Of a stretch of 64,000 nucleotides of DNA, positions 1 to 64,000 are shown piece after piece. Position 1 is the stretch's first letter, and each line of letters begins with the position of its first letter. The notes under the pieces are model-generated. The model made no database searches and had not been told where the DNA came from. It saw only the letters and a list, made by a program, of their open reading frames with translations. Position numbers and translations under genes: made by a program. Location: the IMG/VR virus record IMGVR_UViG_3300025133_000029, positions 64,001 to 128,000 of that record. The stretch is one strand, 5' to 3'. The DNA comes from a virus.

Positions 1-1317
1 AAATCTATTGGCGATTGTGGGTATTTCACAATTTTCATAGAGGATGTATCGATACTGGCAGCGAAGGTTATTCAGGATAATCCTCTATACTCTGGACAGG
101 AAGCTTCGACTCGGTATATGGACTTCTCTGTTAGTCGAGCGCATTCGAGTAACTTACATTGCAATCCTTATGGATCAAGGGAGTCGGGTCATGATGTTTG
201 GCAGAGAGCGAATGATCTACTTGACGGTTGGTTCTCTTTATATACGGACACTGTGCTAGAGTTGGAAAAAGGTTTGTACAAGAACCTCGATCGTCCATCG
301 GAGATCTCGGAAAGTAGGTGGGGACGGGCTATTAAGGCGCGATCTTTTGATATAGCAAGATCGTTATTGCCGATAGGCACGAGGACGAATTTATCTTGGA
401 CTACAAACTTACGCCAAGCCGCTGATCATTGTGTCAGGATGTGGCAGCATCCATCTTCAGAGATTCAGTTTTTGGCTACACAAATCATGCAAACTATGCG
501 GATAAAGTATCCTCATAGTTTTCGAAAAGATTGGATAGATCGTGTTCCCATGACAGGAGGACAGGAGCTATCATTTGAACAAAAAATGCAGATGAATTTC
601 TGGAGAAGTTCTGATACCGATAAAATGATGTGGGGGAGTGAGGATTGTAAGGGATCCCCTGGTTCTCTCTTTCAAGTGGTAACTGGAGAAGGGTCTAGAA
701 GTAAGTTACTGGGTTTTTCTTCTCTGTATGATATTAGTGGTGCAGAGAAGATGATAGAAACGATGGGATTAAGAAACAGAAATAGGTTTTTTGAAATCCC
801 AAGAATATTTGATCGCTTTGGAAGCTTGTCGGCTCTTTTTGATTTAGATTTTGGATCCTTTAGAGATATACAGAGACACCGTCCTTGTTATCTCCCCATT
901 CCTTTAGTTGAGAATGTCACATCGTTGCATTCTTGGTATTTAGAACAGATGGAAGGTTTGCTTTCTGGTGTGGTCTATGGCGAGTTTCGGGCGAGATGTG
1001 GGGAACTCCTGCAGGAAATACCAGAGCAGAAGCGTTTTGATGATGAAGACTTGGTTCGCCAAATGTATTTATCTCCATTGGGAGCATCTTCTGTCTCTCC
1101 ACTCGTTGCTTCTTTGAAAGGGTGGGTGTATATATCGGAGATTCGAACAACGAAGCATGTACATCCTACTTTGCGGGAAGTAGCTATTTTGATGTTTCGA
1201 TTTATTGAAAGATTACATCCAGATTTGGCAAGAGGGATGTTTTGTGATTTGTCGGATGATGAGATGTCTATTCGACGCGGAGATCAAGACATTTTTGAAA
1301 AAGGCACCGTTTTATAG
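1..1317 (+). CDS. thyX: Flavin-dependent thymidylate synthase, tandem-domain type (5'-truncated by window edge)
   Basis: Frame 1 is open from base 1 (KSIGDCGYFTIFIEDVSILAAK...SGQEASTRYMDF). It then has FDIARSLLPIGTRTNL and a second repeat DFGSFRDIQRHR, all ThyX motifs. Confidence 0.85.
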   Translation, partial: KSIGDCGYFTIFIEDVSILAAKVIQDNPLYSGQEASTRYMDFSVSRAHSSNLHCNPYGSRESGHDVWQRANDLLDGWFSLYTDTVLELEKGLYKNLDRPSEISESRWGRAIKARSFDIARSLLPIGTRTNLSWTTNLRQAADHCVRMWQHPSSEIQFLATQIMQTMRIKYPHSFRKDWIDRVPMTGGQELSFEQKMQMNFWRSSDTDKMMWGSEDCKGSPGSLFQVVTGEGSRSKLLGFSSLYDISGAEKMIETMGLRNRNRFFEIPRIFDRFGSLSALFDLDFGSFRDIQRHRPCYLPIPLVENVTSLHSWYLEQMEGLLSGVVYGEFRARCGELLQEIPEQKRFDDEDLVRQMYLSPLGASSVSPLVASLKGWVYISEIRTTKHVHPTLREVAILMFRFIERLHPDLARGMFCDLSDDEMSIRRGDQDIFEKGTVL

Positions 1318-1340
1318 TTTTTTATTAGAGGAGTGTTGTT

Positions 1341-1745
1341 ATGAGTAAGATAGGGGCGGTTCCCAATCCACTTTCTGTTCCAGTTCCATCGGTTCCCAAG
1401 AACATGATTAAAAGGAGGAGAGGGGAAGAAGAGACAGTGGTAAGTATAGATGGGAAGTTACTAAGCTCGAGTTTAATAAAAAATTCGACTGAATTGGTAA
1501 AGATTCGGATTGCTCTTGTTATGGATGAATATGGCAATTGGAGTGCTTCGGGGTGGAATCCGAAGGAGGGGGGCGAGGGTCCAGAGGCGATGCTGGACAT
1601 TGCGCATGATGGTGACTTTGTGGATCCGGATGGATATACGAATCGTGTTTTGTTCCCGTTTTGGGTTGAGGTTATGGTTCCTATCCCACAGCCCCGGGTT
1701 TTAGAGGGAGCTTCGATTATTCCGGCAAGGAGACCCACTGAGTAG
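1341..1745 (+). CDS. Hypothetical protein
   Basis: 134-aa ORF with GAGGAG RBS upstream of ATG. Confidence 0.6.
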   Translation: MSKIGAVPNPLSVPVPSVPKNMIKRRRGEEETVVSIDGKLLSSSLIKNSTELVKIRIALVMDEYGNWSASGWNPKEGGEGPEAMLDIAHDGDFVDPDGYTNRVLFPFWVEVMVPIPQPRVLEGASIIPARRPTE

Positions 1746-1958
1746 TTTTTTTATATTTTTATAAATGAGGATTCAATAGATTGAAGAAGAAAATATCTTG
1801 GATGTGGGACAATATGAAAAATGCTGCAACAGTGACGATACTATCTGGTATTTATGTTAAAAATATAGATGCAGATCAGCTTGGTGTGTTGTGTACGGTT
1901 TGGATTGTTTTTATTATTCTTAGTTTGATTTTCTCTACAAATAAGGACTCTTGAAGAT

Positions 1959-2789
1959 ATGAGAAAAGTGGGTGTCTTTGTTGATGTTAATTTCTTGAAT
2001 AACTCTGGTGGTTTCGGCATGAATTATGATGTACTCCGAAACTTTGCAATACGCGACGGTGGAGTACTTTCTAATTTATTTGCCTATATGAATTATAACC
2101 AGTTCAGGGCGGAAGAAGAAGAGGCGTACCATCGTCGGCAGAGGGATTTTGAAGATCGTCTTCGTGATTTTGGTTTTACTGTTACTTCTCTTCTTTACAA
2201 TGAGGTTTTTTCTCGAACAGATGGGAATTCTTTTTTGCAGTCAACATCTGAAGTGCGAATGGCAATGGATGTTTTGGTAGCATCCGAATATCTAGATACT
2301 GTTGTTATTGTTTCTGGGAGCGATGTTTTCTATAGTCTCTTTTCGATTTTGCGTAATAAGGGATGTAGGGTTGAGGTTATTGGATTCAAAAATGTTTCGG
2401 AAGCAGTACGATGTGGAAGTGACTTTTTTATATCTGGGTATTTGATTCCGAATCTTCTTTCACCACATGATTCAGATGGTATCCGTGAGGATTCTCGTAG
2501 GAAGTGGGGTTTTCCCGGATTCAGGACTCGTGGTATTTGTTATTCTTTTAATCAAGAGAAGAAGTTTGGGTTTATTCGATTCTTACGATCGTTGGACAAA
2601 CTTTGGATTGTCGATGCTCGAAATCCCGAGTCTCCTTGGGGAACGGCATTTATTCATCTCACGGAGTTACCAAACTCAGTGAACTTCGAGGATTTGCCGA
2701 GTCGGGATAAAATTTTTGAGTTTACTTTATGGGAGTCAGACAAGGGATTTCAGTCAAAAGAAGTTGTGCAGGTCCACGAGTTTCGTTAA
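1959..2789 (+). CDS. NYN (LabA/DUF88, PIN-like) domain protein with C-terminal cold-shock-like OB fold
   Basis: N-terminal VFVDVN, MAMDVL, VIVSGSDVF, GCRVEVIGF; C-terminal RGICYSFNQEKKFGFIR...AFIHLTEL resembles CSD RNP1/RNP2. Confidence 0.75.
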   Translation: MRKVGVFVDVNFLNNSGGFGMNYDVLRNFAIRDGGVLSNLFAYMNYNQFRAEEEEAYHRRQRDFEDRLRDFGFTVTSLLYNEVFSRTDGNSFLQSTSEVRMAMDVLVASEYLDTVVIVSGSDVFYSLFSILRNKGCRVEVIGFKNVSEAVRCGSDFFISGYLIPNLLSPHDSDGIREDSRRKWGFPGFRTRGICYSFNQEKKFGFIRFLRSLDKLWIVDARNPESPWGTAFIHLTELPNSVNFEDLPSRDKIFEFTLWESDKGFQSKEVVQVHEFR

Positions 2790-2810
2790 TTTTCAACATG
2801 TCCAAATACT

Positions 2811-2855
2811 AAAAAAAAGGGAAATCTTTAGAATCTAAAGATTTCCCTTTTTTTT
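2811..2855. repeat. Dispersed palindrome copy (core 2825-2841, N=A) extended to perfect 22-bp arms; terminator-like
   Basis: AAAAAAAAGGGAAATCTTTAGA-A-TCTAAAGATTTCCCTTTTTTTT. Confidence 0.95.
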
Positions 2856-2930
2856 TATTTAATCGGGTTTTTATATTTTGTTTACGGGGTTACTAATGGC
2901 AAAAACGAATAGGAAAGAGAGAAAGTTGAA

Positions 2931-3887
2931 ATGAAAATCCATGGCCTGATAATTGATCCTCAGATTTCCTTTTCTTGGCCCGGTCTGCAGGAACTCACGG
3001 GGAAGAATCCAGATGATATTCTTCCACCAGAAGTTCGACCCCATATGGGGGATATGTATGATCGTCTTTTGAATAGGGGTGAGTTATATGTGGACGGAGC
3101 CCATGAGGATATGCTGCGATTGGCAGCGATGTTGGATCGTTTGCGCGATAGGTTGGATGATGTTCATGTCACGCTCGATTCGCATCGGTTTGTGGATCAG
3201 GCGCATCCTTCTTGGTGGAGGCGTACTAGTGATGGATCCCCGCCCCCCCACTATACGATATTGGGGATAAATAACGATCGTGTCGTTCGGATGGATCCAC
3301 AGAGCGATGGATCGCTTGTTCCTACGGGAGATGAATTTACTACGCGCATCCCCTCTTTTATGTACAAAGGAGGGCCAACCAAGAAAGGGAGCAAAGGATA
3401 CCTGGAGGCGCTGGCGAGTAACGGTCGCTATCCCCATGTCGTGTGGCCAGTGCATTGTATGATCGGCACAATGGGCCACTTGGTTCACCCTGCGGTTATG
3501 GCAGCGCTACTGCGATGGGAAGAGCAGTTTTGTTCTGTGGACTATGTGACGAAAGGATCCAACCCACAGACGGAGCATTATTCTGGAGTGCAGGCAGAGG
3601 TTGTGGACCCCAGCGACCCCTCGACGCAGATCAATATGGAGTTGATACGGACTCTGGAAGAGGCCGATATTGTCTTTCTGGCGGGAGAAGCTCGATCCCA
3701 TTGCTTGGCAAACACGGCGAGAGATATTGTCGCAAAATTCTCAGATCCGAGCTATGTCAAGAAGCTCTATCTGATCGAAGATTGCACCTCTGATGTTCCG
3801 GGGTTTGAACATCTGGGCGAAAAGTTTGTTCAAGATATGGTGGGGTTGGGAATGAATGTTTCTAACTCATTAGATTTCTTGGCCTAG
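2931..3887 (+). CDS. Nicotinamidase/pyrazinamidase-like cysteine hydrolase (isochorismatase family)
   Basis: LIIDPQ (catalytic D), TLDSH, WPVHC, VTKG (K) and AGEARSHC (catalytic C). Confidence 0.85.
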   Translation: MKIHGLIIDPQISFSWPGLQELTGKNPDDILPPEVRPHMGDMYDRLLNRGELYVDGAHEDMLRLAAMLDRLRDRLDDVHVTLDSHRFVDQAHPSWWRRTSDGSPPPHYTILGINNDRVVRMDPQSDGSLVPTGDEFTTRIPSFMYKGGPTKKGSKGYLEALASNGRYPHVVWPVHCMIGTMGHLVHPAVMAALLRWEEQFCSVDYVTKGSNPQTEHYSGVQAEVVDPSDPSTQINMELIRTLEEADIVFLAGEARSHCLANTARDIVAKFSDPSYVKKLYLIEDCTSDVPGFEHLGEKFVQDMVGLGMNVSNSLDFLA

Positions 3888-3946
3888 ACATTGTTTGGGT
3901 CGATAAGTCTGAAGTAGTTCTTTTTACAAATATGGAGAGCGATTAA

Positions 3947-4687
3947 ATGCCTCGAATTACAGACGAGACAATGGAAGACCATCAGATGGGTGGTTCGAAC
4001 TATTCTTTTTCGGCGAAGAGGATAGACGACTTGGGAGCCTCAGAGTACACCCTCGCCTTTATCGCGGTGGACGTGACGGGATCGTTGCAAGGACAGGAAG
4101 CAAACCTCGAGAAGATGTTGAAGCTTTGTGTCGCGGCTTGCCGTAGAAACCCAAGAGCAGACAACATGATGCTTCGTGTTGTTTTGTTCTCCAGTCAGTT
4201 TCACGGGTATCTGGAGGAAATTCATGGTTTCCGACCTTTGCCCGAAATCAAGGAAGATGATTATACCGGGGTCATCGATTGCAGGGGGGGGACGCCACTG
4301 TACGAGGCGGCTTATACCAACCTGACCGCTTTGCAGCAATTCGCAAAAGATCTTTCGGACAACGACTTTTTTGTCAACGGCATCGGCTTTGTTTTGACCG
4401 ATGGCGAAGACAATATGTCCAAGGTCACTCGGACTATGGTGAAGGATTCGATCGGCGATCTGGTCAAGAGCGAGGATCTGGAGTCCTTTCGCCCAATCTT
4501 GATCGGCTTCGGGCAATCCACATGGCTGCGAAAATTTCAAAATGAAGCAGGCTTCGATCAGTTCGTCGATGCAGGGAGCGCGAGTGAGTCGACGTTGGCG
4601 AAGGTGGCAGACTTTGTGTCTCAGTCTTTGTCTTCTGCCTCGCAGTCTCTGGGAACTGGCGGTCCATCCGTTGCCCTGACTTTCTAG
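3947..4687 (+). CDS. vWA domain protein, TerY-like
   Basis: MIDAS-like DVTGS, GGTPLYEA, LTDGEDN; GGAG RBS; C-terminal VSQSLSSASQS. Confidence 0.8.
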   Translation: MPRITDETMEDHQMGGSNYSFSAKRIDDLGASEYTLAFIAVDVTGSLQGQEANLEKMLKLCVAACRRNPRADNMMLRVVLFSSQFHGYLEEIHGFRPLPEIKEDDYTGVIDCRGGTPLYEAAYTNLTALQQFAKDLSDNDFFVNGIGFVLTDGEDNMSKVTRTMVKDSIGDLVKSEDLESFRPILIGFGQSTWLRKFQNEAGFDQFVDAGSASESTLAKVADFVSQSLSSASQSLGTGGPSVALTF

Positions 4688-4708
4688 GGGCTTAGTTGAT
4701 ATGAGAAA

Positions 4709-4725
4709 TCTTTAGACTCTAAAGA
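4709..4725. repeat. Dispersed palindrome TCTTTAGA-C-TCTAAAGA
   Basis: Exact core; arms extend to GAGAAA/TTTCTC (4703-4731). Confidence 0.95.
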
Positions 4726-4898
4726 TTTCTCTGCTTGTTCGCGATTGTGGTGATTTCCGCAGTCGCGTTTTTTTTTGGTTTTTTTACATGTCGTATGACA
4801 CAAAAAGACACACAAGTTGGCTAGTCTTTTTGGGAGTCGAGAAGGGTTTTGTTCTTTCTTGACTAGTGGCTCTTTTTCTAGATAGGAGAGAAAATCTG

Positions 4899-7436
4899 AT
4901 GAGTACCACACAGCCCTTTAATCCTGATTGCAAGTTTATTATGTATGACTTTGCGGCTCGTCCCAAAGCTTACTTCGTCGCGGAGGAGTTGGATGTGAAG
5001 CCACCCGACCCTGGGGAGACAACAATGCGGGATGCGGCACATCACGTCATTGTTGTGGATCGATCAGGATCGATGTGGGGGGAGATGAAGTCGTTGAAAA
5101 ACACACTCCTGAAGCTTCTCACTCTTCAGGAGTATCGGGACAAGGCGCTCAAGGTGTCTTTGATTTCTTATTCGGGAGTTCGCGATCTGACTCTCCACTT
5201 TGAGAAGGTGGATGTCGCGGACATTATGGAGATGGACTCTCCATACCAAAAAGAAATCAAAAGCATCCGGGTCACGGGCTTGACTTGTATCAGTCAGGCG
5301 ATGCAAATGGCAGAGGGCTTAGTCGAGGATGGAGAGTTGACGTGTATCACTCTTCACACAGACGGCTACGCCAACGATCACTCCCCACGAGATGAAAGGA
5401 GAAAGTTGCGGGAGATCTGCAACCGACTGAAGGAACGCAACTGCTTCCTCAACACGATTGCATACTCGCGGTATAGCGACTTCCCGCTTATGGCGGAACT
5501 GGCGAACATGGTTTCGGGTTCTTGTGTGAAGGCACAGAGCGCAGCGGATGTGTATGACAGCTTGTATCAAACATCTTCTCTCTTGGCTCAAAGCGCTCCC
5601 CCGACGTTGGTCTTTCCTGATGGAAACGATTTCGAGCAGCAAGTGTATGTGGAGTGGGGGGGGAGAAAGGTCATCGGAAGCAACGGTGAGCTTGTTATCA
5701 GGGGTGTAGACTCCTGCGGTGATGTTAAGCTCTATCGCTATCAAGAGGTGTCTCAAAAAGAGTATGAATACTCGGATGCCTTCGACTGCCTCACGGGCTG
5801 GACGGATGACATCTTCCCGATATTGGCTTTTGTGCGATATTGTATTGCGTCGGGCCAACTGAATCGAGCGAAGTTTCTTTTGTTTTCGACTCTGAATATG
5901 ACGCTCTCTGATCGTCATGCAGCAGCGTTGGACAGTGAAAGGATTGCGGCGTTCGCCACAGACGTTGATGCGGCTCTCTTTGACAACTCGATGCCCGACA
6001 ATCACATCTTCGCGGACGAGATGGCCCCGAGTGACATGGTTTCGATTTTGGAGCTTGCAGAGCTTCTGAGTGAATACTCGGACGCCATCGAAATCAACAA
6101 AGAAGCGCTCTTCGAAGTGTACAACAAGAGAAGCGTGAAGCGTGTTCCGGGGAAGATTGACCCGTTGGGGAAATATATCCCGCCTCGCTTCAAGCTTCGC
6201 CCAAAGAACTCCAGTGATGAGTATTTCTCGATTCGGGGTGTGGAGTGCAACGAGTCGTCGGCCACCATTAATCTTCTCTTCTCGTATGAAGCGGATCTTG
6301 TGGAACAGGATGCGGGAGAGAATATCGTGGGGGTTGTCGAGGAGGTTTCCAGTGTTCGTTTGAACAATTTGCGCGATTATCGAAACTATACGCTGGTGGG
6401 CGACGGTCTACTGGCGGTACCGCATCTGCAGGTGAGGTTTCGATCCAAGAAAGCCTTTGCGGCTCTCGAGAGAGCGGGTCTGGTGGATGGTCCATGGAAT
6501 CCATCGGAAGATTACATTCTGGACTTGGAACATCTTCCACTGGTCGATTTCCAGGATGCAAGCTTCGACAGTCTCTCGGGCGAGTTTGAACGGATGGCCA
6601 AGCTCAAAATGCTCGCCAAGATGCTAGAGGCAGCTTTGAAGGGTCAGTCTGATCTGTACACGCCCGAGCAGATCGCAGCTCTCGACAGTCACCACCTCAA
6701 GCCATCGCTTTTCTATTCGGGTCCTTCGATCTACAAGTATGTCAAAGATGGCCTGACGCGGGAAGCGGCACTGAGCCAGGGGGTTCTTGATACGAGAGTG
6801 AAGCACAAGGTTCTCTTTGGCACAGAGGACACGTTGTCTCTCGATAAGATTCCGAGTGCCAACGCCTTCCTCCGGGCCTATTTCACAGTGACCGATGCGA
6901 AGGGGCAGTTGGTTGACAAGCCCACGGTGCAGGATGCCTTGGCCCCTAATGCGATGGTGGGTTGGAAGGTCTTGAGTTCGCGCAAAAAGGTGACGCGGCT
7001 CGACGATATGTTGAAGCCACTCGCCGCCTCCTTCTTTGGCATTGACACGCCCTACGAAGTGTTGTCGGTTCTTCGAAGCAGCAGCCTGAATCATCTCACA
7101 GATGACTTCGAAGACTTTAGCAATCGAGACGAATCGACAATCCTGGATGACCTTGTTGAGTTTTTGACTCAAATGAAGCGAGACGTCAAAGGGGTTATCG
7201 ATCGAGTCTACCGCGACAAGATTTGCCCCATTGTGTTTTACATCGGAGCCACTGGTTTGCTCCCCGATAACTATGATGTCCCGGCTATGGGGAAAGTGGA
7301 GCTTGGGGAAGTTTGCCCCAATATCAAAACGGGCAAAAAGGAAGAGGACGCCATCTTCTTCAAAGTAGATGATGTTCTTCTCACGGTCTACACGGAAGTA
7401 GCCGAGTTCTCCAGGGAACAAGCCGCCTCGAATTAG
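4899..7436 (+). CDS. Large vWA-domain protein with long uncharacterised C-terminal region
   Basis: MIDAS DRSGS...T...TDG. Start moved to ATG 4899, which follows an AGGAG RBS. Confidence 0.8.
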   Translation: MSTTQPFNPDCKFIMYDFAARPKAYFVAEELDVKPPDPGETTMRDAAHHVIVVDRSGSMWGEMKSLKNTLLKLLTLQEYRDKALKVSLISYSGVRDLTLHFEKVDVADIMEMDSPYQKEIKSIRVTGLTCISQAMQMAEGLVEDGELTCITLHTDGYANDHSPRDERRKLREICNRLKERNCFLNTIAYSRYSDFPLMAELANMVSGSCVKAQSAADVYDSLYQTSSLLAQSAPPTLVFPDGNDFEQQVYVEWGGRKVIGSNGELVIRGVDSCGDVKLYRYQEVSQKEYEYSDAFDCLTGWTDDIFPILAFVRYCIASGQLNRAKFLLFSTLNMTLSDRHAAALDSERIAAFATDVDAALFDNSMPDNHIFADEMAPSDMVSILELAELLSEYSDAIEINKEALFEVYNKRSVKRVPGKIDPLGKYIPPRFKLRPKNSSDEYFSIRGVECNESSATINLLFSYEADLVEQDAGENIVGVVEEVSSVRLNNLRDYRNYTLVGDGLLAVPHLQVRFRSKKAFAALERAGLVDGPWNPSEDYILDLEHLPLVDFQDASFDSLSGEFERMAKLKMLAKMLEAALKGQSDLYTPEQIAALDSHHLKPSLFYSGPSIYKYVKDGLTREAALSQGVLDTRVKHKVLFGTEDTLSLDKIPSANAFLRAYFTVTDAKGQLVDKPTVQDALAPNAMVGWKVLSSRKKVTRLDDMLKPLAASFFGIDTPYEVLSVLRSSSLNHLTDDFEDFSNRDESTILDDLVEFLTQMKRDVKGVIDRVYRDKICPIVFYIGATGLLPDNYDVPAMGKVELGEVCPNIKTGKKEEDAIFFKVDDVLLTVYTEVAEFSREQAASN

Positions 7437-7498
7437 ATCCGATTTTTCTATTTCGGGTTTTGTTGAGCGGGTAAGTCTTTTACTTTAGAGATGTAAAA

Positions 7499-7515
7499 TC
7501 TTTAGAGTCTAAAGA
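7499..7515. repeat. Dispersed palindrome TCTTTAGA-G-TCTAAAGA
   Basis: Exact core, between vWA and PP2C genes. Confidence 0.95.
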
Positions 7516-7541
7516 TTTGCCCGTTTTTTTTGGAGTTGCAA

Positions 7542-8498
7542 ATGGCAGTGGTGCGTGATGTAGATAGTTTTTTTCGCCGAGGTTCTACACATAAGATTTG
7601 TGAAGATTATGCGTGGAGTGGTTTCTTCAATCGCGGAGGCGGGGCTGATGATATAGGAAGATCTTTAGTGGTCGTTTCCGATGGATGCTCTACTTCCCCC
7701 TTTACAGATTTTGGTGCTAGGTTATTGGTAAGATCTCTTATGAATAGAGTCGCTTCTTGGGGTGAATATATAAATATGGAGTGGCTTATTGAACAAGCCC
7801 ATGGGCTTGTTCTGTCCATGAAGATGCCTTCCGATTGTTTGAATGCGACTTTGCTTTATGCTCTTGAAAATAATAAAGGCGATATAAATGTGGGGATTTC
7901 GGGTGATGGCATGGTTCTGGCGAAGTTGCGCTATTCGGGCGAGTGGAAGTGGTTAGATGTTTCTTTTTCTGGAAACTGTCCTGCCTATCTTCATTACCTT
8001 GCCCACTATGAACACTTGAAAGGATTTGCGAATGTAGTTGTCGGTAATCTGCCGACAACTAATGGAGATGAAGACCTGTCAACGCCCCTGGGAGTAAGGT
8101 ATTGCAAAGGGACATTAGTCGAAGAGATCGATTCAATCCCAGAGGTTGAAGATGTTCTCTGCGTTTTTCGTGAATCAGATGAAGGAGATTTCGCAGATTT
8201 TCAAGATCGTTACTCATTGTCTTTCACTCTTGATTCGGATAGGTACTCCTCTGTTTTGATAGCGACAGATGGATTGTCTAGTTTTTTCACATCTGGATTA
8301 ACTAGAGATAATTTACAATCTCTTTTTGAGGACTTGGTTATCAGACAAGTAACAAAGATAAGGAGTTTTCGAGGTGAGTTTCTTCAACGCCGAATGCGCA
8401 AGTTTATTGATAAATATTGTGTGGATCGTCTAATAACGCACAGTGATGATGTTGCCATTGCGGGGTTATTTATGCCCAAAGGAAAAAGTAATGTCTAA
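7542..8498 (+). CDS. PP2C-family protein phosphatase (YegK/PphC-like)
   Basis: GSTHKICEDY, VVSDGCS, SGDG, IATDGL, HSDDVAI motifs; GGAG RBS before ATG 7542. Confidence 0.8.
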   Translation: MAVVRDVDSFFRRGSTHKICEDYAWSGFFNRGGGADDIGRSLVVVSDGCSTSPFTDFGARLLVRSLMNRVASWGEYINMEWLIEQAHGLVLSMKMPSDCLNATLLYALENNKGDINVGISGDGMVLAKLRYSGEWKWLDVSFSGNCPAYLHYLAHYEHLKGFANVVVGNLPTTNGDEDLSTPLGVRYCKGTLVEEIDSIPEVEDVLCVFRESDEGDFADFQDRYSLSFTLDSDRYSSVLIATDGLSSFFTSGLTRDNLQSLFEDLVIRQVTKIRSFRGEFLQRRMRKFIDKYCVDRLITHSDDVAIAGLFMPKGKSNV

Positions 8499-8955
8499 AG
8501 AAAGATCTATTGTTTCGAAGAGGTGTTTTTTTCGGTTCAGTAGTGTATGGGGTGCGACAGCTACGGACTTGGACACTTTTATCAATCATTGGATCGCGTT
8601 GCGAGATGCAATAGTTTCTGAACAAGGAAAAGATTACCCAGACACTCCGAGTCCGTATTTAGAAAATGAGATTTATTTCTGTCCCGATAGTGCAGAGTGT
8701 CCAGAATGCGGAACAAACTCAGAGCCGATGTTGATTACAGCCTACGACAGGTTAGAAACGGATGAAGAGTTCGAGAATCGTGTGGGGGTAGAGGAAGTAG
8801 AAAAACAAACAAGAGCATTAGTAGAGAAGGAGAGATTGAAACGAGATCTTGCATCAGCTTCGCAACTTCTTTTGAGCCATGGCTATGAAGTCATAGTGCC
8901 TTTTGTCGAATCAAAAGATGTGGCTTGTATAGTAAATGATTCGGACGAATCTTGA
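8491..8955 (+). CDS. Hypothetical protein (CPECG motif, C-terminal coiled coil)
   Basis: ATG overlaps the end of the PP2C gene; sits between phosphatase and kinase. Confidence 0.55.
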   Translation: MSKERSIVSKRCFFRFSSVWGATATDLDTFINHWIALRDAIVSEQGKDYPDTPSPYLENEIYFCPDSAECPECGTNSEPMLITAYDRLETDEEFENRVGVEEVEKQTRALVEKERLKRDLASASQLLLSHGYEVIVPFVESKDVACIVNDSDES

Positions 8956-8976
8956 ATATTATGGAGACTTAGACAG

Positions 8977-10734
8977 TTGCGGATTTATTTAGAAGGTGGT
9001 GGATATATAAATTTAAATCAAAGTCACTATGTCGGAGGAGGTGGCGAGGGTGATGTTTATACAAAGAATGGAGTTGCGTATAAAATTTATCACAATCCTA
9101 TAAAAATGATTCCATTGGGAAAAGTGACAGAATTATCAGTTTTGCGTAATTCGTGTTTCATAAAGCCCGAATCAATTATTTTCGATAAAAAGAAAAACCC
9201 TTTGGGATATGCTATGCGCTTTGTACAGGGCGGGATACCCTTATGTTCTATTTTTCCTCCGTCTTATAGAAAAAGGCATTCTATCACTCACGATCAGATC
9301 TATGAGCTTATTGGAGAATTGAGTGTGGGGATTTCGCTTGCGCACAAAGAAGGGATTATTTTAGTTGATCTCAATGAAATGAATTTCCTGGTGTCGCCTG
9401 ATTTCTCGTCTGTTTGGTTTATTGACGCAGACAGCTATCAGACCCCTTCTTTTCCAGGCACTGCTATCATGGAGTCGATCCGCGATTGGAGCAGCAATGT
9501 TTTTACAGAGCTATCGGATTGGTTTAGTTTTGCGGTGATTTCTTTTCAGATGTTTACGGGCATTCATCCTTTTAGAGGTAAATATAAGGGACCTAAAGAG
9601 CAATATAGAAAGAAATTGCCCTCTGACACAGAAGGGGATGATTTTGCGATAACAAGGCGGCGCATGAAGGATAATATCTCTGTTTTCGATCCAGATGTGG
9701 GAGTTCCACGAGTGGCGTATCCCTTTGATGTTATACCTGATGATTTTCTTGATTGGTATAAGAAGATTTTTGTTAGAGGTGAGCGCCTTCTACCGCCAAC
9801 ATTAGTAGGGGATGTGATTTTTATTGCTCCTCAAATAACGAATCTGGAAAGCACCGACAGGCTTGTCGTCCAGCTGTGGCATTCTTTTGGAAAAGATATT
9901 TTAGATATCGTTCAGGATTCTTTGGGCAATAGATCCTTTATAAAGTTACCGGGTGAGGTTTTCGAAGAAAGACGATTTATTCATGCCCACACTTGCGGCC
10001 AAGTGGCATTGACTAGGAGTGGTTGTCCTATCGAAGTATTCCTATATAAGGATGATGGATTAAATAAAATTAGAATTTCTATTTTGAGCAATGATCTGAC
10101 GTTTACAGATGGGGATAGGATTAAATATTTGGATGTCGCGGCAGAATCTATTTCTGTCTATGAAGGAAATGCTTATGCAAAGTGCGGCAGTTCAATTATT
10201 CGCATCGACTGCGCTGCCGGGAAGATCCCAATCTTCCCACATGTTACTGACGTGCTCCCACATGCTTCTTATTTATTTAGTGGAGGAGTTCTGCAGAATC
10301 TTCTTGGTTCGGCTTACGTTTCTTTGTTTGTGAATATAAAGGAAACGCACCAAATAAGATTGGGAGAATTGGATGGCTATCAAATCATCGAAGCCAAATT
10401 TGATAGAAGAGTGCTTATTGTTAGGGCAAACAAGGACGGAAAGCTGAATCGCCTTGTCTTTAGATTCGCAGATGATTTCTCAGATTATGATGTTCGTTTG
10501 GTAAAAGATATTGCGAATGTGGGGATTAATTTTGTTGTTTTAGATTCAGGTGTTTGTGTTTTGATGGACGAAGAAGAGAACATCGAAGTTTTTCGTTCGA
10601 AACCGGGAAAGATACAGGTTATGAAAGTTGAAGATGATTCTTTGGGTGGGGATATGAGATTGATTCGATGGGGAGGGAAGTTGGGATTTACTAGGGGTAG
10701 CGGTCTCTATACTTTGTCTATGAAGTCAATTTGA
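8977..10734 (+). CDS. Ser/Thr protein kinase, YegI-like
   Basis: GGGGEGDVY Gly loop, AYKIY, VDLNEMNFLV catalytic loop, FIDADSY, SDWFSFAV..FQMFTGIHPFRG. Confidence 0.85.
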   Translation: MRIYLEGGGYINLNQSHYVGGGGEGDVYTKNGVAYKIYHNPIKMIPLGKVTELSVLRNSCFIKPESIIFDKKKNPLGYAMRFVQGGIPLCSIFPPSYRKRHSITHDQIYELIGELSVGISLAHKEGIILVDLNEMNFLVSPDFSSVWFIDADSYQTPSFPGTAIMESIRDWSSNVFTELSDWFSFAVISFQMFTGIHPFRGKYKGPKEQYRKKLPSDTEGDDFAITRRRMKDNISVFDPDVGVPRVAYPFDVIPDDFLDWYKKIFVRGERLLPPTLVGDVIFIAPQITNLESTDRLVVQLWHSFGKDILDIVQDSLGNRSFIKLPGEVFEERRFIHAHTCGQVALTRSGCPIEVFLYKDDGLNKIRISILSNDLTFTDGDRIKYLDVAAESISVYEGNAYAKCGSSIIRIDCAAGKIPIFPHVTDVLPHASYLFSGGVLQNLLGSAYVSLFVNIKETHQIRLGELDGYQIIEAKFDRRVLIVRANKDGKLNRLVFRFADDFSDYDVRLVKDIANVGINFVVLDSGVCVLMDEEENIEVFRSKPGKIQVMKVEDDSLGGDMRLIRWGGKLGFTRGSGLYTLSMKSI

Positions 10735-10757
10735 TCATGGTTGCGTATGTGTGATTT

Positions 10758-11747
10758 TTATTTGGCATCTAGCCGCAGGCGGATGAGGGTGGCGTCCGCG
10801 GGTGCCCCTGTGTTTTTAAAGTTACTAAAGCTAATCACGGCGTTAGTTTGTTCCACGCCGAGGAGGAGATCGCCACTTTTGTCATAGGTTATATGGCCGT
10901 GGAGATTCATGTCTTCGATATTGGGCCAGCCACCCGAGTAGGTGCCTGAGCGGAAGAAGATTCCTCGTTTGGTTTGTTCGATGCACATTACGTCGTCGGT
11001 AAGGTGTAAACCACTGCTGGTGAAGCCATTTGCCCCACCTGCGGACCCGTGGTAGATCCCCCATTGATCGTTGTTACCACCATCATGTCGGAAGATGCTA
11101 CCGGCCATGAGTTCGCCGCCGACGCCACCTTGCCGTTCCAACATCATCATAAAAGAGTCCCAGTTGTTGACCGGAACAAAGGAGAAGTGGGACCAGATCC
11201 GTAGCAGATTATTGGCGGCGTTATAACTGGGCCAGAGCGAAGAGATCAAGGCGTAGAGGTGGGGAGAACTGCGGTTCCCATAATCATAGGTCCCGGTGGC
11301 GGTATCCCATACAATTCCTGTTGAACCATCTATATCTAGAGCAGTGGCGTTGTTCAGATCTTCGGCTTGCCATGTTTTACCGTCGATGGTGACAGCCCCG
11401 GAGGCAGCTGGGCTCAGAAGATCCTTAATGTCTAAAGCGGGAAGCGCAGAGAAGTCCACACTGTATTTTGTATTCCATCCAGGAGGAATTGGCGTTGGTG
11501 GCGTTACTAACCATCTGCCGGGATCCATCGCCGCTATTGCCCCTGGTCGGATTACGGTTAGACCGTCGTCTGTAGCGGTGGAACTGTCTTCGTAGTGAAA
11601 CAATTGGTTTAAAGACTCAACATAAATCAATTGTTTATCTTTTTGTCCCGTCACTAAACGAAGTGCAGCAGCGTCGACTGCGCCATCGTGAAGGTCGTCG
11701 CTACCGCCGCTCCCTTGTAGTGTTCCATCTATGTAGATAGGCGACAT
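10758..11747 (-). CDS. Probable virion/tail-fibre-associated protein
   Basis: N-terminal ATDDGLTVIRPG...GRW motif typical of tailspike/fibre anchoring domains; beta-rich C-terminus; start at ATG 11747. Confidence 0.5.
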   Translation of the reverse strand: MSPIYIDGTLQGSGGSDDLHDGAVDAAALRLVTGQKDKQLIYVESLNQLFHYEDSSTATDDGLTVIRPGAIAAMDPGRWLVTPPTPIPPGWNTKYSVDFSALPALDIKDLLSPAASGAVTIDGKTWQAEDLNNATALDIDGSTGIVWDTATGTYDYGNRSSPHLYALISSLWPSYNAANNLLRIWSHFSFVPVNNWDSFMMMLERQGGVGGELMAGSIFRHDGGNNDQWGIYHGSAGGANGFTSSGLHLTDDVMCIEQTKRGIFFRSGTYSGGWPNIEDMNLHGHITYDKSGDLLLGVEQTNAVISFSNFKNTGAPADATLIRLRLDAK

Positions 11748-12215
11748 GTTCGACTCTCTTTTTGCTATGACGTCGTAGGTAATGTTCTCACATGATTGCT
11801 TTGGACAATATGGGAGCGCACCACCTACCACGCAGTGCTGAAAAAACTAAAACTACTCGTCAATGAGACTATCACAAAACCTATTGCAGCACAACGATTG
11901 ACCAGATTACTGTGATTGCCTATTCTACGGCCCTCTACTAGGAAAGTGACTGGGAGTTGGTTGTTTTTGTGATAGTATTTTTTCTAGTGGCAGATATTGT
12001 TTTTCTGAACTTGCTTTTATATCCTCTTTAAAAAAAGATAGAAGAGCAGGCACCAAGGGGAGAGTGCTTAGTTAGTAATATCTTGTCGTGATTATATTGC
12101 TCTCTAATTTTTTCCACATGGTTTCGGTTTGGCTTTTTCATTATAGAAGGTGGTTACCCTAAAGGTATTGCCAAGAAATATAGAGAAGTGAAAACGGTAT
12201 TGTCTTGATGTCTGT

Positions 12216-12250
12216 AGCCCTTTCGACTTTGGTTAAGAGGGCTTTTCTTT
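12216..12250 (+). terminator. Rho-independent terminator-like hairpin
   Basis: AGCCCTTT...AAGAGGGCT followed by TTTCTTTT. Confidence 0.5.
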
Positions 12251-12274
12251 TGTTGTTTATGAGTTGTGTTTATT

Positions 12275-12291
12275 TCTTTAGACTCTAAAGA
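12275..12291. repeat. Dispersed palindrome TCTTTAGA-C-TCTAAAGA
   Basis: Exact core, upstream of DHH gene. Confidence 0.95.
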
Positions 12292-12422
12292 TTTTTAAAA
12301 TGTCTTTTTGACATCTTTTCTTTTTCTTCGCGAAAATCGATGAGTGTCTCACCTTGGCCCTGTGTTTATCTTTTATAGTGTATAAGATTCTTATGGAGTC
12401 ATCATAAAATACGAGGTTTTTG

Positions 12423-13532
12423 ATGAGTAATAAAGAAGATGTGATGCTTCGGTATCAAAAGATGGTAGAGGTCTTACGAAAAAATCCTGGCAAATATGTG
12501 TTTTTGATTGCGCAAGTGGATCCAGATGCTTTGGGATCCACCGTGGCTTTGAAGGAGTTATTAGAATATGTCACTTCTGAGTTCGAAGATGTCGGTGATG
12601 CGAAATGGTCGTTTTCATGTTGTTATGCAGGAGGAATAGGGCATCCGCAGAATCGATGTATTTTTACAAAATATAATCTTGGTACAAGTATTCGTCTATT
12701 AGAGGAATCTTTACCTCTCATTATTTCTTCCCATGCCAATGAGGTGAAATATATTTTGGTTGATTCTTCGGATATGTTGGATCAACGACTCCCCGAATTT
12801 CTCCGTGAGGAACGTCCACTCATTATTGTGGATCATCATCGTGGCTCCACTCTCGAGGATGGGGATGACGTTATGTATTGGATTGAGGACTTGGGTTCTG
12901 CCAGTACAATGGTTTTTGAATTAATGCATGAAGGGGCAAACTTTTTTGATGACATCTTACGGAATCGACCAGAAAGACGTGAGCAGCTTGCGGATCTTTT
13001 GGCTTTAGGGATTTATATAGATACGCATGATATGCGAACTGGATCCAGGCGTGATCTGGCGGCATTCAATTTACTGGGGGAGTGGAGAAGTAATATTCAT
13101 GTGGCAACGGATTATCCCCTGCCTCCTAGTTATTTTGCCAACTTGCGGACAGCGTTGGAGACGATGCGACGTGAGGATCATATACTGGTGGCTAATTTGG
13201 GAGTTATTGAATCGCGATGCGCGGACGACATCGCGGTTATCTCGGATGAGCTTATTCGGATGGAGGGGGTATCGCTGGTACTAACGTGGGCTGTTGTGGA
13301 TGGGAAGGTTAGAATAAGCGCTCGTGGGACGAATCTAAGTAACCCATTGGACGAGTGGCTAGCCAGTCGCTTTGGGGAGCGCAGTGGGGCTAAAATCACC
13401 CCTACAGGTAAAGGTGAAGGGGGTGCGTTGCTAGATGTGGGGATGGATTTTTGGGTAACGGCAGATACAACAAACGAGCTAGTGTCGTTGGTGGGCAAGC
13501 GAATATGTTCGTTAGCCTTCGGAAGTGATTGA
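12423..13532 (+). CDS. DHH/DHHA1 family phosphoesterase (NrnA-like)
   Basis: VDPDALGS, LVDSS, IVDHHR, GIYIDT, ISAR...GEGGA. Confidence 0.85.
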   Translation: MSNKEDVMLRYQKMVEVLRKNPGKYVFLIAQVDPDALGSTVALKELLEYVTSEFEDVGDAKWSFSCCYAGGIGHPQNRCIFTKYNLGTSIRLLEESLPLIISSHANEVKYILVDSSDMLDQRLPEFLREERPLIIVDHHRGSTLEDGDDVMYWIEDLGSASTMVFELMHEGANFFDDILRNRPERREQLADLLALGIYIDTHDMRTGSRRDLAAFNLLGEWRSNIHVATDYPLPPSYFANLRTALETMRREDHILVANLGVIESRCADDIAVISDELIRMEGVSLVLTWAVVDGKVRISARGTNLSNPLDEWLASRFGERSGAKITPTGKGEGGALLDVGMDFWVTADTTNELVSLVGKRICSLAFGSD

Positions 13533-13536
13533 GATT

Positions 13537-14034
13537 TCAGGAGGGGGGACTGAGCTTCATAAGGATGCTACGACCCTGACGGAGAGGGTTTTGGTCCACG
13601 GAGCAGGAGAGGGAACTCTTGAAGCGCTCGAGCAGTCTCATCCCAATCTCAGGGTGGCTGGCTTCTCTTCCGCGGAATTGAAGGACCACCTTTACTTGGT
13701 GTCCTTGATTGAGAAACTCTTGTGCGCGTCGTATTTTTGTCTCGAAGTCGTGATCCCCAATCTTGGGTCTCATCTTTATTTCTTTGACAGTTGTTCTTTT
13801 TTGCCGATTTTCTTTTCTTCGCTTCTTTTGTTCATATTGCAGCTTTCCATAGTCGACAATTCGGCAAACCGGAGGATCTGCATCGGGAGACACCTCGACT
13901 AAATCCAGATCCGAAGCTTCGGCAGTTCGGAGCGCTTGTGCCAAAGGAAAGGTTCCTAGTTGAGCGCCTTCCTGATCGATAAGCCTGACCACTCGTGATG
14001 TTATTTGGTCGTTGATTCGTAATTGTTTTTTAAT
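13537..14034 (-). CDS. infC: Translation initiation factor IF-3 with ATT start codon (165 aa)
   Basis: RINDQI..RVVRLID, DLDLVEVSP.ADPPVCRIVDYGK, KEIKMRPKIGDHD, FRGRE. GAGGAG (14048-14043) lies 8 nt before an in-frame ATT at 14034. Confidence 0.95.
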   Translation of the reverse strand: MKKQLRINDQITSRVVRLIDQEGAQLGTFPLAQALRTAEASDLDLVEVSPDADPPVCRIVDYGKLQYEQKKRRKENRQKRTTVKEIKMRPKIGDHDFETKIRRAQEFLNQGHQVKVVLQFRGREASHPEIGMRLLERFKSSLSCSVDQNPLRQGRSILMKLSPPS

Positions 14035-14151
14035 TGTTCTATCTCCTCTGTGTGTTTGTTTCTATCGAATAGACTCTTTTGGTGATTCGATAGTTCGTTC
14101 TATAATAATGAAGTACTTCCCAAGATAGCGAAATGAATAAGGGGTTTGGAA

Positions 14152-14397
14152 ATGTCCACTTTGATGTCTTCCTCGATTCGCCAGAGTTTTATCGATGCTC
14201 TCTCTAAAACAATAAAAGAAAAAGATGTGCTAGATGCAGTGCTAGAGGCTTTCGATTCTTGTGTAAATGGGGATTCGATACAGGCGCTCGTAAAAGAATC
14301 GTGCTCTTGTTCATATGAGTATGAGCAGCAGGTAGAAGAGATTATGATACTTCGAGCCGAGAATAGAGAACTTCGGCGTCACGCAAAAATACCATAA
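14152..14397 (+). CDS. Hypothetical protein
   Basis: Short ORF with AAGGGG RBS. Confidence 0.5.
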   Translation: MSTLMSSSIRQSFIDALSKTIKEKDVLDAVLEAFDSCVNGDSIQALVKESCSCSYEYEQQVEEIMILRAENRELRRHAKIP

Positions 14398-14462
14398 TTG
14401 CTTGATAGATAATTTGCCACAAGTGTCCTGTATCAGAGAGAATTAGTTATTCGCTTTTGCGA

Positions 14463-14479
14463 TCTTTAGAATCTAAAGA
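14463..14479. repeat. Dispersed palindrome TCTTTAGA-A-TCTAAAGA
   Basis: Exact core with GA/TC flanks. Confidence 0.95.
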
Positions 14480-14622
14480 TCCTGTATTTTTATTCGAGAA
14501 ATATTATGTGGTTTTTTGCAGTTTCCGGCGAGATCAATATGTGGGCAGTCGCGGGAATTCTTTCGTTTTTTATTGCTATTATCGTGCATCTTATTGAGGA
14601 TGATGACTTGGGGAGTTAGGGC

Positions 14623-15267
14623 ATGCGAAAAGTAGAATCGGGTTCCAGGTTTCCTGGTGGATTTAAACCAGACTTATATGATCGGACTTTTGGGGAAAAG
14701 GATCTGGTTTGGTACCAAGCAAATAAAAACAGATTTGCGGTTTGGACTATTTGTGTATTGGTGGGGTTGGCTATATTTGCTTTTGGGAAGTATTCGACAG
14801 TGGTTCAGGTGAAAGCAGCTTCTGTTATGTTTGGATATCCAGGACTCAGTCCGATCTACACTCGCTTCTATATCATCTTGTCTGCTTTTGTTGTTTGTGT
14901 GATCTCTTCTATCTTTTGGATAAGGTCGGGCTGGGTCTTTATAGGACTTTGGTTTGATCGCTTCTCTCACAAGTTTCTATACGATGATGGGATGAAGAGA
15001 GTGGGAGAGTTCCTCTCCACACATCCTCATCTTGGATTGGTTGAGTTGTGGAGAAAGGGTGAGAAAGGACTCTTGTTTGTTTATGATCACAATATGTTTA
15101 GCGGAAGCCACGAGGAAACAATCGGCCTGCTGAACGATCTGTATAAACCCTTCTTCTTAGATTGTTTTTATTGGGCAGAAGATCTTGAGTTCGTTGACTA
15201 CGAGGAGAAGAGGGTAGGGAACGAGTTGATCTGGGTAAACCGAGGGTGGTCGGGCTTCGAGAGCTAA
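14623..15267 (+). CDS. Hypothetical membrane protein
   Basis: Two hydrophobic segments; GGGGAG RBS. Confidence 0.6.
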   Translation: MRKVESGSRFPGGFKPDLYDRTFGEKDLVWYQANKNRFAVWTICVLVGLAIFAFGKYSTVVQVKAASVMFGYPGLSPIYTRFYIILSAFVVCVISSIFWIRSGWVFIGLWFDRFSHKFLYDDGMKRVGEFLSTHPHLGLVELWRKGEKGLLFVYDHNMFSGSHEETIGLLNDLYKPFFLDCFYWAEDLEFVDYEEKRVGNELIWVNRGWSGFES

Positions 15268-15381
15268 ACGGATTATTCCTCTTTTCTGATATTTGGTAAA
15301 TGCTCTCTTTATTACACTGATGTTAGTTGGCGAGACTTGCAGGTTCTCGCTTTTTTATTATGCATCAGGAGTGATAGGAAC

Positions 15382-16263
15382 ATGACCTTGAGAAGTAACA
15401 TAACGTTAAACAAGAGAGTCCTTCCCAGTGGAAACCCGATTTACATGCGTCCTCTAATGATACACAACGAGGCTGAGATTGGATGCATCCATGATGCAAC
15501 TGCCTTTCGGTATCTGGCAGATGGAGGGGTGTCGGGGGGTAGGATCTGGGCAGGCGATCTCCCTGATCCAAGTACGGAGAGTAAAGAGACTCGACATCTG
15601 GAGGTAGTTGATTCTAGGAAGGTGTCTTTTGGCAGCCTTCCTTGTTTCTCTGTGACTAAGGGTGGTCGTGTCTGGGATGGGGTTGTTGATTCAGAGACGA
15701 GTGTTTCTGTCTTCTTCTTGCCTTTAAAAGTGTATCGGATCGTGTTGGACTGTTTTTTTGATTACAGAAAGAAACATCAATATCTGCAGAAGTTTTTCGG
15801 CGCAATCGATGGATTTGCACCACCACTGACCTTTCCAGGAGAAGGCTTTGGCAACGGAGGAGGAGACTTTGGATCGGAATGTCTGTCTTACCTTATGGAG
15901 GAGATGGAGGAGCGTGAGGAAAGAAACGCTCGACTCGGAGTTCACGCGGGTGGGTATTCCGCTTTTGAATATTTCCTGGATGTATTCTTTGGAGGCAAGA
16001 AGAAAACGGCTGCTCGGGAAACCCTCCTAGAAAAGCTTCGAATCATTATCGAGAACCCAATCCCCATTCTCAGGATCGAGAAGTCTGGTCAGAGGGCGTC
16101 TACGGCGTATAATGTGAGTGCAGTCATTTCGCCTGAAGACTATGTGGGTGCATGGGCAGAAGATCTCACAGATATGTACAAGGCTATTCCTTTTGTTGGG
16201 GAAGGCATTCCAAGAGAAGCGCTTGAAGAGTGTTTTATCGAGAGCTATCCCAGAGAGCTTTAA
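15382..16263 (+). CDS. Hypothetical protein (weak resemblance to gp32-like ssDNA-binding proteins)
   Basis: Long ORF; ILRIEKSGQRASTAYNV is reminiscent of the gp32-like C-terminal OB strands, a weak similarity. Confidence 0.5.
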   Translation: MTLRSNITLNKRVLPSGNPIYMRPLMIHNEAEIGCIHDATAFRYLADGGVSGGRIWAGDLPDPSTESKETRHLEVVDSRKVSFGSLPCFSVTKGGRVWDGVVDSETSVSVFFLPLKVYRIVLDCFFDYRKKHQYLQKFFGAIDGFAPPLTFPGEGFGNGGGDFGSECLSYLMEEMEEREERNARLGVHAGGYSAFEYFLDVFFGGKKKTAARETLLEKLRIIIENPIPILRIEKSGQRASTAYNVSAVISPEDYVGAWAEDLTDMYKAIPFVGEGIPREALEECFIESYPREL

Positions 16264-16296
16264 TTCTGGTTACATAAAGGAAGGTAAAGAGAGAAG

Positions 16297-17004
16297 ATGA
16301 CCGATAGAGCAAAAAAGACTTTCCATGAGAATCTCCGCAAATTAGAAGAGTGCTACTCCGAAAAGGAACTCCCCGCAAGTTGGAAAGACGGCCTACTTTG
16401 GAAGCTGGAGAAGACCAACCTGGATATTTCGGCGATGAAATCTCGGATACGTTATTATTTTTTCTTGGGTATTTTTCTGACTGCCTCGTTCTATCTTTGC
16501 CGCGAGGTGGGTTTATTTCAACACGACCTTTTTAACTTTACATCTTTACTATTCCTAATTATATCCGGATTATTTGCGGTTATAGAGGTTATCTATAGCT
16601 CAAATGTTTTCTTAAAGAGAAACAATCGTATCTTGATTCTATCGAAAGGTAGGGATCTGTTCCTGGAGTGGGTGGATGTTTTTCTTCCCACAGATTGCTA
16701 TCTGATCTATCGAAAAAACGACGCTCTTGTCTTCTTGTTAAACCCTGAGAAGATGGTGTATCAAAGCGGGGGCGAAGAGGTGAGGGCAAATCAGATATGT
16801 CGATTCAGGGGTGTTTTAGAGGACTTTTTTCTGTTGGATCCGCAAAGCTCATTCAACAGATATAGTGATCTCCGCCTTTGCTTTCCCTGGTTGGAGCGTT
16901 GTGAGATTGCTTTGGTTTCATCTCTAGATATTAGATCGGTAAGGATAAGGTCTGAAGGTTTGGGGAAAGAGGTTTTGTGGGATGCGGCGGTAAAAAAAGC
17001 CTGA
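16297..17004 (+). CDS. Hypothetical membrane protein
   Basis: Two TM-like segments. Confidence 0.6.
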   Translation: MTDRAKKTFHENLRKLEECYSEKELPASWKDGLLWKLEKTNLDISAMKSRIRYYFFLGIFLTASFYLCREVGLFQHDLFNFTSLLFLIISGLFAVIEVIYSSNVFLKRNNRILILSKGRDLFLEWVDVFLPTDCYLIYRKNDALVFLLNPEKMVYQSGGEEVRANQICRFRGVLEDFFLLDPQSSFNRYSDLRLCFPWLERCEIALVSSLDIRSVRIRSEGLGKEVLWDAAVKKA

Positions 17005-17008
17005 GCAA

Positions 17009-17025
17009 TCTTTAGAGTCTAAAGA
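17009..17025. repeat. Dispersed palindrome TCTTTAGA-G-TCTAAAGA
   Basis: Exact core, intergenic. Confidence 0.95.
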
Positions 17026-17056
17026 TTTAGTATGAAAAAAAACGAAAGATAGGTGA

Positions 17057-18007
17057 ATGTGTAAGATGGAAAACAACGGAAAGCCTTGGAGAGTAGGATT
17101 ATTGGATACGTTCAGAAGCAATAAAGAAGCTCGGCTATGGGCTTCGATTATGAACAAAATTAGACAATGCTTTGGGTGTTATGGATTTTATCCGTCCAGT
17201 TTTATTTGTTCTTCTGTTTTCTTGGAGGAAGTTTCTAAAATACTTGGTTTCTTGCCGAGTGGTATTGAGTTCGAATACCAAGAACACCATGGCCTGTCTC
17301 TGCTCATTGTGATTGATAATGGGGTGCCGTATGGTTCATTTGATGTTGTGGATGAGTCATATTTGGAGGGGATGCGGATCGCCCCTCTTTTGTTTAAGTC
17401 TCGTCAGCTAGCCAACAACACAATAAATGAACGATTTGATACAAGAGTAGCTTTGGGGGAGTGTTGGGAGGAACTTCATAGTTCGATGCGTCGTCGCTAT
17501 TTTTTCTGGGCGCGTGAATTATGGATTCTTCTGCAAAGAACAGAGGGAGGGGTTTCTTCTTACATGGGGGAAGAGACCGATAGTGATGAGGATAGCAATA
17601 TGGAACCGGGTGGCCGAGATTTTGTCTTCGAGCGTCGTAGAACGTTACCGACTGGAATCATTTGTAAGAAGATTGTTGAATACATTGCGCAGGAGCATTG
17701 GAAGGATTTGCTCGTGGAGTTGGACCTTTCTAAAATGAAGGGTCCATTTTCTGCAGATGAGTTCAAACAGGTCACAAAAAGATCACAGTGGAAGTCAGGC
17801 ACAGAGATTTTTATATTTTCCGATAAAGCTAAACAACGGGAGTGGGATATCCTTGGGTCGGTAAACACAACGATGGATTTCATGGTGAATGTAATAGAGG
17901 CTCAAGATTCACTGACTGTTGTTGTGGGCAGTATTTTTGGTGGAATTGCTCCCCAATTGTTAAGTTGGTTAAAGGATTTGGATGGAATTAAATACGTGGA
18001 GAGATGA
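17057..18007 (+). CDS. Hypothetical protein
   Basis: 316-aa ORF in a co-directional run. Confidence 0.6.
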   Translation: MCKMENNGKPWRVGLLDTFRSNKEARLWASIMNKIRQCFGCYGFYPSSFICSSVFLEEVSKILGFLPSGIEFEYQEHHGLSLLIVIDNGVPYGSFDVVDESYLEGMRIAPLLFKSRQLANNTINERFDTRVALGECWEELHSSMRRRYFFWARELWILLQRTEGGVSSYMGEETDSDEDSNMEPGGRDFVFERRRTLPTGIICKKIVEYIAQEHWKDLLVELDLSKMKGPFSADEFKQVTKRSQWKSGTEIFIFSDKAKQREWDILGSVNTTMDFMVNVIEAQDSLTVVVGSIFGGIAPQLLSWLKDLDGIKYVER

Positions 18008-18035
18008 TCTTCAACTTTTCTTGAGGTAATAATAG

Positions 18036-18272
18036 ATGAGTCGTTCATATAATTTTGGAACATGCACGATCAATATTCCAGACGGTATGAGAGTTCGGTG
18101 CCTTCAGCATCGGTGGGAATCGAGGGGTAGTTCTGTTGTAGTGGACAGAAACCCAGGAGGCACAGATTCAACAGGAGATCAACACTACAACTTGGAGCGT
18201 TGTTCTTTTTGCGGAGCCGAGCGAAGAAGTGGTGTCTTTTTCATGTCTGGTGCTTCGACCTCAACAGACTAA
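18036..18272 (+). CDS. Small putative Zn-binding protein
   Basis: C..H and CSFCG motifs; GAGG RBS. Confidence 0.45.
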   Translation: MSRSYNFGTCTINIPDGMRVRCLQHRWESRGSSVVVDRNPGGTDSTGDQHYNLERCSFCGAERRSGVFFMSGASTSTD

Positions 18273-19279
18273 AGGAACAAAAGGTTACTCGTTTGCCAAA
18301 GAAAATTGAAGAGTTGTTTAACTCAGTAAGAAACAAGCCAAACTATGTAGATGAAAAAGAAGAAAGAAATTGGGTGGATTCACTATTTATAAGTGGAGGT
18401 AGTAAAGTGTTTCGTTTTATGGAAGATGTTAGGGAAATGTGCTTATCTGGTTCATGCGATGATGCGATGAAGGTTGAAAAAGATATAGCAAAGGGAATAG
18501 ATACCGATACGGGTGATAAGGAAGGAGAAGATCTCTTCTTTCCCGAAGAGGTGGGGCAACTTCTTTATCAAAGAGACCCTCGTGAGCTAATCTCTTCTTA
18601 TCCGGACTTGCCCAGAGTGGTTCCAAACTTTTCAGTAAATACTATGTCTGGGATTAGTGAGGGGAGGCATGTTTGGACTGCGTGTCTAGATCTTATGGAG
18701 TGGTCACTAACGAGCAGTTGTGTACCAAAGAGGGATGTGGGGACGTTGGATTGTTTAATGGGGATAACACCCCATTACGAGGCGGCTTGGCAGGATTTTA
18801 GAAATTGGCCGTTAGCAAAAAGTACGGACAGAAATGATCCCCTTCGTTGGGGAAATAGACCATTACTTCTTATGTCTATTGTAGTTCTTCGCTATAATGG
18901 GGAGTACTTTCTATATGTTTGCCATTCATCATTGCGGGGGATGAGTTCGGACAGACAAAGAGCATCAAAGAGGGGATTGTTTCTCTGGAACTTTATATGT
19001 CACAACATGCATTGGTGGCTACCAAAGAGTATTGGGGGAGGGGGGTTGGCGGTTTGCTATTCGGTGACAAGAGATCCTCTAGAGAGGGAGAATGTTGCTA
19101 AACTTGGGACTTTGATGGGGGTGTATGGAGGGGTAGATGCTTGTATCATTGGAAATAGTGGGACTGTATTAATGCATCATCCTAATGATTTTGAATTAGA
19201 TGATCATTTAGGATTAGAGTTATTGCCATTAAGGAATTCTGATGGGGTTAGATCGTCTTTGAAGATTTTTGAGTCATAA
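18200..19279 (+). CDS. Hypothetical protein (start uncertain, probably further downstream)
   Basis: 359-aa ORF. Confidence 0.55.
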   Translation: MFFLRSRAKKWCLFHVWCFDLNRLKEQKVTRLPKKIEELFNSVRNKPNYVDEKEERNWVDSLFISGGSKVFRFMEDVREMCLSGSCDDAMKVEKDIAKGIDTDTGDKEGEDLFFPEEVGQLLYQRDPRELISSYPDLPRVVPNFSVNTMSGISEGRHVWTACLDLMEWSLTSSCVPKRDVGTLDCLMGITPHYEAAWQDFRNWPLAKSTDRNDPLRWGNRPLLLMSIVVLRYNGEYFLYVCHSSLRGMSSDRQRASKRGLFLWNFICHNMHWWLPKSIGGGGLAVCYSVTRDPLERENVAKLGTLMGVYGGVDACIIGNSGTVLMHHPNDFELDDHLGLELLPLRNSDGVRSSLKIFES

Positions 19280-19288
19280 GAAAAAGGT

Positions 19289-19729
19289 CTAGGGGATATT
19301 CTCTATTTTTGTTTTCTCCATTAGATCTTTGGATGAATGCAGAAGATTATCTATTGTTTTATCCTCTACTTTTATAAGTTCCGCAGATAGTTTTTTTTTG
19401 TTTCTTTGAGATTTTTTTTCAAGATCGGCTATTTGTTTATTTATTTGCTTTCTTTTTTCTTTGCGACCTGCTTCTGTTTTTTTTATAAGAGCAAGTTTGT
19501 GTTTATTGACGGCTATATTTTTTTCATATCTGGCTTGGTCTCTCTGAGCTTTTAGCCACTTGGTACTAACCCGAAGTTTGTATACGGTTCTTTTATATCG
19601 TCGAATCACAAACTGTTGTACGGATATGATAGCGAGAGTGGCGGCTAAACCCCAGACAAGTATTTTTACCCAAATTTTCTCTGAGTACCCACTTGCGATT
19701 TTGCCAAAAAAGTTTTTTACTTTTTCCAT
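19289..19729 (-). CDS. Membrane-anchored coiled-coil protein (possibly i-spanin-like)
   Basis: N-terminal TM followed by a Lys-rich coiled coil. Confidence 0.5.
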   Translation of the reverse strand: MEKVKNFFGKIASGYSEKIWVKILVWGLAATLAIISVQQFVIRRYKRTVYKLRVSTKWLKAQRDQARYEKNIAVNKHKLALIKKTEAGRKEKRKQINKQIADLEKKSQRNKKKLSAELIKVEDKTIDNLLHSSKDLMEKTKIENIP

Positions 19730-19738
19730 AATCGTCTT

Positions 19739-21157
19739 CTAGTTTTTTTGTGTTTTTGGCACCGGGACAATTGGAATGGACTCTGCTTTAGAATCTTTAG
19801 AGTCTAAAGATTCTTCTTCCAGAATCTTTCCTTGCTCGTCGAATTCTATATCGACGGGTGTTATATCGGATAATTCTCCAGATATGAGGTGTGGCTCAAT
19901 TCCAACTCGTTTCATTCTGTCGAGAATAATGGCTCCATATCCAGGATCAAGCTCTATCCCATATCCTCGGCGACCCGTGCTTTCTGCGGCGATAAGAGAA
20001 GTGCCGCTTCCCAAGAAAGCATCGTATACAGAATCTCCGGGGTTTGTGTGGTTTTCTATAGGTCGGCGCATGCATTCTATTGGTTTTTGTGTTCCATGAC
20101 CTGTTTGTTCGTCGAGTTCGTCATTTCCTCCTCCAAAGGCAGCCAGATTTCTTATTTCCCAAACATTTGATTGTTTTCTTCCTCCCTGCCAATTTGCGCT
20201 CTTTCCCTTTCTTACTGCATACCAAGCCATCTCATATTGTTGGTGGTAGTGACTTCTTGAGAATGCAAAGTGTTGCTTTTTCCAAACAACCATTGTTCTT
20301 GGTATAAAGTTGCAGTCTCGCAGTCCATCCATAATAACATCGGTAAATATGGCGGCGTGCCATACATAGGCAACATCTCCGGGAAAGAGTTTATATGCAT
20401 CTCGCCAGTCTGCTATGTGGTCATTAGCGACTTTTCCAGTAGATCGAACATTTCCTCGCATTGTGTCAGCTTCATTTCTCCATCCCGGATCATAGTTCAC
20501 TCCGTAGGGAGGGTCGGTAACCATAAGGAGTGGAACTTCACCACCAAAGAGAGTACTTACGGCTTGAGGATCTGTTGAAGATCCGATCATGAGTCTATGG
20601 TCACCGCATTGCCAGAGTTGTCCTAGTTGAGTTTTCCATTCGCGTTGCATGTCCTCTCTGGGGTCAAAGTCTTGTCTGTTTTCTTCATCACGGACATTGT
20701 TTTTCTTTTGATCGATTTTGACGCCTTGAAGGATTTCTCGGAGGTCTTCGGTTTTGAAACCTGTTCCTCTTAGTTTTATTGCGCTTTGTTTTACGTTCTC
20801 GAGTATTTCTGAAAGTATTTTATTGTCGTACGTTGCGATGTCAGATGTGCGGTTATCGGCGAGGAGTATTCGGAGAGCTTGGTCATCATCTACGTCTATA
20901 AATATAACGGGGACTTTAGTTTCTCCTTCTTCCAGGAGAGCTTTGTATCTGTGGTTTCCAACAAGGATGAAATTTGTTGTTTTTTGAACAATCAATACGC
21001 CATAGAAACCATTAACTTGAAGGCTTTCGCGTATGAGGTCGATGTTTCCTTTTCTTGGGTTTCTTGGGTGAGTAAACACTGAATCAATGGGAACTTCTTC
21101 AATAGAAGATCCATCATTCAGGAAGTGTATTTTTTGTTCTTGCTTGATTTCTTCCAT
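19739..21157 (-). CDS. ParB-like N-terminal domain fused to a beta-class N6A/N4C DNA methyltransferase
   Basis: HPRNPR...ILVGNHRY (ParB/Srx); TDPPY (motif IV), HGTQKP, DAFLGSGT (motif I). Confidence 0.9.
   Translation of the reverse strand: MEEIKQEQKIHFLNDGSSIEEVPIDSVFTHPRNPRKGNIDLIRESLQVNGFYGVLIVQKTTNFILVGNHRYKALLEEGETKVPVIFIDVDDDQALRILLADNRTSDIATYDNKILSEILENVKQSAIKLRGTGFKTEDLREILQGVKIDQKKNNVRDEENRQDFDPREDMQREWKTQLGQLWQCGDHRLMIGSSTDPQAVSTLFGGEVPLLMVTDPPYGVNYDPGWRNEADTMRGNVRSTGKVANDHIADWRDAYKLFPGDVAYVWHAAIFTDVIMDGLRDCNFIPRTMVVWKKQHFAFSRSHYHQQYEMAWYAVRKGKSANWQGGRKQSNVWEIRNLAAFGGGNDELDEQTGHGTQKPIECMRRPIENHTNPGDSVYDAFLGSGTSLIAAESTGRRGYGIELDPGYGAIILDRMKRVGIEPHLISGELSDITPVDIEFDEQGKILEEESLDSKDSKAESIPIVPVPKTQKN
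19794..19810. repeat. Dispersed palindrome TCTTTAGA-G-TCTAAAGA inside the MTase 3' end
   Basis: Exact core; encodes SLDSKD. Confidence 0.95.
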
Positions 21158-21205
21158 GGGTTTTTCCTTCTGTTGTTTTTTTGGCGAAATAAAGCGAGGA
21201 GTGTT

Positions 21206-21658
21206 TTATTGTGGGAACTTTATCTCTGGTGTATCCGGAGCTTGATTTGTCTCTTTTGGTTCACTGGATTGTGAGAGACCTTTGGTCGCTTTGTGAATCT
21301 CGCCAACAACTTTTGTTTGTATGAATTGGATAGCACTTTCACTGACATCACCGTCAGGGTATACCAAATATAATTGTCTTGCCATCAATAATTTTTGTTG
21401 GGCACGAATTACAGAAAGACCAGATGCGGATGCTAAGTCTTCGGCGTTGTAGATTGTATGTTCCCAGAGAGCATTCCATAATTCATTGTCTGACATGGTT
21501 GCGCCATTTTTTATTTCATTTGGGGGATCCCATTTTACACCGATACGACGCCATGCGAGGATTAGATTCAAGAGTGAGTCGTCACCAATGAGAGAGTGTG
21601 CATTTTCAATACTGTCTTTGACAATAAATGAGCGGAGGAGTGTTGATGGATGAGCCAT
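21206..21658 (-). CDS. Hypothetical protein
   Basis: ORF with AAGGA RBS before ATG 21658. Confidence 0.55.
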   Translation of the reverse strand: MAHPSTLLRSFIVKDSIENAHSLIGDDSLLNLILAWRRIGVKWDPPNEIKNGATMSDNELWNALWEHTIYNAEDLASASGLSVIRAQQKLLMARQLYLVYPDGDVSESAIQFIQTKVVGEIHKATKGLSQSSEPKETNQAPDTPEIKFPQ

Positions 21659-21675
21659 TATTATTCCTTGTACGC

Positions 21676-21715
21676 AAAAAAAAAGGGCCATGACGTTAAT
21701 TCGCCATGGCCCTTT
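21676..21715 (-). terminator. Rho-independent terminator
   Basis: AAAGGGCCATG/CATGGCCCTTT stem with an A-run (U-tract on the minus strand). Confidence 0.75.
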
Positions 21716-21754
21716 CGATAATAGTCTTTTTTTGAGTCTATTGACTCATTTTTT

Positions 21755-22186
21755 TTAGAAGAGTCCGGAAGATGCCATCGATTGACGAGCGAGTCGATAG
21801 TCATTTTCTATAGCGGTTCTGAGCAGGAGAGCCTCATCGTTGGACAGTGGAGCTTTTACGCGAACAACGCTCTCGGGCAGATTTTGGAATTTAAATCCAA
21901 GAACAGAAGACATTGCGAGGGCCTCAAACTCAGTTAGGGCGATGCCAAGGTTTGATTTCCGAAGAGCTTCCTGAACGATTCCTTTGGCGTATCCTATATC
22001 AATAGCTCCATTTGGATATCGACGCCACAGTCCATGTCCAATGTTTCTGCTCTCTTGTGAGGGAACAATGCTTCCAGTTGGTCTGTTTTCAAAAGGCCAA
22101 TTGCTTGTTCTTCTTCTCAGATGAAGAGGTATGGCAGATGGTCTGGGTGATTTCATAAGTATGGATGCGTTGTGTGAGGTTTGCAT
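21755..22186 (-). CDS. Hypothetical protein
   Basis: 143 aa, starts 2 nt after the stop of the 998-aa gene. Confidence 0.6.
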   Translation of the reverse strand: MQTSHNASILMKSPRPSAIPLHLRRRTSNWPFENRPTGSIVPSQESRNIGHGLWRRYPNGAIDIGYAKGIVQEALRKSNLGIALTEFEALAMSSVLGFKFQNLPESVVRVKAPLSNDEALLLRTAIENDYRLARQSMASSGLF

Positions 22187-22188
22187 GA

Positions 22189-25185
22189 TTAAATTTCTCC
22201 TCCCATAGCAGGTGCGGCTCCTTCATCAGAGCCACCCATGCTATCTATCATTTTAGCGAGTTCGTTGTTGGTTTCTTGTAGTTTTGCAAGGTTGTCTGTG
22301 TCCGGGTGAAGTTTGTCCCCCATGGCTTTCTCGAGGTCTTGTATGGCTTTTTCGAGTTCGAAGCTAGTAGAACTCGAAACTGTGTATGGGTGACTGGCGT
22401 CTGTGACTTGTCCCTCTGGTCTTTCGCTAAAGATGGGGACGGCGACCTGTGAAAGTTCGCTTATGGCGGGAATGCTTTTGTGCAAGCTCTTTTGAGCCGA
22501 ATCCAACTCACGAAGTTCTTTTGCTTGCCAAAGCAAACATTTTCTTTGCAAGAGAAAATACTTGCCTTGAACATCACGAAGTTCTTCTCGGAGGGTTTGT
22601 CTTTTATTTTTATCTGGATCTATAACTGTTCCATAGTTCCAGTTCGTGTCAGTAAGATCGTAGAGTTTTGCTTCGATTTCTTGTTCTTCTGCGAGGATTT
22701 CCATGCTTTGTGCTTGAAATGGAGTTCCTGAGAAGAAATCAATCCTCTCTCGGAGATTTTCGTGGAGCCATGCTTTGCTAATATCCACATTGCCGGGGAT
22801 TGATTTTCCGAGATTTTCTTCGAATTGGACACTTTTTTGGGTCTTGTCGTTTCGACGGCATTCAGCGGCTTTGAAGCGCATGGCCTGTGCTTGCAGTTTT
22901 AGGATGTCGACTTCGCACTTCTTTTCGTCTTCGTCTAGTTTTTTTCTCTTTTTCTCATCGGGGTCATGTTTATTTCCAGCTTCCCATTTTATGGGTCGAA
23001 GCGCTCGGCGTTTTGCGATTAGCTCTTTGAGCTTCGCGCAGAGTTCAATTGATTTTGCGTAGTAGGGTGTCCCATAAAAGTCTTCGTAGATATGGGTGTC
23101 ATCCCCCACCGCAATACTCATTGGTATTCCAAAGCCCTTGGAAAAGTCTTGTTCTAAGAGACCCATGGCCTGATCAAGAGCGTTGGGATAAAGTTGGGCT
23201 TCAAGCTCTAAAATGGATCGTTCCAATGCTTTGTTCATTGTTTGGGCCTCTGGGTTATATTCGAAGGAGTCCTGATATCCTTCGTATGGGTGTTGGTAAC
23301 TTGGGTCTCTTCTTGATAGCGCATGTCCGACGCCTTCATCCCATTCTTTGTTTTCTTTTTGGCGATCAAGGTGTTGAGCGGCGGCACGGTCGTATTTGTC
23401 GCGATATCCACCCATTCGTGCCAATGCAGTGCCCGTTCCTTCAGCCCATTCTTTGTCTTCTTTTTGGCGATCAAGGTGTTGAGCGGCGGCACGATCGTAT
23501 TTGTCGTGATATCCACCCATTTGTGCTAATGCAGTGCCTGTTCCTTCAGCCCATTCTTTTTGTCTATCTTTGTGTCGAAGTTGGGCAGCAGCGGCTCTTT
23601 CGTGTTTGTTTCGAAAGATGTCAGCCGCGGTGTCTTTGATAGCGGTAGCTGCTTGCCCAGGGGCTTGTGCTGCTTGTCCTACTTTGTCTATTGGTCTGAG
23701 GGCGGCGTGGGCTAATTGGGCTATAAATTCTCCACCTGTTGGATCATTTGCAGCACCACCTGCATTGAATCCAAGAACAGCTGGTGATGTTGGTGAGAGT
23801 CCCGCTACTCCTCCGATCCCTGCATATTCTTGGAAGGGGTTGGGTTTAGCGGGAAGATTGGGAGTTTGTTCTTTGCCAAGTCCAGCAGATCCTTCCCGCC
23901 GCTGCTGTCCAACTTGGCGAGAGAATTTCTCTGGGTTTTTTGGAGCCGTCGTTGTTTTAGGCGGGGCAGACGGTGCTGAAGATCCTTGTGGGGGTGCGGA
24001 ACTGGAAGTTGAGGGTGTTGAGGGTGTTGAGGGTGTTGAGGAGCTAGGTCCAAAAGGTGTTTGGTTTTGTTGGGGGCTTTGGTTTTGTCCTTGGCTTTCT
24101 TGGGGACGGGGAGTGTTGTTGGGTGAAAACTTTGCATCGAAAGAAGAACCAGATCTTTGGTTTCCTGCGGCTTGCTTAACCTTCTCATCACTAAACGAGT
24201 AGTTTCGAACTTGGTTTGGGTTTGATCCTGTATATGTGTTGTTTTGGCCTGCGTTACCTGTGGATGTCCCTCCATTCGTAGCGTTATTGGATGTTCCTCC
24301 ACCGACAGATGTAGTGGAGGACGGCTGGGGAGCGGGGGGGCTGGTTGCACTACCACCTTGCGGCGAGGATGCTGGTGGTGTGCTTGTGGAATTACCAGCG
24401 CCCCCCATTGCCTTTCCCAGCACACCATTCCAGCTCTTCATTGTATCTTCTCCCGGCATGGCGAGAGGTGAAGGAAGACCTTGCGCAGCTGCAGGGCTGG
24501 CGGGTGTAATATTAGGAATAGCTCCAGGGTTAGCTCCGGGGACGGGTGGGGCCATTGGAGGTGCGGGAATTCCATGAGGATTGCTTCCTCCCATTCTTGG
24601 TCCACCAAGGGGCATGGGGGAGGGGGGAGGGGTAAGTGTGGGCATGGCGTCTTCCGGAGCAGAAGATGGTCCGGGGAGAGGTGGCGGGGGAGAAAGCATT
24701 GTGCTTTGGATATTGCCACGAGTGGGGGGTGTTCCCCAACCACCTAGAGGTGGATTGTTTGTTTCGTTTTGGGGTTCGATCTCATCTTCTTGGGGTTCGA
24801 TCTCATTTTCTTGGGATGGAGGGCTTGGAGGAAAGGCATTCATGCTTTGGGGCATGTTAGGAGGAGCGGAGTCGAATCCAGGTGCCTGTCCTCTGCCGGG
24901 AGGCTTCGCAGGCATTGGGGGCTGTATCATAGGCGGGTTGGCTTTGTGGAGATTTCTCATCTCGGCAGGAAAGATGGTATGACTTCTGACGAAAGGAACA
25001 CCTCGAGAAGTCACGTTATTTCCAGAGGGTAGAAAGGAGACAGACTGTTGGGGGAAATATTGCCCAACGGGAGCGTGGTTGTGTTGCACTCCTTGCACTA
25101 TTCCTGCGTGAGTGGTTCTCCTTTGAAATCGCGAAGGGTTGCCAGGGAGAAGTTGTCCTGGCAATGGTTGTTTGGGGTGACTCAT
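22189..25185 (-). CDS. Large Pro/Gly/Ser-rich protein, probable internal head/ejection protein
   Basis: 998 aa; disordered N-terminal half, 35-aa repeats, many K-S/K-A motifs (LEKA, LGKS, LHKS, ISKA). Confidence 0.65.
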   Translation of the reverse strand: MSHPKQPLPGQLLPGNPSRFQRRTTHAGIVQGVQHNHAPVGQYFPQQSVSFLPSGNNVTSRGVPFVRSHTIFPAEMRNLHKANPPMIQPPMPAKPPGRGQAPGFDSAPPNMPQSMNAFPPSPPSQENEIEPQEDEIEPQNETNNPPLGGWGTPPTRGNIQSTMLSPPPPLPGPSSAPEDAMPTLTPPPSPMPLGGPRMGGSNPHGIPAPPMAPPVPGANPGAIPNITPASPAAAQGLPSPLAMPGEDTMKSWNGVLGKAMGGAGNSTSTPPASSPQGGSATSPPAPQPSSTTSVGGGTSNNATNGGTSTGNAGQNNTYTGSNPNQVRNYSFSDEKVKQAAGNQRSGSSFDAKFSPNNTPRPQESQGQNQSPQQNQTPFGPSSSTPSTPSTPSTSSSAPPQGSSAPSAPPKTTTAPKNPEKFSRQVGQQRREGSAGLGKEQTPNLPAKPNPFQEYAGIGGVAGLSPTSPAVLGFNAGGAANDPTGGEFIAQLAHAALRPIDKVGQAAQAPGQAATAIKDTAADIFRNKHERAAAAQLRHKDRQKEWAEGTGTALAQMGGYHDKYDRAAAQHLDRQKEDKEWAEGTGTALARMGGYRDKYDRAAAQHLDRQKENKEWDEGVGHALSRRDPSYQHPYEGYQDSFEYNPEAQTMNKALERSILELEAQLYPNALDQAMGLLEQDFSKGFGIPMSIAVGDDTHIYEDFYGTPYYAKSIELCAKLKELIAKRRALRPIKWEAGNKHDPDEKKRKKLDEDEKKCEVDILKLQAQAMRFKAAECRRNDKTQKSVQFEENLGKSIPGNVDISKAWLHENLRERIDFFSGTPFQAQSMEILAEEQEIEAKLYDLTDTNWNYGTVIDPDKNKRQTLREELRDVQGKYFLLQRKCLLWQAKELRELDSAQKSLHKSIPAISELSQVAVPIFSERPEGQVTDASHPYTVSSSTSFELEKAIQDLEKAMGDKLHPDTDNLAKLQETNNELAKMIDSMGGSDEGAAPAMGGEI
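23333..23559. repeat. Intragenic 105-bp tandem repeat (about 2.2 copies)
   Basis: Period 105 nt (23335/23440/23545), encoding EWAEGTGTALA.MGGY.DKYDRAAAQHLDRQKE.K. Confidence 0.9.
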
Positions 25186-25214
25186 TTTTATTTTCCTCGA
25201 ATGTGTATGAAAAA

Positions 25215-25231
25215 TCTTTAGAATCTAAAGA
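25215..25231. repeat. Dispersed palindrome TCTTTAGA-A-TCTAAAGA
   Basis: Exact core, about 30 nt upstream of the 998-aa gene start. Confidence 0.95.
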
Positions 25232-25380
25232 TCTTTCTACGGTGTTTTGTAAGCCCAGGTTAATAGCCCAGGTGAATGAGTGTCAAGCGTGAGTTTTGTA
25301 TAAATGATGGATAATTCGTTTTTCGAGTGATGTTTGTGTTGTTATTTTGTGTGCTTTCTTTATAGGTGTTTTATTTAGAT

Positions 25381-26520
25381 ATGAACAAGAAAACATTGCC
25401 ATCTCCTCCTCTCCCATCTCCACCACAGCCTCCCTCGGTGTCTTCGCGCGGTGTTCTGCCAAGTCCTCCCCTGCCTTCTCCACCATTACCACCAATTGTG
25501 CCTTTTGTTCCACCCTCTCCTCCTGTTTCGAATGTGGGTGGTATGGGAGTTTTCTTTAAGGTTCCTCGAGGTGTTGAAGTCGATGATGCTCCTGTTGGTG
25601 GTGATCGTGTTTTGTTTTCTCCACAAGTGAACGAGGTTCCTGTGGAGAAGTTGGGATTGGCTCCTATCCCTCCAAAGCCATCGCCACCGAGTCCCATTGA
25701 TTTGGTTTCTTTGGATAGGGGTTCTCCAGAGCCTAAAGGCTTTGCGACCCTACCAAGGCCATCGCAAGATGGAGATAGTGGGGTGGCGGGACATTTCACT
25801 TTCCCGGTTGGGGGAGGAAGAGTTGAGGTCGCACCCAAACAAGAGGATTCGTATGTAGTTGAAGAGTATGTGAGTTTGAGCGAGCAGATAAAGAGAAGTC
25901 TTGTTTCCTTTGATGGAGATAAGACAATGATGATTCTAGGAAATCGTCTAGATTCTGAATCAACCTCTTCTCATATTTTGAACATGCTTAGGGGGAGTGG
26001 TTTCCCCCCTACTCCAACACCTTATTTCCCCTCTGATATGACGTACAAGCCATCTCATCACGAAGCCTTATTGTCTCTTCTTGGTGTCACTAATTTATTG
26101 ATCGTCTGTATCTGTTCTCCGAAGAATAGAGATCTTGGTAAGTTTCGAGTGACTTCAAGATTCTCTTCAACCCCTTTTCCACCAGATCATATTTCAAAAC
26201 ATGGGATGGCTTGTTACCACAAGGCATTTGAATTGAACGTCCCTCGCATATGGGTGGACTTGGACAAGGATCCGATCGCAGCAAGGAATTATGTAGAGGA
26301 TTCTATTTCTTTGTGTCTGAGTCTAGAGGAGATGGTTTCGGATATACCATTTACGCAGCAGCACCCTCTTGCGCCACAGACTTTGTCTCGTCTGTATCAC
26401 AATCCTGATTTGGGATCTTTTACAATTCTTGTGGTGGGACCATCGATAGAGCATATGGGGGGAGAGGAGGCTTTGAACCCTGTGGTGGGTGGGATACTGG
26501 GGGCGTGTCTTCCTTTCTAG
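25381..26520 (+). CDS. Hypothetical protein with Pro-rich N-terminus and alpha/beta C-terminal domain
   Basis: Long ORF. Confidence 0.55.
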   Translation: MNKKTLPSPPLPSPPQPPSVSSRGVLPSPPLPSPPLPPIVPFVPPSPPVSNVGGMGVFFKVPRGVEVDDAPVGGDRVLFSPQVNEVPVEKLGLAPIPPKPSPPSPIDLVSLDRGSPEPKGFATLPRPSQDGDSGVAGHFTFPVGGGRVEVAPKQEDSYVVEEYVSLSEQIKRSLVSFDGDKTMMILGNRLDSESTSSHILNMLRGSGFPPTPTPYFPSDMTYKPSHHEALLSLLGVTNLLIVCICSPKNRDLGKFRVTSRFSSTPFPPDHISKHGMACYHKAFELNVPRIWVDLDKDPIAARNYVEDSISLCLSLEEMVSDIPFTQQHPLAPQTLSRLYHNPDLGSFTILVVGPSIEHMGGEEALNPVVGGILGACLPF

Positions 26521-26897
26521 TCTTCGTTGTCGGGGAGCATGTTGTTGTTCCCTCTTCGTTCGACCTTCGCTCCTTGTATGGCATCAACGACGGGGGCAAG
26601 AATGGGGTAGCTCCGACGATCGGAGAGGACACCGTTTTGACTGATTCCGTGTGGGTCACAAAAAACGGTGCCATCTCTGTAGAGCATTAGAGATCGAACG
26701 TCGAGTTCTTCTGGGTATCTTTGTGCGCGAGATAGCCCGAATGGATCGTTGAGGTCGACAACATATCCATCCGGGAGACCGATAGAGGAACGGCACTGCA
26801 GCAAGACTCTGTCGTCTTCCAACACAATTGCAACCCAATCCCTACCTAGTGGGATTGCGTTTCCTATATTGGGTGGTGGTTCTTTTTCTTTGGGCAT
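26517..26897 (-). CDS. Hypothetical protein
   Basis: 126-aa ORF. Confidence 0.55.
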   Translation of the reverse strand: MPKEKEPPPNIGNAIPLGRDWVAIVLEDDRVLLQCRSSIGLPDGYVVDLNDPFGLSRAQRYPEELDVRSLMLYRDGTVFCDPHGISQNGVLSDRRSYPILAPVVDAIQGAKVERRGNNNMLPDNED

Positions 26898-26921
26898 GAG
26901 GCAATCTTTGTGAGTTGAAAA

Positions 26922-26938
26922 TCTTTAGAGTCTAAAGA
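26922..26938. repeat. Dispersed palindrome TCTTTAGA-G-TCTAAAGA
   Basis: Exact core, AAAA/TTTT flanks. Confidence 0.95.
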
Positions 26939-26945
26939 TTTTTAT

Positions 26946-27452
26946 TTAGATGCCGCCTTGATGTCTTCGATCACGAGAAACAACGATTCGCCCAATCATG
27001 GGAAGAGTTGCTCCGAGTGTGATTATTTTGAGAATGTCTCCTTGGGGGAGATGTATGTTGTCGGTGAGCATGACATACTGATCTGTGTTGGCGAGGGTGA
27101 CAATCAGTTGTGGGGTCTTGGAGTTTTTTCGGAAGACGAATATCCCACTGCCAGCACCACGCGCCACAGGCTCTAGCCCACCAATTGTTTCAAAGGCGAT
27201 GGATTCGATGATGACGTTGCCACCAAACATCCATCGGCCACCTTGGGTGGGTCCAGTAGCTCCTCCAGGTGTTCCTTGGGCGGCATTGGGAGTGGCTCCC
27301 GTAAACTGCGAGGTAGGAACGTGTTGCGAGATCCACTGGATGTCGGTTCTGGTCGAAAAAGGAATGGGGAGGGGTTGGAACTGTTGTTCGACAACAGGGT
27401 TTCTGTAGTTACTGCTTCGTTGCTTTGAGGTGTATTGATTATCTATGGGCAT
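26946..27452 (-). CDS. Hypothetical (possibly virion) protein
   Basis: 168 aa, beta-rich; AGGA RBS. Confidence 0.55.
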   Translation of the reverse strand: MPIDNQYTSKQRSSNYRNPVVEQQFQPLPIPFSTRTDIQWISQHVPTSQFTGATPNAAQGTPGGATGPTQGGRWMFGGNVIIESIAFETIGGLEPVARGAGSGIFVFRKNSKTPQLIVTLANTDQYVMLTDNIHLPQGDILKIITLGATLPMIGRIVVSRDRRHQGGI

Positions 27453-27501
27453 GATCCTGTCCTTCGCTAGTAGAGAGCATTTTGTTTCACTTCAAGATAC
27501 G

Positions 27502-28212
27502 TTACTTATCTTTATCTGTGAAAGTATCTTCTGGATCAAGAGAGAATGGTCGTGTGTGTGGCATTGGCATTGGGGATTCATCATTTTCTTGATCGATGAA
27601 TCCGGGTTGTCCCTTTTGAACTGCGGGTTCTATATAGTGTATGTCTCTACCGCGCATAGCAAGAAGTTGTTCTGATTTCATCCCAACTCGTAAGGATAGA
27701 ATTTGAGTTGCGACAGCTTCCAGATTCTCTTCACTGAGTTCGGCGTGGAGGTGAGCATGTCTTACTTCACCCTCATGCTTAACCGAATGTTCGATCCGCT
27801 GTGGGGTTTGGTGGATGGCATTGCAGTCTTGGAGGATTTTTGTTTCTCTCAGACGAAGCTCCGATATGAATTTGAGACACCTGATCCGGTCACTTACCTT
27901 ATTAGCACTTTGGAAGTCTGTCCATGCCTCTTCTCTCATTTGAGCAAATTCGGATCTAATCTCTCCCAGGTATGCGTTCTGGTCTATAGATTCTACGCTT
28001 TGAGAGGCAGAGTCTCGATAAGCTTTTATGTAATTGTAAACAGTCTTTCGCGAGACATTTAGTATTTGAGCAACCTGACTAACTGTGTACCCACGAAGCC
28101 TCATTTGGTAGGCTTGCCATATCTTCTCTTTTTTAGACTCTTCGTCTGGGTTGTACTCGACAATTGTAATAGGAAGCCCATCACTTCCACGTTTAATCAT
28201 CTCGTTGCTCAT
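27502..28212 (-). CDS. HTH protein, probable terminase small subunit
   Basis: N-terminal HTH (AYQMRLRGYTVSQVAQILNVSRKTVYNY), helical middle, TPQRIEHSV..EV beta-tail typical of TerS. Confidence 0.55.
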   Translation of the reverse strand: MSNEMIKRGSDGLPITIVEYNPDEESKKEKIWQAYQMRLRGYTVSQVAQILNVSRKTVYNYIKAYRDSASQSVESIDQNAYLGEIRSEFAQMREEAWTDFQSANKVSDRIRCLKFISELRLRETKILQDCNAIHQTPQRIEHSVKHEGEVRHAHLHAELSEENLEAVATQILSLRVGMKSEQLLAMRGRDIHYIEPAVQKGQPGFIDQENDESPMPMPHTRPFSLDPEDTFTDKDK

Positions 28213-28304
28213 ATAAACCGTTCCTCTATTTATGTAGAAAATCCACTACGGATTATTTTTCTAGGAGAATTATATCAATAAACTTCATGTTTGATAAACA
28301 AAAA

Positions 28305-28321
28305 TCTTTAGACTCTAAAGT
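28305..28321. repeat. Dispersed palindrome, 1 mismatch (TCTTTAGA-C-TCTAAAGT)
   Basis: In the divergent TerS/ParB intergenic region. Confidence 0.85.
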
Positions 28322-28531
28322 TTTTTATGTTTGGGGCTTGAGTTTTTTTTATATGAGAGTATCTTGTTTTTTCCGCATCTCCGAGGAGCAGAGGTTTTTT
28401 AGTATGATCTCGGAGTTCTGCTCTATTTCTTTCTAGTAATTGGCGTAAATGCTTGGCTTTCTACAGGAAAGAAGATCAATTTTTTATTATTGCGAGGTGC
28501 CCTTGTCGTCTAATCATTAAGGAGATTGAGT

Positions 28532-29884
28532 ATGACGGTACAGAACGAAACCGAAGAAATTGTCCAGACCAACACCGAAGAAGAAGAAGTCGAAGAGACC
28601 GGAACCAAGGCGAAGAAGAAAGGCTCTTCCAAGAAGAAGTCCGGAGCGAAGAAGAAAAAAACTGGTGGCAAAAAGAAAGCCGCTTCCTCCAAAAAGGGAG
28701 GGGGCAAGAAAAAAGCTGCGGCTAAGGCAAAAACCGTTGAGCCTGTGGTGGTTGTTCCTCCAGAAGAAGGAGCCGATGAGTCTCAGCAAGAGGGCGAAGT
28801 GATCGAGGCGGTTCGGGAGCTTGAGTCTCGAAACATGGATCCTCGGTTGATTACCTACCCGCAGCGATTCAAGAACTCTCGGATGAAGCCAGACCCTATC
28901 CACCTTCGCGATCTCAAGGCCAGCGTCAAGCGAAACGGGATCCTGACCCCTCTCATCGTCTGGGAGATTCCTGACGAATCTCAGGAGTCCGGTTTTCGCC
29001 ACGACATCATCTCGGGGTTCAGCCGCTTCAAGGTCATCAATGACTTGATCGCGGAAAATGAACTCAGCTTCTCGGAAATCCCCATCAGAATCTATCGCGG
29101 CAACATCGCGGGTGCGGCAGAGATCAACTTTGCCGAGAACCTGCAGCGCAAAGATCTCTCGCCCTTTGAAATCTGTATGTATCTTCAGTACATGCGAGAG
29201 GAAGTGGACATCAAAAGCACCGACCTCGCCTTGATCGTAGGCAAGTCTGAGGCATGGGTTTCGGTCGCTCTGAAGTTCATGGACAACGCGATCGGTGAGC
29301 TTCAGAAGGTCGTCGAAGAAGGAAAGATGTCCTACTCCTTGGCTCTCGATGTCTCTGGCTTCGAGCCGCATGTGCAAGGAAACTGGGTTGACGCCTACCG
29401 AAAGACTCTCGCCACGAGCGGAAAGAAAAGCGCGGTGCGGGAGGCCAAAAAGAAAGCAGGGAAGGCTAAGAAGAAAAAGAAAAAGCCTTCGGACGCTTAC
29501 CTTCCCCCCGAGACAGTCGTTGCCACGTTCAACTCCTATTACGATATGGAACTGGACACCTATGACGACTTGGTCAAGTCCTACCTCTTCGGCTTGATGG
29601 CAGGCATGGCCCACTGCCTGGGCTATGACGTCAACCTGACCCAAATCGAGAGACCGGACATCGGAAACATCAACGTCAAAGATCTCCCCCTCCTTCAGGC
29701 GACAGAGGACGATGGAGAGGGCGAAGGTGAAGGCGAGTCGGCAGAAAGCACCTCCGAAGGTGAGTCGGCAGAAGAGTCCACTGAGGTCGTTACCGAAGAA
29801 GAGACGACGGAAGAAGGCACCGAAGCCGAAGCCGAGTCGACAGAAGAATCTACCGAAGCCGAAGCCGAAGGCGAAGAAGAGTAG
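28532..29884 (+). CDS. parB: ParB/Spo0J/KorB-family DNA-binding protein with Lys-rich N-tail and acidic C-tail
   Basis: LKASVKRNGILTPLIV, IISGFSRF (GxRR variant), ENLQRKDLSPFE, HTH DLALIVGKSEAWVS; AAGGAG RBS 7 nt before ATG 28532. Confidence 0.85.
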   Translation: MTVQNETEEIVQTNTEEEEVEETGTKAKKKGSSKKKSGAKKKKTGGKKKAASSKKGGGKKKAAAKAKTVEPVVVVPPEEGADESQQEGEVIEAVRELESRNMDPRLITYPQRFKNSRMKPDPIHLRDLKASVKRNGILTPLIVWEIPDESQESGFRHDIISGFSRFKVINDLIAENELSFSEIPIRIYRGNIAGAAEINFAENLQRKDLSPFEICMYLQYMREEVDIKSTDLALIVGKSEAWVSVALKFMDNAIGELQKVVEEGKMSYSLALDVSGFEPHVQGNWVDAYRKTLATSGKKSAVREAKKKAGKAKKKKKKPSDAYLPPETVVATFNSYYDMELDTYDDLVKSYLFGLMAGMAHCLGYDVNLTQIERPDIGNINVKDLPLLQATEDDGEGEGEGESAESTSEGESAEESTEVVTEEETTEEGTEAEAESTEESTEAEAEGEEE

Positions 29885-29928
29885 AATCCCGCATCGAGGT
29901 TCTTTCTTCCCCACTCACACCCCTCCTT

Positions 29929-30450
29929 CTATCCTTCCTCTTCCCGTTTTCTCGGGATATCCCCCAACCACATCTTGATCTGATATTGTGATTCGCCGAC
30001 GTGCTTTGCATCAGCCGGATTCAAGAACTCTTGTGAGAGTCGAAGTTTGTTCGGTGCCTCTTCCAGGTTGAATGCAAAGTGATAATATCTTTCACTGGAG
30101 AGTCGACCCTTGGGAAAGCCATAGGATCTTTCTAATTTTCGAATATGGTCTGGATCCAAAACACCAACAAGAGCAATGAGTCTCTCATTGCGTAGATCTA
30201 TATCAGAGATTTCATCTGCGGTAAGCTTCTCTCTGTATCCATACCAAATTGGATATTTGTTTGTCATACACTCAGCAATGCGCCACTCCTCACCGCTGAT
30301 GCTTCGTGATTCGCGCATCGCGACTTCAAGAGATTCGCGGCAAGCAGCGCTCTCAGCCACTCGAGCGCGTTGTCGTTCCTCTTGCTCTGCTCTTCTTCTT
30401 GCCTTACGCCGTTCTCTGTTTTTATTCTTCTTCTTTTTGCCTTTTCTCAT
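29929..30450 (-). CDS. Hypothetical protein with basic N-terminus
   Basis: 173-aa ORF. Confidence 0.55.
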   Translation of the reverse strand: MRKGKKKKNKNRERRKARRRAEQEERQRARVAESAACRESLEVAMRESRSISGEEWRIAECMTNKYPIWYGYREKLTADEISDIDLRNERLIALVGVLDPDHIRKLERSYGFPKGRLSSERYYHFAFNLEEAPNKLRLSQEFLNPADAKHVGESQYQIKMWLGDIPRKREEEG

Positions 30451-30456
30451 TTCGCA

Positions 30457-30972
30457 TCACTCTTCTGGGTTTTCTTTTTTCGAGCTTTTCTTCTTTTTGC
30501 TTTTCTTCTTGGTAGGTGGTGTGGGGGCAGCAGGCGTTTCTTCTATTGGACTATCTTCAGATGACTCATCTGCTTTGGGAATTTCTGCTACCGAGTCGCC
30601 GGGTGAGAGTTTTTGCTTATTGGCTCGATGGAAGACTCGGACTTCTTGTGAGAGGTTCTTTACTTGCTCTTGGAGTTGGAGGATCAATTCTTTTGATGCG
30701 TCTTGCCCGTCTGTTAAGGAGGCAATTTGTCTGCTTTTCTCGGATACTGTTGCTTGGAGGTCATCTGTCTGTGAGCGCAGAGCCTTTCTCGCGAGTTTGT
30801 TGTCATAAAGAAGCCCACAGACATAGGTCCACAAACCTTTCAATCGTCGTAGCTGCTCTATTCTGTCTTCATCTTTTGTGCCGACAATATACTCTTCCAG
30901 GGCACTAAAGACTTCCTTACCTTCATCAATGTAATTAATGGGATCGTCTATCTGAAGTTCTTTGTCGGACAT
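30457..30972 (-). CDS. Coiled-coil protein with Lys-rich C-terminus
   Basis: 171-aa ORF, GAGGA RBS. Confidence 0.6.
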   Translation of the reverse strand: MSDKELQIDDPINYIDEGKEVFSALEEYIVGTKDEDRIEQLRRLKGLWTYVCGLLYDNKLARKALRSQTDDLQATVSEKSRQIASLTDGQDASKELILQLQEQVKNLSQEVRVFHRANKQKLSPGDSVAEIPKADESSEDSPIEETPAAPTPPTKKKSKKKKSSKKENPEE

Positions 30973-31013
30973 CTTGTGTTATCCTCTTTTTGTTACATTT
31001 TTATGGACTAAAA

Positions 31014-31030
31014 TCTTTAGAGTCTAAAGA
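31014..31030. repeat. Dispersed palindrome TCTTTAGA-G-TCTAAAGA
   Basis: Exact core, between divergent genes. Confidence 0.95.
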
Positions 31031-31071
31031 AGTCAAAATTCGATATTCTTTATAACATGAGGTTTGTATAG

Positions 31072-31752
31072 ATGAGAAGTGATTCGTGGTGGAAGGGCTT
31101 TGTCCTTGGAGCAATTATTGGTTTCTCTCTTTGGTTTGTTTTTCAGAATATTGCCAGGGGAGAAAAGACAAAGATTCCATGTGTCTATAAAAACGCGAGA
31201 GGGCAATTTCGATTCAATAAAGAGAAGAGATCTTGCATACAATACACAAGGACAGATGAGGTCGCTGCGCAAAAAAGACTCATCGTCCTAAAAAATTATA
31301 TTGAAAAAAAAGAACCCATATGGCGAGAGAAAGAGAAGAGGTATAAGCAACTCGAAGGATCTTATAAGAAGAGCGAGAAAGAAAGGGATAATGAAAGAAA
31401 GCTTTTCAGAGAGATAATCGAGAGCAAAGACAAGCAGGTTGGTGTTTGGCGAAAGGCTTTCTTGGATGTTAAGAAGCTGGCCGCACCACCAGAAAAGAGA
31501 TTCTGGGAGAATCCGTGGTTTTGGTCAACGGCTATTATTGTGGTTGGGTTAGGGGCAGGGGTGATTGCGTGGTTGAGCAGAGGAGGGGATTCTGGTGGGC
31601 AAAACGTTAGAATATCGCCCCAGAAAGGGCCACAGTCGGGTCTTCTTTATGGCTATCGAGCAAGGGCTAGGGTGAGGGTAGGCGGGGGCATATATCGGCG
31701 CAAAACGGGAGTTTCGGGCGGGAGTAATTTCTTAGTGTTACGCGCTCGATAG
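31072..31752 (+). CDS. Membrane/secreted coiled-coil protein with C-terminal TM anchor
   Basis: N-terminal hydrophobic segment, coiled coil, FWENPWFWSTAIIVVGLGAG anchor. Confidence 0.6.
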   Translation: MRSDSWWKGFVLGAIIGFSLWFVFQNIARGEKTKIPCVYKNARGQFRFNKEKRSCIQYTRTDEVAAQKRLIVLKNYIEKKEPIWREKEKRYKQLEGSYKKSEKERDNERKLFREIIESKDKQVGVWRKAFLDVKKLAAPPEKRFWENPWFWSTAIIVVGLGAGVIAWLSRGGDSGGQNVRISPQKGPQSGLLYGYRARARVRVGGGIYRRKTGVSGGSNFLVLRAR

Positions 31753-31756
31753 AAGA

Positions 31757-32425
31757 TTACCACTCTGCATCTTCTTCCATCTCATCGAGGATTTTTGACA
31801 AGTCTTCAGGGTTTTTGGTTAGGATAGGAGGTGTAGCGGGGCTTTGTTCTTCTTCGTGGAACCACTCGCTCTCTAATTCTTGTAAGTCCTCTTGGTAGAC
31901 AGGGGCGAGTTCTTTGTGTTTTTTCTCCAGTTCTTTTTTTGTGCTTTCGAGTGGGTCTATCTTTTGTGGTTCGGGCAAAGGGGGAGTTGAGCTTGGGGCG
32001 GGAAGGATAGATCCTCCAGACATAGCAGATGGAGAGGATTTATCGCGAAGACTTTGGATGTTTTGAATGGTGCAGGGGTCATACTCCCATCCCGGTTCTG
32101 CGAGTCTTCTTTTTATCTCGCGAAGAGCTTCAAACTGTGTGGTACTACCACCCGTAGGCCCATCAGGCTGTCCGGGTAAAATGAATTGTGAGCCGACGAC
32201 TCCTGTGAGTGTCGTGGTTGTTCCACCTGTTCCTTTTGCTTCAAAAAAAAGATTGTTTTGAGCATGTATAAGGGTTACTCTCCAGTTGCTCCCCTTTTTT
32301 GCTTCAGATTCTGCGAATTGGACACTCATTGGGTGGGATGCACCACGAGCCGCAGACCTCGAAGGTTTCCTTGATCTTATCCTGTGTATGTGGGGGACGC
32401 GGTGATGTGTTTTTGTTTGTGACAA
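31757..32425 (-). CDS. Hypothetical protein (start uncertain)
   Basis: 222-aa ORF. Confidence 0.5.
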   Translation of the reverse strand: MSQTKTHHRVPHIHRIRSRKPSRSAARGASHPMSVQFAESEAKKGSNWRVTLIHAQNNLFFEAKGTGGTTTTLTGVVGSQFILPGQPDGPTGGSTTQFEALREIKRRLAEPGWEYDPCTIQNIQSLRDKSSPSAMSGGSILPAPSSTPPLPEPQKIDPLESTKKELEKKHKELAPVYQEDLQELESEWFHEEEQSPATPPILTKNPEDLSKILDEMEEDAEW

Positions 32426-32594
32426 AAGTATGTCCCTTATGTAAATAAAAAAAACAGGACCAGAGAGAAGAATAACAAAAACGACATCTTCAACAAGAAC
32501 ATCTTTTCTTTGTTATTATGGTTGAAGTATGATGACCAACAAAGAGTCTCATTCTCTAGTCTTCTTTTAGAAAAACATTTAGGAGTAAAAAAAA

Positions 32595-33287
32595 ATGAAA
32601 AGTCCTTTCGAAGACAAAAATCCTTTGGAGTCTCAATTAGAGGGATCTTCCCCATTACCCCCTATGGGAATGGGAGAAGAGCAACCTGCAGGCCCTAAGC
32701 CCTACGACAGGTCGGCAGCGGAAGCGTATTTGGCAAAGCTGCCAAGAGATCCAGAAGATCCTCGAGCTGATATGTATCTGGACACAAATGAACACGGCGA
32801 ATATGACGATACTGGTTATTTGCCGTGGTCCATGTCTCCGCAAGAGTTGGCGGACTACGAACACACTCTCAACTCTCCAGTAGTAGAAGGTTCGAGATAT
32901 GAGGATCTTGTTTCTGCTTCCAGTAAGGGGACGGAGGTAGACGAGATTAAGAATCGACAACTAAGCCCTGATGGAAGTAACGTTCCTCATATGGATGATT
33001 ATTTGTCTATGGATATAGGAAGTCCCATCCACCAAACGGAGCTGCCTCTTTATTCAATGGAAGATGTGCAGCAAGATTATGCAGATTTCTATAATGAACC
33101 TCCTGAAGTACAACAAAAACTCGAGCACCTACTGGCTAGCGCACGAAATAGCATGCTTGAGCAACAAATTTCTAATGCGAACTCAGTGAGGTCATTCTAT
33201 AGTCGTCTTCGTGGTGCGCCTACAAGGGATCCAGAACCACAAGAACCTATACAAAGCACTGCGTTAGAAGACGATACCGAATTTTAG
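32595..33287 (+). CDS. Acidic hypothetical protein
   Basis: AGGAG RBS, 230 aa. Confidence 0.6.
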   Translation: MKSPFEDKNPLESQLEGSSPLPPMGMGEEQPAGPKPYDRSAAEAYLAKLPRDPEDPRADMYLDTNEHGEYDDTGYLPWSMSPQELADYEHTLNSPVVEGSRYEDLVSASSKGTEVDEIKNRQLSPDGSNVPHMDDYLSMDIGSPIHQTELPLYSMEDVQQDYADFYNEPPEVQQKLEHLLASARNSMLEQQISNANSVRSFYSRLRGAPTRDPEPQEPIQSTALEDDTEF

Positions 33288-33316
33288 AAAAAAAGTGTCA
33301 CTCGGAGATAGAGTCT

Positions 33317-36300
33317 ATGTCGGGAAAGATGAACTTGACCTTTGATGAAAGCGGTCAACTGAAAAGTGTGAATATCTCTGGTGATATTCCTCCAGATGCT
33401 CAAGAACACGTCAAGCGAGCTTTGGGCTGGGAAGGGATGGAGGAAGAAGGATCTTTAGACGCTAAAGATTTGAATCATCCGACAACACCTCCGGGTGATA
33501 AACAAGACTTTGGGATGGAGACAGGAGATCCATCTTTGGATCAATCGCATGAGGAGCATGGTTCATTTCCTCACTCCGCTCCACCGAGTCTGGATCCTCC
33601 TCCTCCTCAAGAGGATCCCGCGAATCATCCTCTGGAGACAGCTAATCCAAGAGCATCCGGTAATTCCTCTATGGGTCCTTTGCCGGTTATGCAGGATGCA
33701 GGGATGGCAGGAGGGCCAGTAAATCCTCCCGATCCAGATTCCTTTATGACAACACCACCTCCGGAACTATCAGCTGGAACAGTTCGAGATTTGTATGGTC
33801 CGAGTCCGGGGTCAGCAGAAGACGGGTTTCATGTGGCTCCTCCTGGTGAGAATGAACCAATCCTCAATCAAATGGTTCAAGATCAGCAGATGGAAGAGAT
33901 GGGTGCTTCCCCGGAGGCAGTCGTTGATATTCCGAGGGGGATTTCTCAGGAGCAATTTGCTCAACTGCCTCCTGAAGAACAGGAGGAATATCATGCTCTC
34001 CTGAGTCGTATGAACGATGCTATTGATGGGCACCAACATCAAACATTTCGTACATTGATAGGTCGTGTGCAAGAATTACAGCGGAAGATGAAGTCCTTTG
34101 CGCCAGAGCCCATGCAAGAGATGCCAGAAGTTCCGCCACCGCAGTATGCCAAGTCGGTGTCGGGGTATGATGTTTCTTATTATCTTGGAAGAGAAGGAAG
34201 TCTGCGAAAATCAGACGAAGATTCTCCGATGAGTGCAGACGGTCCGAATTTGAGATCGGCGGTTTCTTTGTCTACACCTTCTAGCAAGATGGATTCACCG
34301 GGGTCCGAAGGATCTGGTGGAGGCTTGTCTTCAGGAGAGTCGACATCTTCCTCGACTGCCTCCCCCGGTTCCTCGGTGAAGCAGAGTTCACTCTTCTCGT
34401 CTGGATCAGGATCAAATAAATCTCCTGGTCTTGGGTCCTCCTCGAGTTCAGATGAACCCGACTTGTCATCTTTTCCGGTTAGGCATGTGGCTCCGGGTAA
34501 ATTTCAAGAAAGCCAAGACAGTGGCGATAGTGCGTCTGTAGAAAGTACTGGATCGAGTGGGGTTTTCGGGGGTAGTAATGATGATGATGTTGATATCTCT
34601 TCGTTTCCAGTTCGGCATGTAGCGCCGAGCGGTCCCAGCGGAGGGAGCGGTGTGGATGATGGGAGAGAGCGGACAAACCTGCAGGCTCCTGCAGATGTTT
34701 TCGGTCGTCATTTGGATTCAAAAGGGGATCTTCATTCAAGAGGATCTCTCCATAGAATGAAACATCCAAAGTTTCATCATAGTCAGTCTCATGCTCGCTT
34801 AGTAAGTACGGGGAGCAGTCATCCCCACGAAGATCATGGTCAGATGGAGAATTATCTTCACGATCTTCTTAATCATCCCGATCATGCGGAGAGTTCCACG
34901 AAACTTCGCGAACTTCGTGAGAAGTATGGAGAGGATTTTACTCCTTACGTCATGTCTTGGTTTGAGCACAAGCACCACTATGACCCGGAGCATCCGGAGC
35001 AAAATAGGGGTTCAAGAGCTTCTCGTGGTTCTGATGGCATTGTACCAATGATACAAGGGAAGTCCCATAATGGGCAGGGAGCACATATGTTCCAGTTCCA
35101 AGAGGGACCACACCCAGTTCATCATGGTTATGGGGGACCAGCCGCGACGGCAACTGGTCTAACGCAGGCTAAATGGCAGGATCGAGATGCTCGTGGGGCT
35201 TGGCACCAAGCCATTGCACGAACTCATTCGAACGAAGAAAACAATCACCCCAGCAACGTTGATTTTGAATTTCAGGGTGTGCCTCACACAGTTCAAATTC
35301 ATCCGGACCTATATGAGGATGTTGCTTCTGGTGAGATTTCGCCCCTCATGGCTTATCATCGAACGATGGAGATTTTAAGGGCGGAGAGTCCCGAGAAGCT
35401 ACGTTGGGGGATAAAGGACAGAGAGAATCCAGATAGATATCATGCTTATGAGCAGCAAGGGATGTCTGCGGGAGGAAAAACCAAGAGAATCGCAAATGGC
35501 CTAGCTGCGGATCAAGGGCACTACTTAGATGTCTTGGGACACGATGGTTCCTTACATGGGGAGCAATTACCCAACTGGGGAGATGATTTCAGTAGACAAC
35601 AGCATTGGTTCTTTCATACCACTCAAGATGGATTTCTAGGTGGTATGAGTGACGAAGATGTTGATCTGGGAAGAATATTTGGTAAAGATAACCAATCCCT
35701 TCAAGATGGATTTTTGAAAGCTGCTCGTAGAGAAGGCAAAAAAGGACTTCATGGTAAGTTGAGTCCTTCGGGGTATAACCAGCGTCATTATTTGTATCAC
35801 AGTGAGGATGATGATGCTCATCTGGGCGCGAGGTCGAAGGCTGCATTGCAGAGTGGTCGTTCTCATGTGGAGACATTCCGAAATGAAGACGGATCTCCAC
35901 GAGCATCGTTGTTTCGGAGAGAGATTGGTCCCGATGCGAGTGATACTCGTCCAAGTTCACAGCCGTATGTTTTGGTGGAGCATAGTACGGATGATAAAGG
36001 AAATCCGACACCAGGAAATAAGTGGTTTACCGCAGGAAAGGAAGGACAGGATCGTGTTTACTTTGGAACGGAGCATGGTGCTCGTCACGCGATAGATTTA
36101 TTTGATCGGGTGAAGCGTGGTCAGCAGCATCCTAATGGGATTCATCAAGCGTATGCAGATTTGCAACTGCGAGAGAAGTGCCATCCCGCAATACGTGAAC
36201 AAATGGAACAACAATTTCCCTTGCTTTCGCGTATTCAATTTGGGGAGTTGCCTTATCAAGCAGTAGAGAAAGAAGTTCGACTTGGAACAGGCAAAGGTGG

Positions 36301-38260
36301 TGCGGATAAAACGTACCGAATGAGGTCGTTGAATCCTGTTATTACGGATGAAGAGTTCTGGGGAGACTACGAGTCTGTTCTGGCCACACGCGGGTCGCTG
36401 CGCCCTGAAGGGGAACAAGGTCAAGGATCTTTGCGTGCTCGTTTTGCTAATTCTGGCATGGTGGGTGAGATGTTCCCCATGATAGATAAAGCGATACGAG
36501 AAACGAAGAATGCATGGGGACAGTTTGATGCTAAACATTGGCGTCACGATGCAAATGGAAATGTTGATTCCGACTACCAGCAAATGTTCATCGAGGCGGT
36601 CAGGGCAATCAGAGGAAAGTTTTTGACTGTTCGGCAAGGGGCGATGAACCAAGGAGGTTTTGTTCCAAACCAGGGGCCAACACAGGCAGCGCATCGTGGT
36701 AAAGGTGAAAGGGGGAAAGATTATGCTCCTCCAGGACGTCGGTGGGGAGCGGAGTGGAATGCGGGGCAGGGTAATTCCTTTATTGGATCCTATATCAGCA
36801 CGCTCTTGCGATCTCAGGGTGGTCCTTTATCTAACTATTATCGTGACTATGTTGACCATGGTGCTAGCATTCCAGAAGATGTTTGGAAGAAAGAATTCCT
36901 GGATGATTGGAAGCAAACTCAGGTAGATCAGTGGAATGTGGAGATTGGCCCATTTATACCCGAAGAGGAGCAGAGGAGTTTATTTAATGAGTTCGTAAAA
37001 GACTTGCGGGGTATTGGGAATAGAAGTCAGGCCAGAGAGTTTTATCGAAGAAACCGTGGATGGGCGATGTATCCACAGTATAGGAAGAAGATAGGGCAGG
37101 GTGATCTGAGTGAGCGAACGGGTGTTGGGCATGGGGCAGATTATGCTTCTCAGGGGAGGCGTGAGGAGATCGCAGATGCGACGAGTGCTAGCATGGGGAT
37201 GCTCAACCCAGAAGAAGCGATGATGGAGAAAGAGAGATTGGGGGGGAGTTATGCAGATAACTTATTATCGCTTGCCCCTGAATCTTCGGATTCGGAATCT
37301 GGTGTTGGGGGTCTTGATGCTTTAGCAGCTTTTGATCAAGGTGGAGAGGTGTCGGAAGAGGAACAGCGTTTTCATGACAGCATGGCTCGTATAAAAGGTG
37401 AAAAGAACGATCCTTCAAAGGAACTGTCAATCAAGGCAGGAGCGTATGTTCGGAGAAATGTCAACGCAGAGATGGATGCGTTGGTAAAGAATCACCCTGA
37501 GTTAACACAGGGGGTAGATTTGGACGAAGATGGTGATCATAACTTTCTTGACAACCATATCTATTGGCCCATCTATGATGCTTATCAGGCAATAATGACG
37601 GAGAAGGTGCTAAGGGCATCGGGGAAAGTGGTTAACAACGAAAATCTAATATCTCTGGGAAGCAGAATATTGGCTCGTTACATTTATGATCAGCATGGTG
37701 GTGAGATTGACTCCTTTGATCGAGAAGACATACAGCGCCTTGCAGAGATGAGTCGAAAGTATATTGAGCCTCTTGTGGAGAATCAAGAGCTTATGCAGGC
37801 TTTGACTAGCCATGGAAAGGCATCAACTCGAAAAAGTCTCTCTGGTTTAGATGCGGGACATATTTTGGCAACGAAACGACTGATACAGCAGAAGCGGAAT
37901 AGTGTTGTGAAGTCCATATTGGATGCGGTTGCTCCTGAAAACGACATCAAGCGACTGGTTCTCTTGCGTCTCATTAAGTCACTCCGAAGTGGTGAGTTAC
38001 TCAAGAGCCGTGGAGAAAGTTTAGTTGAATTGACGAGTCGATATCACCCAAAGATTTCAGAGTTTGTGGATTCAACGACTCCTCAAGAGTCGCTTCGACA
38101 TGTATTGTCTTGGTATGCAGAGTTTCGCCATCATGAATTGTTCAAGGGTCTACTGGATCATGTTCAAGCGGAAATACGCTTAGATGAGGCGGATGCGCTT
38201 CACAAGTCTGCGAAATTGAGGTTCGTATCTGCGTTTTATAATCCCTTACAGAGTAATTAG
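33317..38260 (+). CDS. Very large protein (1647 aa), probable internal head/ejection protein
   Basis: Disordered Pro/Ser/His-rich N-terminus, duplicated SSFPVRHVAP, clustered K-S motifs; upstream of the head module. Confidence 0.65.
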   Translation: MSGKMNLTFDESGQLKSVNISGDIPPDAQEHVKRALGWEGMEEEGSLDAKDLNHPTTPPGDKQDFGMETGDPSLDQSHEEHGSFPHSAPPSLDPPPPQEDPANHPLETANPRASGNSSMGPLPVMQDAGMAGGPVNPPDPDSFMTTPPPELSAGTVRDLYGPSPGSAEDGFHVAPPGENEPILNQMVQDQQMEEMGASPEAVVDIPRGISQEQFAQLPPEEQEEYHALLSRMNDAIDGHQHQTFRTLIGRVQELQRKMKSFAPEPMQEMPEVPPPQYAKSVSGYDVSYYLGREGSLRKSDEDSPMSADGPNLRSAVSLSTPSSKMDSPGSEGSGGGLSSGESTSSSTASPGSSVKQSSLFSSGSGSNKSPGLGSSSSSDEPDLSSFPVRHVAPGKFQESQDSGDSASVESTGSSGVFGGSNDDDVDISSFPVRHVAPSGPSGGSGVDDGRERTNLQAPADVFGRHLDSKGDLHSRGSLHRMKHPKFHHSQSHARLVSTGSSHPHEDHGQMENYLHDLLNHPDHAESSTKLRELREKYGEDFTPYVMSWFEHKHHYDPEHPEQNRGSRASRGSDGIVPMIQGKSHNGQGAHMFQFQEGPHPVHHGYGGPAATATGLTQAKWQDRDARGAWHQAIARTHSNEENNHPSNVDFEFQGVPHTVQIHPDLYEDVASGEISPLMAYHRTMEILRAESPEKLRWGIKDRENPDRYHAYEQQGMSAGGKTKRIANGLAADQGHYLDVLGHDGSLHGEQLPNWGDDFSRQQHWFFHTTQDGFLGGMSDEDVDLGRIFGKDNQSLQDGFLKAARREGKKGLHGKLSPSGYNQRHYLYHSEDDDAHLGARSKAALQSGRSHVETFRNEDGSPRASLFRREIGPDASDTRPSSQPYVLVEHSTDDKGNPTPGNKWFTAGKEGQDRVYFGTEHGARHAIDLFDRVKRGQQHPNGIHQAYADLQLREKCHPAIREQMEQQFPLLSRIQFGELPYQAVEKEVRLGTGKGGADKTYRMRSLNPVITDEEFWGDYESVLATRGSLRPEGEQGQGSLRARFANSGMVGEMFPMIDKAIRETKNAWGQFDAKHWRHDANGNVDSDYQQMFIEAVRAIRGKFLTVRQGAMNQGGFVPNQGPTQAAHRGKGERGKDYAPPGRRWGAEWNAGQGNSFIGSYISTLLRSQGGPLSNYYRDYVDHGASIPEDVWKKEFLDDWKQTQVDQWNVEIGPFIPEEEQRSLFNEFVKDLRGIGNRSQAREFYRRNRGWAMYPQYRKKIGQGDLSERTGVGHGADYASQGRREEIADATSASMGMLNPEEAMMEKERLGGSYADNLLSLAPESSDSESGVGGLDALAAFDQGGEVSEEEQRFHDSMARIKGEKNDPSKELSIKAGAYVRRNVNAEMDALVKNHPELTQGVDLDEDGDHNFLDNHIYWPIYDAYQAIMTEKVLRASGKVVNNENLISLGSRILARYIYDQHGGEIDSFDREDIQRLAEMSRKYIEPLVENQELMQALTSHGKASTRKSLSGLDAGHILATKRLIQQKRNSVVKSILDAVAPENDIKRLVLLRLIKSLRSGELLKSRGESLVELTSRYHPKISEFVDSTTPQESLRHVLSWYAEFRHHELFKGLLDHVQAEIRLDEADALHKSAKLRFVSAFYNPLQSN
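33452..33468. repeat. Dispersed palindrome, 1 mismatch (TCTTTAGA-C-GCTAAAGA), intragenic
   Basis: Encodes SLDAKD; right arm contains GCTAAA, as in the KorB operator. Confidence 0.7.
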
Positions 38261-38296
38261 TTTTATAGAGGAGAAGAGTGTCTGGTTTTCTTCGAA

Positions 38297-38313
38297 TCTT
38301 TAGAGTCTAAAGA
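38297..38313. repeat. Dispersed palindrome TCTTTAGA-G-TCTAAAGA
   Basis: Exact core; first of a pair. Confidence 0.95.
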
Positions 38314-38353
38314 TTTCCTGATATGTTGATGGTGTGTCAATTGTCTTTATGGA

Positions 38354-38370
38354 TCTTTAGACTCTAAAGA
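38354..38370. repeat. Dispersed palindrome TCTTTAGA-C-TCTAAAGA
   Basis: Exact core; starts 57 bp after the previous copy. Confidence 0.95.
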
Positions 38371-38394
38371 TTTTCTTATTATTTGGATGGTGTA

Positions 38395-38691
38395 ATGAGT
38401 GAAATGCGAGAACTCCGATGTTCAAAGTGCGGCAATCGTATGTTGCGCAAATCGGGCAAGGACGGGCGTTGGAGGTTGAGCAGTTTGGTTATTACTATGG
38501 ATAACCAGGGGATGGATTTTACTATCATATGTAAGGATTGTCGGTCAGAGGAGAAGGTCCCTGTGCGATTACAAATGGCTCTCCCGCCGACCATCCCTGG
38601 TAATCCTCTTGCTCCTCAAGAAGAGGATCGACCCAACACACCACTTACTTTTAAAGAGCAGAAAAAAACAAGCGGTGAAGCAATAGATTGA
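38395..38691 (+). CDS. Zn-ribbon protein (Com-like architecture)
   Basis: ELRCSKCGNRML...IICKDCR. Confidence 0.55.
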   Translation: MSEMRELRCSKCGNRMLRKSGKDGRWRLSSLVITMDNQGMDFTIICKDCRSEEKVPVRLQMALPPTIPGNPLAPQEEDRPNTPLTFKEQKKTSGEAID

Positions 38692-38714
38692 AATTGTGTT
38701 TTTTGTAAAAAAAC

Positions 38715-38744
38715 TTGACACGGATTTCATTTTGTTTGTAGTTT
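38715..38744 (+). promoter_or_regulatory. Sigma70-like promoter upstream of the head module
   Basis: TTGACA-18 nt-TAGTTT preceded by an A-tract. Confidence 0.45.
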
Positions 38745-38909
38745 GAAAAGCACAGTTCTTCTTCGGACTTATTTTGGTTCATTTGAAATAAGTGTGAAGT
38801 GGTTCAAAGAAATGTATGCAAAGAATGTGTTTTGCATGGAAGGGAGAGTGCCCTACGGTCCTCTCCCTTTTTGCATTTAAAGTGCAGAGTTTCTTCAATG
38901 AGATGAAAA

Positions 38910-39860
38910 ATGCTTCCTTTTATACGACCCGCACAAGAAAAACAATATGACTATGGCACTCTAATAGACCCGTGGGACTTGCTTTCTAAAGCGATGCCTG
39001 ATGGACAGTTGGGTGATTTTGGTTTTGCCATAAAGGGCATGGCTCGAAAAGAGGAGAGCACTGGATTCCAGCGGAGGTGGATTCGCGGTGTTGCATCAAC
39101 ACCGGATCTTGACTTGCAGGAAGAAACTATTATCCAGAAAGGCTTAGATCTTAGATATTTTCGTCAGTATGGTTTTTTCAATGATGACCATAAGCCGGGA
39201 AATAATAACAAGGTCGGAGAACCCACAGTCGCTACACTTAAGACCGTAAAGAACAAGTCAGGGAAGTCTCTTCTTGGTTTGTGGACAGAGGGTTTTATTT
39301 GGGCAAAAGGACATCATCCTGGCGCAGACCATATATGGGAATTAGCGAAGGCGATGGAGATGAGCGGGTCTCGTCGTCAAATGGCATTCTCTATACAGGG
39401 GAAAGTCCTTCTTAGAGACGGTGGAAGAGTTCTAAAAGCTTGGGTTCAGGATATTGCCATTACACCAAGTCCCATTAATCCTGAGACATGGTTGGAGCTT
39501 GCTCCACAGTTAGCCAAGTCTTTGGACACACCACATGATAGAGATGTTATTTGTAAAAGCATTTCTATAGATCCAGATGCATTTGATGATTCTCCCTCTG
39601 TTGATCTTGGGGAAGCAATGGAGAGTCATAAGGCATTGAGTGTAGCAGGAGGTAGTATCCTGGTGCCTCAGTCATTAGAGGGTACTCGTAACGCAACGTT
39701 TCGATCCTATCCTCCTGGTCATCCCCAAAACAACGAAGCTCCTAGTGAACTTAATAAGAGTTTGGTTTTTGCTTTCAACGAATTTCGTCGTCGCAACTAC
39801 AATGAGCATCGTGCATGGCAGTTGGCTCAAGCCGCAGTGGCTAGAACCATGTTTCTTTAG
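38910..39860 (+). CDS. Prohead (capsid maturation) protease
   Basis: IRGVASTPDLDLQEETIIQKGLD, GFFNDDH (His), FSIQGKV (Ser), IAITPSPINPETW. Confidence 0.85.
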   Translation: MLPFIRPAQEKQYDYGTLIDPWDLLSKAMPDGQLGDFGFAIKGMARKEESTGFQRRWIRGVASTPDLDLQEETIIQKGLDLRYFRQYGFFNDDHKPGNNNKVGEPTVATLKTVKNKSGKSLLGLWTEGFIWAKGHHPGADHIWELAKAMEMSGSRRQMAFSIQGKVLLRDGGRVLKAWVQDIAITPSPINPETWLELAPQLAKSLDTPHDRDVICKSISIDPDAFDDSPSVDLGEAMESHKALSVAGGSILVPQSLEGTRNATFRSYPPGHPQNNEAPSELNKSLVFAFNEFRRRNYNEHRAWQLAQAAVARTMFL

Positions 39861-39895
39861 TGTATCTCCCCAACCTCACAAGAGGAGAATTTGAG

Positions 39896-41023
39896 ATGTC
39901 CCAACAACCAAACTCGAACACAGCACTCTTGCACAGCATCGATCATCTCGATGACCTGCTGTCCAAGTCCCAGATTGTTACGGGTGGAAATTCCGAACGC
40001 CGAGAATGGGCTGGTTCCCAGCATACGGATGAGAAAACCCCATCCCCGGCTCCTGATGGCACAAGCTATCAACCTGACAAACCTATCGCTCACAAGTCCA
40101 TCGCGGAAATGTCGAATGAAGAGATCCAATCTTTTCTGGAGCTTCGCAAATCTGGACTCCCCAATGTTCGCGCAGCCGAAGCAGAGATTGAGCGCCTTCC
40201 TGGTGTTCACAAGTCTATCTGTGGCGATTGTGTTGGTGTTGGTCAGGACGTGATGCGCAAATCCCGATGTGGAAATTGCGCAGGACACGGTATTGTCTTT
40301 GCTTACCCAGATGCGATGACGGGTCAGCAAGCTATGGCTATCGCAGACAAGTATAACTGTGGTCCCAATAGCATTTCCAAGAGCCAACCTTCCAATGAAG
40401 GTGGTGCTCGAGCGCAAGATCCAGATGCATCCTCGGTTCCTAAGACCATGACTGACTATAACCCCGATAAAAAGGGTGAGACCAGTCAAGATGTGGCAAA
40501 GGGTGGCGGCGAGTGTGACGAAGATCTTCTCCCAGAAGAAGGCGAAGAGTGGATGAAGTCTCTCCGGACTATCCAGAAGGGTCTCCATGCAGCGCTTGCC
40601 AGCTTGAAAGAGCAGGGCGCTCGTTTGGCCCATGTGGAGCAGCTTGCCACAGCGAGTGGGCGAACGACCTCCAATATGGCCAAGAGTTTCTCTGGCTACC
40701 AAGGCAATCCCGATCAGTCTCGTGTTCCCGCTCGTGGTCCCATGGCGCAAGGCCACGGTCTGCAGATAAACCCGCAAGATGTCCAGGTTCTCAACAAGAG
40801 CCAGGGTCCTGGTCTGCAACAGCAGCCCCAGGAAATCTCCCGTGATCAGTGGACAGAGATGAAGAAGTCGGCTACGGCTCTCGTCTATGAAGGCAAACTC
40901 GACCCTGGTGTTGTTTTGCGAATGGACACCGATCAGATGCCTACCCCTGAAATCATGCAAATGATTCAAGAGCGTATGCATGCAGGTCGCCAACAAGCCC
41001 CACAACAGAATTACTACCAGTAG
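39896..41023 (+). CDS. Probable scaffold/head protein with DnaJ-type CxxCxGxG Zn finger
   Basis: Between protease and MCP; about 12 K-S/K-G motifs; CGDCVGVG and CGNCAGHG. Confidence 0.6.
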   Translation: MSQQPNSNTALLHSIDHLDDLLSKSQIVTGGNSERREWAGSQHTDEKTPSPAPDGTSYQPDKPIAHKSIAEMSNEEIQSFLELRKSGLPNVRAAEAEIERLPGVHKSICGDCVGVGQDVMRKSRCGNCAGHGIVFAYPDAMTGQQAMAIADKYNCGPNSISKSQPSNEGGARAQDPDASSVPKTMTDYNPDKKGETSQDVAKGGGECDEDLLPEEGEEWMKSLRTIQKGLHAALASLKEQGARLAHVEQLATASGRTTSNMAKSFSGYQGNPDQSRVPARGPMAQGHGLQINPQDVQVLNKSQGPGLQQQPQEISRDQWTEMKKSATALVYEGKLDPGVVLRMDTDQMPTPEIMQMIQERMHAGRQQAPQQNYYQ

Positions 41024-41129
41024 TCTCTCTTAGCGTTGCCGCGCTCAGAGAATAAAAAGGCAGGTTTACTTTTCATGAAATGGAATCTTTAGAACTCAAA
41101 AGATCTTCTGGCAAACACAAAGTCAAAAA

Positions 41130-41146
41130 TCTTTAGATTCTAAAGA
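41130..41146. repeat. Dispersed palindrome TCTTTAGA-T-TCTAAAGA (degenerate partner at 41086-41103)
   Basis: Exact core in the MCP leader. Confidence 0.95.
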
Positions 41147-41213
41147 TTCTAAAAGAAGACGTAGCCTCCTTTTGTCTCTTTAGAAACTCCCTCTTCACTT
41201 AGGAGAAGAAAAG

Positions 41214-42704
41214 ATGTACCCACCCGTCAGTCTTTCTCAATATAACGAGATGGGCTTGCATGGTTTTGGACATGGAACTCGACAGCAAGTCGACGAACTG
41301 AACAAAGCCCTCTCCGCAGGCTACGTCACAGATCGGACCAACATGACAGGCGGCAACGCACTTCGTGTCGAGTCTTTGGAAGAATCTTTGAAGGTTCTCA
41401 CCTTCACCGATCGCCACCTTAAGCTCTGGCCCAAAATCCACAAGAGCCCCGCGTACTCCACTGTAGAAGAATACAATCAGCTTACGAGCTATGGGAATGA
41501 TTTCTACGGTCCCTTCATTGGAGAGGGACAAACTCCTCAGTCGAATGACTCCAACTTCCAGCGTAAAACTGCGCTCGTGAAGTTCATGGGCACGACCCGA
41601 GAAGTTTCACACCAAGCCACTCTCGTCCATCCAGCACACGGTGACTTGATTGCGCTCGAGAACCAGAACGGAATCATGTGGCTCCTTCGCCAGATTGAAG
41701 TCTTCTTGTTCAAAGGAAATCGAAACCTCGCCTTCAGTGGTGAGAGTGTGATGTTCGATGGGCTCGATCAACTGATCGATTCGAGCAACTATCTCGACGT
41801 TGAGGGTTCCCCTCTTCAAGAGAGCGACTTCGAAGAAGCCAGCAACCTGCTCGCCGAAAACTACGCCTTCCCCACTGACGCCTTCCTCGGCTTCCGTCCC
41901 ATGTCGGACCTCGTGAAGACCTTCTATCCCCGCCATCGTGTGCAGCTTCCTTCCCCCACGGATGGTCGCATTGGACAAGCCGTAACAAGCATGTCCACAC
42001 AAGCGGGTGTGTTGAACTTCAACGCAGACGTCTTCATCCAACGACCTGAGACTGCTCCCGACACTGTTCGCGGTCCCTCCACTATGGTCCCCACCGCTCC
42101 TGCAGGATTCTCGACCCTCGCGGTTACCGTTTCGACAGACGGTGAATTCGATAAGAGCCAGGGTGCCGACGACGCCGTTTATGGATACAAGGTCTCGGCC
42201 TGTAACCAGTATGGCGAATCCGTGGCCTCTGTTGCCGCGATTACCCCCACCCTCACGGGCGCAAACGCAGAGGCGGGGCACGTCATCACCTTCGTCATCA
42301 AAAACGCCGCAGCGCTCACCAATCCTCCCGAATACTTTAACGTGTATCGGACCCTCGCTCTGACTGCGACGACAACCTTGTCCGACGTTCAAGCTCTCTC
42401 CGCTCTCGCGTTCTCTCGTATTCTTCAGGTCCGCGCACGATCCCAGGCCGCAAACGGTTTGACTCCTGCCTCTCCTGGTGTTGAGACAGACAAGAACCAA
42501 TTCATGCCATTCACGGAGATGGCCTACGTTGGAGAGCTTTCTCCGCAGGTGATAACTTGTCGCCAATTGGCTCCTCTGATGAAGATCGACCTTGCCCTCC
42601 AAGGACCCGTCTATCGTTGGATGATCTTGGCGTACATGGTCCCGATTCTCTTCGCTCCGCTGAAGTTCATGAGAATTCTGAACATCGGTAGATTGGGTAG
42701 CTAG
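41214..42704 (+). CDS. Major capsid protein, Herelleviridae (SPO1/Twort)-like
   Basis: LNKALSAGY..D....GGNALRVESLE..LKVLTF, AYSTVEEY, FDGL..LID, LAPLMKIDLA; strong codon bias; AGGAG RBS. Confidence 0.9.
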   Translation: MYPPVSLSQYNEMGLHGFGHGTRQQVDELNKALSAGYVTDRTNMTGGNALRVESLEESLKVLTFTDRHLKLWPKIHKSPAYSTVEEYNQLTSYGNDFYGPFIGEGQTPQSNDSNFQRKTALVKFMGTTREVSHQATLVHPAHGDLIALENQNGIMWLLRQIEVFLFKGNRNLAFSGESVMFDGLDQLIDSSNYLDVEGSPLQESDFEEASNLLAENYAFPTDAFLGFRPMSDLVKTFYPRHRVQLPSPTDGRIGQAVTSMSTQAGVLNFNADVFIQRPETAPDTVRGPSTMVPTAPAGFSTLAVTVSTDGEFDKSQGADDAVYGYKVSACNQYGESVASVAAITPTLTGANAEAGHVITFVIKNAAALTNPPEYFNVYRTLALTATTTLSDVQALSALAFSRILQVRARSQAANGLTPASPGVETDKNQFMPFTEMAYVGELSPQVITCRQLAPLMKIDLALQGPVYRWMILAYMVPILFAPLKFMRILNIGRLGS

Positions 42705-42746
42705 GTAAAAGCTTTCCCAATCTAGGGACTCTCGTAAGAGTTCTCT

Positions 42747-42784
42747 AAAAGCCTCCCCTGATATTAGTCGGGGGAGGCTTTTTT
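42747..42784 (+). terminator. Rho-independent terminator after MCP
   Basis: AAAAGCCTCCCC...GGGGAGGCTTTTTT. Confidence 0.85.
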
Positions 42785-42849
42785 GTTCGTGGGAATGAAA
42801 ATCATGGCATTATATATGAACGGTTTTTCTATAAGAAGCGGGGCTTAGC

Positions 42850-43227
42850 GTGATTGATTTATATGATCCAGACTATTTTCAACCTTTCCCCGTGTTGTTA
42901 TCTGTTGAGTTGTTGTCTATTCCTGGTGATTCGGAAGAGAAACAAGAAGGTGATGTCGAGTATTGGAAGTTATCTGTGGGGTGGGTGGATCGTGTGTATA
43001 CGTATACGATGAGGGTGGAGTATCTAGATTTTGATGGGACTGTTGGGGGATGTTCTTCGGGGTGTAATTGTATTGTTGAGGATTATTGGAAGAGAGGGTT
43101 GAGAGGGGCGTGGTCGACGATGGAGTCGGCTTTGATTTTTGTGGCATCGAGGGTGTGTAGAGGGGTGATAGACTTGCCTGTATTGATTAATCCTCAGTGG
43201 AGTTTTTGGAGTTTCAAGGTTTCTTAG
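42850..43227 (+). CDS. Hypothetical protein
   Basis: 125-aa ORF. Confidence 0.45.
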   Translation: MIDLYDPDYFQPFPVLLSVELLSIPGDSEEKQEGDVEYWKLSVGWVDRVYTYTMRVEYLDFDGTVGGCSSGCNCIVEDYWKRGLRGAWSTMESALIFVASRVCRGVIDLPVLINPQWSFWSFKVS

Positions 43228-43495
43228 TGGAGTTTTGAAGAATAAGTTCAAGGAGAGAGTTAGTGTCGGCCACATAGGCAGAAATAACATATTGAGGTGG
43301 AATGTTGTCAGAGAGCGATCCATCTCTATACCAAATACCATTACATCGTTTCCATTCGATGTTCTCATGAATGATTGTATATGTTCGGTGTGAGGCTTTT
43401 CCCGAAAAGGAACCACTCGGTTTTCTTTTCGAGGTGGAGTCTGTGATTCGATGCTTGGACATTGTTGTGGAGTCTGTGATTCGATGCTTGGACAT
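43214..43495 (-). CDS. Hypothetical protein with duplicated N-terminus
   Basis: MSKHRITDST occurs twice. Confidence 0.4.
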   Translation of the reverse strand: MSKHRITDSTTMSKHRITDSTSKRKPSGSFSGKASHRTYTIIHENIEWKRCNGIWYRDGSLSDNIPPQYVISAYVADTNSLLELILQNSTKKP

Positions 43496-43503
43496 TGTTG
43501 TGG
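43434..43503. repeat. Perfect 33-bp tandem duplication
   Basis: GTGGAGTCTGTGATTCGATGCTTGGACATTGTT x2 + GTGG. Confidence 0.95.
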
Positions 43504-43505
43504 TT

Positions 43506-43688
43506 TTATTTCTTTTTGTATTTACGGGGCCAGTATTTTTCTTTAGTGCTTCCGAGTTCTTTTTGTAGGTAGAGATAGTATGTATATTCTGGGTCCAAAT
43601 TATCGAGGGTAGTTTGGCCTCCAAAAATGGTGTCAGGATCCACGGATTTCCTAACGTTTTCTATGTCTTCTATGGTTTTGTCTTTCAT
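43506..43688 (-). CDS. Small hypothetical protein
   Basis: 60 aa in a tightly packed minus-strand run. Confidence 0.45.
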   Translation of the reverse strand: MKDKTIEDIENVRKSVDPDTIFGGQTTLDNLDPEYTYYLYLQKELGSTKEKYWPRKYKKK

Positions 43689-43691
43689 TGC

Positions 43692-44267
43692 TTACATTCC
43701 TTGTTGTTCTGATTCGATGCGAAGTTTCTCGAGATGGTCTTGTAGGTTTGAGAAGGATCTCCATCCAGCCTCTGTGAGGTCCCTCCCGTAGACTTCGCCC
43801 CTTGGCTTTATGGGTTGCCATCCTTCGTCACAGAATAGCCTGAAGTGCCATGTTATTGGTCTGTTTGGCGTTAGGCTCATAAGGACTTCGTATGGGTCAC
43901 GTCCATCTATATTCATGGGAGGTTCGGACCAGACCCACTTTGCGTAATTTCCATAGAAAGCCTTTACCCACTTTTCAGAGAGGGGAAAGTTATGTGGTGC
44001 AGGATCCATGGTTTGGGGATCGAAGTAGCTTAGAGAGAGGTGGTAGCATCTTTCGTAGTCGGGGTTTTTCCACCATCCACTGCTATGGTATCCGATGTCT
44101 CTTGTGAAGACGAGGCATGTTCCGGTTCTATTGCAGAGTCGTCTGGAGCTTTGGATAATTCGTCGGTTTGCGGGTCCTGGATGTCCGTTATAAGTAAACC
44201 GTTGTGAGTACAGTCGAAGTTCGTGAATTAGAAGTGGGTCGACTTCTTGGGATCTTATAATGTGCAT
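43692..44267 (-). CDS. Hypothetical protein
   Basis: 191 aa, GAGGGAG RBS. Confidence 0.6.
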   Translation of the reverse strand: MHIIRSQEVDPLLIHELRLYSQRFTYNGHPGPANRRIIQSSRRLCNRTGTCLVFTRDIGYHSSGWWKNPDYERCYHLSLSYFDPQTMDPAPHNFPLSEKWVKAFYGNYAKWVWSEPPMNIDGRDPYEVLMSLTPNRPITWHFRLFCDEGWQPIKPRGEVYGRDLTEAGWRSFSNLQDHLEKLRIESEQQGM

Positions 44268-44285
44268 AAAATGCTCCCTCGCGAA

Positions 44286-44302
44286 TCTTTAGAGTCTAAA
44301 GA
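44286..44302. repeat. Dispersed palindrome TCTTTAGA-G-TCTAAAGA
   Basis: Exact core, intergenic. Confidence 0.95.
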
Positions 44303-44321
44303 TTGAGAAAATGGATAGTTT

Positions 44322-44702
44322 TTATTCTTCAGTTTCTTCTTGTAGTTCTTTGCATCCGCAGCATTCGATTAGTTGAATATGCAGTGTGCCATCTCTGTCT
44401 ACAGAGATTTTGGCGTCGAGTATTTGTTCTCTCCTTGTTTTGGTTTGTGCTTCGATGAGACCTTCTGGGGCATTCTCTTCGAGTGGTACGTAGCCTGCTT
44501 CATATCCCCATAGACGATTGAGTTGCATGTTTAGCTCTCGACGTACTTGGGGTGTTATGGCTAAAGAGAGACCCGTGCTATACCCTTTGGAGCATTCGCT
44601 TAAAAGGATGTAGCCCTTCTTCCATCTTCTTTTTGATTTCCTGTTATATTTCTTCCATAGCGCGGCTATTTCGGGATGATTTAGATCGGGTAGTTCTCTC
44701 AT
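44322..44702 (-). CDS. Hypothetical protein
   Basis: 126-aa ORF. Confidence 0.55.
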   Translation of the reverse strand: MRELPDLNHPEIAALWKKYNRKSKRRWKKGYILLSECSKGYSTGLSLAITPQVRRELNMQLNRLWGYEAGYVPLEENAPEGLIEAQTKTRREQILDAKISVDRDGTLHIQLIECCGCKELQEETEE

Positions 44703-44703
44703 T

Positions 44704-45048
44704 TTACTCTTGACCCTGTTGAGCCCATCGTGGTTGAGGCCATCGTGAAAAAAGTCTTATTTGTGGGTCACTGAAGGTTACTATGGTAAATGGCCGATCG
44801 TATCCCTTCACCCTGGCATACTGCTCCAGGCCCAACTCACTCCGCTGGATGTGGTCACTAATGGGGCGGTCACCGAGATATTTTCCAACAAGATCGAGCG
44901 CCCTTCTTATGGAGAAAGAGGTTAGTACTTTTTTTGGGATCTCACCTCTATATTTCCTGCCATCTTTCCACCACGCTCCATCCCAGTGAGTCCAAAGGTT
45001 TCCCTCGAATTGGAAGAAGAATCGTCCGTCAAAATAGCCGTGGAACAT
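44704..45048 (-). CDS. Hypothetical protein (start uncertain)
   Basis: ORF trimmed to avoid overlap with 45065-45394. Confidence 0.45.
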   Translation of the reverse strand: MFHGYFDGRFFFQFEGNLWTHWDGAWWKDGRKYRGEIPKKVLTSFSIRRALDLVGKYLGDRPISDHIQRSELGLEQYARVKGYDRPFTIVTFSDPQIRLFSRWPQPRWAQQGQE

Positions 45049-45064
45049 AACGAGTCCATCCTCT

Positions 45065-45394
45065 TTACATGGGAATAAGGGAACCATCATCTTGTTCAAC
45101 AAAAAAGACAACCAACGCGGGAGTTGTCTCTCCGTCCCAAGGGAAGTCTGCTTGGATGCAGAGTCGCGCTTCTTTTGAGTGTGACTCTGCATCTATTTTT
45201 TCTTTTATAGAATGACATTCTTGGATGGCTTCTTCGCGAGAATCAAATCCGTTAGTGTGGTGTCCTTTTGACTTGTGACGAATGGGCTTATCTGCAGATG
45301 GAGGTCCAGGAAGGGGAGACTCTCTAAAGATTATAGGGTGAAAGCGATTTGTTGTGGTGTTGTGAAGGTTTCCAACAATCGGGTTAAGAAGCAT
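45065..45394 (-). CDS. Hypothetical protein
   Basis: 109 aa, GGAG RBS. Confidence 0.55.
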   Translation of the reverse strand: MLLNPIVGNLHNTTTNRFHPIIFRESPLPGPPSADKPIRHKSKGHHTNGFDSREEAIQECHSIKEKIDAESHSKEARLCIQADFPWDGETTPALVVFFVEQDDGSLIPM

Positions 45395-45450
45395 TCGCTA
45401 TTCTCCAAATTGAGAAAGTTTCCTGTGTTTCAGTTGGTTTTTTGAATATT

Positions 45451-45870
45451 TTAGGTGGGGTCTTCTTCGTCGTATTCGGGGGTTTCATTGTGCAGGAATT
45501 CTTCCATTCCAGTTTCAAGGATTCGCCCTATTTTCATCAAACCTATCTCTATTGATTCTCCAATTTTATTACCTGCGTATTTGAAGACAGATTGTCCAAG
45601 ACTTCCCATAGTGAAAGCTCTTGCGATTTTAGCAAGAGGGTTAGTTGCGGCAGTGTCAGATCGCCCCAGGCTTTGATTGATGCTTTCGGCTAATCCATCG
45701 ACAGAGGATGCCATTTTTACCCCGACTTTTTCAACAGCATCGGCCAGCAAGGCAATCGCATAAGCTTCTTGGGATGTCACATGGGGTCCGGACTCTTGTA
45801 GTTTTTCAAGATTACTCTTCATTCTTCTTCTTTCCTCGGGTGTAACGAAAACGAGGGATGGGATTGTCAA
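45451..45870 (-). CDS. Hypothetical protein
   Basis: 139-aa ORF. Confidence 0.5.
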   Translation of the reverse strand: MTIPSLVFVTPEERRRMKSNLEKLQESGPHVTSQEAYAIALLADAVEKVGVKMASSVDGLAESINQSLGRSDTAATNPLAKIARAFTMGSLGQSVFKYAGNKIGESIEIGLMKIGRILETGMEEFLHNETPEYDEEDPT

Positions 45871-46087
45871 GAATATCTTGGACCCACTGTGGGCGTTTTC
45901 GTCTTTGTTGGAGTTCTTCTTTTTCGGAGAGAGTTATCCAGAACAACTTCTCTACTTCTGGCATTTTGTCCCATTCTTTTTCCCATATTTTATGGGGTAT
46001 GCCTTTTATTCCTTTGTGTGGGTTTGCTTTGGCAAAGTTGATTTGGTGTTCTATAAAACAAAATTTGGCTTTTGTTTCATTTTCCAT
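45812..46087 (-). CDS. Hypothetical protein
   Basis: 91-aa ORF. Confidence 0.45.
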   Translation of the reverse strand: MENETKAKFCFIEHQINFAKANPHKGIKGIPHKIWEKEWDKMPEVEKLFWITLSEKEELQQRRKRPQWVQDILDNPIPRFRYTRGKKKNEE

Positions 46088-46129
46088 GGATTGAGTGTTC
46101 TCTTTATTTGAAGATGTGGAGAGTGGGTT

Positions 46130-46972
46130 TTACTTTTGGTCTCGAATCCATTTTCTGTGTCTAGATGTGTTGCATGATGTGGATGTTCCATATCTGAGGG
46201 ATCGGAGGGCAACACTCCTAGTCGTTCCGCAAACACACATACATCGTATATAGCGGCGTCCCTTTTTTTTTCTCTTTAGTTCTCGGACAACAGTCCATTG
46301 ACCAATAACTGTTCCTTCTTCAATAAGGACTCGACGGCTTCTTCGACATCCGCAGGATGCGGGATATCTTCTAGTATTTTCGATGCTCTGGAGCTGCTGA
46401 ATTTGTGCGGCACTCTTGGTAAGTGTTGTGCCGCATTCGCAAGTACAGTTCCACAGGAGTTCATCCGAGTCGAAAACTCTTTCGTTGATTGTGAGCAGCC
46501 CGAAAACAGTTCCACAGTATTCCCTGGCGTTATGGTGTTCCTGGCATTCTCCGCAAGAGCGGGAGAGTCCCTGTCTTAGATTGCCAAGCCCAACGCCTTT
46601 CTCTTTTCCGCATGAACATCTGCATAAAAAATACCGCATGTTTTTTTTCTTTTCTATTTCTTCAATAACTGTCCAATGGTTATAGGAGTCCCCTGGGGAA
46701 ATTGTTAATTTTTCTTTATTGCCTTGGCCTTTTATGCACCCACAAGACTGTGTTCTTCCATTGCGAAGGTTGGAGTGTATCACTTCTGTGCTATTGCCAC
46801 ATTCACAAACACAAACGGCATAATACCGCCGCTGTACTTGTTTTGGTGAACAATACCTAGAGATGCCGACTTGAGTGACGGTGAGCATGTTTATTTTTTG
46901 CCCCAAGATTTCTAAGTGGCTTGGGAGTGGTTCTCTTTCTTCTCGTTCTTGCCAAGCAATGTCTTCTGTCAT
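46130..46972 (-). CDS. Protein of four CxCxCG...SCxC Zn-binding repeats (HNH/AP2-endonuclease-associated type), no nuclease domain seen
   Basis: CVCECG..SCGC, CRCSCG..SCGEC, CTCECG..SCGC, CMCVCG..SC. Confidence 0.7.
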   Translation of the reverse strand: MTEDIAWQEREEREPLPSHLEILGQKINMLTVTQVGISRYCSPKQVQRRYYAVCVCECGNSTEVIHSNLRNGRTQSCGCIKGQGNKEKLTISPGDSYNHWTVIEEIEKKKNMRYFLCRCSCGKEKGVGLGNLRQGLSRSCGECQEHHNAREYCGTVFGLLTINERVFDSDELLWNCTCECGTTLTKSAAQIQQLQSIENTRRYPASCGCRRSRRVLIEEGTVIGQWTVVRELKRKKKGRRYIRCMCVCGTTRSVALRSLRYGTSTSCNTSRHRKWIRDQK

Positions 46973-46977
46973 TGTCT

Positions 46978-47931
46978 TTATTCGCTCCTTCCATGGATGA
47001 CTGGACCTTTGCCTTGGACCCACAGAAGTAATTCTTCGATGCTATACCAGCCGGATTTTGGTTCATACCCTTTCTCTCTAGCGAACTCTGGTGGTTGATG
47101 ACATCCTGAAACTCGACTTCTTAGGGTGGATGGATTGAGCCAAAAAACAAGCTCTTTCTTCTTGTCGTTTTTAAATCTTCCCGCTAAGGCGTAGTATCGA
47201 AGTCCAGCATCGTCGACTGTTTTGTGTATGCCAGACTCTTCGATTGCATCTTCTAATATTTCTTGCTCCCTTTGTTCTTCTCGAGCTTTTTCCCAATGTT
47301 CTTGGGGGATTCTGTCTGCTATGAATATTCCAAGAGATCCATTTGCAAAAGCAGGCATTGCAGCTTTTAGGATGTAGAAGACTGCATTCCTTGCAAGAAT
47401 CTCTTCGTATAATTTCTTCAGGTAGGGAATATTGTCCTCTCCTACAACAATCTGAGCGGATCGATCATCCCAAGAGCAATGTATTGATGAAGTTACTTCT
47501 TCTGCTCCATTCTTGCTCCATCGAGACCATTTGATTCTATCGAGGTTGTAGTGGTGTAGGTGTCTTTCAAATCTTTTTGTTTCGTCATCTCCATCTTTCT
47601 CAAGATGTTCTCTGATAAATGGATAATTTATGTTGAGGATGGCAAAACTTACTATTATTGGTTCGTTCGATTTGCGAGTTGGTGGTGAGATGGTGTGTAG
47701 ATCTACGTTGTCAAACCTCTCGAAGAAAAGATTATTGGATTGTGTGATTCTTCGAGACTCGAGCGTTTTGTCGGGATCATCTATTCCCAAGGCATAGTTT
47801 AGAGTCTCACATGAAAATTCATGCTCGGCAGTAAAATCCCAACCCAGAGTAATGCCTGTGAAAAGTTTTTCTTCCGGGTATTTATCGTCCTCCAGGAATA
47901 TGAGTTCTCTTTCTCGTTCTCCGTACTTCAT
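46978..47931 (-). CDS. Hypothetical protein
   Basis: 317 aa, GGAG RBS. Confidence 0.6.
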   Translation of the reverse strand: MKYGERERELIFLEDDKYPEEKLFTGITLGWDFTAEHEFSCETLNYALGIDDPDKTLESRRITQSNNLFFERFDNVDLHTISPPTRKSNEPIIVSFAILNINYPFIREHLEKDGDDETKRFERHLHHYNLDRIKWSRWSKNGAEEVTSSIHCSWDDRSAQIVVGEDNIPYLKKLYEEILARNAVFYILKAAMPAFANGSLGIFIADRIPQEHWEKAREEQREQEILEDAIEESGIHKTVDDAGLRYYALAGRFKNDKKKELVFWLNPSTLRSRVSGCHQPPEFAREKGYEPKSGWYSIEELLLWVQGKGPVIHGRSE

Positions 47932-47940
47932 AGGAATCTC

Positions 47941-48252
47941 CTAAAATAAATCTTCTTCGAGAAATAAAGTTTCTTCGAGTACGTCTTTTTGCCGCAACCG
48001 AACCACCCGCTGCCGAAGGACGGTGAGTAGCTTTTGCCTTTCTTTCTTTTTGTCTTTTCTTTGAAGACCCCTTTTTTCTATTAGTCTTATAAAAATATCG
48101 ACGGTCGCGTTGAGGCTTTCGTGACGAACGCTATCATTTTGATCGGAGAAGGAGATTTCCTCCGGAGAGATGGTTGGACTTAGGAATCCTCCTAACATCT
48201 CTCTTACAATATCTCTCACTTGTTGTTTGCTATCGTTTTCTTTCGATGACAT
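47941..48252 (-). CDS. Hypothetical protein
   Basis: 103-aa ORF. Confidence 0.5.
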   Translation of the reverse strand: MSSKENDSKQQVRDIVREMLGGFLSPTISPEEISFSDQNDSVRHESLNATVDIFIRLIEKRGLQRKDKKKERQKLLTVLRQRVVRLRQKDVLEETLFLEEDLF

Positions 48253-48329
48253 GATTTCGTCTCTTGTTCTGTTGTAGTGTCTTATAGTCAGGTGCTAAAG
48301 CATTTACCTGTTGGGAGTGATTAAGTTAG

Positions 48330-48773
48330 ATGTATATAGAATACAAATTTCTAAAAATACCTGAAAAATATTTAGATGCAGTAAGTGCGATGATTGCAGA
48401 GTATTTATTTGGTTGGACTGATTTGGAGGAAGTAATTGTTTTTGACGATGAGGTTATCTGGTATGGAGTTGACGTATCAACGGGGCTAAGGTCTCCTGTT
48501 CACAGCTATCATAATGTGACTGATATTCGAGTTTTTATCTTAGAGATGGCTAAGAAGGGATTGGAAGTTGATATAGGATCGTGTTTGTATTTATATCCAG
48601 AGCGATTTAGGTATTTGAGTACGGTGACGAAAATAAGAAAAAAAACAAAAGGTCCTGTAATCTTAGCAGAGCGATATGGGGATGTTTTGACTTTGACACT
48701 ACTAGAAGCTATTTTATGTTCTCTGGGTCACGAAAATGAGTTGGAAACACTGCGGCGAAATTATAACCTTTAG
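48330..48773 (+). CDS. Phage ABA-sandwich-like domain protein
   Basis: IAEYLFGW...VHSY pattern, also present in 50663-51175. Confidence 0.45.
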   Translation: MYIEYKFLKIPEKYLDAVSAMIAEYLFGWTDLEEVIVFDDEVIWYGVDVSTGLRSPVHSYHNVTDIRVFILEMAKKGLEVDIGSCLYLYPERFRYLSTVTKIRKKTKGPVILAERYGDVLTLTLLEAILCSLGHENELETLRRNYNL

Positions 48774-48783
48774 AGTCTAAAGA
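48767..48783. repeat. Dispersed palindrome, 1 mismatch (CCTTTAGA-G-TCTAAAGA)
   Basis: Overlaps the TAG stop of 48330-48773. Confidence 0.85.
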
Positions 48784-48870
48784 TTTACGATAGAGTGATG
48801 GTGTTGAATTACAAGAGTCGAGGTAGACGAGGAACGGTCTTTTAAGTTTTACAATTTAGGAGATTTGTTC

Positions 48871-49098
48871 ATGAAAAAGAAGAACAGAATTAGTTTACGT
48901 AGAGCTTTTGGTGAGGATGAGTATGGCGAGCTAATGCTTCCCAGAAAGATGTCGGGGGTGAGGATTTCTCGACTTTTTTTTGGTGAGTGGATGGGTTGCT
49001 CGTTTTGCTTTCCGCATGGCAGAGATACAATCAATAACAGAAGGAAAAAGCCACTAAGGAGTTGGAAGGGGTACAGGAGAACACAGTGGAAGAGTTAG
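48871..49098 (+). CDS. Small basic hypothetical protein
   Basis: AGGAG RBS; CxxC.PH motif. Confidence 0.45.
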   Translation: MKKKNRISLRRAFGEDEYGELMLPRKMSGVRISRLFFGEWMGCSFCFPHGRDTINNRRKKPLRSWKGYRRTQWKS

Positions 49099-49179
49099 TA
49101 TTTCTTTTTCCTGTGTATCTCATATAGGGTGTTTTTTTGGGTTAGATTGTAATAGAAAGACACTTTATGGAGAAAGAGA

Positions 49180-49452
49180 ATGCTTTACAAGGTAAGTGAT
49201 GGTTCGGTGAGTTACCATGTCTTTGCGGCTATGGATGAGATGGTTCTGGGGGTGTTGCAAGAGGGTGCAGATCTATCTGATGAGGAGATGGAGGGGTTCT
49301 CGATTGAACGACACTATCCAAATGATGTTGTCGTTACTGTTTCTTTTGAGGGAGGGGTGTGCGATCCCGTCCATCTGGCTGCCGAGCAATGGGTTGCCTT
49401 ATGGGAGAGCTTCTTGGGGAAAGGTTCTGCTATCTTGTCTTGTTCAGAGTGA
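49180..49452 (+). CDS. Hypothetical protein
   Basis: GGAG RBS, 90 aa. Confidence 0.5.
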   Translation: MLYKVSDGSVSYHVFAAMDEMVLGVLQEGADLSDEEMEGFSIERHYPNDVVVTVSFEGGVCDPVHLAAEQWVALWESFLGKGSAILSCSE

Positions 49453-49466
49453 TAGGGGTTTATAAA

Positions 49467-50687
49467 ATGATAATAGATGAAGTTGTACAGAATTTATGTT
49501 TTTTGACTCTTCATGGTTCAAGAGCTTATGGAACATCTCGTCCTGATTCAGATTGGGATGTTCGTGGAGTCGCCATAAGTTCGATGGATTGGCATCTGGG
49601 TTCAAGGAAATGGGAGCAGACTCAAGAAAATCATCCTCGAGTGAAACATTTATTGGGTGAGAGATTCCCATCTGCTCTCGAACATCCCGATCCTTTGGAT
49701 TGCGAGATAAGGTGTTTGAGAAAATTTGTATCTTTGGCATCGGATTGCAATCCAAACGTTCTGGATGTTCTCTTTGCGGATCCAAAAGATTGGATTTTTG
49801 CAACGCGCCCATGGATAAACCTTTATGAAGAGAGACATCGCTTTCTTTCTCTTAGAGTCCAGCATACTTATACAGGGTATGCCGTATCGCAACTGAAGCG
49901 AATTGTTCGTCATAGGGGGTGGTTACTTAATCCACCGTCTAAAAAACCAACGAGAGAGGGGTTTGGTCTTCCTCCACATAAGAAATTAGTAAACAAGGAA
50001 CTGAGTGATCTTGTGGAGTCTTTGTTATCAAAAAAAATAAATGAGTGGAGACTAGATCAGTGGTTTGAATCGATGCCCGAAGAGGTGAGGGATTCTTTTC
50101 GTGAAGATTTGTCTGCTTATTTTGAGATGGTTCACGGTCGTCATATGGATGGGCATAAAGAGCATGAGCGGTATCAGGCTTCGCAAGCGGTGGGTTTGCC
50201 GGATCATTTATTTGAGGAGATTGAGAGAGAGAGAAGATTCCCCAATGCTATGAAACAATGGAAGCAATATCAAAGTTGGAAAAAAAACAGAAACCCAGAA
50301 AGAGCGAAACTAGAAGAAGAGTTTGGGTATGACTCCAAACACGCGAGTCATTTGGTGCGACTCCTCCTAAGTGCTCAAGAAATATTGAGTACGGGAACAC
50401 TGAGTGTTCGGCATCCCTATGCAGAATTACTGAAAGAAGTACGTTCTGGTGAGTGGGAATATGATCAACTAATTGAGGAGGCAGAGAATCATAAGGAAGC
50501 AATTAAGGAATTGGTAAGAGAAAACCCAAAGAATCTTCCGAAGTCTACGGATAAATATTCTATTGGAATGATCTCAACAGAAATTATATTGGAAGCAAAT
50601 GGATATGTCCCAATGGGAAGTGGATTGGATGAAATTTTCCCTTATCCAAACTTGGCAGGGATCTATCCAAACTTAGGAGGGGATTGA
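49467..50687 (+). CDS. DNA polymerase beta superfamily nucleotidyltransferase (YcgL/RlaP-like)
   Basis: HGSRAYGTSRPDSDWDVRG (GS...DxD), CNPNVLDVLF, YDSKHASHLVRL, LKEVRSG. Confidence 0.85.
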   Translation: MIIDEVVQNLCFLTLHGSRAYGTSRPDSDWDVRGVAISSMDWHLGSRKWEQTQENHPRVKHLLGERFPSALEHPDPLDCEIRCLRKFVSLASDCNPNVLDVLFADPKDWIFATRPWINLYEERHRFLSLRVQHTYTGYAVSQLKRIVRHRGWLLNPPSKKPTREGFGLPPHKKLVNKELSDLVESLLSKKINEWRLDQWFESMPEEVRDSFREDLSAYFEMVHGRHMDGHKEHERYQASQAVGLPDHLFEEIERERRFPNAMKQWKQYQSWKKNRNPERAKLEEEFGYDSKHASHLVRLLLSAQEILSTGTLSVRHPYAELLKEVRSGEWEYDQLIEEAENHKEAIKELVRENPKNLPKSTDKYSIGMISTEIILEANGYVPMGSGLDEIFPYPNLAGIYPNLGGD

Positions 50688-51175
50688 TTCGAGATCATCA
50701 AGAGTGACGGGGCGGGGAGATGGGGAGAGGGGCTTTCGGAGGGTGTGGGTTCCTGGATGGGGTCATCTATGGCGTTTTGAAAGGCTTTGGCTACGAGAAG
50801 GGGGATGTTGTCGTAGGAGTCGTTATCGGAAGCGGACCATCTTCCAATATCATAACCTTGGGCGGGGTGTTTCTCTACGATAGTCACAGAGCTTAGATCT
50901 GCGTGAACAACATCAATGGAAACTTCAAAGAGTCGCTCTGGGTGTTTCATTATTGTTTTTATTATATGGAGAAGCCAGTATCCGCCCCTGTCTGTATAGG
51001 CAGGGACAACACTGCTTATCATTGTTGGAGAAGATGGCCTTGTACCCGTTGGTATTTCGCCCGACCATCGGATTTGGTTCCATCCAAAAAGATGCTCTGC
51101 CAGGAAGGCGTCGGCCTTTCTCTTTGCCATATATGAACTTCCCACGTTTTTTTCTTTGCGTTTTTCTTCGGGCAT
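50663..51175 (-). CDS. Phage ABA-sandwich-like domain protein
   Basis: DAFLAEHLFGW...VPAYT. Confidence 0.45.
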   Translation of the reverse strand: MPEEKRKEKNVGSSYMAKRKADAFLAEHLFGWNQIRWSGEIPTGTRPSSPTMISSVVPAYTDRGGYWLLHIIKTIMKHPERLFEVSIDVVHADLSSVTIVEKHPAQGYDIGRWSASDNDSYDNIPLLVAKAFQNAIDDPIQEPTPSESPSPHLPAPSLLMISNQSPPKFG

Positions 51176-51181
51176 GATGTC

Positions 51182-51811
51182 TTATCCCTCGGAGGGGTTG
51201 GTTGGGATTTGCTCATACTTTCTGTAGTGCTTCAGTCTCTTGAGCTTTATCTTGCTTTTTCTTTTTTTCTCCACACCATCCACAGTGACTTTGCATATAG
51301 CTTCTTCTTCTGGTGTGACCTCTTCGACGATGAGAATGCGTCCTGGACGCCGGGGGTCTTTATCTCTGAATCGGCATCCAACCCATGATTGACTTACTGT
51401 GATGTGTCCCTCTGCTTCACTAGTGTCGGAGTGGGATTGTTGTTTCTCTGTTTCCACATGGGAGCACATTTCTTCTTGTTCGTCTTCGGTTGACTTTGGG
51501 ATGGGTATATTCTGTTCTCTACAGAGATTCAGAATAAGAGAGAGGCGAGCTAATCTTAGAGCGCGATTGAGTCTTTCTCTGGGTATGAGAACTAAATCTT
51601 CCCATCGAATTGGGGCGCTATCCTTGCCTAACCATGCGATGCGATGCGTGTGATCGGTTCTTTTGATAAGTCCTGTTGTATGTGGCTTACTTTTTCTAAA
51701 GACGTGGTCGCCGGGAGAGAATAAGATTTTCCCTCTTGAGGCCAATTTGGATCTCACCTCTTCGGAAAGACCACCTCCATCACGACCCGCAGCCTCAGAT
51801 GCGTTTGACAT
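51182..51811 (-). CDS. Hypothetical protein with two SH3/KOW-like segments
   Basis: FSPGDHV..., WVGCRFRDKDPRR. Confidence 0.5.
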   Translation of the reverse strand: MSNASEAAGRDGGGLSEEVRSKLASRGKILFSPGDHVFRKSKPHTTGLIKRTDHTHRIAWLGKDSAPIRWEDLVLIPRERLNRALRLARLSLILNLCREQNIPIPKSTEDEQEEMCSHVETEKQQSHSDTSEAEGHITVSQSWVGCRFRDKDPRRPGRILIVEEVTPEEEAICKVTVDGVEKKRKSKIKLKRLKHYRKYEQIPTNPSEG

Positions 51812-51848
51812 TTTTTTATCTCCAAAACATTCTACTTGTGTTCTTAGA

Positions 51849-51865
51849 TCTTTAGACTCTAAAGA
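51849..51865. repeat. Dispersed palindrome TCTTTAGA-C-TCTAAAGA
   Basis: Exact core, AGA/TCT flanks. Confidence 0.95.
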
Positions 51866-51987
51866 TCTTCTTTTTTTGGTCGAAGAGCTTCAAGAGGTTC
51901 AAGACACATACTGGAAAATAACATTCTTTTTCTTTCTTCGAGTAACTCGATTATTTTCCTCCTTTCTTCTTCTTTTTTAGTAGAAAG

Positions 51988-52737
51988 TTAAATGGGCATA
52001 ATGTGTGTCCACATGCCAATAGGAAGTTTTTCAATGAGCTTATCTGCGGCGGTTGAGGCATCTAAATTTATGGCATTGCCCAGAGGAACGAGTATTTCAA
52101 ATGCGGCGTCTTTCAATTCTTGTGGCAATAAAACCCATTTATTAGAGACTGCTACTTCTTTCAAAAGGTTATAGGCAAGAACAGACATTTCCCCCACAGC
52201 ATCTTGCTGCGCCAGGAGAATGGACCTTCTTATGTTGTCCTTCATTGAGATTGGCGGGGTTGTTGGAGAATCTTTGTCTTCTTCTGGTGTGTGATTGTTT
52301 TTCTTGGGAGCAGGAGTTACTTCTTCATCTGATTCGGTATTAGTTCGAACATCGTCAAGGGCTTCGGAGAGAAACTGCATCTGTTCTCCGAGAAGTTGGA
52401 ATGTTCGAAAAAACTCCCACTGTTCTTTTATATAGTTTCCTGCTTCCATGTATAGACTGGCTACATATTTACGAAGAAGATACATAGCATGGTGGAAACT
52501 TCTTACTTTGATAAGCCAATCTTCTTCGGCTTCTGGAGGAGCAAAAACTCTTTCGATTAAATCTACTTGCCAGTCCGCGTTTTGGAAAAACCTCTTCGTG
52601 GGAAGACCCCAAACACGCTCGTTCACTCTGTGTATGAGTTCGAGATGTTCGATAATAGCATCCGCAACAATCGCGAGATCTTTATCTCTGTCGCGACCGT
52701 CTAGATCTTCTTTAGTTATTCTGGTGAGGTCATTCAT
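51988..52737 (-). CDS. Hypothetical helical protein
   Basis: About 249-aa ORF. Confidence 0.55.
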   Translation of the reverse strand: MNDLTRITKEDLDGRDRDKDLAIVADAIIEHLELIHRVNERVWGLPTKRFFQNADWQVDLIERVFAPPEAEEDWLIKVRSFHHAMYLLRKYVASLYMEAGNYIKEQWEFFRTFQLLGEQMQFLSEALDDVRTNTESDEEVTPAPKKNNHTPEEDKDSPTTPPISMKDNIRRSILLAQQDAVGEMSVLAYNLLKEVAVSNKWVLLPQELKDAAFEILVPLGNAINLDASTAADKLIEKLPIGMWTHIMPI

Positions 52738-53026
52738 TCTTGTTTTTTTCCTTTTTGCATCTAGCAATGGCTTTTAGGACTTTTGGGGTACATGGAACAT
52801 AAGTGTATCCATGTGGGGGTGAGGAGGAAAAGCAGATGTCTGTTCTTTTGTCTTGCCAGTAGTAGTTATGGCCACAAGCTTTTCTTATGCGATTTTCTTC
52901 TTGTGTTATCCCGGAGAGGCTTGATAAGAGATAAGCAAAAGACACAATAAAAATACAAGCGATAACAACGAAGGCTACTGCTTTTAAAATTGTTTGTGCG
53001 GTCGACATTGTTTTGCTTTCTTGCAT
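52730..53026 (-). CDS. Small membrane protein
   Basis: N-terminal TM, three Cys. Confidence 0.5.
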   Translation of the reverse strand: MQESKTMSTAQTILKAVAFVVIACIFIVSFAYLLSSLSGITQEENRIRKACGHNYYWQDKRTDICFSSSPPHGYTYVPCTPKVLKAIARCKKEKNKNE

Positions 53027-53030
53027 ACTT

Positions 53031-53237
53031 TTACCAATCTTCGGGAAAGAAACAGGAGATGAGGAGAAATCCGCAAATAAAGGTCGCGGTATTCCAATTA
53101 TGTTTATAGAACCCTATTGTGAGAGTAAGCCAGAAGAGGGCGGCGATGGCGCGTTGTGAACGATAAGAGAGAAGGGCAGCCGAGAGTCCGATGGCAGCTA
53201 TGGTAAACATATACGTTCCTTTTTTGTTAGGGGGCAT
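53031..53237 (-). CDS. Small membrane protein
   Basis: Three hydrophobic segments. Confidence 0.45.
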   Translation of the reverse strand: MPPNKKGTYMFTIAAIGLSAALLSYRSQRAIAALFWLTLTIGFYKHNWNTATFICGFLLISCFFPEDW

Positions 53238-53346
53238 AAAGGTACCTTACGACATCGACATTATAGATTAGAGCATTTACGTTCTAATATTATCAAAAGG
53301 AGAGGGGGGAAAGAGGGAGTGAGGGAGAGAGGTGGGAGGGTAAGTT

Positions 53347-53880
53347 CTATTGCTCGGCCCATTGTTCAATGGGGCCGTATCCGGCGAATTCTTCCTCCTC
53401 GGGTTCCCTCTTTGCTTGGTTTGTGGGGAAATCTTCTTCTGAGCAAACAGTCTCCAAGAGATCTTCGTTTAGAGTTTCCATTGCGAGACCGAGATTTCCA
53501 CCTGGAACCATATAGGTTGCGTAATAGATAACAGGAACTCTGATGCAGTGGTTTGTTTCTTCCAGAACCATTTTCTCTGCAACAGAGGGGTAGTTGTCTT
53601 TGATCTTCTTTTGTAGTTGCTGAGATGGTACTTTTGACCAGAACTCGACAACTTCTTGGAGGGTTGGGTGGCGCATAATGGTATCGGATGAGATAGAGTC
53701 ATTTTTTCCACTACTCAACCAGTGGCCTGTTATGTTTCGACCTCGAGTATTGGGTGATGCTCCAAACCCGCCAGTAACAAACATAGCGCAGTGAAAGATG
53801 CTACGGGGTAGCGTTTTAAATGATTCGGGTCCGATGATAACAATCTGATTGGTGATATCACAACGAAGGGGGTTGCTCAT
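53347..53880 (-). CDS. Hypothetical protein
   Basis: AGGAG RBS, 177 aa. Confidence 0.55.
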   Translation of the reverse strand: MSNPLRCDITNQIVIIGPESFKTLPRSIFHCAMFVTGGFGASPNTRGRNITGHWLSSGKNDSISSDTIMRHPTLQEVVEFWSKVPSQQLQKKIKDNYPSVAEKMVLEETNHCIRVPVIYYATYMVPGGNLGLAMETLNEDLLETVCSEEDFPTNQAKREPEEEEFAGYGPIEQWAEQ

Positions 53881-53890
53881 GCTTGTTCTC

Positions 53891-54796
53891 CTAAACAGGT
53901 TCTTCGAAGATTGTGTCTTCTAGTTTATCCCTCCATGAGGCGAGATTGTTTTCTAATAACTTTTCTCGAAGATATAGGGAGCTAAGAAGTGATTTGCGGT
54001 GATTCAAAAGTATTTCAAGTTTTTGCTTAAAAACTTTTTCGATCTTCTGTATTACTTCAAGGCGATATTTGTGAATCATGCATCCTATAATAGTTCCAGA
54101 AGTTCTTGTATCGAAAAATACCAAGTCGGACCAGCGAGACCGTGCGATATTTCCAAGGGCAATTGTTTTTACGGAAGCGTAAGCTTCTATAAGGAATCCT
54201 AGAAAGACCTCTCTTGTTGTTCCTGCTCTTCTGAGATTCTCTATATCCCATGCAGCTTGTGTTTGTGTAATGTTTGTATATGGAAGAACTAAACTAACAA
54301 TAAGACGAACGAACAGATGTATGGTTAGGCAATATGCGTTTCTAATAGTGCGGTCTTGTGAACGAAGGTCTTCGGGGGACTGAAGGAACACTTCTGGGTT
54401 TTGGCGTTCCATGAGACAAATAAGACCATTAGATGCAGTATTTCGGATGAGGTGCTCGTTGTATCGAAGATACCCTAGTATGCCTATTTCACCGTAAGGA
54501 TATAGTGTTTCTTCCAGAAGGCTTCTGCCTGCGGTGAGCGTCTTAGATAGGTTTGAATAGAAACTACGGTTCATGTTGAATTCATGAACAAGGTCTCTGC
54601 CGATTTTCTCTGCCATGTCGAATAAGAATCCGAGGAATACTTTTCTGGTCACAGTCTGATGACAGAGTTTACTGACGAGATCTTCTCGGCGATTCTGTAA
54701 TTCGGTAAAGAGTTCTGTTTGGATTTCCAGGAGTCCATTCGAAGAATGTATACCTCGCGCTGTTAGGGTTTGAGCAAACTTTACATATTCTTGCAT
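53891..54796 (-). CDS. Hypothetical helical protein
   Basis: 301-aa ORF. Confidence 0.55.
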   Translation of the reverse strand: MQEYVKFAQTLTARGIHSSNGLLEIQTELFTELQNRREDLVSKLCHQTVTRKVFLGFLFDMAEKIGRDLVHEFNMNRSFYSNLSKTLTAGRSLLEETLYPYGEIGILGYLRYNEHLIRNTASNGLICLMERQNPEVFLQSPEDLRSQDRTIRNAYCLTIHLFVRLIVSLVLPYTNITQTQAAWDIENLRRAGTTREVFLGFLIEAYASVKTIALGNIARSRWSDLVFFDTRTSGTIIGCMIHKYRLEVIQKIEKVFKQKLEILLNHRKSLLSSLYLREKLLENNLASWRDKLEDTIFEEPV

Positions 54797-54824
54797 CGTG
54801 ATTTTCTTTTTTTACAGGGGAGGG

Positions 54825-55019
54825 TTATTTGCCAACCTGGGTTATAATTGCTCTCTTGGCATCCCATTTGTGTGTAAAGTATCGGGAGTAGAGTACAAAG
54901 TAGTCAACCGGGCATCGTGGGTCTGACACCCATTCGCGAATGGTTTTGGTTTCCCCCCATGCGGTGATAGTGAGTGTGTTTCTTTTGGATGGAGTAGTGA
55001 TTGCTTCCTCGGCGCTCAT
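54825..55019 (-). CDS. HNH-associated DNA-binding repeat protein, possibly a gene fragment
   Basis: TAWGETKTIREWVSDPRC...W repeat shared with 55264-56118. Confidence 0.45.
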   Translation of the reverse strand: MSAEEAITTPSKRNTLTITAWGETKTIREWVSDPRCPVDYFVLYSRYFTHKWDAKRAIITQVGK

Positions 55020-55054
55020 TCCTTTTTGTATGCGTCGGAGGATCGTAAGTCCTG

Positions 55055-55234
55055 TTATTGAGCAGTGTCGAGTTCTATGCCCGTAAGGTTTGCAATCCTT
55101 ACATCGTGTCCAGCCTGCTCTAGAGCATATGCTATCGCGAAAGCGGATTCAGGATCTGCGAGAGCCATTTTTACATCAAATGGATCGAACTCGGGGTCTG
55201 GCTTGAAAAGGATTTGGAGCAGAGATTTCGACAT
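55055..55234 (-). CDS. Small hypothetical protein (59 aa, not in the ORF track)
   Basis: MSKSLLQILFKPDPEFDPF...DTAQ*, AAGGAAG RBS. Confidence 0.4.
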   Translation of the reverse strand: MSKSLLQILFKPDPEFDPFDVKMALADPESAFAIAYALEQAGHDVRIANLTGIELDTAQ

Positions 55235-55263
55235 TTTTCTATCTTCCTTTGTGATGGATCGAT

Positions 55264-56118
55264 CTAGTCACGAGGAGGATGTGTTTGGTTTGTTTCCCTT
55301 TGTCCTCCAATGGGAGTGGAAACAGCTTCCTCGGGCGTCCAACCCAAAACGCGCACACGCTGTCGGATAGCAGAGTTGTTGGATTTGCAGCGTTCGTCTT
55401 CTTCCCACTCAGAGAATTTTTTTTCTTCTCCCCATGCCGTGAGGGTTTGACAGGTTGTTTTTTGGGGCTTAGGCTTTTTTCTTGGCATTATGCGAAGGGA
55501 GGTGGTCATTGCTTCTTCAATGCCCCAACCATTGCGAACTCGGCTTTTCAGTGTCCCAAGCCGCACAATGCACCTGGGATCTCTGCTCCAGTCTGTGATT
55601 GTTTTCTTTGTGCCGAAAGCATAACGTAGGTAGGGGACAAGGTGAGGAGGGTACCCATAGTCTTCTTCGGGTTCCTCTTCTTTAGGACCTGCTTCCTCTT
55701 CGAGGGTTTTAGGTTTTTTTTCGGAGTTTTCTTTTGTTCTTCCGAGGTATTCATCAAGGAACTCGAAGAGATGGGGGTCGAGGGTTCGGCGAAGGTCTTC
55801 TAGGCGCTGATCTATCTGTTGTGATGAAAGGAAGTGCGGATTGTATTTTTTCCCTGCAGGAACTTTCATCCTGATACAGATGTAATCCGATTCTTCTTCG
55901 TATTCAATCGTCACGTTTTCCCACCCACGCTCCATATACCAGCTTGTGATGATCACGATTTCTTTGTCAGTCACTTCAAGGATGTTCGAAAGTTGAATTC
56001 GGATAGCTGCTTGTCCTATATAGTCTCGCGCAAGATGATAGTCTATGGTTGCGGCTATATAGTAGCATTGGTTGAGGACAGACGGATATTCGAGTGCTTC
56101 TTCTGGCGATAAAGGCAT
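55264..56118 (-). CDS. Protein with two C-terminal HNH-associated DNA-binding repeats
   Basis: AFGTKKTITDWSRDPRC..GTLKSRVRNGW.IEEAMT and AWGEEKKFSEWEEDERC..GWTPEEAVSTP; AAGGAGG RBS. Confidence 0.6.
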   Translation of the reverse strand: MPLSPEEALEYPSVLNQCYYIAATIDYHLARDYIGQAAIRIQLSNILEVTDKEIVIITSWYMERGWENVTIEYEEESDYICIRMKVPAGKKYNPHFLSSQQIDQRLEDLRRTLDPHLFEFLDEYLGRTKENSEKKPKTLEEEAGPKEEEPEEDYGYPPHLVPYLRYAFGTKKTITDWSRDPRCIVRLGTLKSRVRNGWGIEEAMTTSLRIMPRKKPKPQKTTCQTLTAWGEEKKFSEWEEDERCKSNNSAIRQRVRVLGWTPEEAVSTPIGGQRETNQTHPPRD

Positions 56119-56203
56119 GGTGGCCTCCTTTGTGGTTTTGTAGCCATATTTATTTCTTCGCTAACAAAAGAAGCAAACCATTTACCCTTTAATTATAAGA
56201 AGA

Positions 56204-56220
56204 TCTTTAGACTCTAAAGA
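56204..56220. repeat. Dispersed palindrome TCTTTAGA-C-TCTAAAGA
   Basis: Exact core, between divergent genes. Confidence 0.95.
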
Positions 56221-56280
56221 TTCTGATATTTCTACACTGAGTTGTTATTGTCTTATAAAATAAATAAGGAGATTTATTAT

Positions 56281-56925
56281 ATGTCTTTATCAAAAGATGA
56301 AGCTTTGGGTATGGCGAGATTGGCTATAAGGGGTTGGGGTGATCGTGCATCCCTTATAGGACCAATAGAAATAGAAGAAAATGATAATGGCTTGGAAGCA
56401 GTTGAGGATTGTTTCCTACGGATGTGTTCGGATAATTATTTATCTGGCAAGAGTTTACCCACTCTGATGTTTTTCTTATTTGAAGATCTTCGGCCCGAGA
56501 AGAACGATAAGTATATATTAGCTCTTGATATAAAAGACTTATATCGAACAAAAAAGAGTCAAATGCTTATGGTGGCAATTGCGAGAATGGTAAGGAAACA
56601 TTTGCGAGCAAGCTTCACATGTTTGTCTAAGACTTCGAATGCAGTTTACTACCAGAATGATCGCGAGGGTGTCGATTGTTCAACTGAAGATATGGAAACA
56701 TATAGTGAGACAAAAAATATCCCGAAATCGATAGAGGTTGTCTCTATGACCTTTGATTTTAGAGACAAGGACACACCTCCACGTTTGGTTTTATTTAAGA
56801 TCTCTGACAGTGGACTTGTGGATTTAGAGAGTCGAGATGAAATCTTTGGCCCATTCGATGTGAAGTTAAGTGAGAACGCTAGAATTGCAAGACTCTTCCT
56901 GGACCAGAAAAGAATCACAAACTAA
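56281..56925 (+). CDS. Hypothetical protein
   Basis: AAGGAG RBS before ATG 56281. Confidence 0.6.
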   Translation: MSLSKDEALGMARLAIRGWGDRASLIGPIEIEENDNGLEAVEDCFLRMCSDNYLSGKSLPTLMFFLFEDLRPEKNDKYILALDIKDLYRTKKSQMLMVAIARMVRKHLRASFTCLSKTSNAVYYQNDREGVDCSTEDMETYSETKNIPKSIEVVSMTFDFRDKDTPPRLVLFKISDSGLVDLESRDEIFGPFDVKLSENARIARLFLDQKRITN

Positions 56926-56930
56926 TCTGC

Positions 56931-58727
56931 CTACGACTTCATCTCTTTTTGAATCTCAGATTGATATTTTTTATCGAGTTTCCGTGGCTTCAGTATTTTT
57001 GATCGAACAAGCGCCTGCATGAGGAATTTGAACTCCTCGAGCGACCATTCGGTTATTCCCTTTGTTTCACCATCGGGCAGGTATCTATCTGGTGTGTCGT
57101 ACATGCGGCGAAAAGCACCGATCGCCTGTTGTTTACTTGGGAAGTTGAGAGCCACTTTGTCATCGTAAGGCTCGTCGTCTGTGTGTGGGTCTACAACGTG
57201 AAATACCCAAACCTTCTTTGGAGATTCTTCGTTTCCAAGAAAAACATCCAGGTGGTCTCCATCCGGTGCTATGCCAAGAGTTCCGCGGATATATCCATAA
57301 TCAGCAGGCATCGTTGTTGACCAAGATTTTCCTTGTGGTGATTCTCCTGATCTAGTGTTTCCTTGCGAGGTCTCGATCGAAATTCTCAGACCGTGATCAT
57401 ATTGTCTGGCATCGAGGGCACGTCTTCCTTTGTTTACATTGTCTATGGCCAGTGGGTCATTGTTTTGTGGGATAAAGATGTGTCGCAAGTGATCGATGTA
57501 TTGACGATGGAACTCGATACCTAAGAGGTTAGCAAGAGAGGAGATGGCTTCGATGTGTTGGATGATATAGCTGAAGCCCCAATAACCATCTTGTCGATCA
57601 TAGTGCAATGGAACACCCAGGACGGGACTAAGTAATTCTTCAAACAGTCGAGCTAAACATCTCCGAGGAGCGTCATTGTTGTGCAACCCATCCATGCGCC
57701 GTTTGTAGTGTTGTTGCATTTTATGTTCTGGGGTGAAGTGCAGTGGATGAATTCCGGTGCTTTTATCGGGGACGATGAGATTCCATTCTTGCGATGCTCG
57801 GATAAATTCTCTGACGTTTTTGTCCGCACTGGATGCTCTCTGTCCAAATCCTGTGTGGAAATCGAGCGCTTCCAGGAGGGCATGGGTCAGTGTATTGTTA
57901 GGCTTGTTTTTGTCTGGTTCCAGAATTGCTAAAGTGCGCCAATGAGATCGGTAGTAGCCAATCATCGAGTCGCCGGAGGATTTGTGTGTTTCTACAACAA
58001 GACCAATCCCGTGTCTTGCTAATGCTTCTCTTACACAAAATGCTCGATGGAGCTTGCCCATGTATGCAGTCAGTTGTTGAAACACAGGAAGTGCTAATTC
58101 ATATTGTCCTGCGAGCGGACCATCTTGTGGAGAGAAAAGTATCAAACCCCATCGATCCCATGCTTGTTGGATGTATTGTTCATACATTCGAACCCAAGGA
58201 TGTGCATCGGGATCTACTCCGAAAGACTTATAGTATTCTCTCCAGCCTATCGGGTTGTTTACCAAGTACTCTCTGGCAATAACGGCATCTCGTGTATGCC
58301 CAGAAAGCAGAAAGTGTTGGGGCGTGGTTTTATTCTGTTGGCTTTCTACCTGCGAAAGCATGAACACATAACTGGATGCGTCTTGTATAGCATCTTCGCT
58401 CATGGAGGGATGATTGTCTTCTTCCATGACTTGATGTTGTTGTAGTTCTACCAGAGCAGTAGAGCGAGATGTTTCTTCAGGAGCATCCATCAGAGCTTTG
58501 TATAGAGTTATTCGCTTTTGATGCAGAAAGAGATCTCGTCCACGAGTAGAAAGAGATGCGGCACCAGAACTTAATGTTGGCGCTGCATCTGTCGTCCATA
58601 TTTTTTCTATCTCAAGAGGAGGAGGTGGCGGGAGAGTTCCTTGTGTGTTGGTCCATTGTGGTGACCATGATACCTTTTTCTCACAGGGATGTTTATCGTC
58701 TAGACTGCCAAATGCAAAAGTAAACAT
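56931..58727 (-). CDS. Polyvalent-type protein: degenerate LPD1/zincin-like domain plus inorganic-pyrophosphatase-like (InPase) domain
   Basis: GLRISIET..G..RSG...WSTTMPADYGYIRGT..DGDHLDVFLG...YDDKV; TLTHALLEALD and CLARLFEE. Confidence 0.65.
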   Translation of the reverse strand: MFTFAFGSLDDKHPCEKKVSWSPQWTNTQGTLPPPPPLEIEKIWTTDAAPTLSSGAASLSTRGRDLFLHQKRITLYKALMDAPEETSRSTALVELQQHQVMEEDNHPSMSEDAIQDASSYVFMLSQVESQQNKTTPQHFLLSGHTRDAVIAREYLVNNPIGWREYYKSFGVDPDAHPWVRMYEQYIQQAWDRWGLILFSPQDGPLAGQYELALPVFQQLTAYMGKLHRAFCVREALARHGIGLVVETHKSSGDSMIGYYRSHWRTLAILEPDKNKPNNTLTHALLEALDFHTGFGQRASSADKNVREFIRASQEWNLIVPDKSTGIHPLHFTPEHKMQQHYKRRMDGLHNNDAPRRCLARLFEELLSPVLGVPLHYDRQDGYWGFSYIIQHIEAISSLANLLGIEFHRQYIDHLRHIFIPQNNDPLAIDNVNKGRRALDARQYDHGLRISIETSQGNTRSGESPQGKSWSTTMPADYGYIRGTLGIAPDGDHLDVFLGNEESPKKVWVFHVVDPHTDDEPYDDKVALNFPSKQQAIGAFRRMYDTPDRYLPDGETKGITEWSLEEFKFLMQALVRSKILKPRKLDKKYQSEIQKEMKS

Positions 58728-58838
58728 GGTGAACTCCGGTGAGTATAAAAGCTATCTTTATCGTAGAGTGAATTTATTTCATACACATCAATCTTGTATC
58801 AGATTATATAGGGTTTGATCGAGAACATGTAAAAAAAT

Positions 58839-58872
58839 AAAAAGGCCCAAGATATAAACCTTGGGCCTTTTT
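58839..58872. terminator. Bidirectional-type Rho-independent terminator
   Basis: AAAAAGGCCCAAG...CTTGGGCCTTTTT. Confidence 0.8.
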
Positions 58873-58965
58873 ACAAGGAGATAGGAGAGAGAGTGACAAA
58901 AACCTCGATGATCGTAGAGGAATCGTCAAGACAATTAGATCACACAGAGTAGATAATCGTCAAGT

Positions 58966-59880
58966 TTATGAGTTTGGTATTTGTGTAAAGATATTTGCCG
59001 TGGCTTGGTTTGGTGTGGTGAATACTCTTTTGTACCGTGTCGCGGGAATTCTAATCTGCACCCTAACTCCTCTTGGTAGCTTGAGTGAAAAGAATCCGTT
59101 ACTGTCCGTTTTGACCTTTTGTTCTCTATCTCCCCAGGCAACTCCCATTGTTAGGTTGGGCATGGCGATGAGTCTTCCAAAGACAGGGACATCAGCATAT
59201 GGGGTTGGGGGGTAATTCTCGGGATTCCACACTTGACCTGTCAGTTCAATAATTCCACTTCCAGGGATGCTCGAGGCATCATAGGTTACCTCCACTTTTC
59301 CACTGACTCTCCCACCGGGAGTATCGATATTAATAACCTTGTTTTTTCCCGGAGATATTGCGGTTCCAACGGTGACTTGTATTTGTGAGTCGGTATTGGC
59401 AGTGATGGCAACAATAACACCATCAATGGTAACAGATGTAGCGTTCGCTAAATCCTTCCCATTTAGATTGAGTGTGGCGTTGTGAGCTACTGGATCTGTT
59501 CCAACTCCTGGAGGTGCGTCAGTTTGCAGATTGAGTGTTGGTGGATCTTGAGCAGGATAGGTTGGGAAAGTGGTGACAACGTGTAGTTGATCTTGATATG
59601 TAACAAAGGCTCCAGGCGTTACCGGAGTTATTCGGTATCGAAAAATCCCGGCAGTATCAACATCGCCGATGCTAAATTTCAGGGTATATAGACCTGGAGT
59701 GACAGCGGTTCTATCAATCCAATCGGATATCAGTATTGATTTTGAAGTAAATCCTGGATCTCCTTCTTTTTTTATAGTCACTAGTACTTCGGAATGTAGC
59801 AGGTTATCAACGGGAACATTATTGCTATCGAAAAGTTGTACTGCGTCTTCGGTTGCTACGCTTTTAAGGACTGTGTTCAT
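58966..59880 (-). CDS. Virion structural protein with IPT/TIG (Ig-like) domain
   Basis: LNGKDLANATSVTIDG...NTDSQIQVTV...IDTPGG. Confidence 0.6.
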   Translation of the reverse strand: MNTVLKSVATEDAVQLFDSNNVPVDNLLHSEVLVTIKKEGDPGFTSKSILISDWIDRTAVTPGLYTLKFSIGDVDTAGIFRYRITPVTPGAFVTYQDQLHVVTTFPTYPAQDPPTLNLQTDAPPGVGTDPVAHNATLNLNGKDLANATSVTIDGVIVAITANTDSQIQVTVGTAISPGKNKVINIDTPGGRVSGKVEVTYDASSIPGSGIIELTGQVWNPENYPPTPYADVPVFGRLIAMPNLTMGVAWGDREQKVKTDSNGFFSLKLPRGVRVQIRIPATRYKRVFTTPNQATANIFTQIPNS

Positions 59881-59946
59881 ATTATGGCACCTCTTTTTCA
59901 AAACTTTATACTTTTCCAAGATACAGTGGTCTTGTGAAAGGTACAA

Positions 59947-59963
59947 TCTTTAGAGTCTAAAGA
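59947..59963. repeat. Dispersed palindrome TCTTTAGA-G-TCTAAAGA
   Basis: Exact core, intergenic. Confidence 0.95.
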
Positions 59964-60045
59964 TTATATAGATGGGGTGGGGAGAGGATTTAGATTAGGA
60001 GTGTGGGGGAGGGGAAGTGGTGGGATTGGGGTGGGGTGTTTGGGC

Positions 60046-60459
60046 TTAGGAGATTCGGTGGAATTCGACTTCGACCCAAAGCTCGAGGATGCCAGCATCG
60101 CCATCGGTCAGTTCGATATCAACAGTATCGACGCCACCTGTAAAGAGGGAGTAGGCAGCGGTTGTGCTCAGGTCGCCAGAATTGACGGACTTGCCAACGG
60201 CAGTGGCACTGGAAAGATCCATGACAGCAGCGAGGGCAGAGTTTGCACCGCTCTTTATATCGAGGGTGTCACCTGCGCCACCGACTCCACCAACGAGGAG
60301 GGCTTTGGCGGATTTGAATTGCAAGACCATTCCAGTGGGAACAGCAACACTGACAGTCCCTGCAGCAGTGAGTTTTTGTACAAACTTAGGATTGTTTGAC
60401 CATGCTCCATTGAGTTGTGGGGCAGAGTTTTCGGCACCTATTTGCGTGGGAAACGACAT
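60046..60459 (-). CDS. Probable virion structural protein
   Basis: 137 aa, small-residue beta-rich, AGGAG RBS. Confidence 0.55.
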   Translation of the reverse strand: MSFPTQIGAENSAPQLNGAWSNNPKFVQKLTAAGTVSVAVPTGMVLQFKSAKALLVGGVGGAGDTLDIKSGANSALAAVMDLSSATAVGKSVNSGDLSTTAAYSLFTGGVDTVDIELTDGDAGILELWVEVEFHRIS

Positions 60460-60521
60460 AAGGAATTTCTCCTATATTGTGGGGTATATGCTTTGTTTGT
60501 GATGTTTGCGTGTGTAGGGGT

Positions 60522-61130
60522 TTAGGATTTGCGGGTAGAGCGTCGGAAGTGTGCAGAGTTCACGTCAAGAGCTTTGGCGATGTCACTCGGCTCGAGTCGC
60601 ATTTTATCAGTGGGGGATGCGATGAGAGAGACACCGATGGTTCGAACGCCTACTTCCGCATTGTTGAAGGAAACGTAGATGAGGGTTTGTTTGGGGATGA
60701 TGATGTTTGATTTTTTCCCAGTGACGGTATCTCCGATAGCCACTCCATCGATTTGCTTGAGGAACTTGATGGACTTTGCGGGAAAGTTATTGGTAGCAAA
60801 CCCGGTCACGCCGAAAGTTGTCCCTTCGGTGCCAGTTCCCCCAACGACGTCAGCATCAGCTGCAGTTCGTGTATGCAGCTTGATGGTCGTACCCGCTGCG
60901 ATAAGAGCATTGTTCTGAAGGTTTGCGATAGCGATTTGTTTGATATGTACAGGATGCTCGAAGAAGCCAAGGCAGACGTGTTTTTCTTGTCCACTATTTG
61001 TTTCGATTTCACGCATACTGCAAATTTCAGCAACGTTGAGTTGCTCTGTGATCTCACGAACAACATTCGATCCAAGATCATCAATAACGCGAATCTCGTT
61101 TCCAGATCCGGCTCTGCGGTTTCTACCCAT
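60522..61130 (-). CDS. Probable virion structural protein
   Basis: 202 aa, beta-rich, AGGAG RBS. Confidence 0.55.
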   Translation of the reverse strand: MGRNRRAGSGNEIRVIDDLGSNVVREITEQLNVAEICSMREIETNSGQEKHVCLGFFEHPVHIKQIAIANLQNNALIAAGTTIKLHTRTAADADVVGGTGTEGTTFGVTGFATNNFPAKSIKFLKQIDGVAIGDTVTGKKSNIIIPKQTLIYVSFNNAEVGVRTIGVSLIASPTDKMRLEPSDIAKALDVNSAHFRRSTRKS

Positions 61131-61293
61131 TGTTTTGTTCTCCTGTGTTTGCCAATTGAATCTATAAACAAGCCTATAAAAATAATGACTTGCTCGTTAT
61201 TCTTACACGTAGGAGGGTATGCGAAAGATTCTTTTCTGGTCAAGTTATAAAAAAATGTCAGCTTTTTATTTAGTATTACGTTATATTGTATAT

Positions 61294-61498
61294 AGCATTC
61301 TGCGAAGTACCCCCTCACTGATCAGAATGCTGCCCTTGGAAGCCTTTCAGGCAGGTGATTGTTTTATTCTAACGCGAGTTGAGACCCAACCCTTCCCTCC
61401 GGGTTGGAGTTTCCTCCCTCAGAATAGAGATGAGTGGATCCCCACCAAAGAACTCATCTCATAAAACGTTCGCCTCCTGGAAGGCTTCTTGTTTTTTG
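61294..61498 (+). ncRNA. Candidate structured non-coding RNA
   Basis: 5' hairpin 61294-61331; about 19-bp closing stem 61339-61358/61470-61488 with U-G pairs on +; two internal hairpins; U-rich tail. Confidence 0.5.
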
Positions 61499-61510
61499 TA
61501 GTTCTTTTCT

Positions 61511-61527
61511 TCTTTAGACTCTAAAGA
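61511..61527. repeat. Dispersed palindrome TCTTTAGA-C-TCTAAAGA
   Basis: Exact core, intergenic. Confidence 0.95.
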
Positions 61528-61531
61528 AATA

Positions 61532-62524
61532 CTAATCTCCTTTTGTAGTTCGTGACCACTCTCTATACATTTTTCTTTTTTGATGCTCGTATTCGGCTTC
61601 ATCTGAGGAGATGATATTGTAATAATCATCCTCGTTGAAAACTAACCAGCCTAGCTCTCTAAATTCTTCTGGAGGGATGGTAGAGTCAACTTCGGACTCC
61701 TCTATGATAAACCTTCCGTTGTAGAAGATCCCAAAAAACTCTTTCGAGTATGCGAATGTCTTGGAGTCTACCCAGTTTTCAAAATTCCACCCACCTGTCA
61801 CATAATCCACAAGTTCCAAAGGCAGTCCCCCTTCTGGGTTAAAGAAGTTCATTATCCGCAATTCAAACTCCCCTCCCCAAAAGCAACCATCGGCAACGAG
61901 CAGGTTTCCATCTGGGCTTGCGACCATTGACGAGATGCACCAACCGAACCCCTGCAACTTTCCAGCGTGGATTAAACACCAGCGTTGCCGGGTATCGAGG
62001 TTTATCAGGTCTAGTCCTTGGTAGTCTTCTCCACATAAAAGGTATTCATTCCCATTGAGATGATCTACAAAGCAATGCCAGAAGGATGAGTAATTTCTAT
62101 ATATGGCAAAGTGTTCTTTTGTATCATATGGGATTCTTATTGTGCCCTTTGTCAGCTTCCAGGTCCTTCGCCCCGCTTGATAGAAATCAATAGAGAGTTC
62201 CCATCTACCTGAAGGAGAGGTGAAAAACTTTTTAACCCCTCTAACTTTATTTTTGTCTGCGTAGAGGTGCATTCTGTCTCTGCGCATAAGAGCCATATAT
62301 TCTTCTATAGGTATGGATTTGTGTATATTTTCTAGTTCAGTCCATAGCGCTCCAGAGATTGCGCTGTAGGCATCCCCAAGTATTTTTCTGTCCAGGTGTC
62401 GTATTTCGTATCGCACCATATCCATTCTTCTAAGCTTCTGTGTAGTCTCGAACGACCACGGGAGTTTTCGAAGATTGTGTATGATCCGACGAAGCTTCAT
62501 TCCTATTTTTTGAAAAATGTTCAT
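61532..62524 (-). CDS. Hypothetical protein
   Basis: 330-aa ORF. Confidence 0.6.
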   Translation of the reverse strand: MNIFQKIGMKLRRIIHNLRKLPWSFETTQKLRRMDMVRYEIRHLDRKILGDAYSAISGALWTELENIHKSIPIEEYMALMRRDRMHLYADKNKVRGVKKFFTSPSGRWELSIDFYQAGRRTWKLTKGTIRIPYDTKEHFAIYRNYSSFWHCFVDHLNGNEYLLCGEDYQGLDLINLDTRQRWCLIHAGKLQGFGWCISSMVASPDGNLLVADGCFWGGEFELRIMNFFNPEGGLPLELVDYVTGGWNFENWVDSKTFAYSKEFFGIFYNGRFIIEESEVDSTIPPEEFRELGWLVFNEDDYYNIISSDEAEYEHQKRKMYREWSRTTKGD

Positions 62525-62717
62525 TTTCTTCCATCTTCTCCTTGTTTATTTTTTGTTCTATATAAAGTAATCGTAAAGGGTTGATCGGCGCGAAGGTTTT
62601 TTATTATCTGCTTTGTTTGTCTTTTTTTTTTGTGTATAGTGTAGAGGTTTTTTACAAAACTTGGCGATAGTCTTGGTTTCTATTGTCATTCTTCCCTTAG
62701 TAGACAGGAGAGCAGAG

Positions 62718-63281
62718 ATGGCGAGGTTATACGTTGATCAGTATGTTGGCAGGGCGAGAACAGTTAGTGTGGGTGGGCACAATGTTCGGTTCGATGAGAA
62801 CGGTGTGTGTGAACACGAAAGCCTTTCCTTTTTAGAGACGGTTCGAAGGGTTGTGCCGAGCGGTGTTATTCTTTCTGAAGAAGTGGTTGCCGAAGAAGTT
62901 CCAGAGGTAGTTGAGGAGCCTGTTGAAGTTGCTCCAGAAGCTCCAGAGGTAGTTGAGGAGCCTGCCGAACCAGAGGTGAAGCTTGCGATTGAATCGCCAA
63001 AAGAAGTCGAAAAAGACACTCCCGCTCCTGCTCCCGCCTCTGGTGATTGGAGAGAAGATGTTCGTCGGAAGGTGGAAGAGGATAAGAAGGCAAAAGAATC
63101 CGAGGCGCCTGCAGTTCCTACTACTTCTGTTCCCGAAGCTCCAGTGGTTCCGGAAGCTCCAGCAACACCTGTCCCTGAAGCTCCTTCAGCGAAAAAGAAA
63201 GCAGGGAGCAAGAAGAAGTCTTCGAATAAAAAGAAGTCGTCGAATAAAAAGAAGGGAAAGCGCAGTAAGATAAAAGAGTAG
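62718..63281 (+). CDS. Low-complexity Glu/Pro/Ala-rich protein with Lys-rich C-tail
   Basis: AGGAG RBS; PEVVEEP and PEAP repeats; KKKSSNKKKSSNKKK. Confidence 0.6.
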   Translation: MARLYVDQYVGRARTVSVGGHNVRFDENGVCEHESLSFLETVRRVVPSGVILSEEVVAEEVPEVVEEPVEVAPEAPEVVEEPAEPEVKLAIESPKEVEKDTPAPAPASGDWREDVRRKVEEDKKAKESEAPAVPTTSVPEAPVVPEAPATPVPEAPSAKKKAGSKKKSSNKKKSSNKKKGKRSKIKE

Positions 63282-63303
63282 ACATGATCGCTAGGAGAGA
63301 GAT

Positions 63304-63597
63304 ATGGCAGGAAAAGATTCTTTCATTTGTCCCAATTGCAAGGGTTCTTACTTTGGGACAACCCGAGACAAAAAGAGAAAGACAACAACCTTGAACTGTC
63401 ATGGTTATATCTCAACAGGCCCCGGGAAACATTCTCGCCCTTGTGGATACAGTGTCCCTTATACCCTGGAAGGTCTTGGCGAAGACAACTATCGTCGCCT
63501 AACCAGAAATGCAGGAACTGTTATGGTTGGAGTGAGTGTGGGTCCGATCAAGACGGTCGAGGTAAAGAAGCGATCTCCTGGATACACTTTGCCTTAG
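63304..63597 (+). CDS. Small Zn-ribbon protein
   Basis: CPNC...C...C; AGGAG RBS. Confidence 0.5.
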   Translation: MAGKDSFICPNCKGSYFGTTRDKKRKTTTLNCHGYISTGPGKHSRPCGYSVPYTLEGLGEDNYRRLTRNAGTVMVGVSVGPIKTVEVKKRSPGYTLP

Positions 63598-63611
63598 ATA
63601 AGCCCCTCGCC

Positions 63612-63902
63612 CTATGAATGGAAGAGGGCATCCTGCCATTCACTTCTCCACCTCTCTGCTCTCTCAGACATTTGAAATCCTCTCCTCTTTATGACCTCCA
63701 GAATCTCCCTCTCCCAGAAGCCTCTTGTTAGTTCACACCAAAAGTCAAAGACCAGTTCATCCACGATGTCGCTTGTGCTAAAGGCACTGTATATAGGTTC
63801 CCGCATGTTGTTTCTGAGGTATCTGATTGTTCTGGCGATGGCTCGAATGACTTCGATCTGTCTATCAAATAAATCAATATCGTTCCCCAGGAACTCCCAC
63901 AC
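63612..63902 (-). CDS. Hypothetical protein
   Basis: 96-aa ORF. Confidence 0.4.
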   Translation of the reverse strand: MWEFLGNDIDLFDRQIEVIRAIARTIRYLRNNMREPIYSAFSTSDIVDELVFDFWCELTRGFWEREILEVIKRRGFQMSERAERWRSEWQDALFHS

Positions 63903-64000
63903 AAGATTAGCAGTACTTATGTATTGATTGGTTTGAATTGCTATTTGATAGGCTTGCGGGGAGAGTGAAGGATCCGGAGATGGAGACTCCTCTTCTCTTT

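Follow-up and report, generated by a model that had tools for sequence, protein, structure and literature searches.

Noc of Bacillus subtilis is a ParB-type CTPase without ParA, which reads many dispersed palindromes and has a function other than partition. Noc sites are even-length palindromes of 14-16 bp located tens of kb apart, and an N-terminal amphipathic helix of Noc tethers the DNA to the membrane. Two short sites of mycobacteriophages, the stoperators in cluster A and the 17-bp dyad repeats in cluster O, occur in tens of copies genome-wide and are mostly intergenic. The stoperators lack symmetry, follow the direction of transcription and are the target of the immunity repressor in a temperate phage. 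To our knowledge, neither the stoperators nor the cluster O repeats are tied to a ParB protein. Phage N15, a plasmid prophage needing partition, has a SopA partner and four inverted-repeat centromere sites, IR1-IR4 (PMC7205306). KorB of the IncP-1 plasmid RK2 has 12 OB operators, TTTAGCSGCTAAA (PMC11790492). Phages and other mobile elements commonly carry orphan ParB-type CTPases, and DNA sites are not named for the phage proteins in the survey describing them (PMC12704722).

The window analyzed here, meaning the whole stretch of 64,000 nucleotides, covers bases 64001-128000 of a 161,002-base record (labelled G000). The record is a fragment, about 68% complete, of a marine jumbo phage of approximately 235 kb. 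In a first-pass annotation it was proposed that a ParB protein binds a repeated palindrome in order to organize, segregate or silence the phage chromosome, a reading that is partly supported by the present analysis. The locus resembles KorB/RK2 in its ParB-family protein, in a 13-bp odd-length palindrome that is centred on one G/C base and shares T, A and G positions in its arms, and in the replicon-wide distribution of sites, with roughly one every 3-5 kb and no fixed distance to promoters. Unlike RK2, it belongs to a probably lytic phage of about 235 kb and not to a plasmid, it has at least 49 sites instead of 12, and no IncC/ParA partner was found in the 161-kb record. The phage ParB also differs from KorB in its long Lys-rich and acidic tails. 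Like Noc it is an orphan ParB-type protein, but it has a 95-residue Lys-rich tail at its N-terminus and sites that are 20 times denser. Several separate palindromic ParB-type sites on a phage genome are also a feature of N15 SopB (PMC7205306); in contrast to N15, this phage record showed neither a ParA nor signs of lysogeny. As with the stoperators and the cluster O repeats, a short site is spread over the whole phage genome in mostly intergenic positions.

Distribution of the palindrome

The 18 exact copies of TCTTTAGA-N-TCTAAAGA listed in the first-pass annotation were all recovered at their coordinates, as were three copies with one mismatch and a degenerate one, and the tally made by eye proved complete for the 64-kb window. 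The mean distance between copies was about 3 kb, as had been claimed. No exact copy appeared in 100 dinucleotide-preserving shuffles. In the whole record 49 exact palindromes were found in 161,002 bases, where 0 were expected, and 52 when the outermost pair was free to vary.

The centre of the window copies was mostly G or C, as noted earlier (about seven G, about seven C, three A and one T). Copies with a central G were found at 7499-7515 (intergenic, 3' of the gene for an 856-aa vWA protein), at 17009-17025, 26922-26938, 31014-31030 and 44286-44302 (intergenic), at 59947-59963 (divergent intergenic region) and at 19794-19810. The last of these lies within the ParB_N-methyltransferase gene, at its 3' end, and is abutted by an additional half-site, GCTTTAGA, at 19785. 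Copies with a central C were located in divergent intergenic regions at 12275-12291 and 56204-56220, in a convergent one at 61511-61527, in an intergenic position at 51849-51865, and at 4709-4725. A central A was present at 2825-2841, at 14463-14479 (intergenic) and at 25215-25231 (divergent intergenic region).

A tandem pair, 57 bp apart, is formed by 38297-38313 (centre G) and 38354-38370 (centre C) between the gene for a 1647-aa protein and the genes for head protease, scaffold and capsid; a palindrome pair is present at the matching position in the relative L287. The copy with a central T, 41130-41146, is located 67 bp 5' of the major capsid gene, and the degenerate copy at 41086-41103, which reads TCTTTAGAACTCAAAAGA and contains an indel, precedes it by 44 bp. 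Each one-mismatch copy is changed in a single arm: the outermost A to T at 28305-28321, a T to G beside the centre at 33452-33468 (5' part of the gene for the 1647-aa protein), and the outermost T to C at 48767-48783 (end of an ORF). Coding overlap was seen at three copies, those at 19794, 33452 and 48767.

Using a greedy ORF map of the 161-kb record, 39 of the 52 copies were wholly intergenic compared to 10% of positions, an approximately 7-fold enrichment. Spacing was even, with a coefficient of variation of the gaps of 0.53 against 0.98 for random placement, and 0 of 5000 random placements were equally even. Similar values were obtained for the relatives G001 (0.46) and G008 (0.52).

The ParB protein and its gene

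The orphan parB gene (28532-29884, plus strand) encodes 450 aa from an ATG preceded by AAGGAG. The copy at 28305 is located 227 bp 5' of this ATG, in a divergent region shared with an HTH gene (27502-28212, minus strand). A promoter-like element, GCGTAAATGCTTGGCTTTCTACA, at 28444-28466 (plus strand) is a weak match to TAAATGCTCTGC-TTTTTTATAC, a motif present ahead of about 25 genes elsewhere in the 161-kb record.

Assignment of the gene to the ParB family with an HTH was borne out by profile, PDB-sequence and model matches, which show the CTPase fold and the HTH. Pfam ParB_N matched at E 2.6e-4, under the curated cut-off, and HTH_ParB matched residues 209-279 at E 2e-4, slightly under the cut-off, while PHROG ParB families matched at E 9e-15. 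Among PDB sequences, Noc, Spo0J and ParB chains matched the N-domain and HTH with E-values of 6e-8 to 1e-6, Noc of B. subtilis (7nfu, 7ol9, 6y93) being the best. The alignment extends across the HTH of all three, with the helices of the model in matching order. The structure model had a pLDDT of 94.7, and Foldseek returned CTP- or CDP-bound ParB, Noc and KorB at E 6e-10 to 7e-9; the KorB chain 8qa9_B was among the best matches (TM 0.58/0.66). A KorB orthologue was considered and rejected: the KorB chain 8qa8 matched at E 0.12 compared to 6e-8 for Noc, so by sequence the protein is nearer to chromosomal ParB and Noc/Spo0J, and the structural likeness to KorB is at family level only.

The protein consists of a Lys-rich tail (residues 1-95), a ParB-CTPase domain and the HTH, followed by a Lys-rich linker, a predicted dimerization domain (about 322-400) and an acidic tail. 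The phosphate motif reads GFSRFK, where the canonical motif is GERRxR (Glu to Phe, first Arg to Ser, last Arg to Lys) and KorB has GARRYR; it is also weakened relative to the clade consensus, GFRRxxA. Within this motif the clade shows no variation at the Gly or at the Arg equivalent to KorB R117. Replacement of the Glu is shared with KorB (Ala in KorB, Phe in the phage), as is retention of the R117 Arg and N146 Asn equivalents, and KorB with Ala at this position still hydrolyses CTP (PMC11790492). The pocket motif ENxQRxDL is intact (ENLQRKDL), and E204, N205, Q207 and R208 are invariant across the clade alignment. When residues 322-400 were modelled as two copies, the predicted self-pairing score was 0.76, compared to 0.01 for the best control, above a mark that was reached for 20 out of 30 solved pairs and for 1 out of 23 single chains; as solved ParB dimerization domains exist, likeness to these may account for part of the result. 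The pairing runs had at least 94% contact agreement and a pLDDT of 83. A C-terminal dimerization domain is therefore predicted.

No ParA was detected, in that AAA_31 and CbiA gave no match in the 161-kb record (about 68% of the genome), which makes a classical centromere a weak reading. As a separate observation, a conserved 126-aa gene adjoins parB in the relative L368 and has a homologue at 26517-26897 of the window; it is no more than a lead towards a candidate counterpart of KorA or TrbA, which lock the KorB clamp at promoters.

Occurrence of ParB and palindrome in related phages

The first-pass annotation suggested looking for the motif and this ParB clade in relatives, and the two were found together, with lineage-specific variants of the motif. 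A dispersed odd-length palindrome was present in each of four ParB-clade lineages. CTTTAGA-N-TCTAAAG was found in G000, L287 and L371/L372, while L368 had GTTAGG-N-CCTAAC (4 copies in 19 kb, two directly upstream of parB) and G008 had GTTCAGT-S-ACTGAAC (15 copies in 105 kb). For G008 the palindrome was noticed first and the ParB identified afterwards. The site upstream of parB, noted earlier as consistent with autoregulation, was present as a copy or variant in three lineages. Nine relatives lacked the ParB clade, and a dispersed palindrome was seen in 0 of the 9 (four examined in full, the other five across some 21 kb apiece). Two motif carriers represented by genome fragments, G001 and L287, showed no orthologue of this ParB. 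As far as sequences can tell, site and ParB occur together and have diverged together within one phage clade.

The resemblance to the KorB operator, pointed out in the first-pass annotation, holds against the published OB oligonucleotide core TTTAGCGGCTAAA (PMC11790492). The core TTTAGA-S-TCTAAA and the OB core TTTAGC-S-GCTAAA are identical at five of the six arm positions, and T at -5, A at -3, G at -2 and a single central base are common to all variants and OB. This is a likeness of sites, and says nothing on which protein binds.

The phages with both ParB and palindrome form one clade (support 100/100), so presence and absence amount to one evolutionary event, and the site could still be read by some other protein, specific to the clade or supplied by the host. 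It is accordingly conceivable, though we consider it unlikely, that the palindrome is the operator of a different dimeric DNA-binding protein, either a clade-specific phage factor or a shared host factor, with ParB as a bystander. The site has the look of a protein site. Of the other G000 proteins, thirteen have a counterpart in G008 and none in four ParB-negative relatives; most have no known domain, and about a dozen clade-specific genes with unassigned function could encode such a reader. Those with a recognizable domain (RusA, T5orf172, zinc ribbon) include no typical dimeric sequence reader. The motif is exact across phages with proteins 30-67% identical, and ParB is 38% identical between two phages with capsid proteins 67% identical and an unchanged core motif. 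Rapid change of ParB at a constant motif means that no joint change of protein and site is visible in that pair, and a slowly evolving reader, for instance a host protein, fits the exact conservation more easily. No change in the recognition helix of the ParB clade was seen to track the motif variants. Against a different reader, the architecture of the site is that of a known ParB-family operator, the motif varies between lineages of different G+C content (45, 50 and 54%), each with its own diverged ParB, and bacterial genomes, among the matches listed, gave single chance copies only.

Nature of the site

The true consensus is wider than 17 bp, about 25 bp, and reads AAAA-TCTTTAGA-S-TCTAAAGA-TTTT, with an information content that falls off outward symmetrically on both sides. 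Lone half-sites are rare, nearly all of the 57 TCTTTAGA in the 161-kb record being within full sites. Of 74 sites, 68 had a central G or C, with no preference between the two (plus strand: C 37, G 31). In 14 of 16 variant copies one arm alone was altered, as is expected if two half-sites are read independently. The sites, their spacing and the independence of the half-sites are established features of the array.

A role as nucleic-acid structure, either an RNA hairpin at the ends of transcription units (terminator, RNase site or site of an RNA-binding protein) or a DNA hairpin or cruciform in replication or recombination, would suit the intergenic position of the copies and the A-runs and T-runs that flank the core. 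Two copies (2825 and G000 10040) extend to long perfect palindromes and pass a terminator scan; that at 2825 is palindromic for a further 14 bp on each side, a potential strong two-way hairpin of -24.6 kcal/mol. Flank positions 1 to 3 are complementary beyond composition, a weak but significant effect (p 0.002 to 0.03), and a clade-specific RusA junction resolvase is encoded. Nevertheless, the core hairpin of typical copies is weak (-4.6 to -9 kcal/mol), and GC-rich terminators are separate from the copies they adjoin, as at G000 152218 and at 4740-4767, where a terminator-like hairpin follows the copy at 4709. The one-arm variants break the pairing, the near-equal C and G at the centre show by eye no tie to gene direction, promoter-like elements have copies both upstream and downstream, and the sequence at the top of the stem is itself conserved beyond mere pairing. 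Structure is thus an improbable explanation. From the weak core RNA hairpin, the separate terminators, the G/C-neutral centre and the one-arm variants, the palindrome is probably a protein site on DNA and not a hairpin.

Control marks for DNA methylation, read by or with the phage ParB_N-methyltransferase (19739-21157), are a very improbable explanation, for although every copy has GANTC at its centre and a fusion of ParB_N and an N6_N4 methyltransferase is encoded, the 794 GANTC of G000 (54 within the palindrome) are near expectation, the variants lack it (centre GGWCC in L368 and GTSAC in G008), and the ParB_N domain of the fusion had no HTH match.

Proposed function

The explanation we lean towards, with some reserve, is that the palindrome is recognized specifically by a dimer of the orphan ParB encoded by the phage and serves genome-wide for the loading of CTP clamps. 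Binding of ParB to the site, its use of CTP and its sliding are inferred, as is the function of the array. Each half-site would be contacted by one HTH of the dimer, and clamps would be loaded at the site, as they are for KorB, Noc and ParB. The bound dimer would take up CTP, upon which its N-terminal domains would close into a clamp that slides from the site onto the flanking DNA. With even sites every 3 kb or so between transcription units, the whole chromosome of about 235 kb could be reached by clamps. Judged from KorB, the array would most likely control phage transcription across the genome; a second possibility is that phage DNA is coated, compacted or protected, aided by the Lys-rich tails. 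A bolder version, which seems doubtful to us, is that the ParA-less clamp coats the whole chromosome and that its histone-like Lys-rich and acidic tails make a phage-built chromatin. Unlike a plasmid-style repressor circuit, such chromatin would time gene expression, or would shield or compact the phage DNA.

The first-pass statement that no comparable system has been described for a jumbo phage is consistent with the literature found. The locus offers a candidate pair of site and protein in a jumbo phage and, with three natural variants of specificity among the sister lineages, is suited to the study of how ParB/KorB-type specificity evolves. It is also suited to asking whether a lytic virus controls or organizes its whole chromosome by CTP clamps, and what evenly spaced loading sites achieve. 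If the binding is true, the KorB model of long-range silencing, established on a 60-kb plasmid, would also apply to viral genomes of four times that size.

The palindrome along the genome

All 18 exact copies of the palindrome TCTTTAGA-N-TCTAAAGA reported for the window in the first-pass annotation were correctly placed, compared to none in 100 dinucleotide-preserving shuffles. Allowing up to three mismatches added, as full copies, only the one-mismatch sites already noticed at 28305, 33452 and 48767; the sole other gain was a half-site at 19785 that overlaps an exact copy. The degenerate copy at 41086 was found as well and contains an indel. The window corresponds to bases 64001-128000 of the record. 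A scan of the whole record of 161,002 bases gave 49 exact copies, or 52 with the outermost pair left free. Lone half-sites were rare, nearly all of the 57 occurrences of TCTTTAGA in the record falling within full sites. Alignment of 74 copies from three phages widened the consensus to about 25 bp, AAAA-TCTTTAGA-S-TCTAAAGA-TTTT, with information decaying symmetrically outward. The centre base was G or C in 68 of the 74 copies, in line with the earlier impression, and on the plus strand the two were nearly equally frequent (G 31, C 37). A literature search with the motif strings matched no paper in the library searched.

On a greedy ORF map of the record, 39 of the 52 copies were fully intergenic, compared to 10% of positions, and copies were located in co-directional, divergent and convergent intergenic regions alike. 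The mean gap was 3.0 kb, in line with the earlier figure of about 3 kb, and the maximum 7.3 kb. The coefficient of variation (CV) of the gaps was 0.53, whereas placing sites at random gave 0.98, or 1.52 when confined to intergenic DNA; this evenness was matched by none of 5000 random trials. Inspection of the flanks by eye gave no common promoter motif. Some copies precede a promoter-like motif, TAAATGCTCTGC-TTTTTTATAC, by 9-21 nt and others are located shortly downstream of it, and most of these motifs have no neighbouring copy. GANTC was neither over- nor under-represented in the record.

The TAAATGCTCTGC-TTTTTTATAC motif does not match the sigma-70 consensus. About 25 promoter-like copies of it are found at record positions 133800-161000, mostly on the minus strand and before short gene cassettes; in the window it occurs at 15297 and 28446, with one weak copy before parB. 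A (TA)10 run at record position 142206, with inverted repeats on either side (CCCAACGAGC ... GCGAGTGGG), lies between two palindrome copies separated by 107 bp, and similar ...GAGCTTATATATATA strings follow further copies (record positions 134029 and 136772). Towards the right end of the record, at 157370-160900, are several blocks of tandem 10-bp repeats (GCTAGCGGGG / GCTAGCTAGG / GTTAGCGGGG), which may represent a terminal repeat or an array linked to replication.

The phage and its relatives

CheckV rated the record 68% complete, and contigs of 228-235 kb represent a relative whose capsid protein is 67% identical; the genome was therefore put at about 235 kb, the size of a jumbo phage. Its DNA was found in marine metagenomes. 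The IMG/VR relatives were recovered only with a capsid alignment as query; related-locus searches with ParB alone or the capsid protein alone gave no match. A DNA search against cultured phages with the 1647-aa gene, upstream of the tandem palindrome pair at 38297/38354 and the head genes, was likewise negative. Unusual accessory genes in the window encode a large vWA protein (4866-7436), a protein-kinase-like protein (8977-10734), an RlaP (RNA-repair pathway nucleotidyltransferase) protein (49359-50687) and an InPase-domain protein (56931-58727).

Two IMG/VR contigs, 98.8% identical to each other, carry the same 17-mer at equal density; one of them, G001, has 16 sites in 66 kb with a gap CV of 0.46. 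None of their tail genes matches any protein of the record, and the 79-kb metagenome contig containing G001 has two small proteins in common with it. One of the two, 64 aa long and containing the motif WGETKTIREWVSDPRC (window 54825-55019, minus strand; also L314 7387-7686), is tandemly duplicated on the 79-kb contig. In the 228-kb relative L287, the capsid protein is 67% identical, the head-gene neighbourhood has the same order and TTTAGA-N-TCTAAA occurs nine times in 21.5 kb, including a tandem pair where the record has 38297/38354. Most proteins shared with L287 are just 28-52% identical, with the motif retained. A neighbouring ParB_N gene of L287 was rejected as a ParB orthologue; it resembles the N-domain of the phage's methylase fusion, described below.

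The first-pass annotation had proposed co-occurrence of the motif and the ParB clade as a test, and the two were found jointly in lineages, each lineage with its own motif variant. In L371/L372, with ParB 38% and capsid 67% identical, the array is AAA-ACTTTAGA-C-TCTAAAGT-TTT. L368 (ParB 40% identical, G+C 50%) has four copies of GTTAGG-N-CCTAAC in 19 kb, two of them immediately upstream of parB and 57 bp apart. A blind palindrome screen of 80 capsid relatives gave a repeated palindrome only in L199, the locus of genome G008, and a ParB-clade profile search of ten larger relatives found a member in G008 only (E 4.7e-55). In G008, GTTCAGT-S-ACTGAAC occurs 15 times over 105 kb, with a gap CV of 0.52, and a variant, TTTAGT-C-ACTAAA, lies 96 bp upstream of the G008 parB. 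No dispersed palindrome was present in four ParB-negative genomes read whole (G004, G005, G011 and G012), and no array in about 21 kb around the capsid gene of each of five further ParB-negative relatives. The comparison left out clade members P0128, P0130 and P0131 to P0133 (the latter on contigs that were too short). Read from the centre, the arms are CTTTAGA in the record, tGTTAGG in L368, GTTCAGT in G008 and TTTTAGC in OB, the operator of KorB, the ParB-family CTP clamp of plasmid RK2; T at -5, A at -3 and G at -2, as well as a single central base, are common to all four.

The ParB protein

The orphan parB gene (28532-29884) begins with ATG preceded by AAGGAG. Its product matched Pfam ParB_N and HTH_ParB in the correct order, with scores slightly under the curated cut-offs, and the family assignment made from sequence was borne out by the PHROG ParB families (E 9e-15). 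The alignment to ParB and Noc suggested at that stage matched solved Noc, Spo0J and ParB chains over the N-domain and HTH (E 6e-8 to 1e-6); the match to the KorB chain was weak (E 0.12). A word-based homologue search returned only the protein itself and two 30% matches, and the clade was recovered by an exhaustive profile-free search. The ENLQRKDL motif is kept whole, and the clade shows no variation at the Arg equivalent to KorB R117 or the Asn equivalent to N146. The phosphate motif is GFSRFK in this ParB and GFRRxxA in the clade, compared to the canonical GERRxR. Phe replaces the Glu of this motif, where KorB has Ala and retains CTP hydrolysis (PMC11790492).

A structure model built from 63 homologues had a pLDDT of 94.7, and its top Foldseek matches were CTP- or CDP-bound ParB, Noc and KorB (8qa9_B, TM 0.58/0.66). 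Residues 322-400 were predicted to self-pair with a score of 0.76, against 0.01 for the best control. Of 30 solved pairs, 20 attained the mark applied, as did 1 of 23 single chains. Contact agreement between runs was at least 94%, with a pLDDT of 83; resemblance to solved ParB dimerisation domains may account for part of this predicted score. The protein also has a Lys-rich N-terminal tail of 95 residues, shared in kind by clade members P0127 and P0132, an acidic tail of 60 residues and a Lys-rich linker.

An antisense open frame of 465 aa (28517-29914, minus strand) spans all of parB and is longer than it. A longest-ORF rule selects the wrong strand here and gave a spurious antisense tblastn match on the L368 parB.

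The reader of the site

The orphan ParB is the putative reader of the palindrome, an assignment we rate a little above even. The ParB-positive phages form a single clade in the capsid tree (support 100/100), so presence and absence amount to one evolutionary event and do not single out ParB among the clade-specific genes. A further 13 proteins of the record are common to G008 and absent from the four ParB-negative genomes. Recognisable domains among them are limited to RusA, T5orf172 and a zinc ribbon, with no obvious dimeric reader. Recognition-helix residues showed no pattern tracking the motif variants. A hint of a host factor, from contigs that at first seemed to have the motif and no protein in common with the record, was accounted for once the record proved about 68% complete, and a host protein is a less likely reader; a motif scan of bacterial genomes gave single chance copies among the matches listed, and a host with many copies could have escaped it.

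Several other genes of the phage were recorded. The RusA Holliday-junction resolvase gene (record 42107-42772, Pfam E 4e-15), present in G008 and not in the four ParB-negative relatives, contains the palindrome copy at 42596. The phage has a second ParB-fold protein, without HTH, in which ParB_N is joined to an N6_N4 DNA methyltransferase (window 19739-21157, minus strand; Pfam E 1e-21, phrog_498 E 6e-102). Divergent from parB is a gene (27502-28212, minus strand) whose 236-aa product has an HTH at its N-terminus (HTH_23, Terminase_5-like). This product may be the small subunit of a terminase or another DNA-binding protein, and three ParB-negative relatives encode weak homologues of it (22-35% identity). 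A 126-aa clade-specific protein (26517-26897, minus strand; homologue at L368 9938-10333) is encoded directly after parB in L368 and 1.6 kb from it in the window, and is a candidate ParB partner.

Protein site or nucleic-acid structure

On balance, the palindrome is a putative two-half-site protein operator on double-stranded DNA, and action as a structure, such as a hairpin or terminator, is disfavoured. In favour of a structure, complementarity at flank positions 1 to 3 is somewhat above the composition expectation (p 0.002 to 0.03), and two copies lengthen to long perfect palindromes that would serve as two-way terminators. However, the core of typical copies folds weakly as RNA (-4.6 to -9 kcal/mol), and separate GC-rich terminator-like hairpins adjoin copies, at 4740-4767 directly after copy 4709 and beside the copy at record position 152218, which has a TAAATGC promoter-like motif on its opposite side. 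Furthermore, 14 of the 16 variant copies from four stretches of DNA carry changes in a single arm, which would disrupt a stem; in the remaining two, both arms have the tolerated outermost T/A alternative. A few copies of the operator may also serve as terminators.

Proposed role

If ParB reads the site, the palindrome would trigger CTP-dependent clamp closure, as known for the family, and the closed clamp would then slide along the DNA. The centromere role considered in the first-pass annotation is unlikely, since no ParA-type ATPase was found in the 161-kb record (68% complete). By analogy with KorB, transcription control across the genome is the favoured role because copies lie at transcription-unit borders and beside promoter-like elements, and because a tandem pair upstream of the head operon is conserved. 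In a more novel alternative, the chromosome would be coated, compacted or shielded.

Among described systems, the nearest are KorB with OB on RK2, Noc and its binding sites, and SopB with its four sites in N15; a survey of orphan phage ParBs names no DNA sites (PMC12704722). What would set the present KorB-like system apart is its scale, its even spacing, its jumbo-phage setting and its three putative natural specificity variants.
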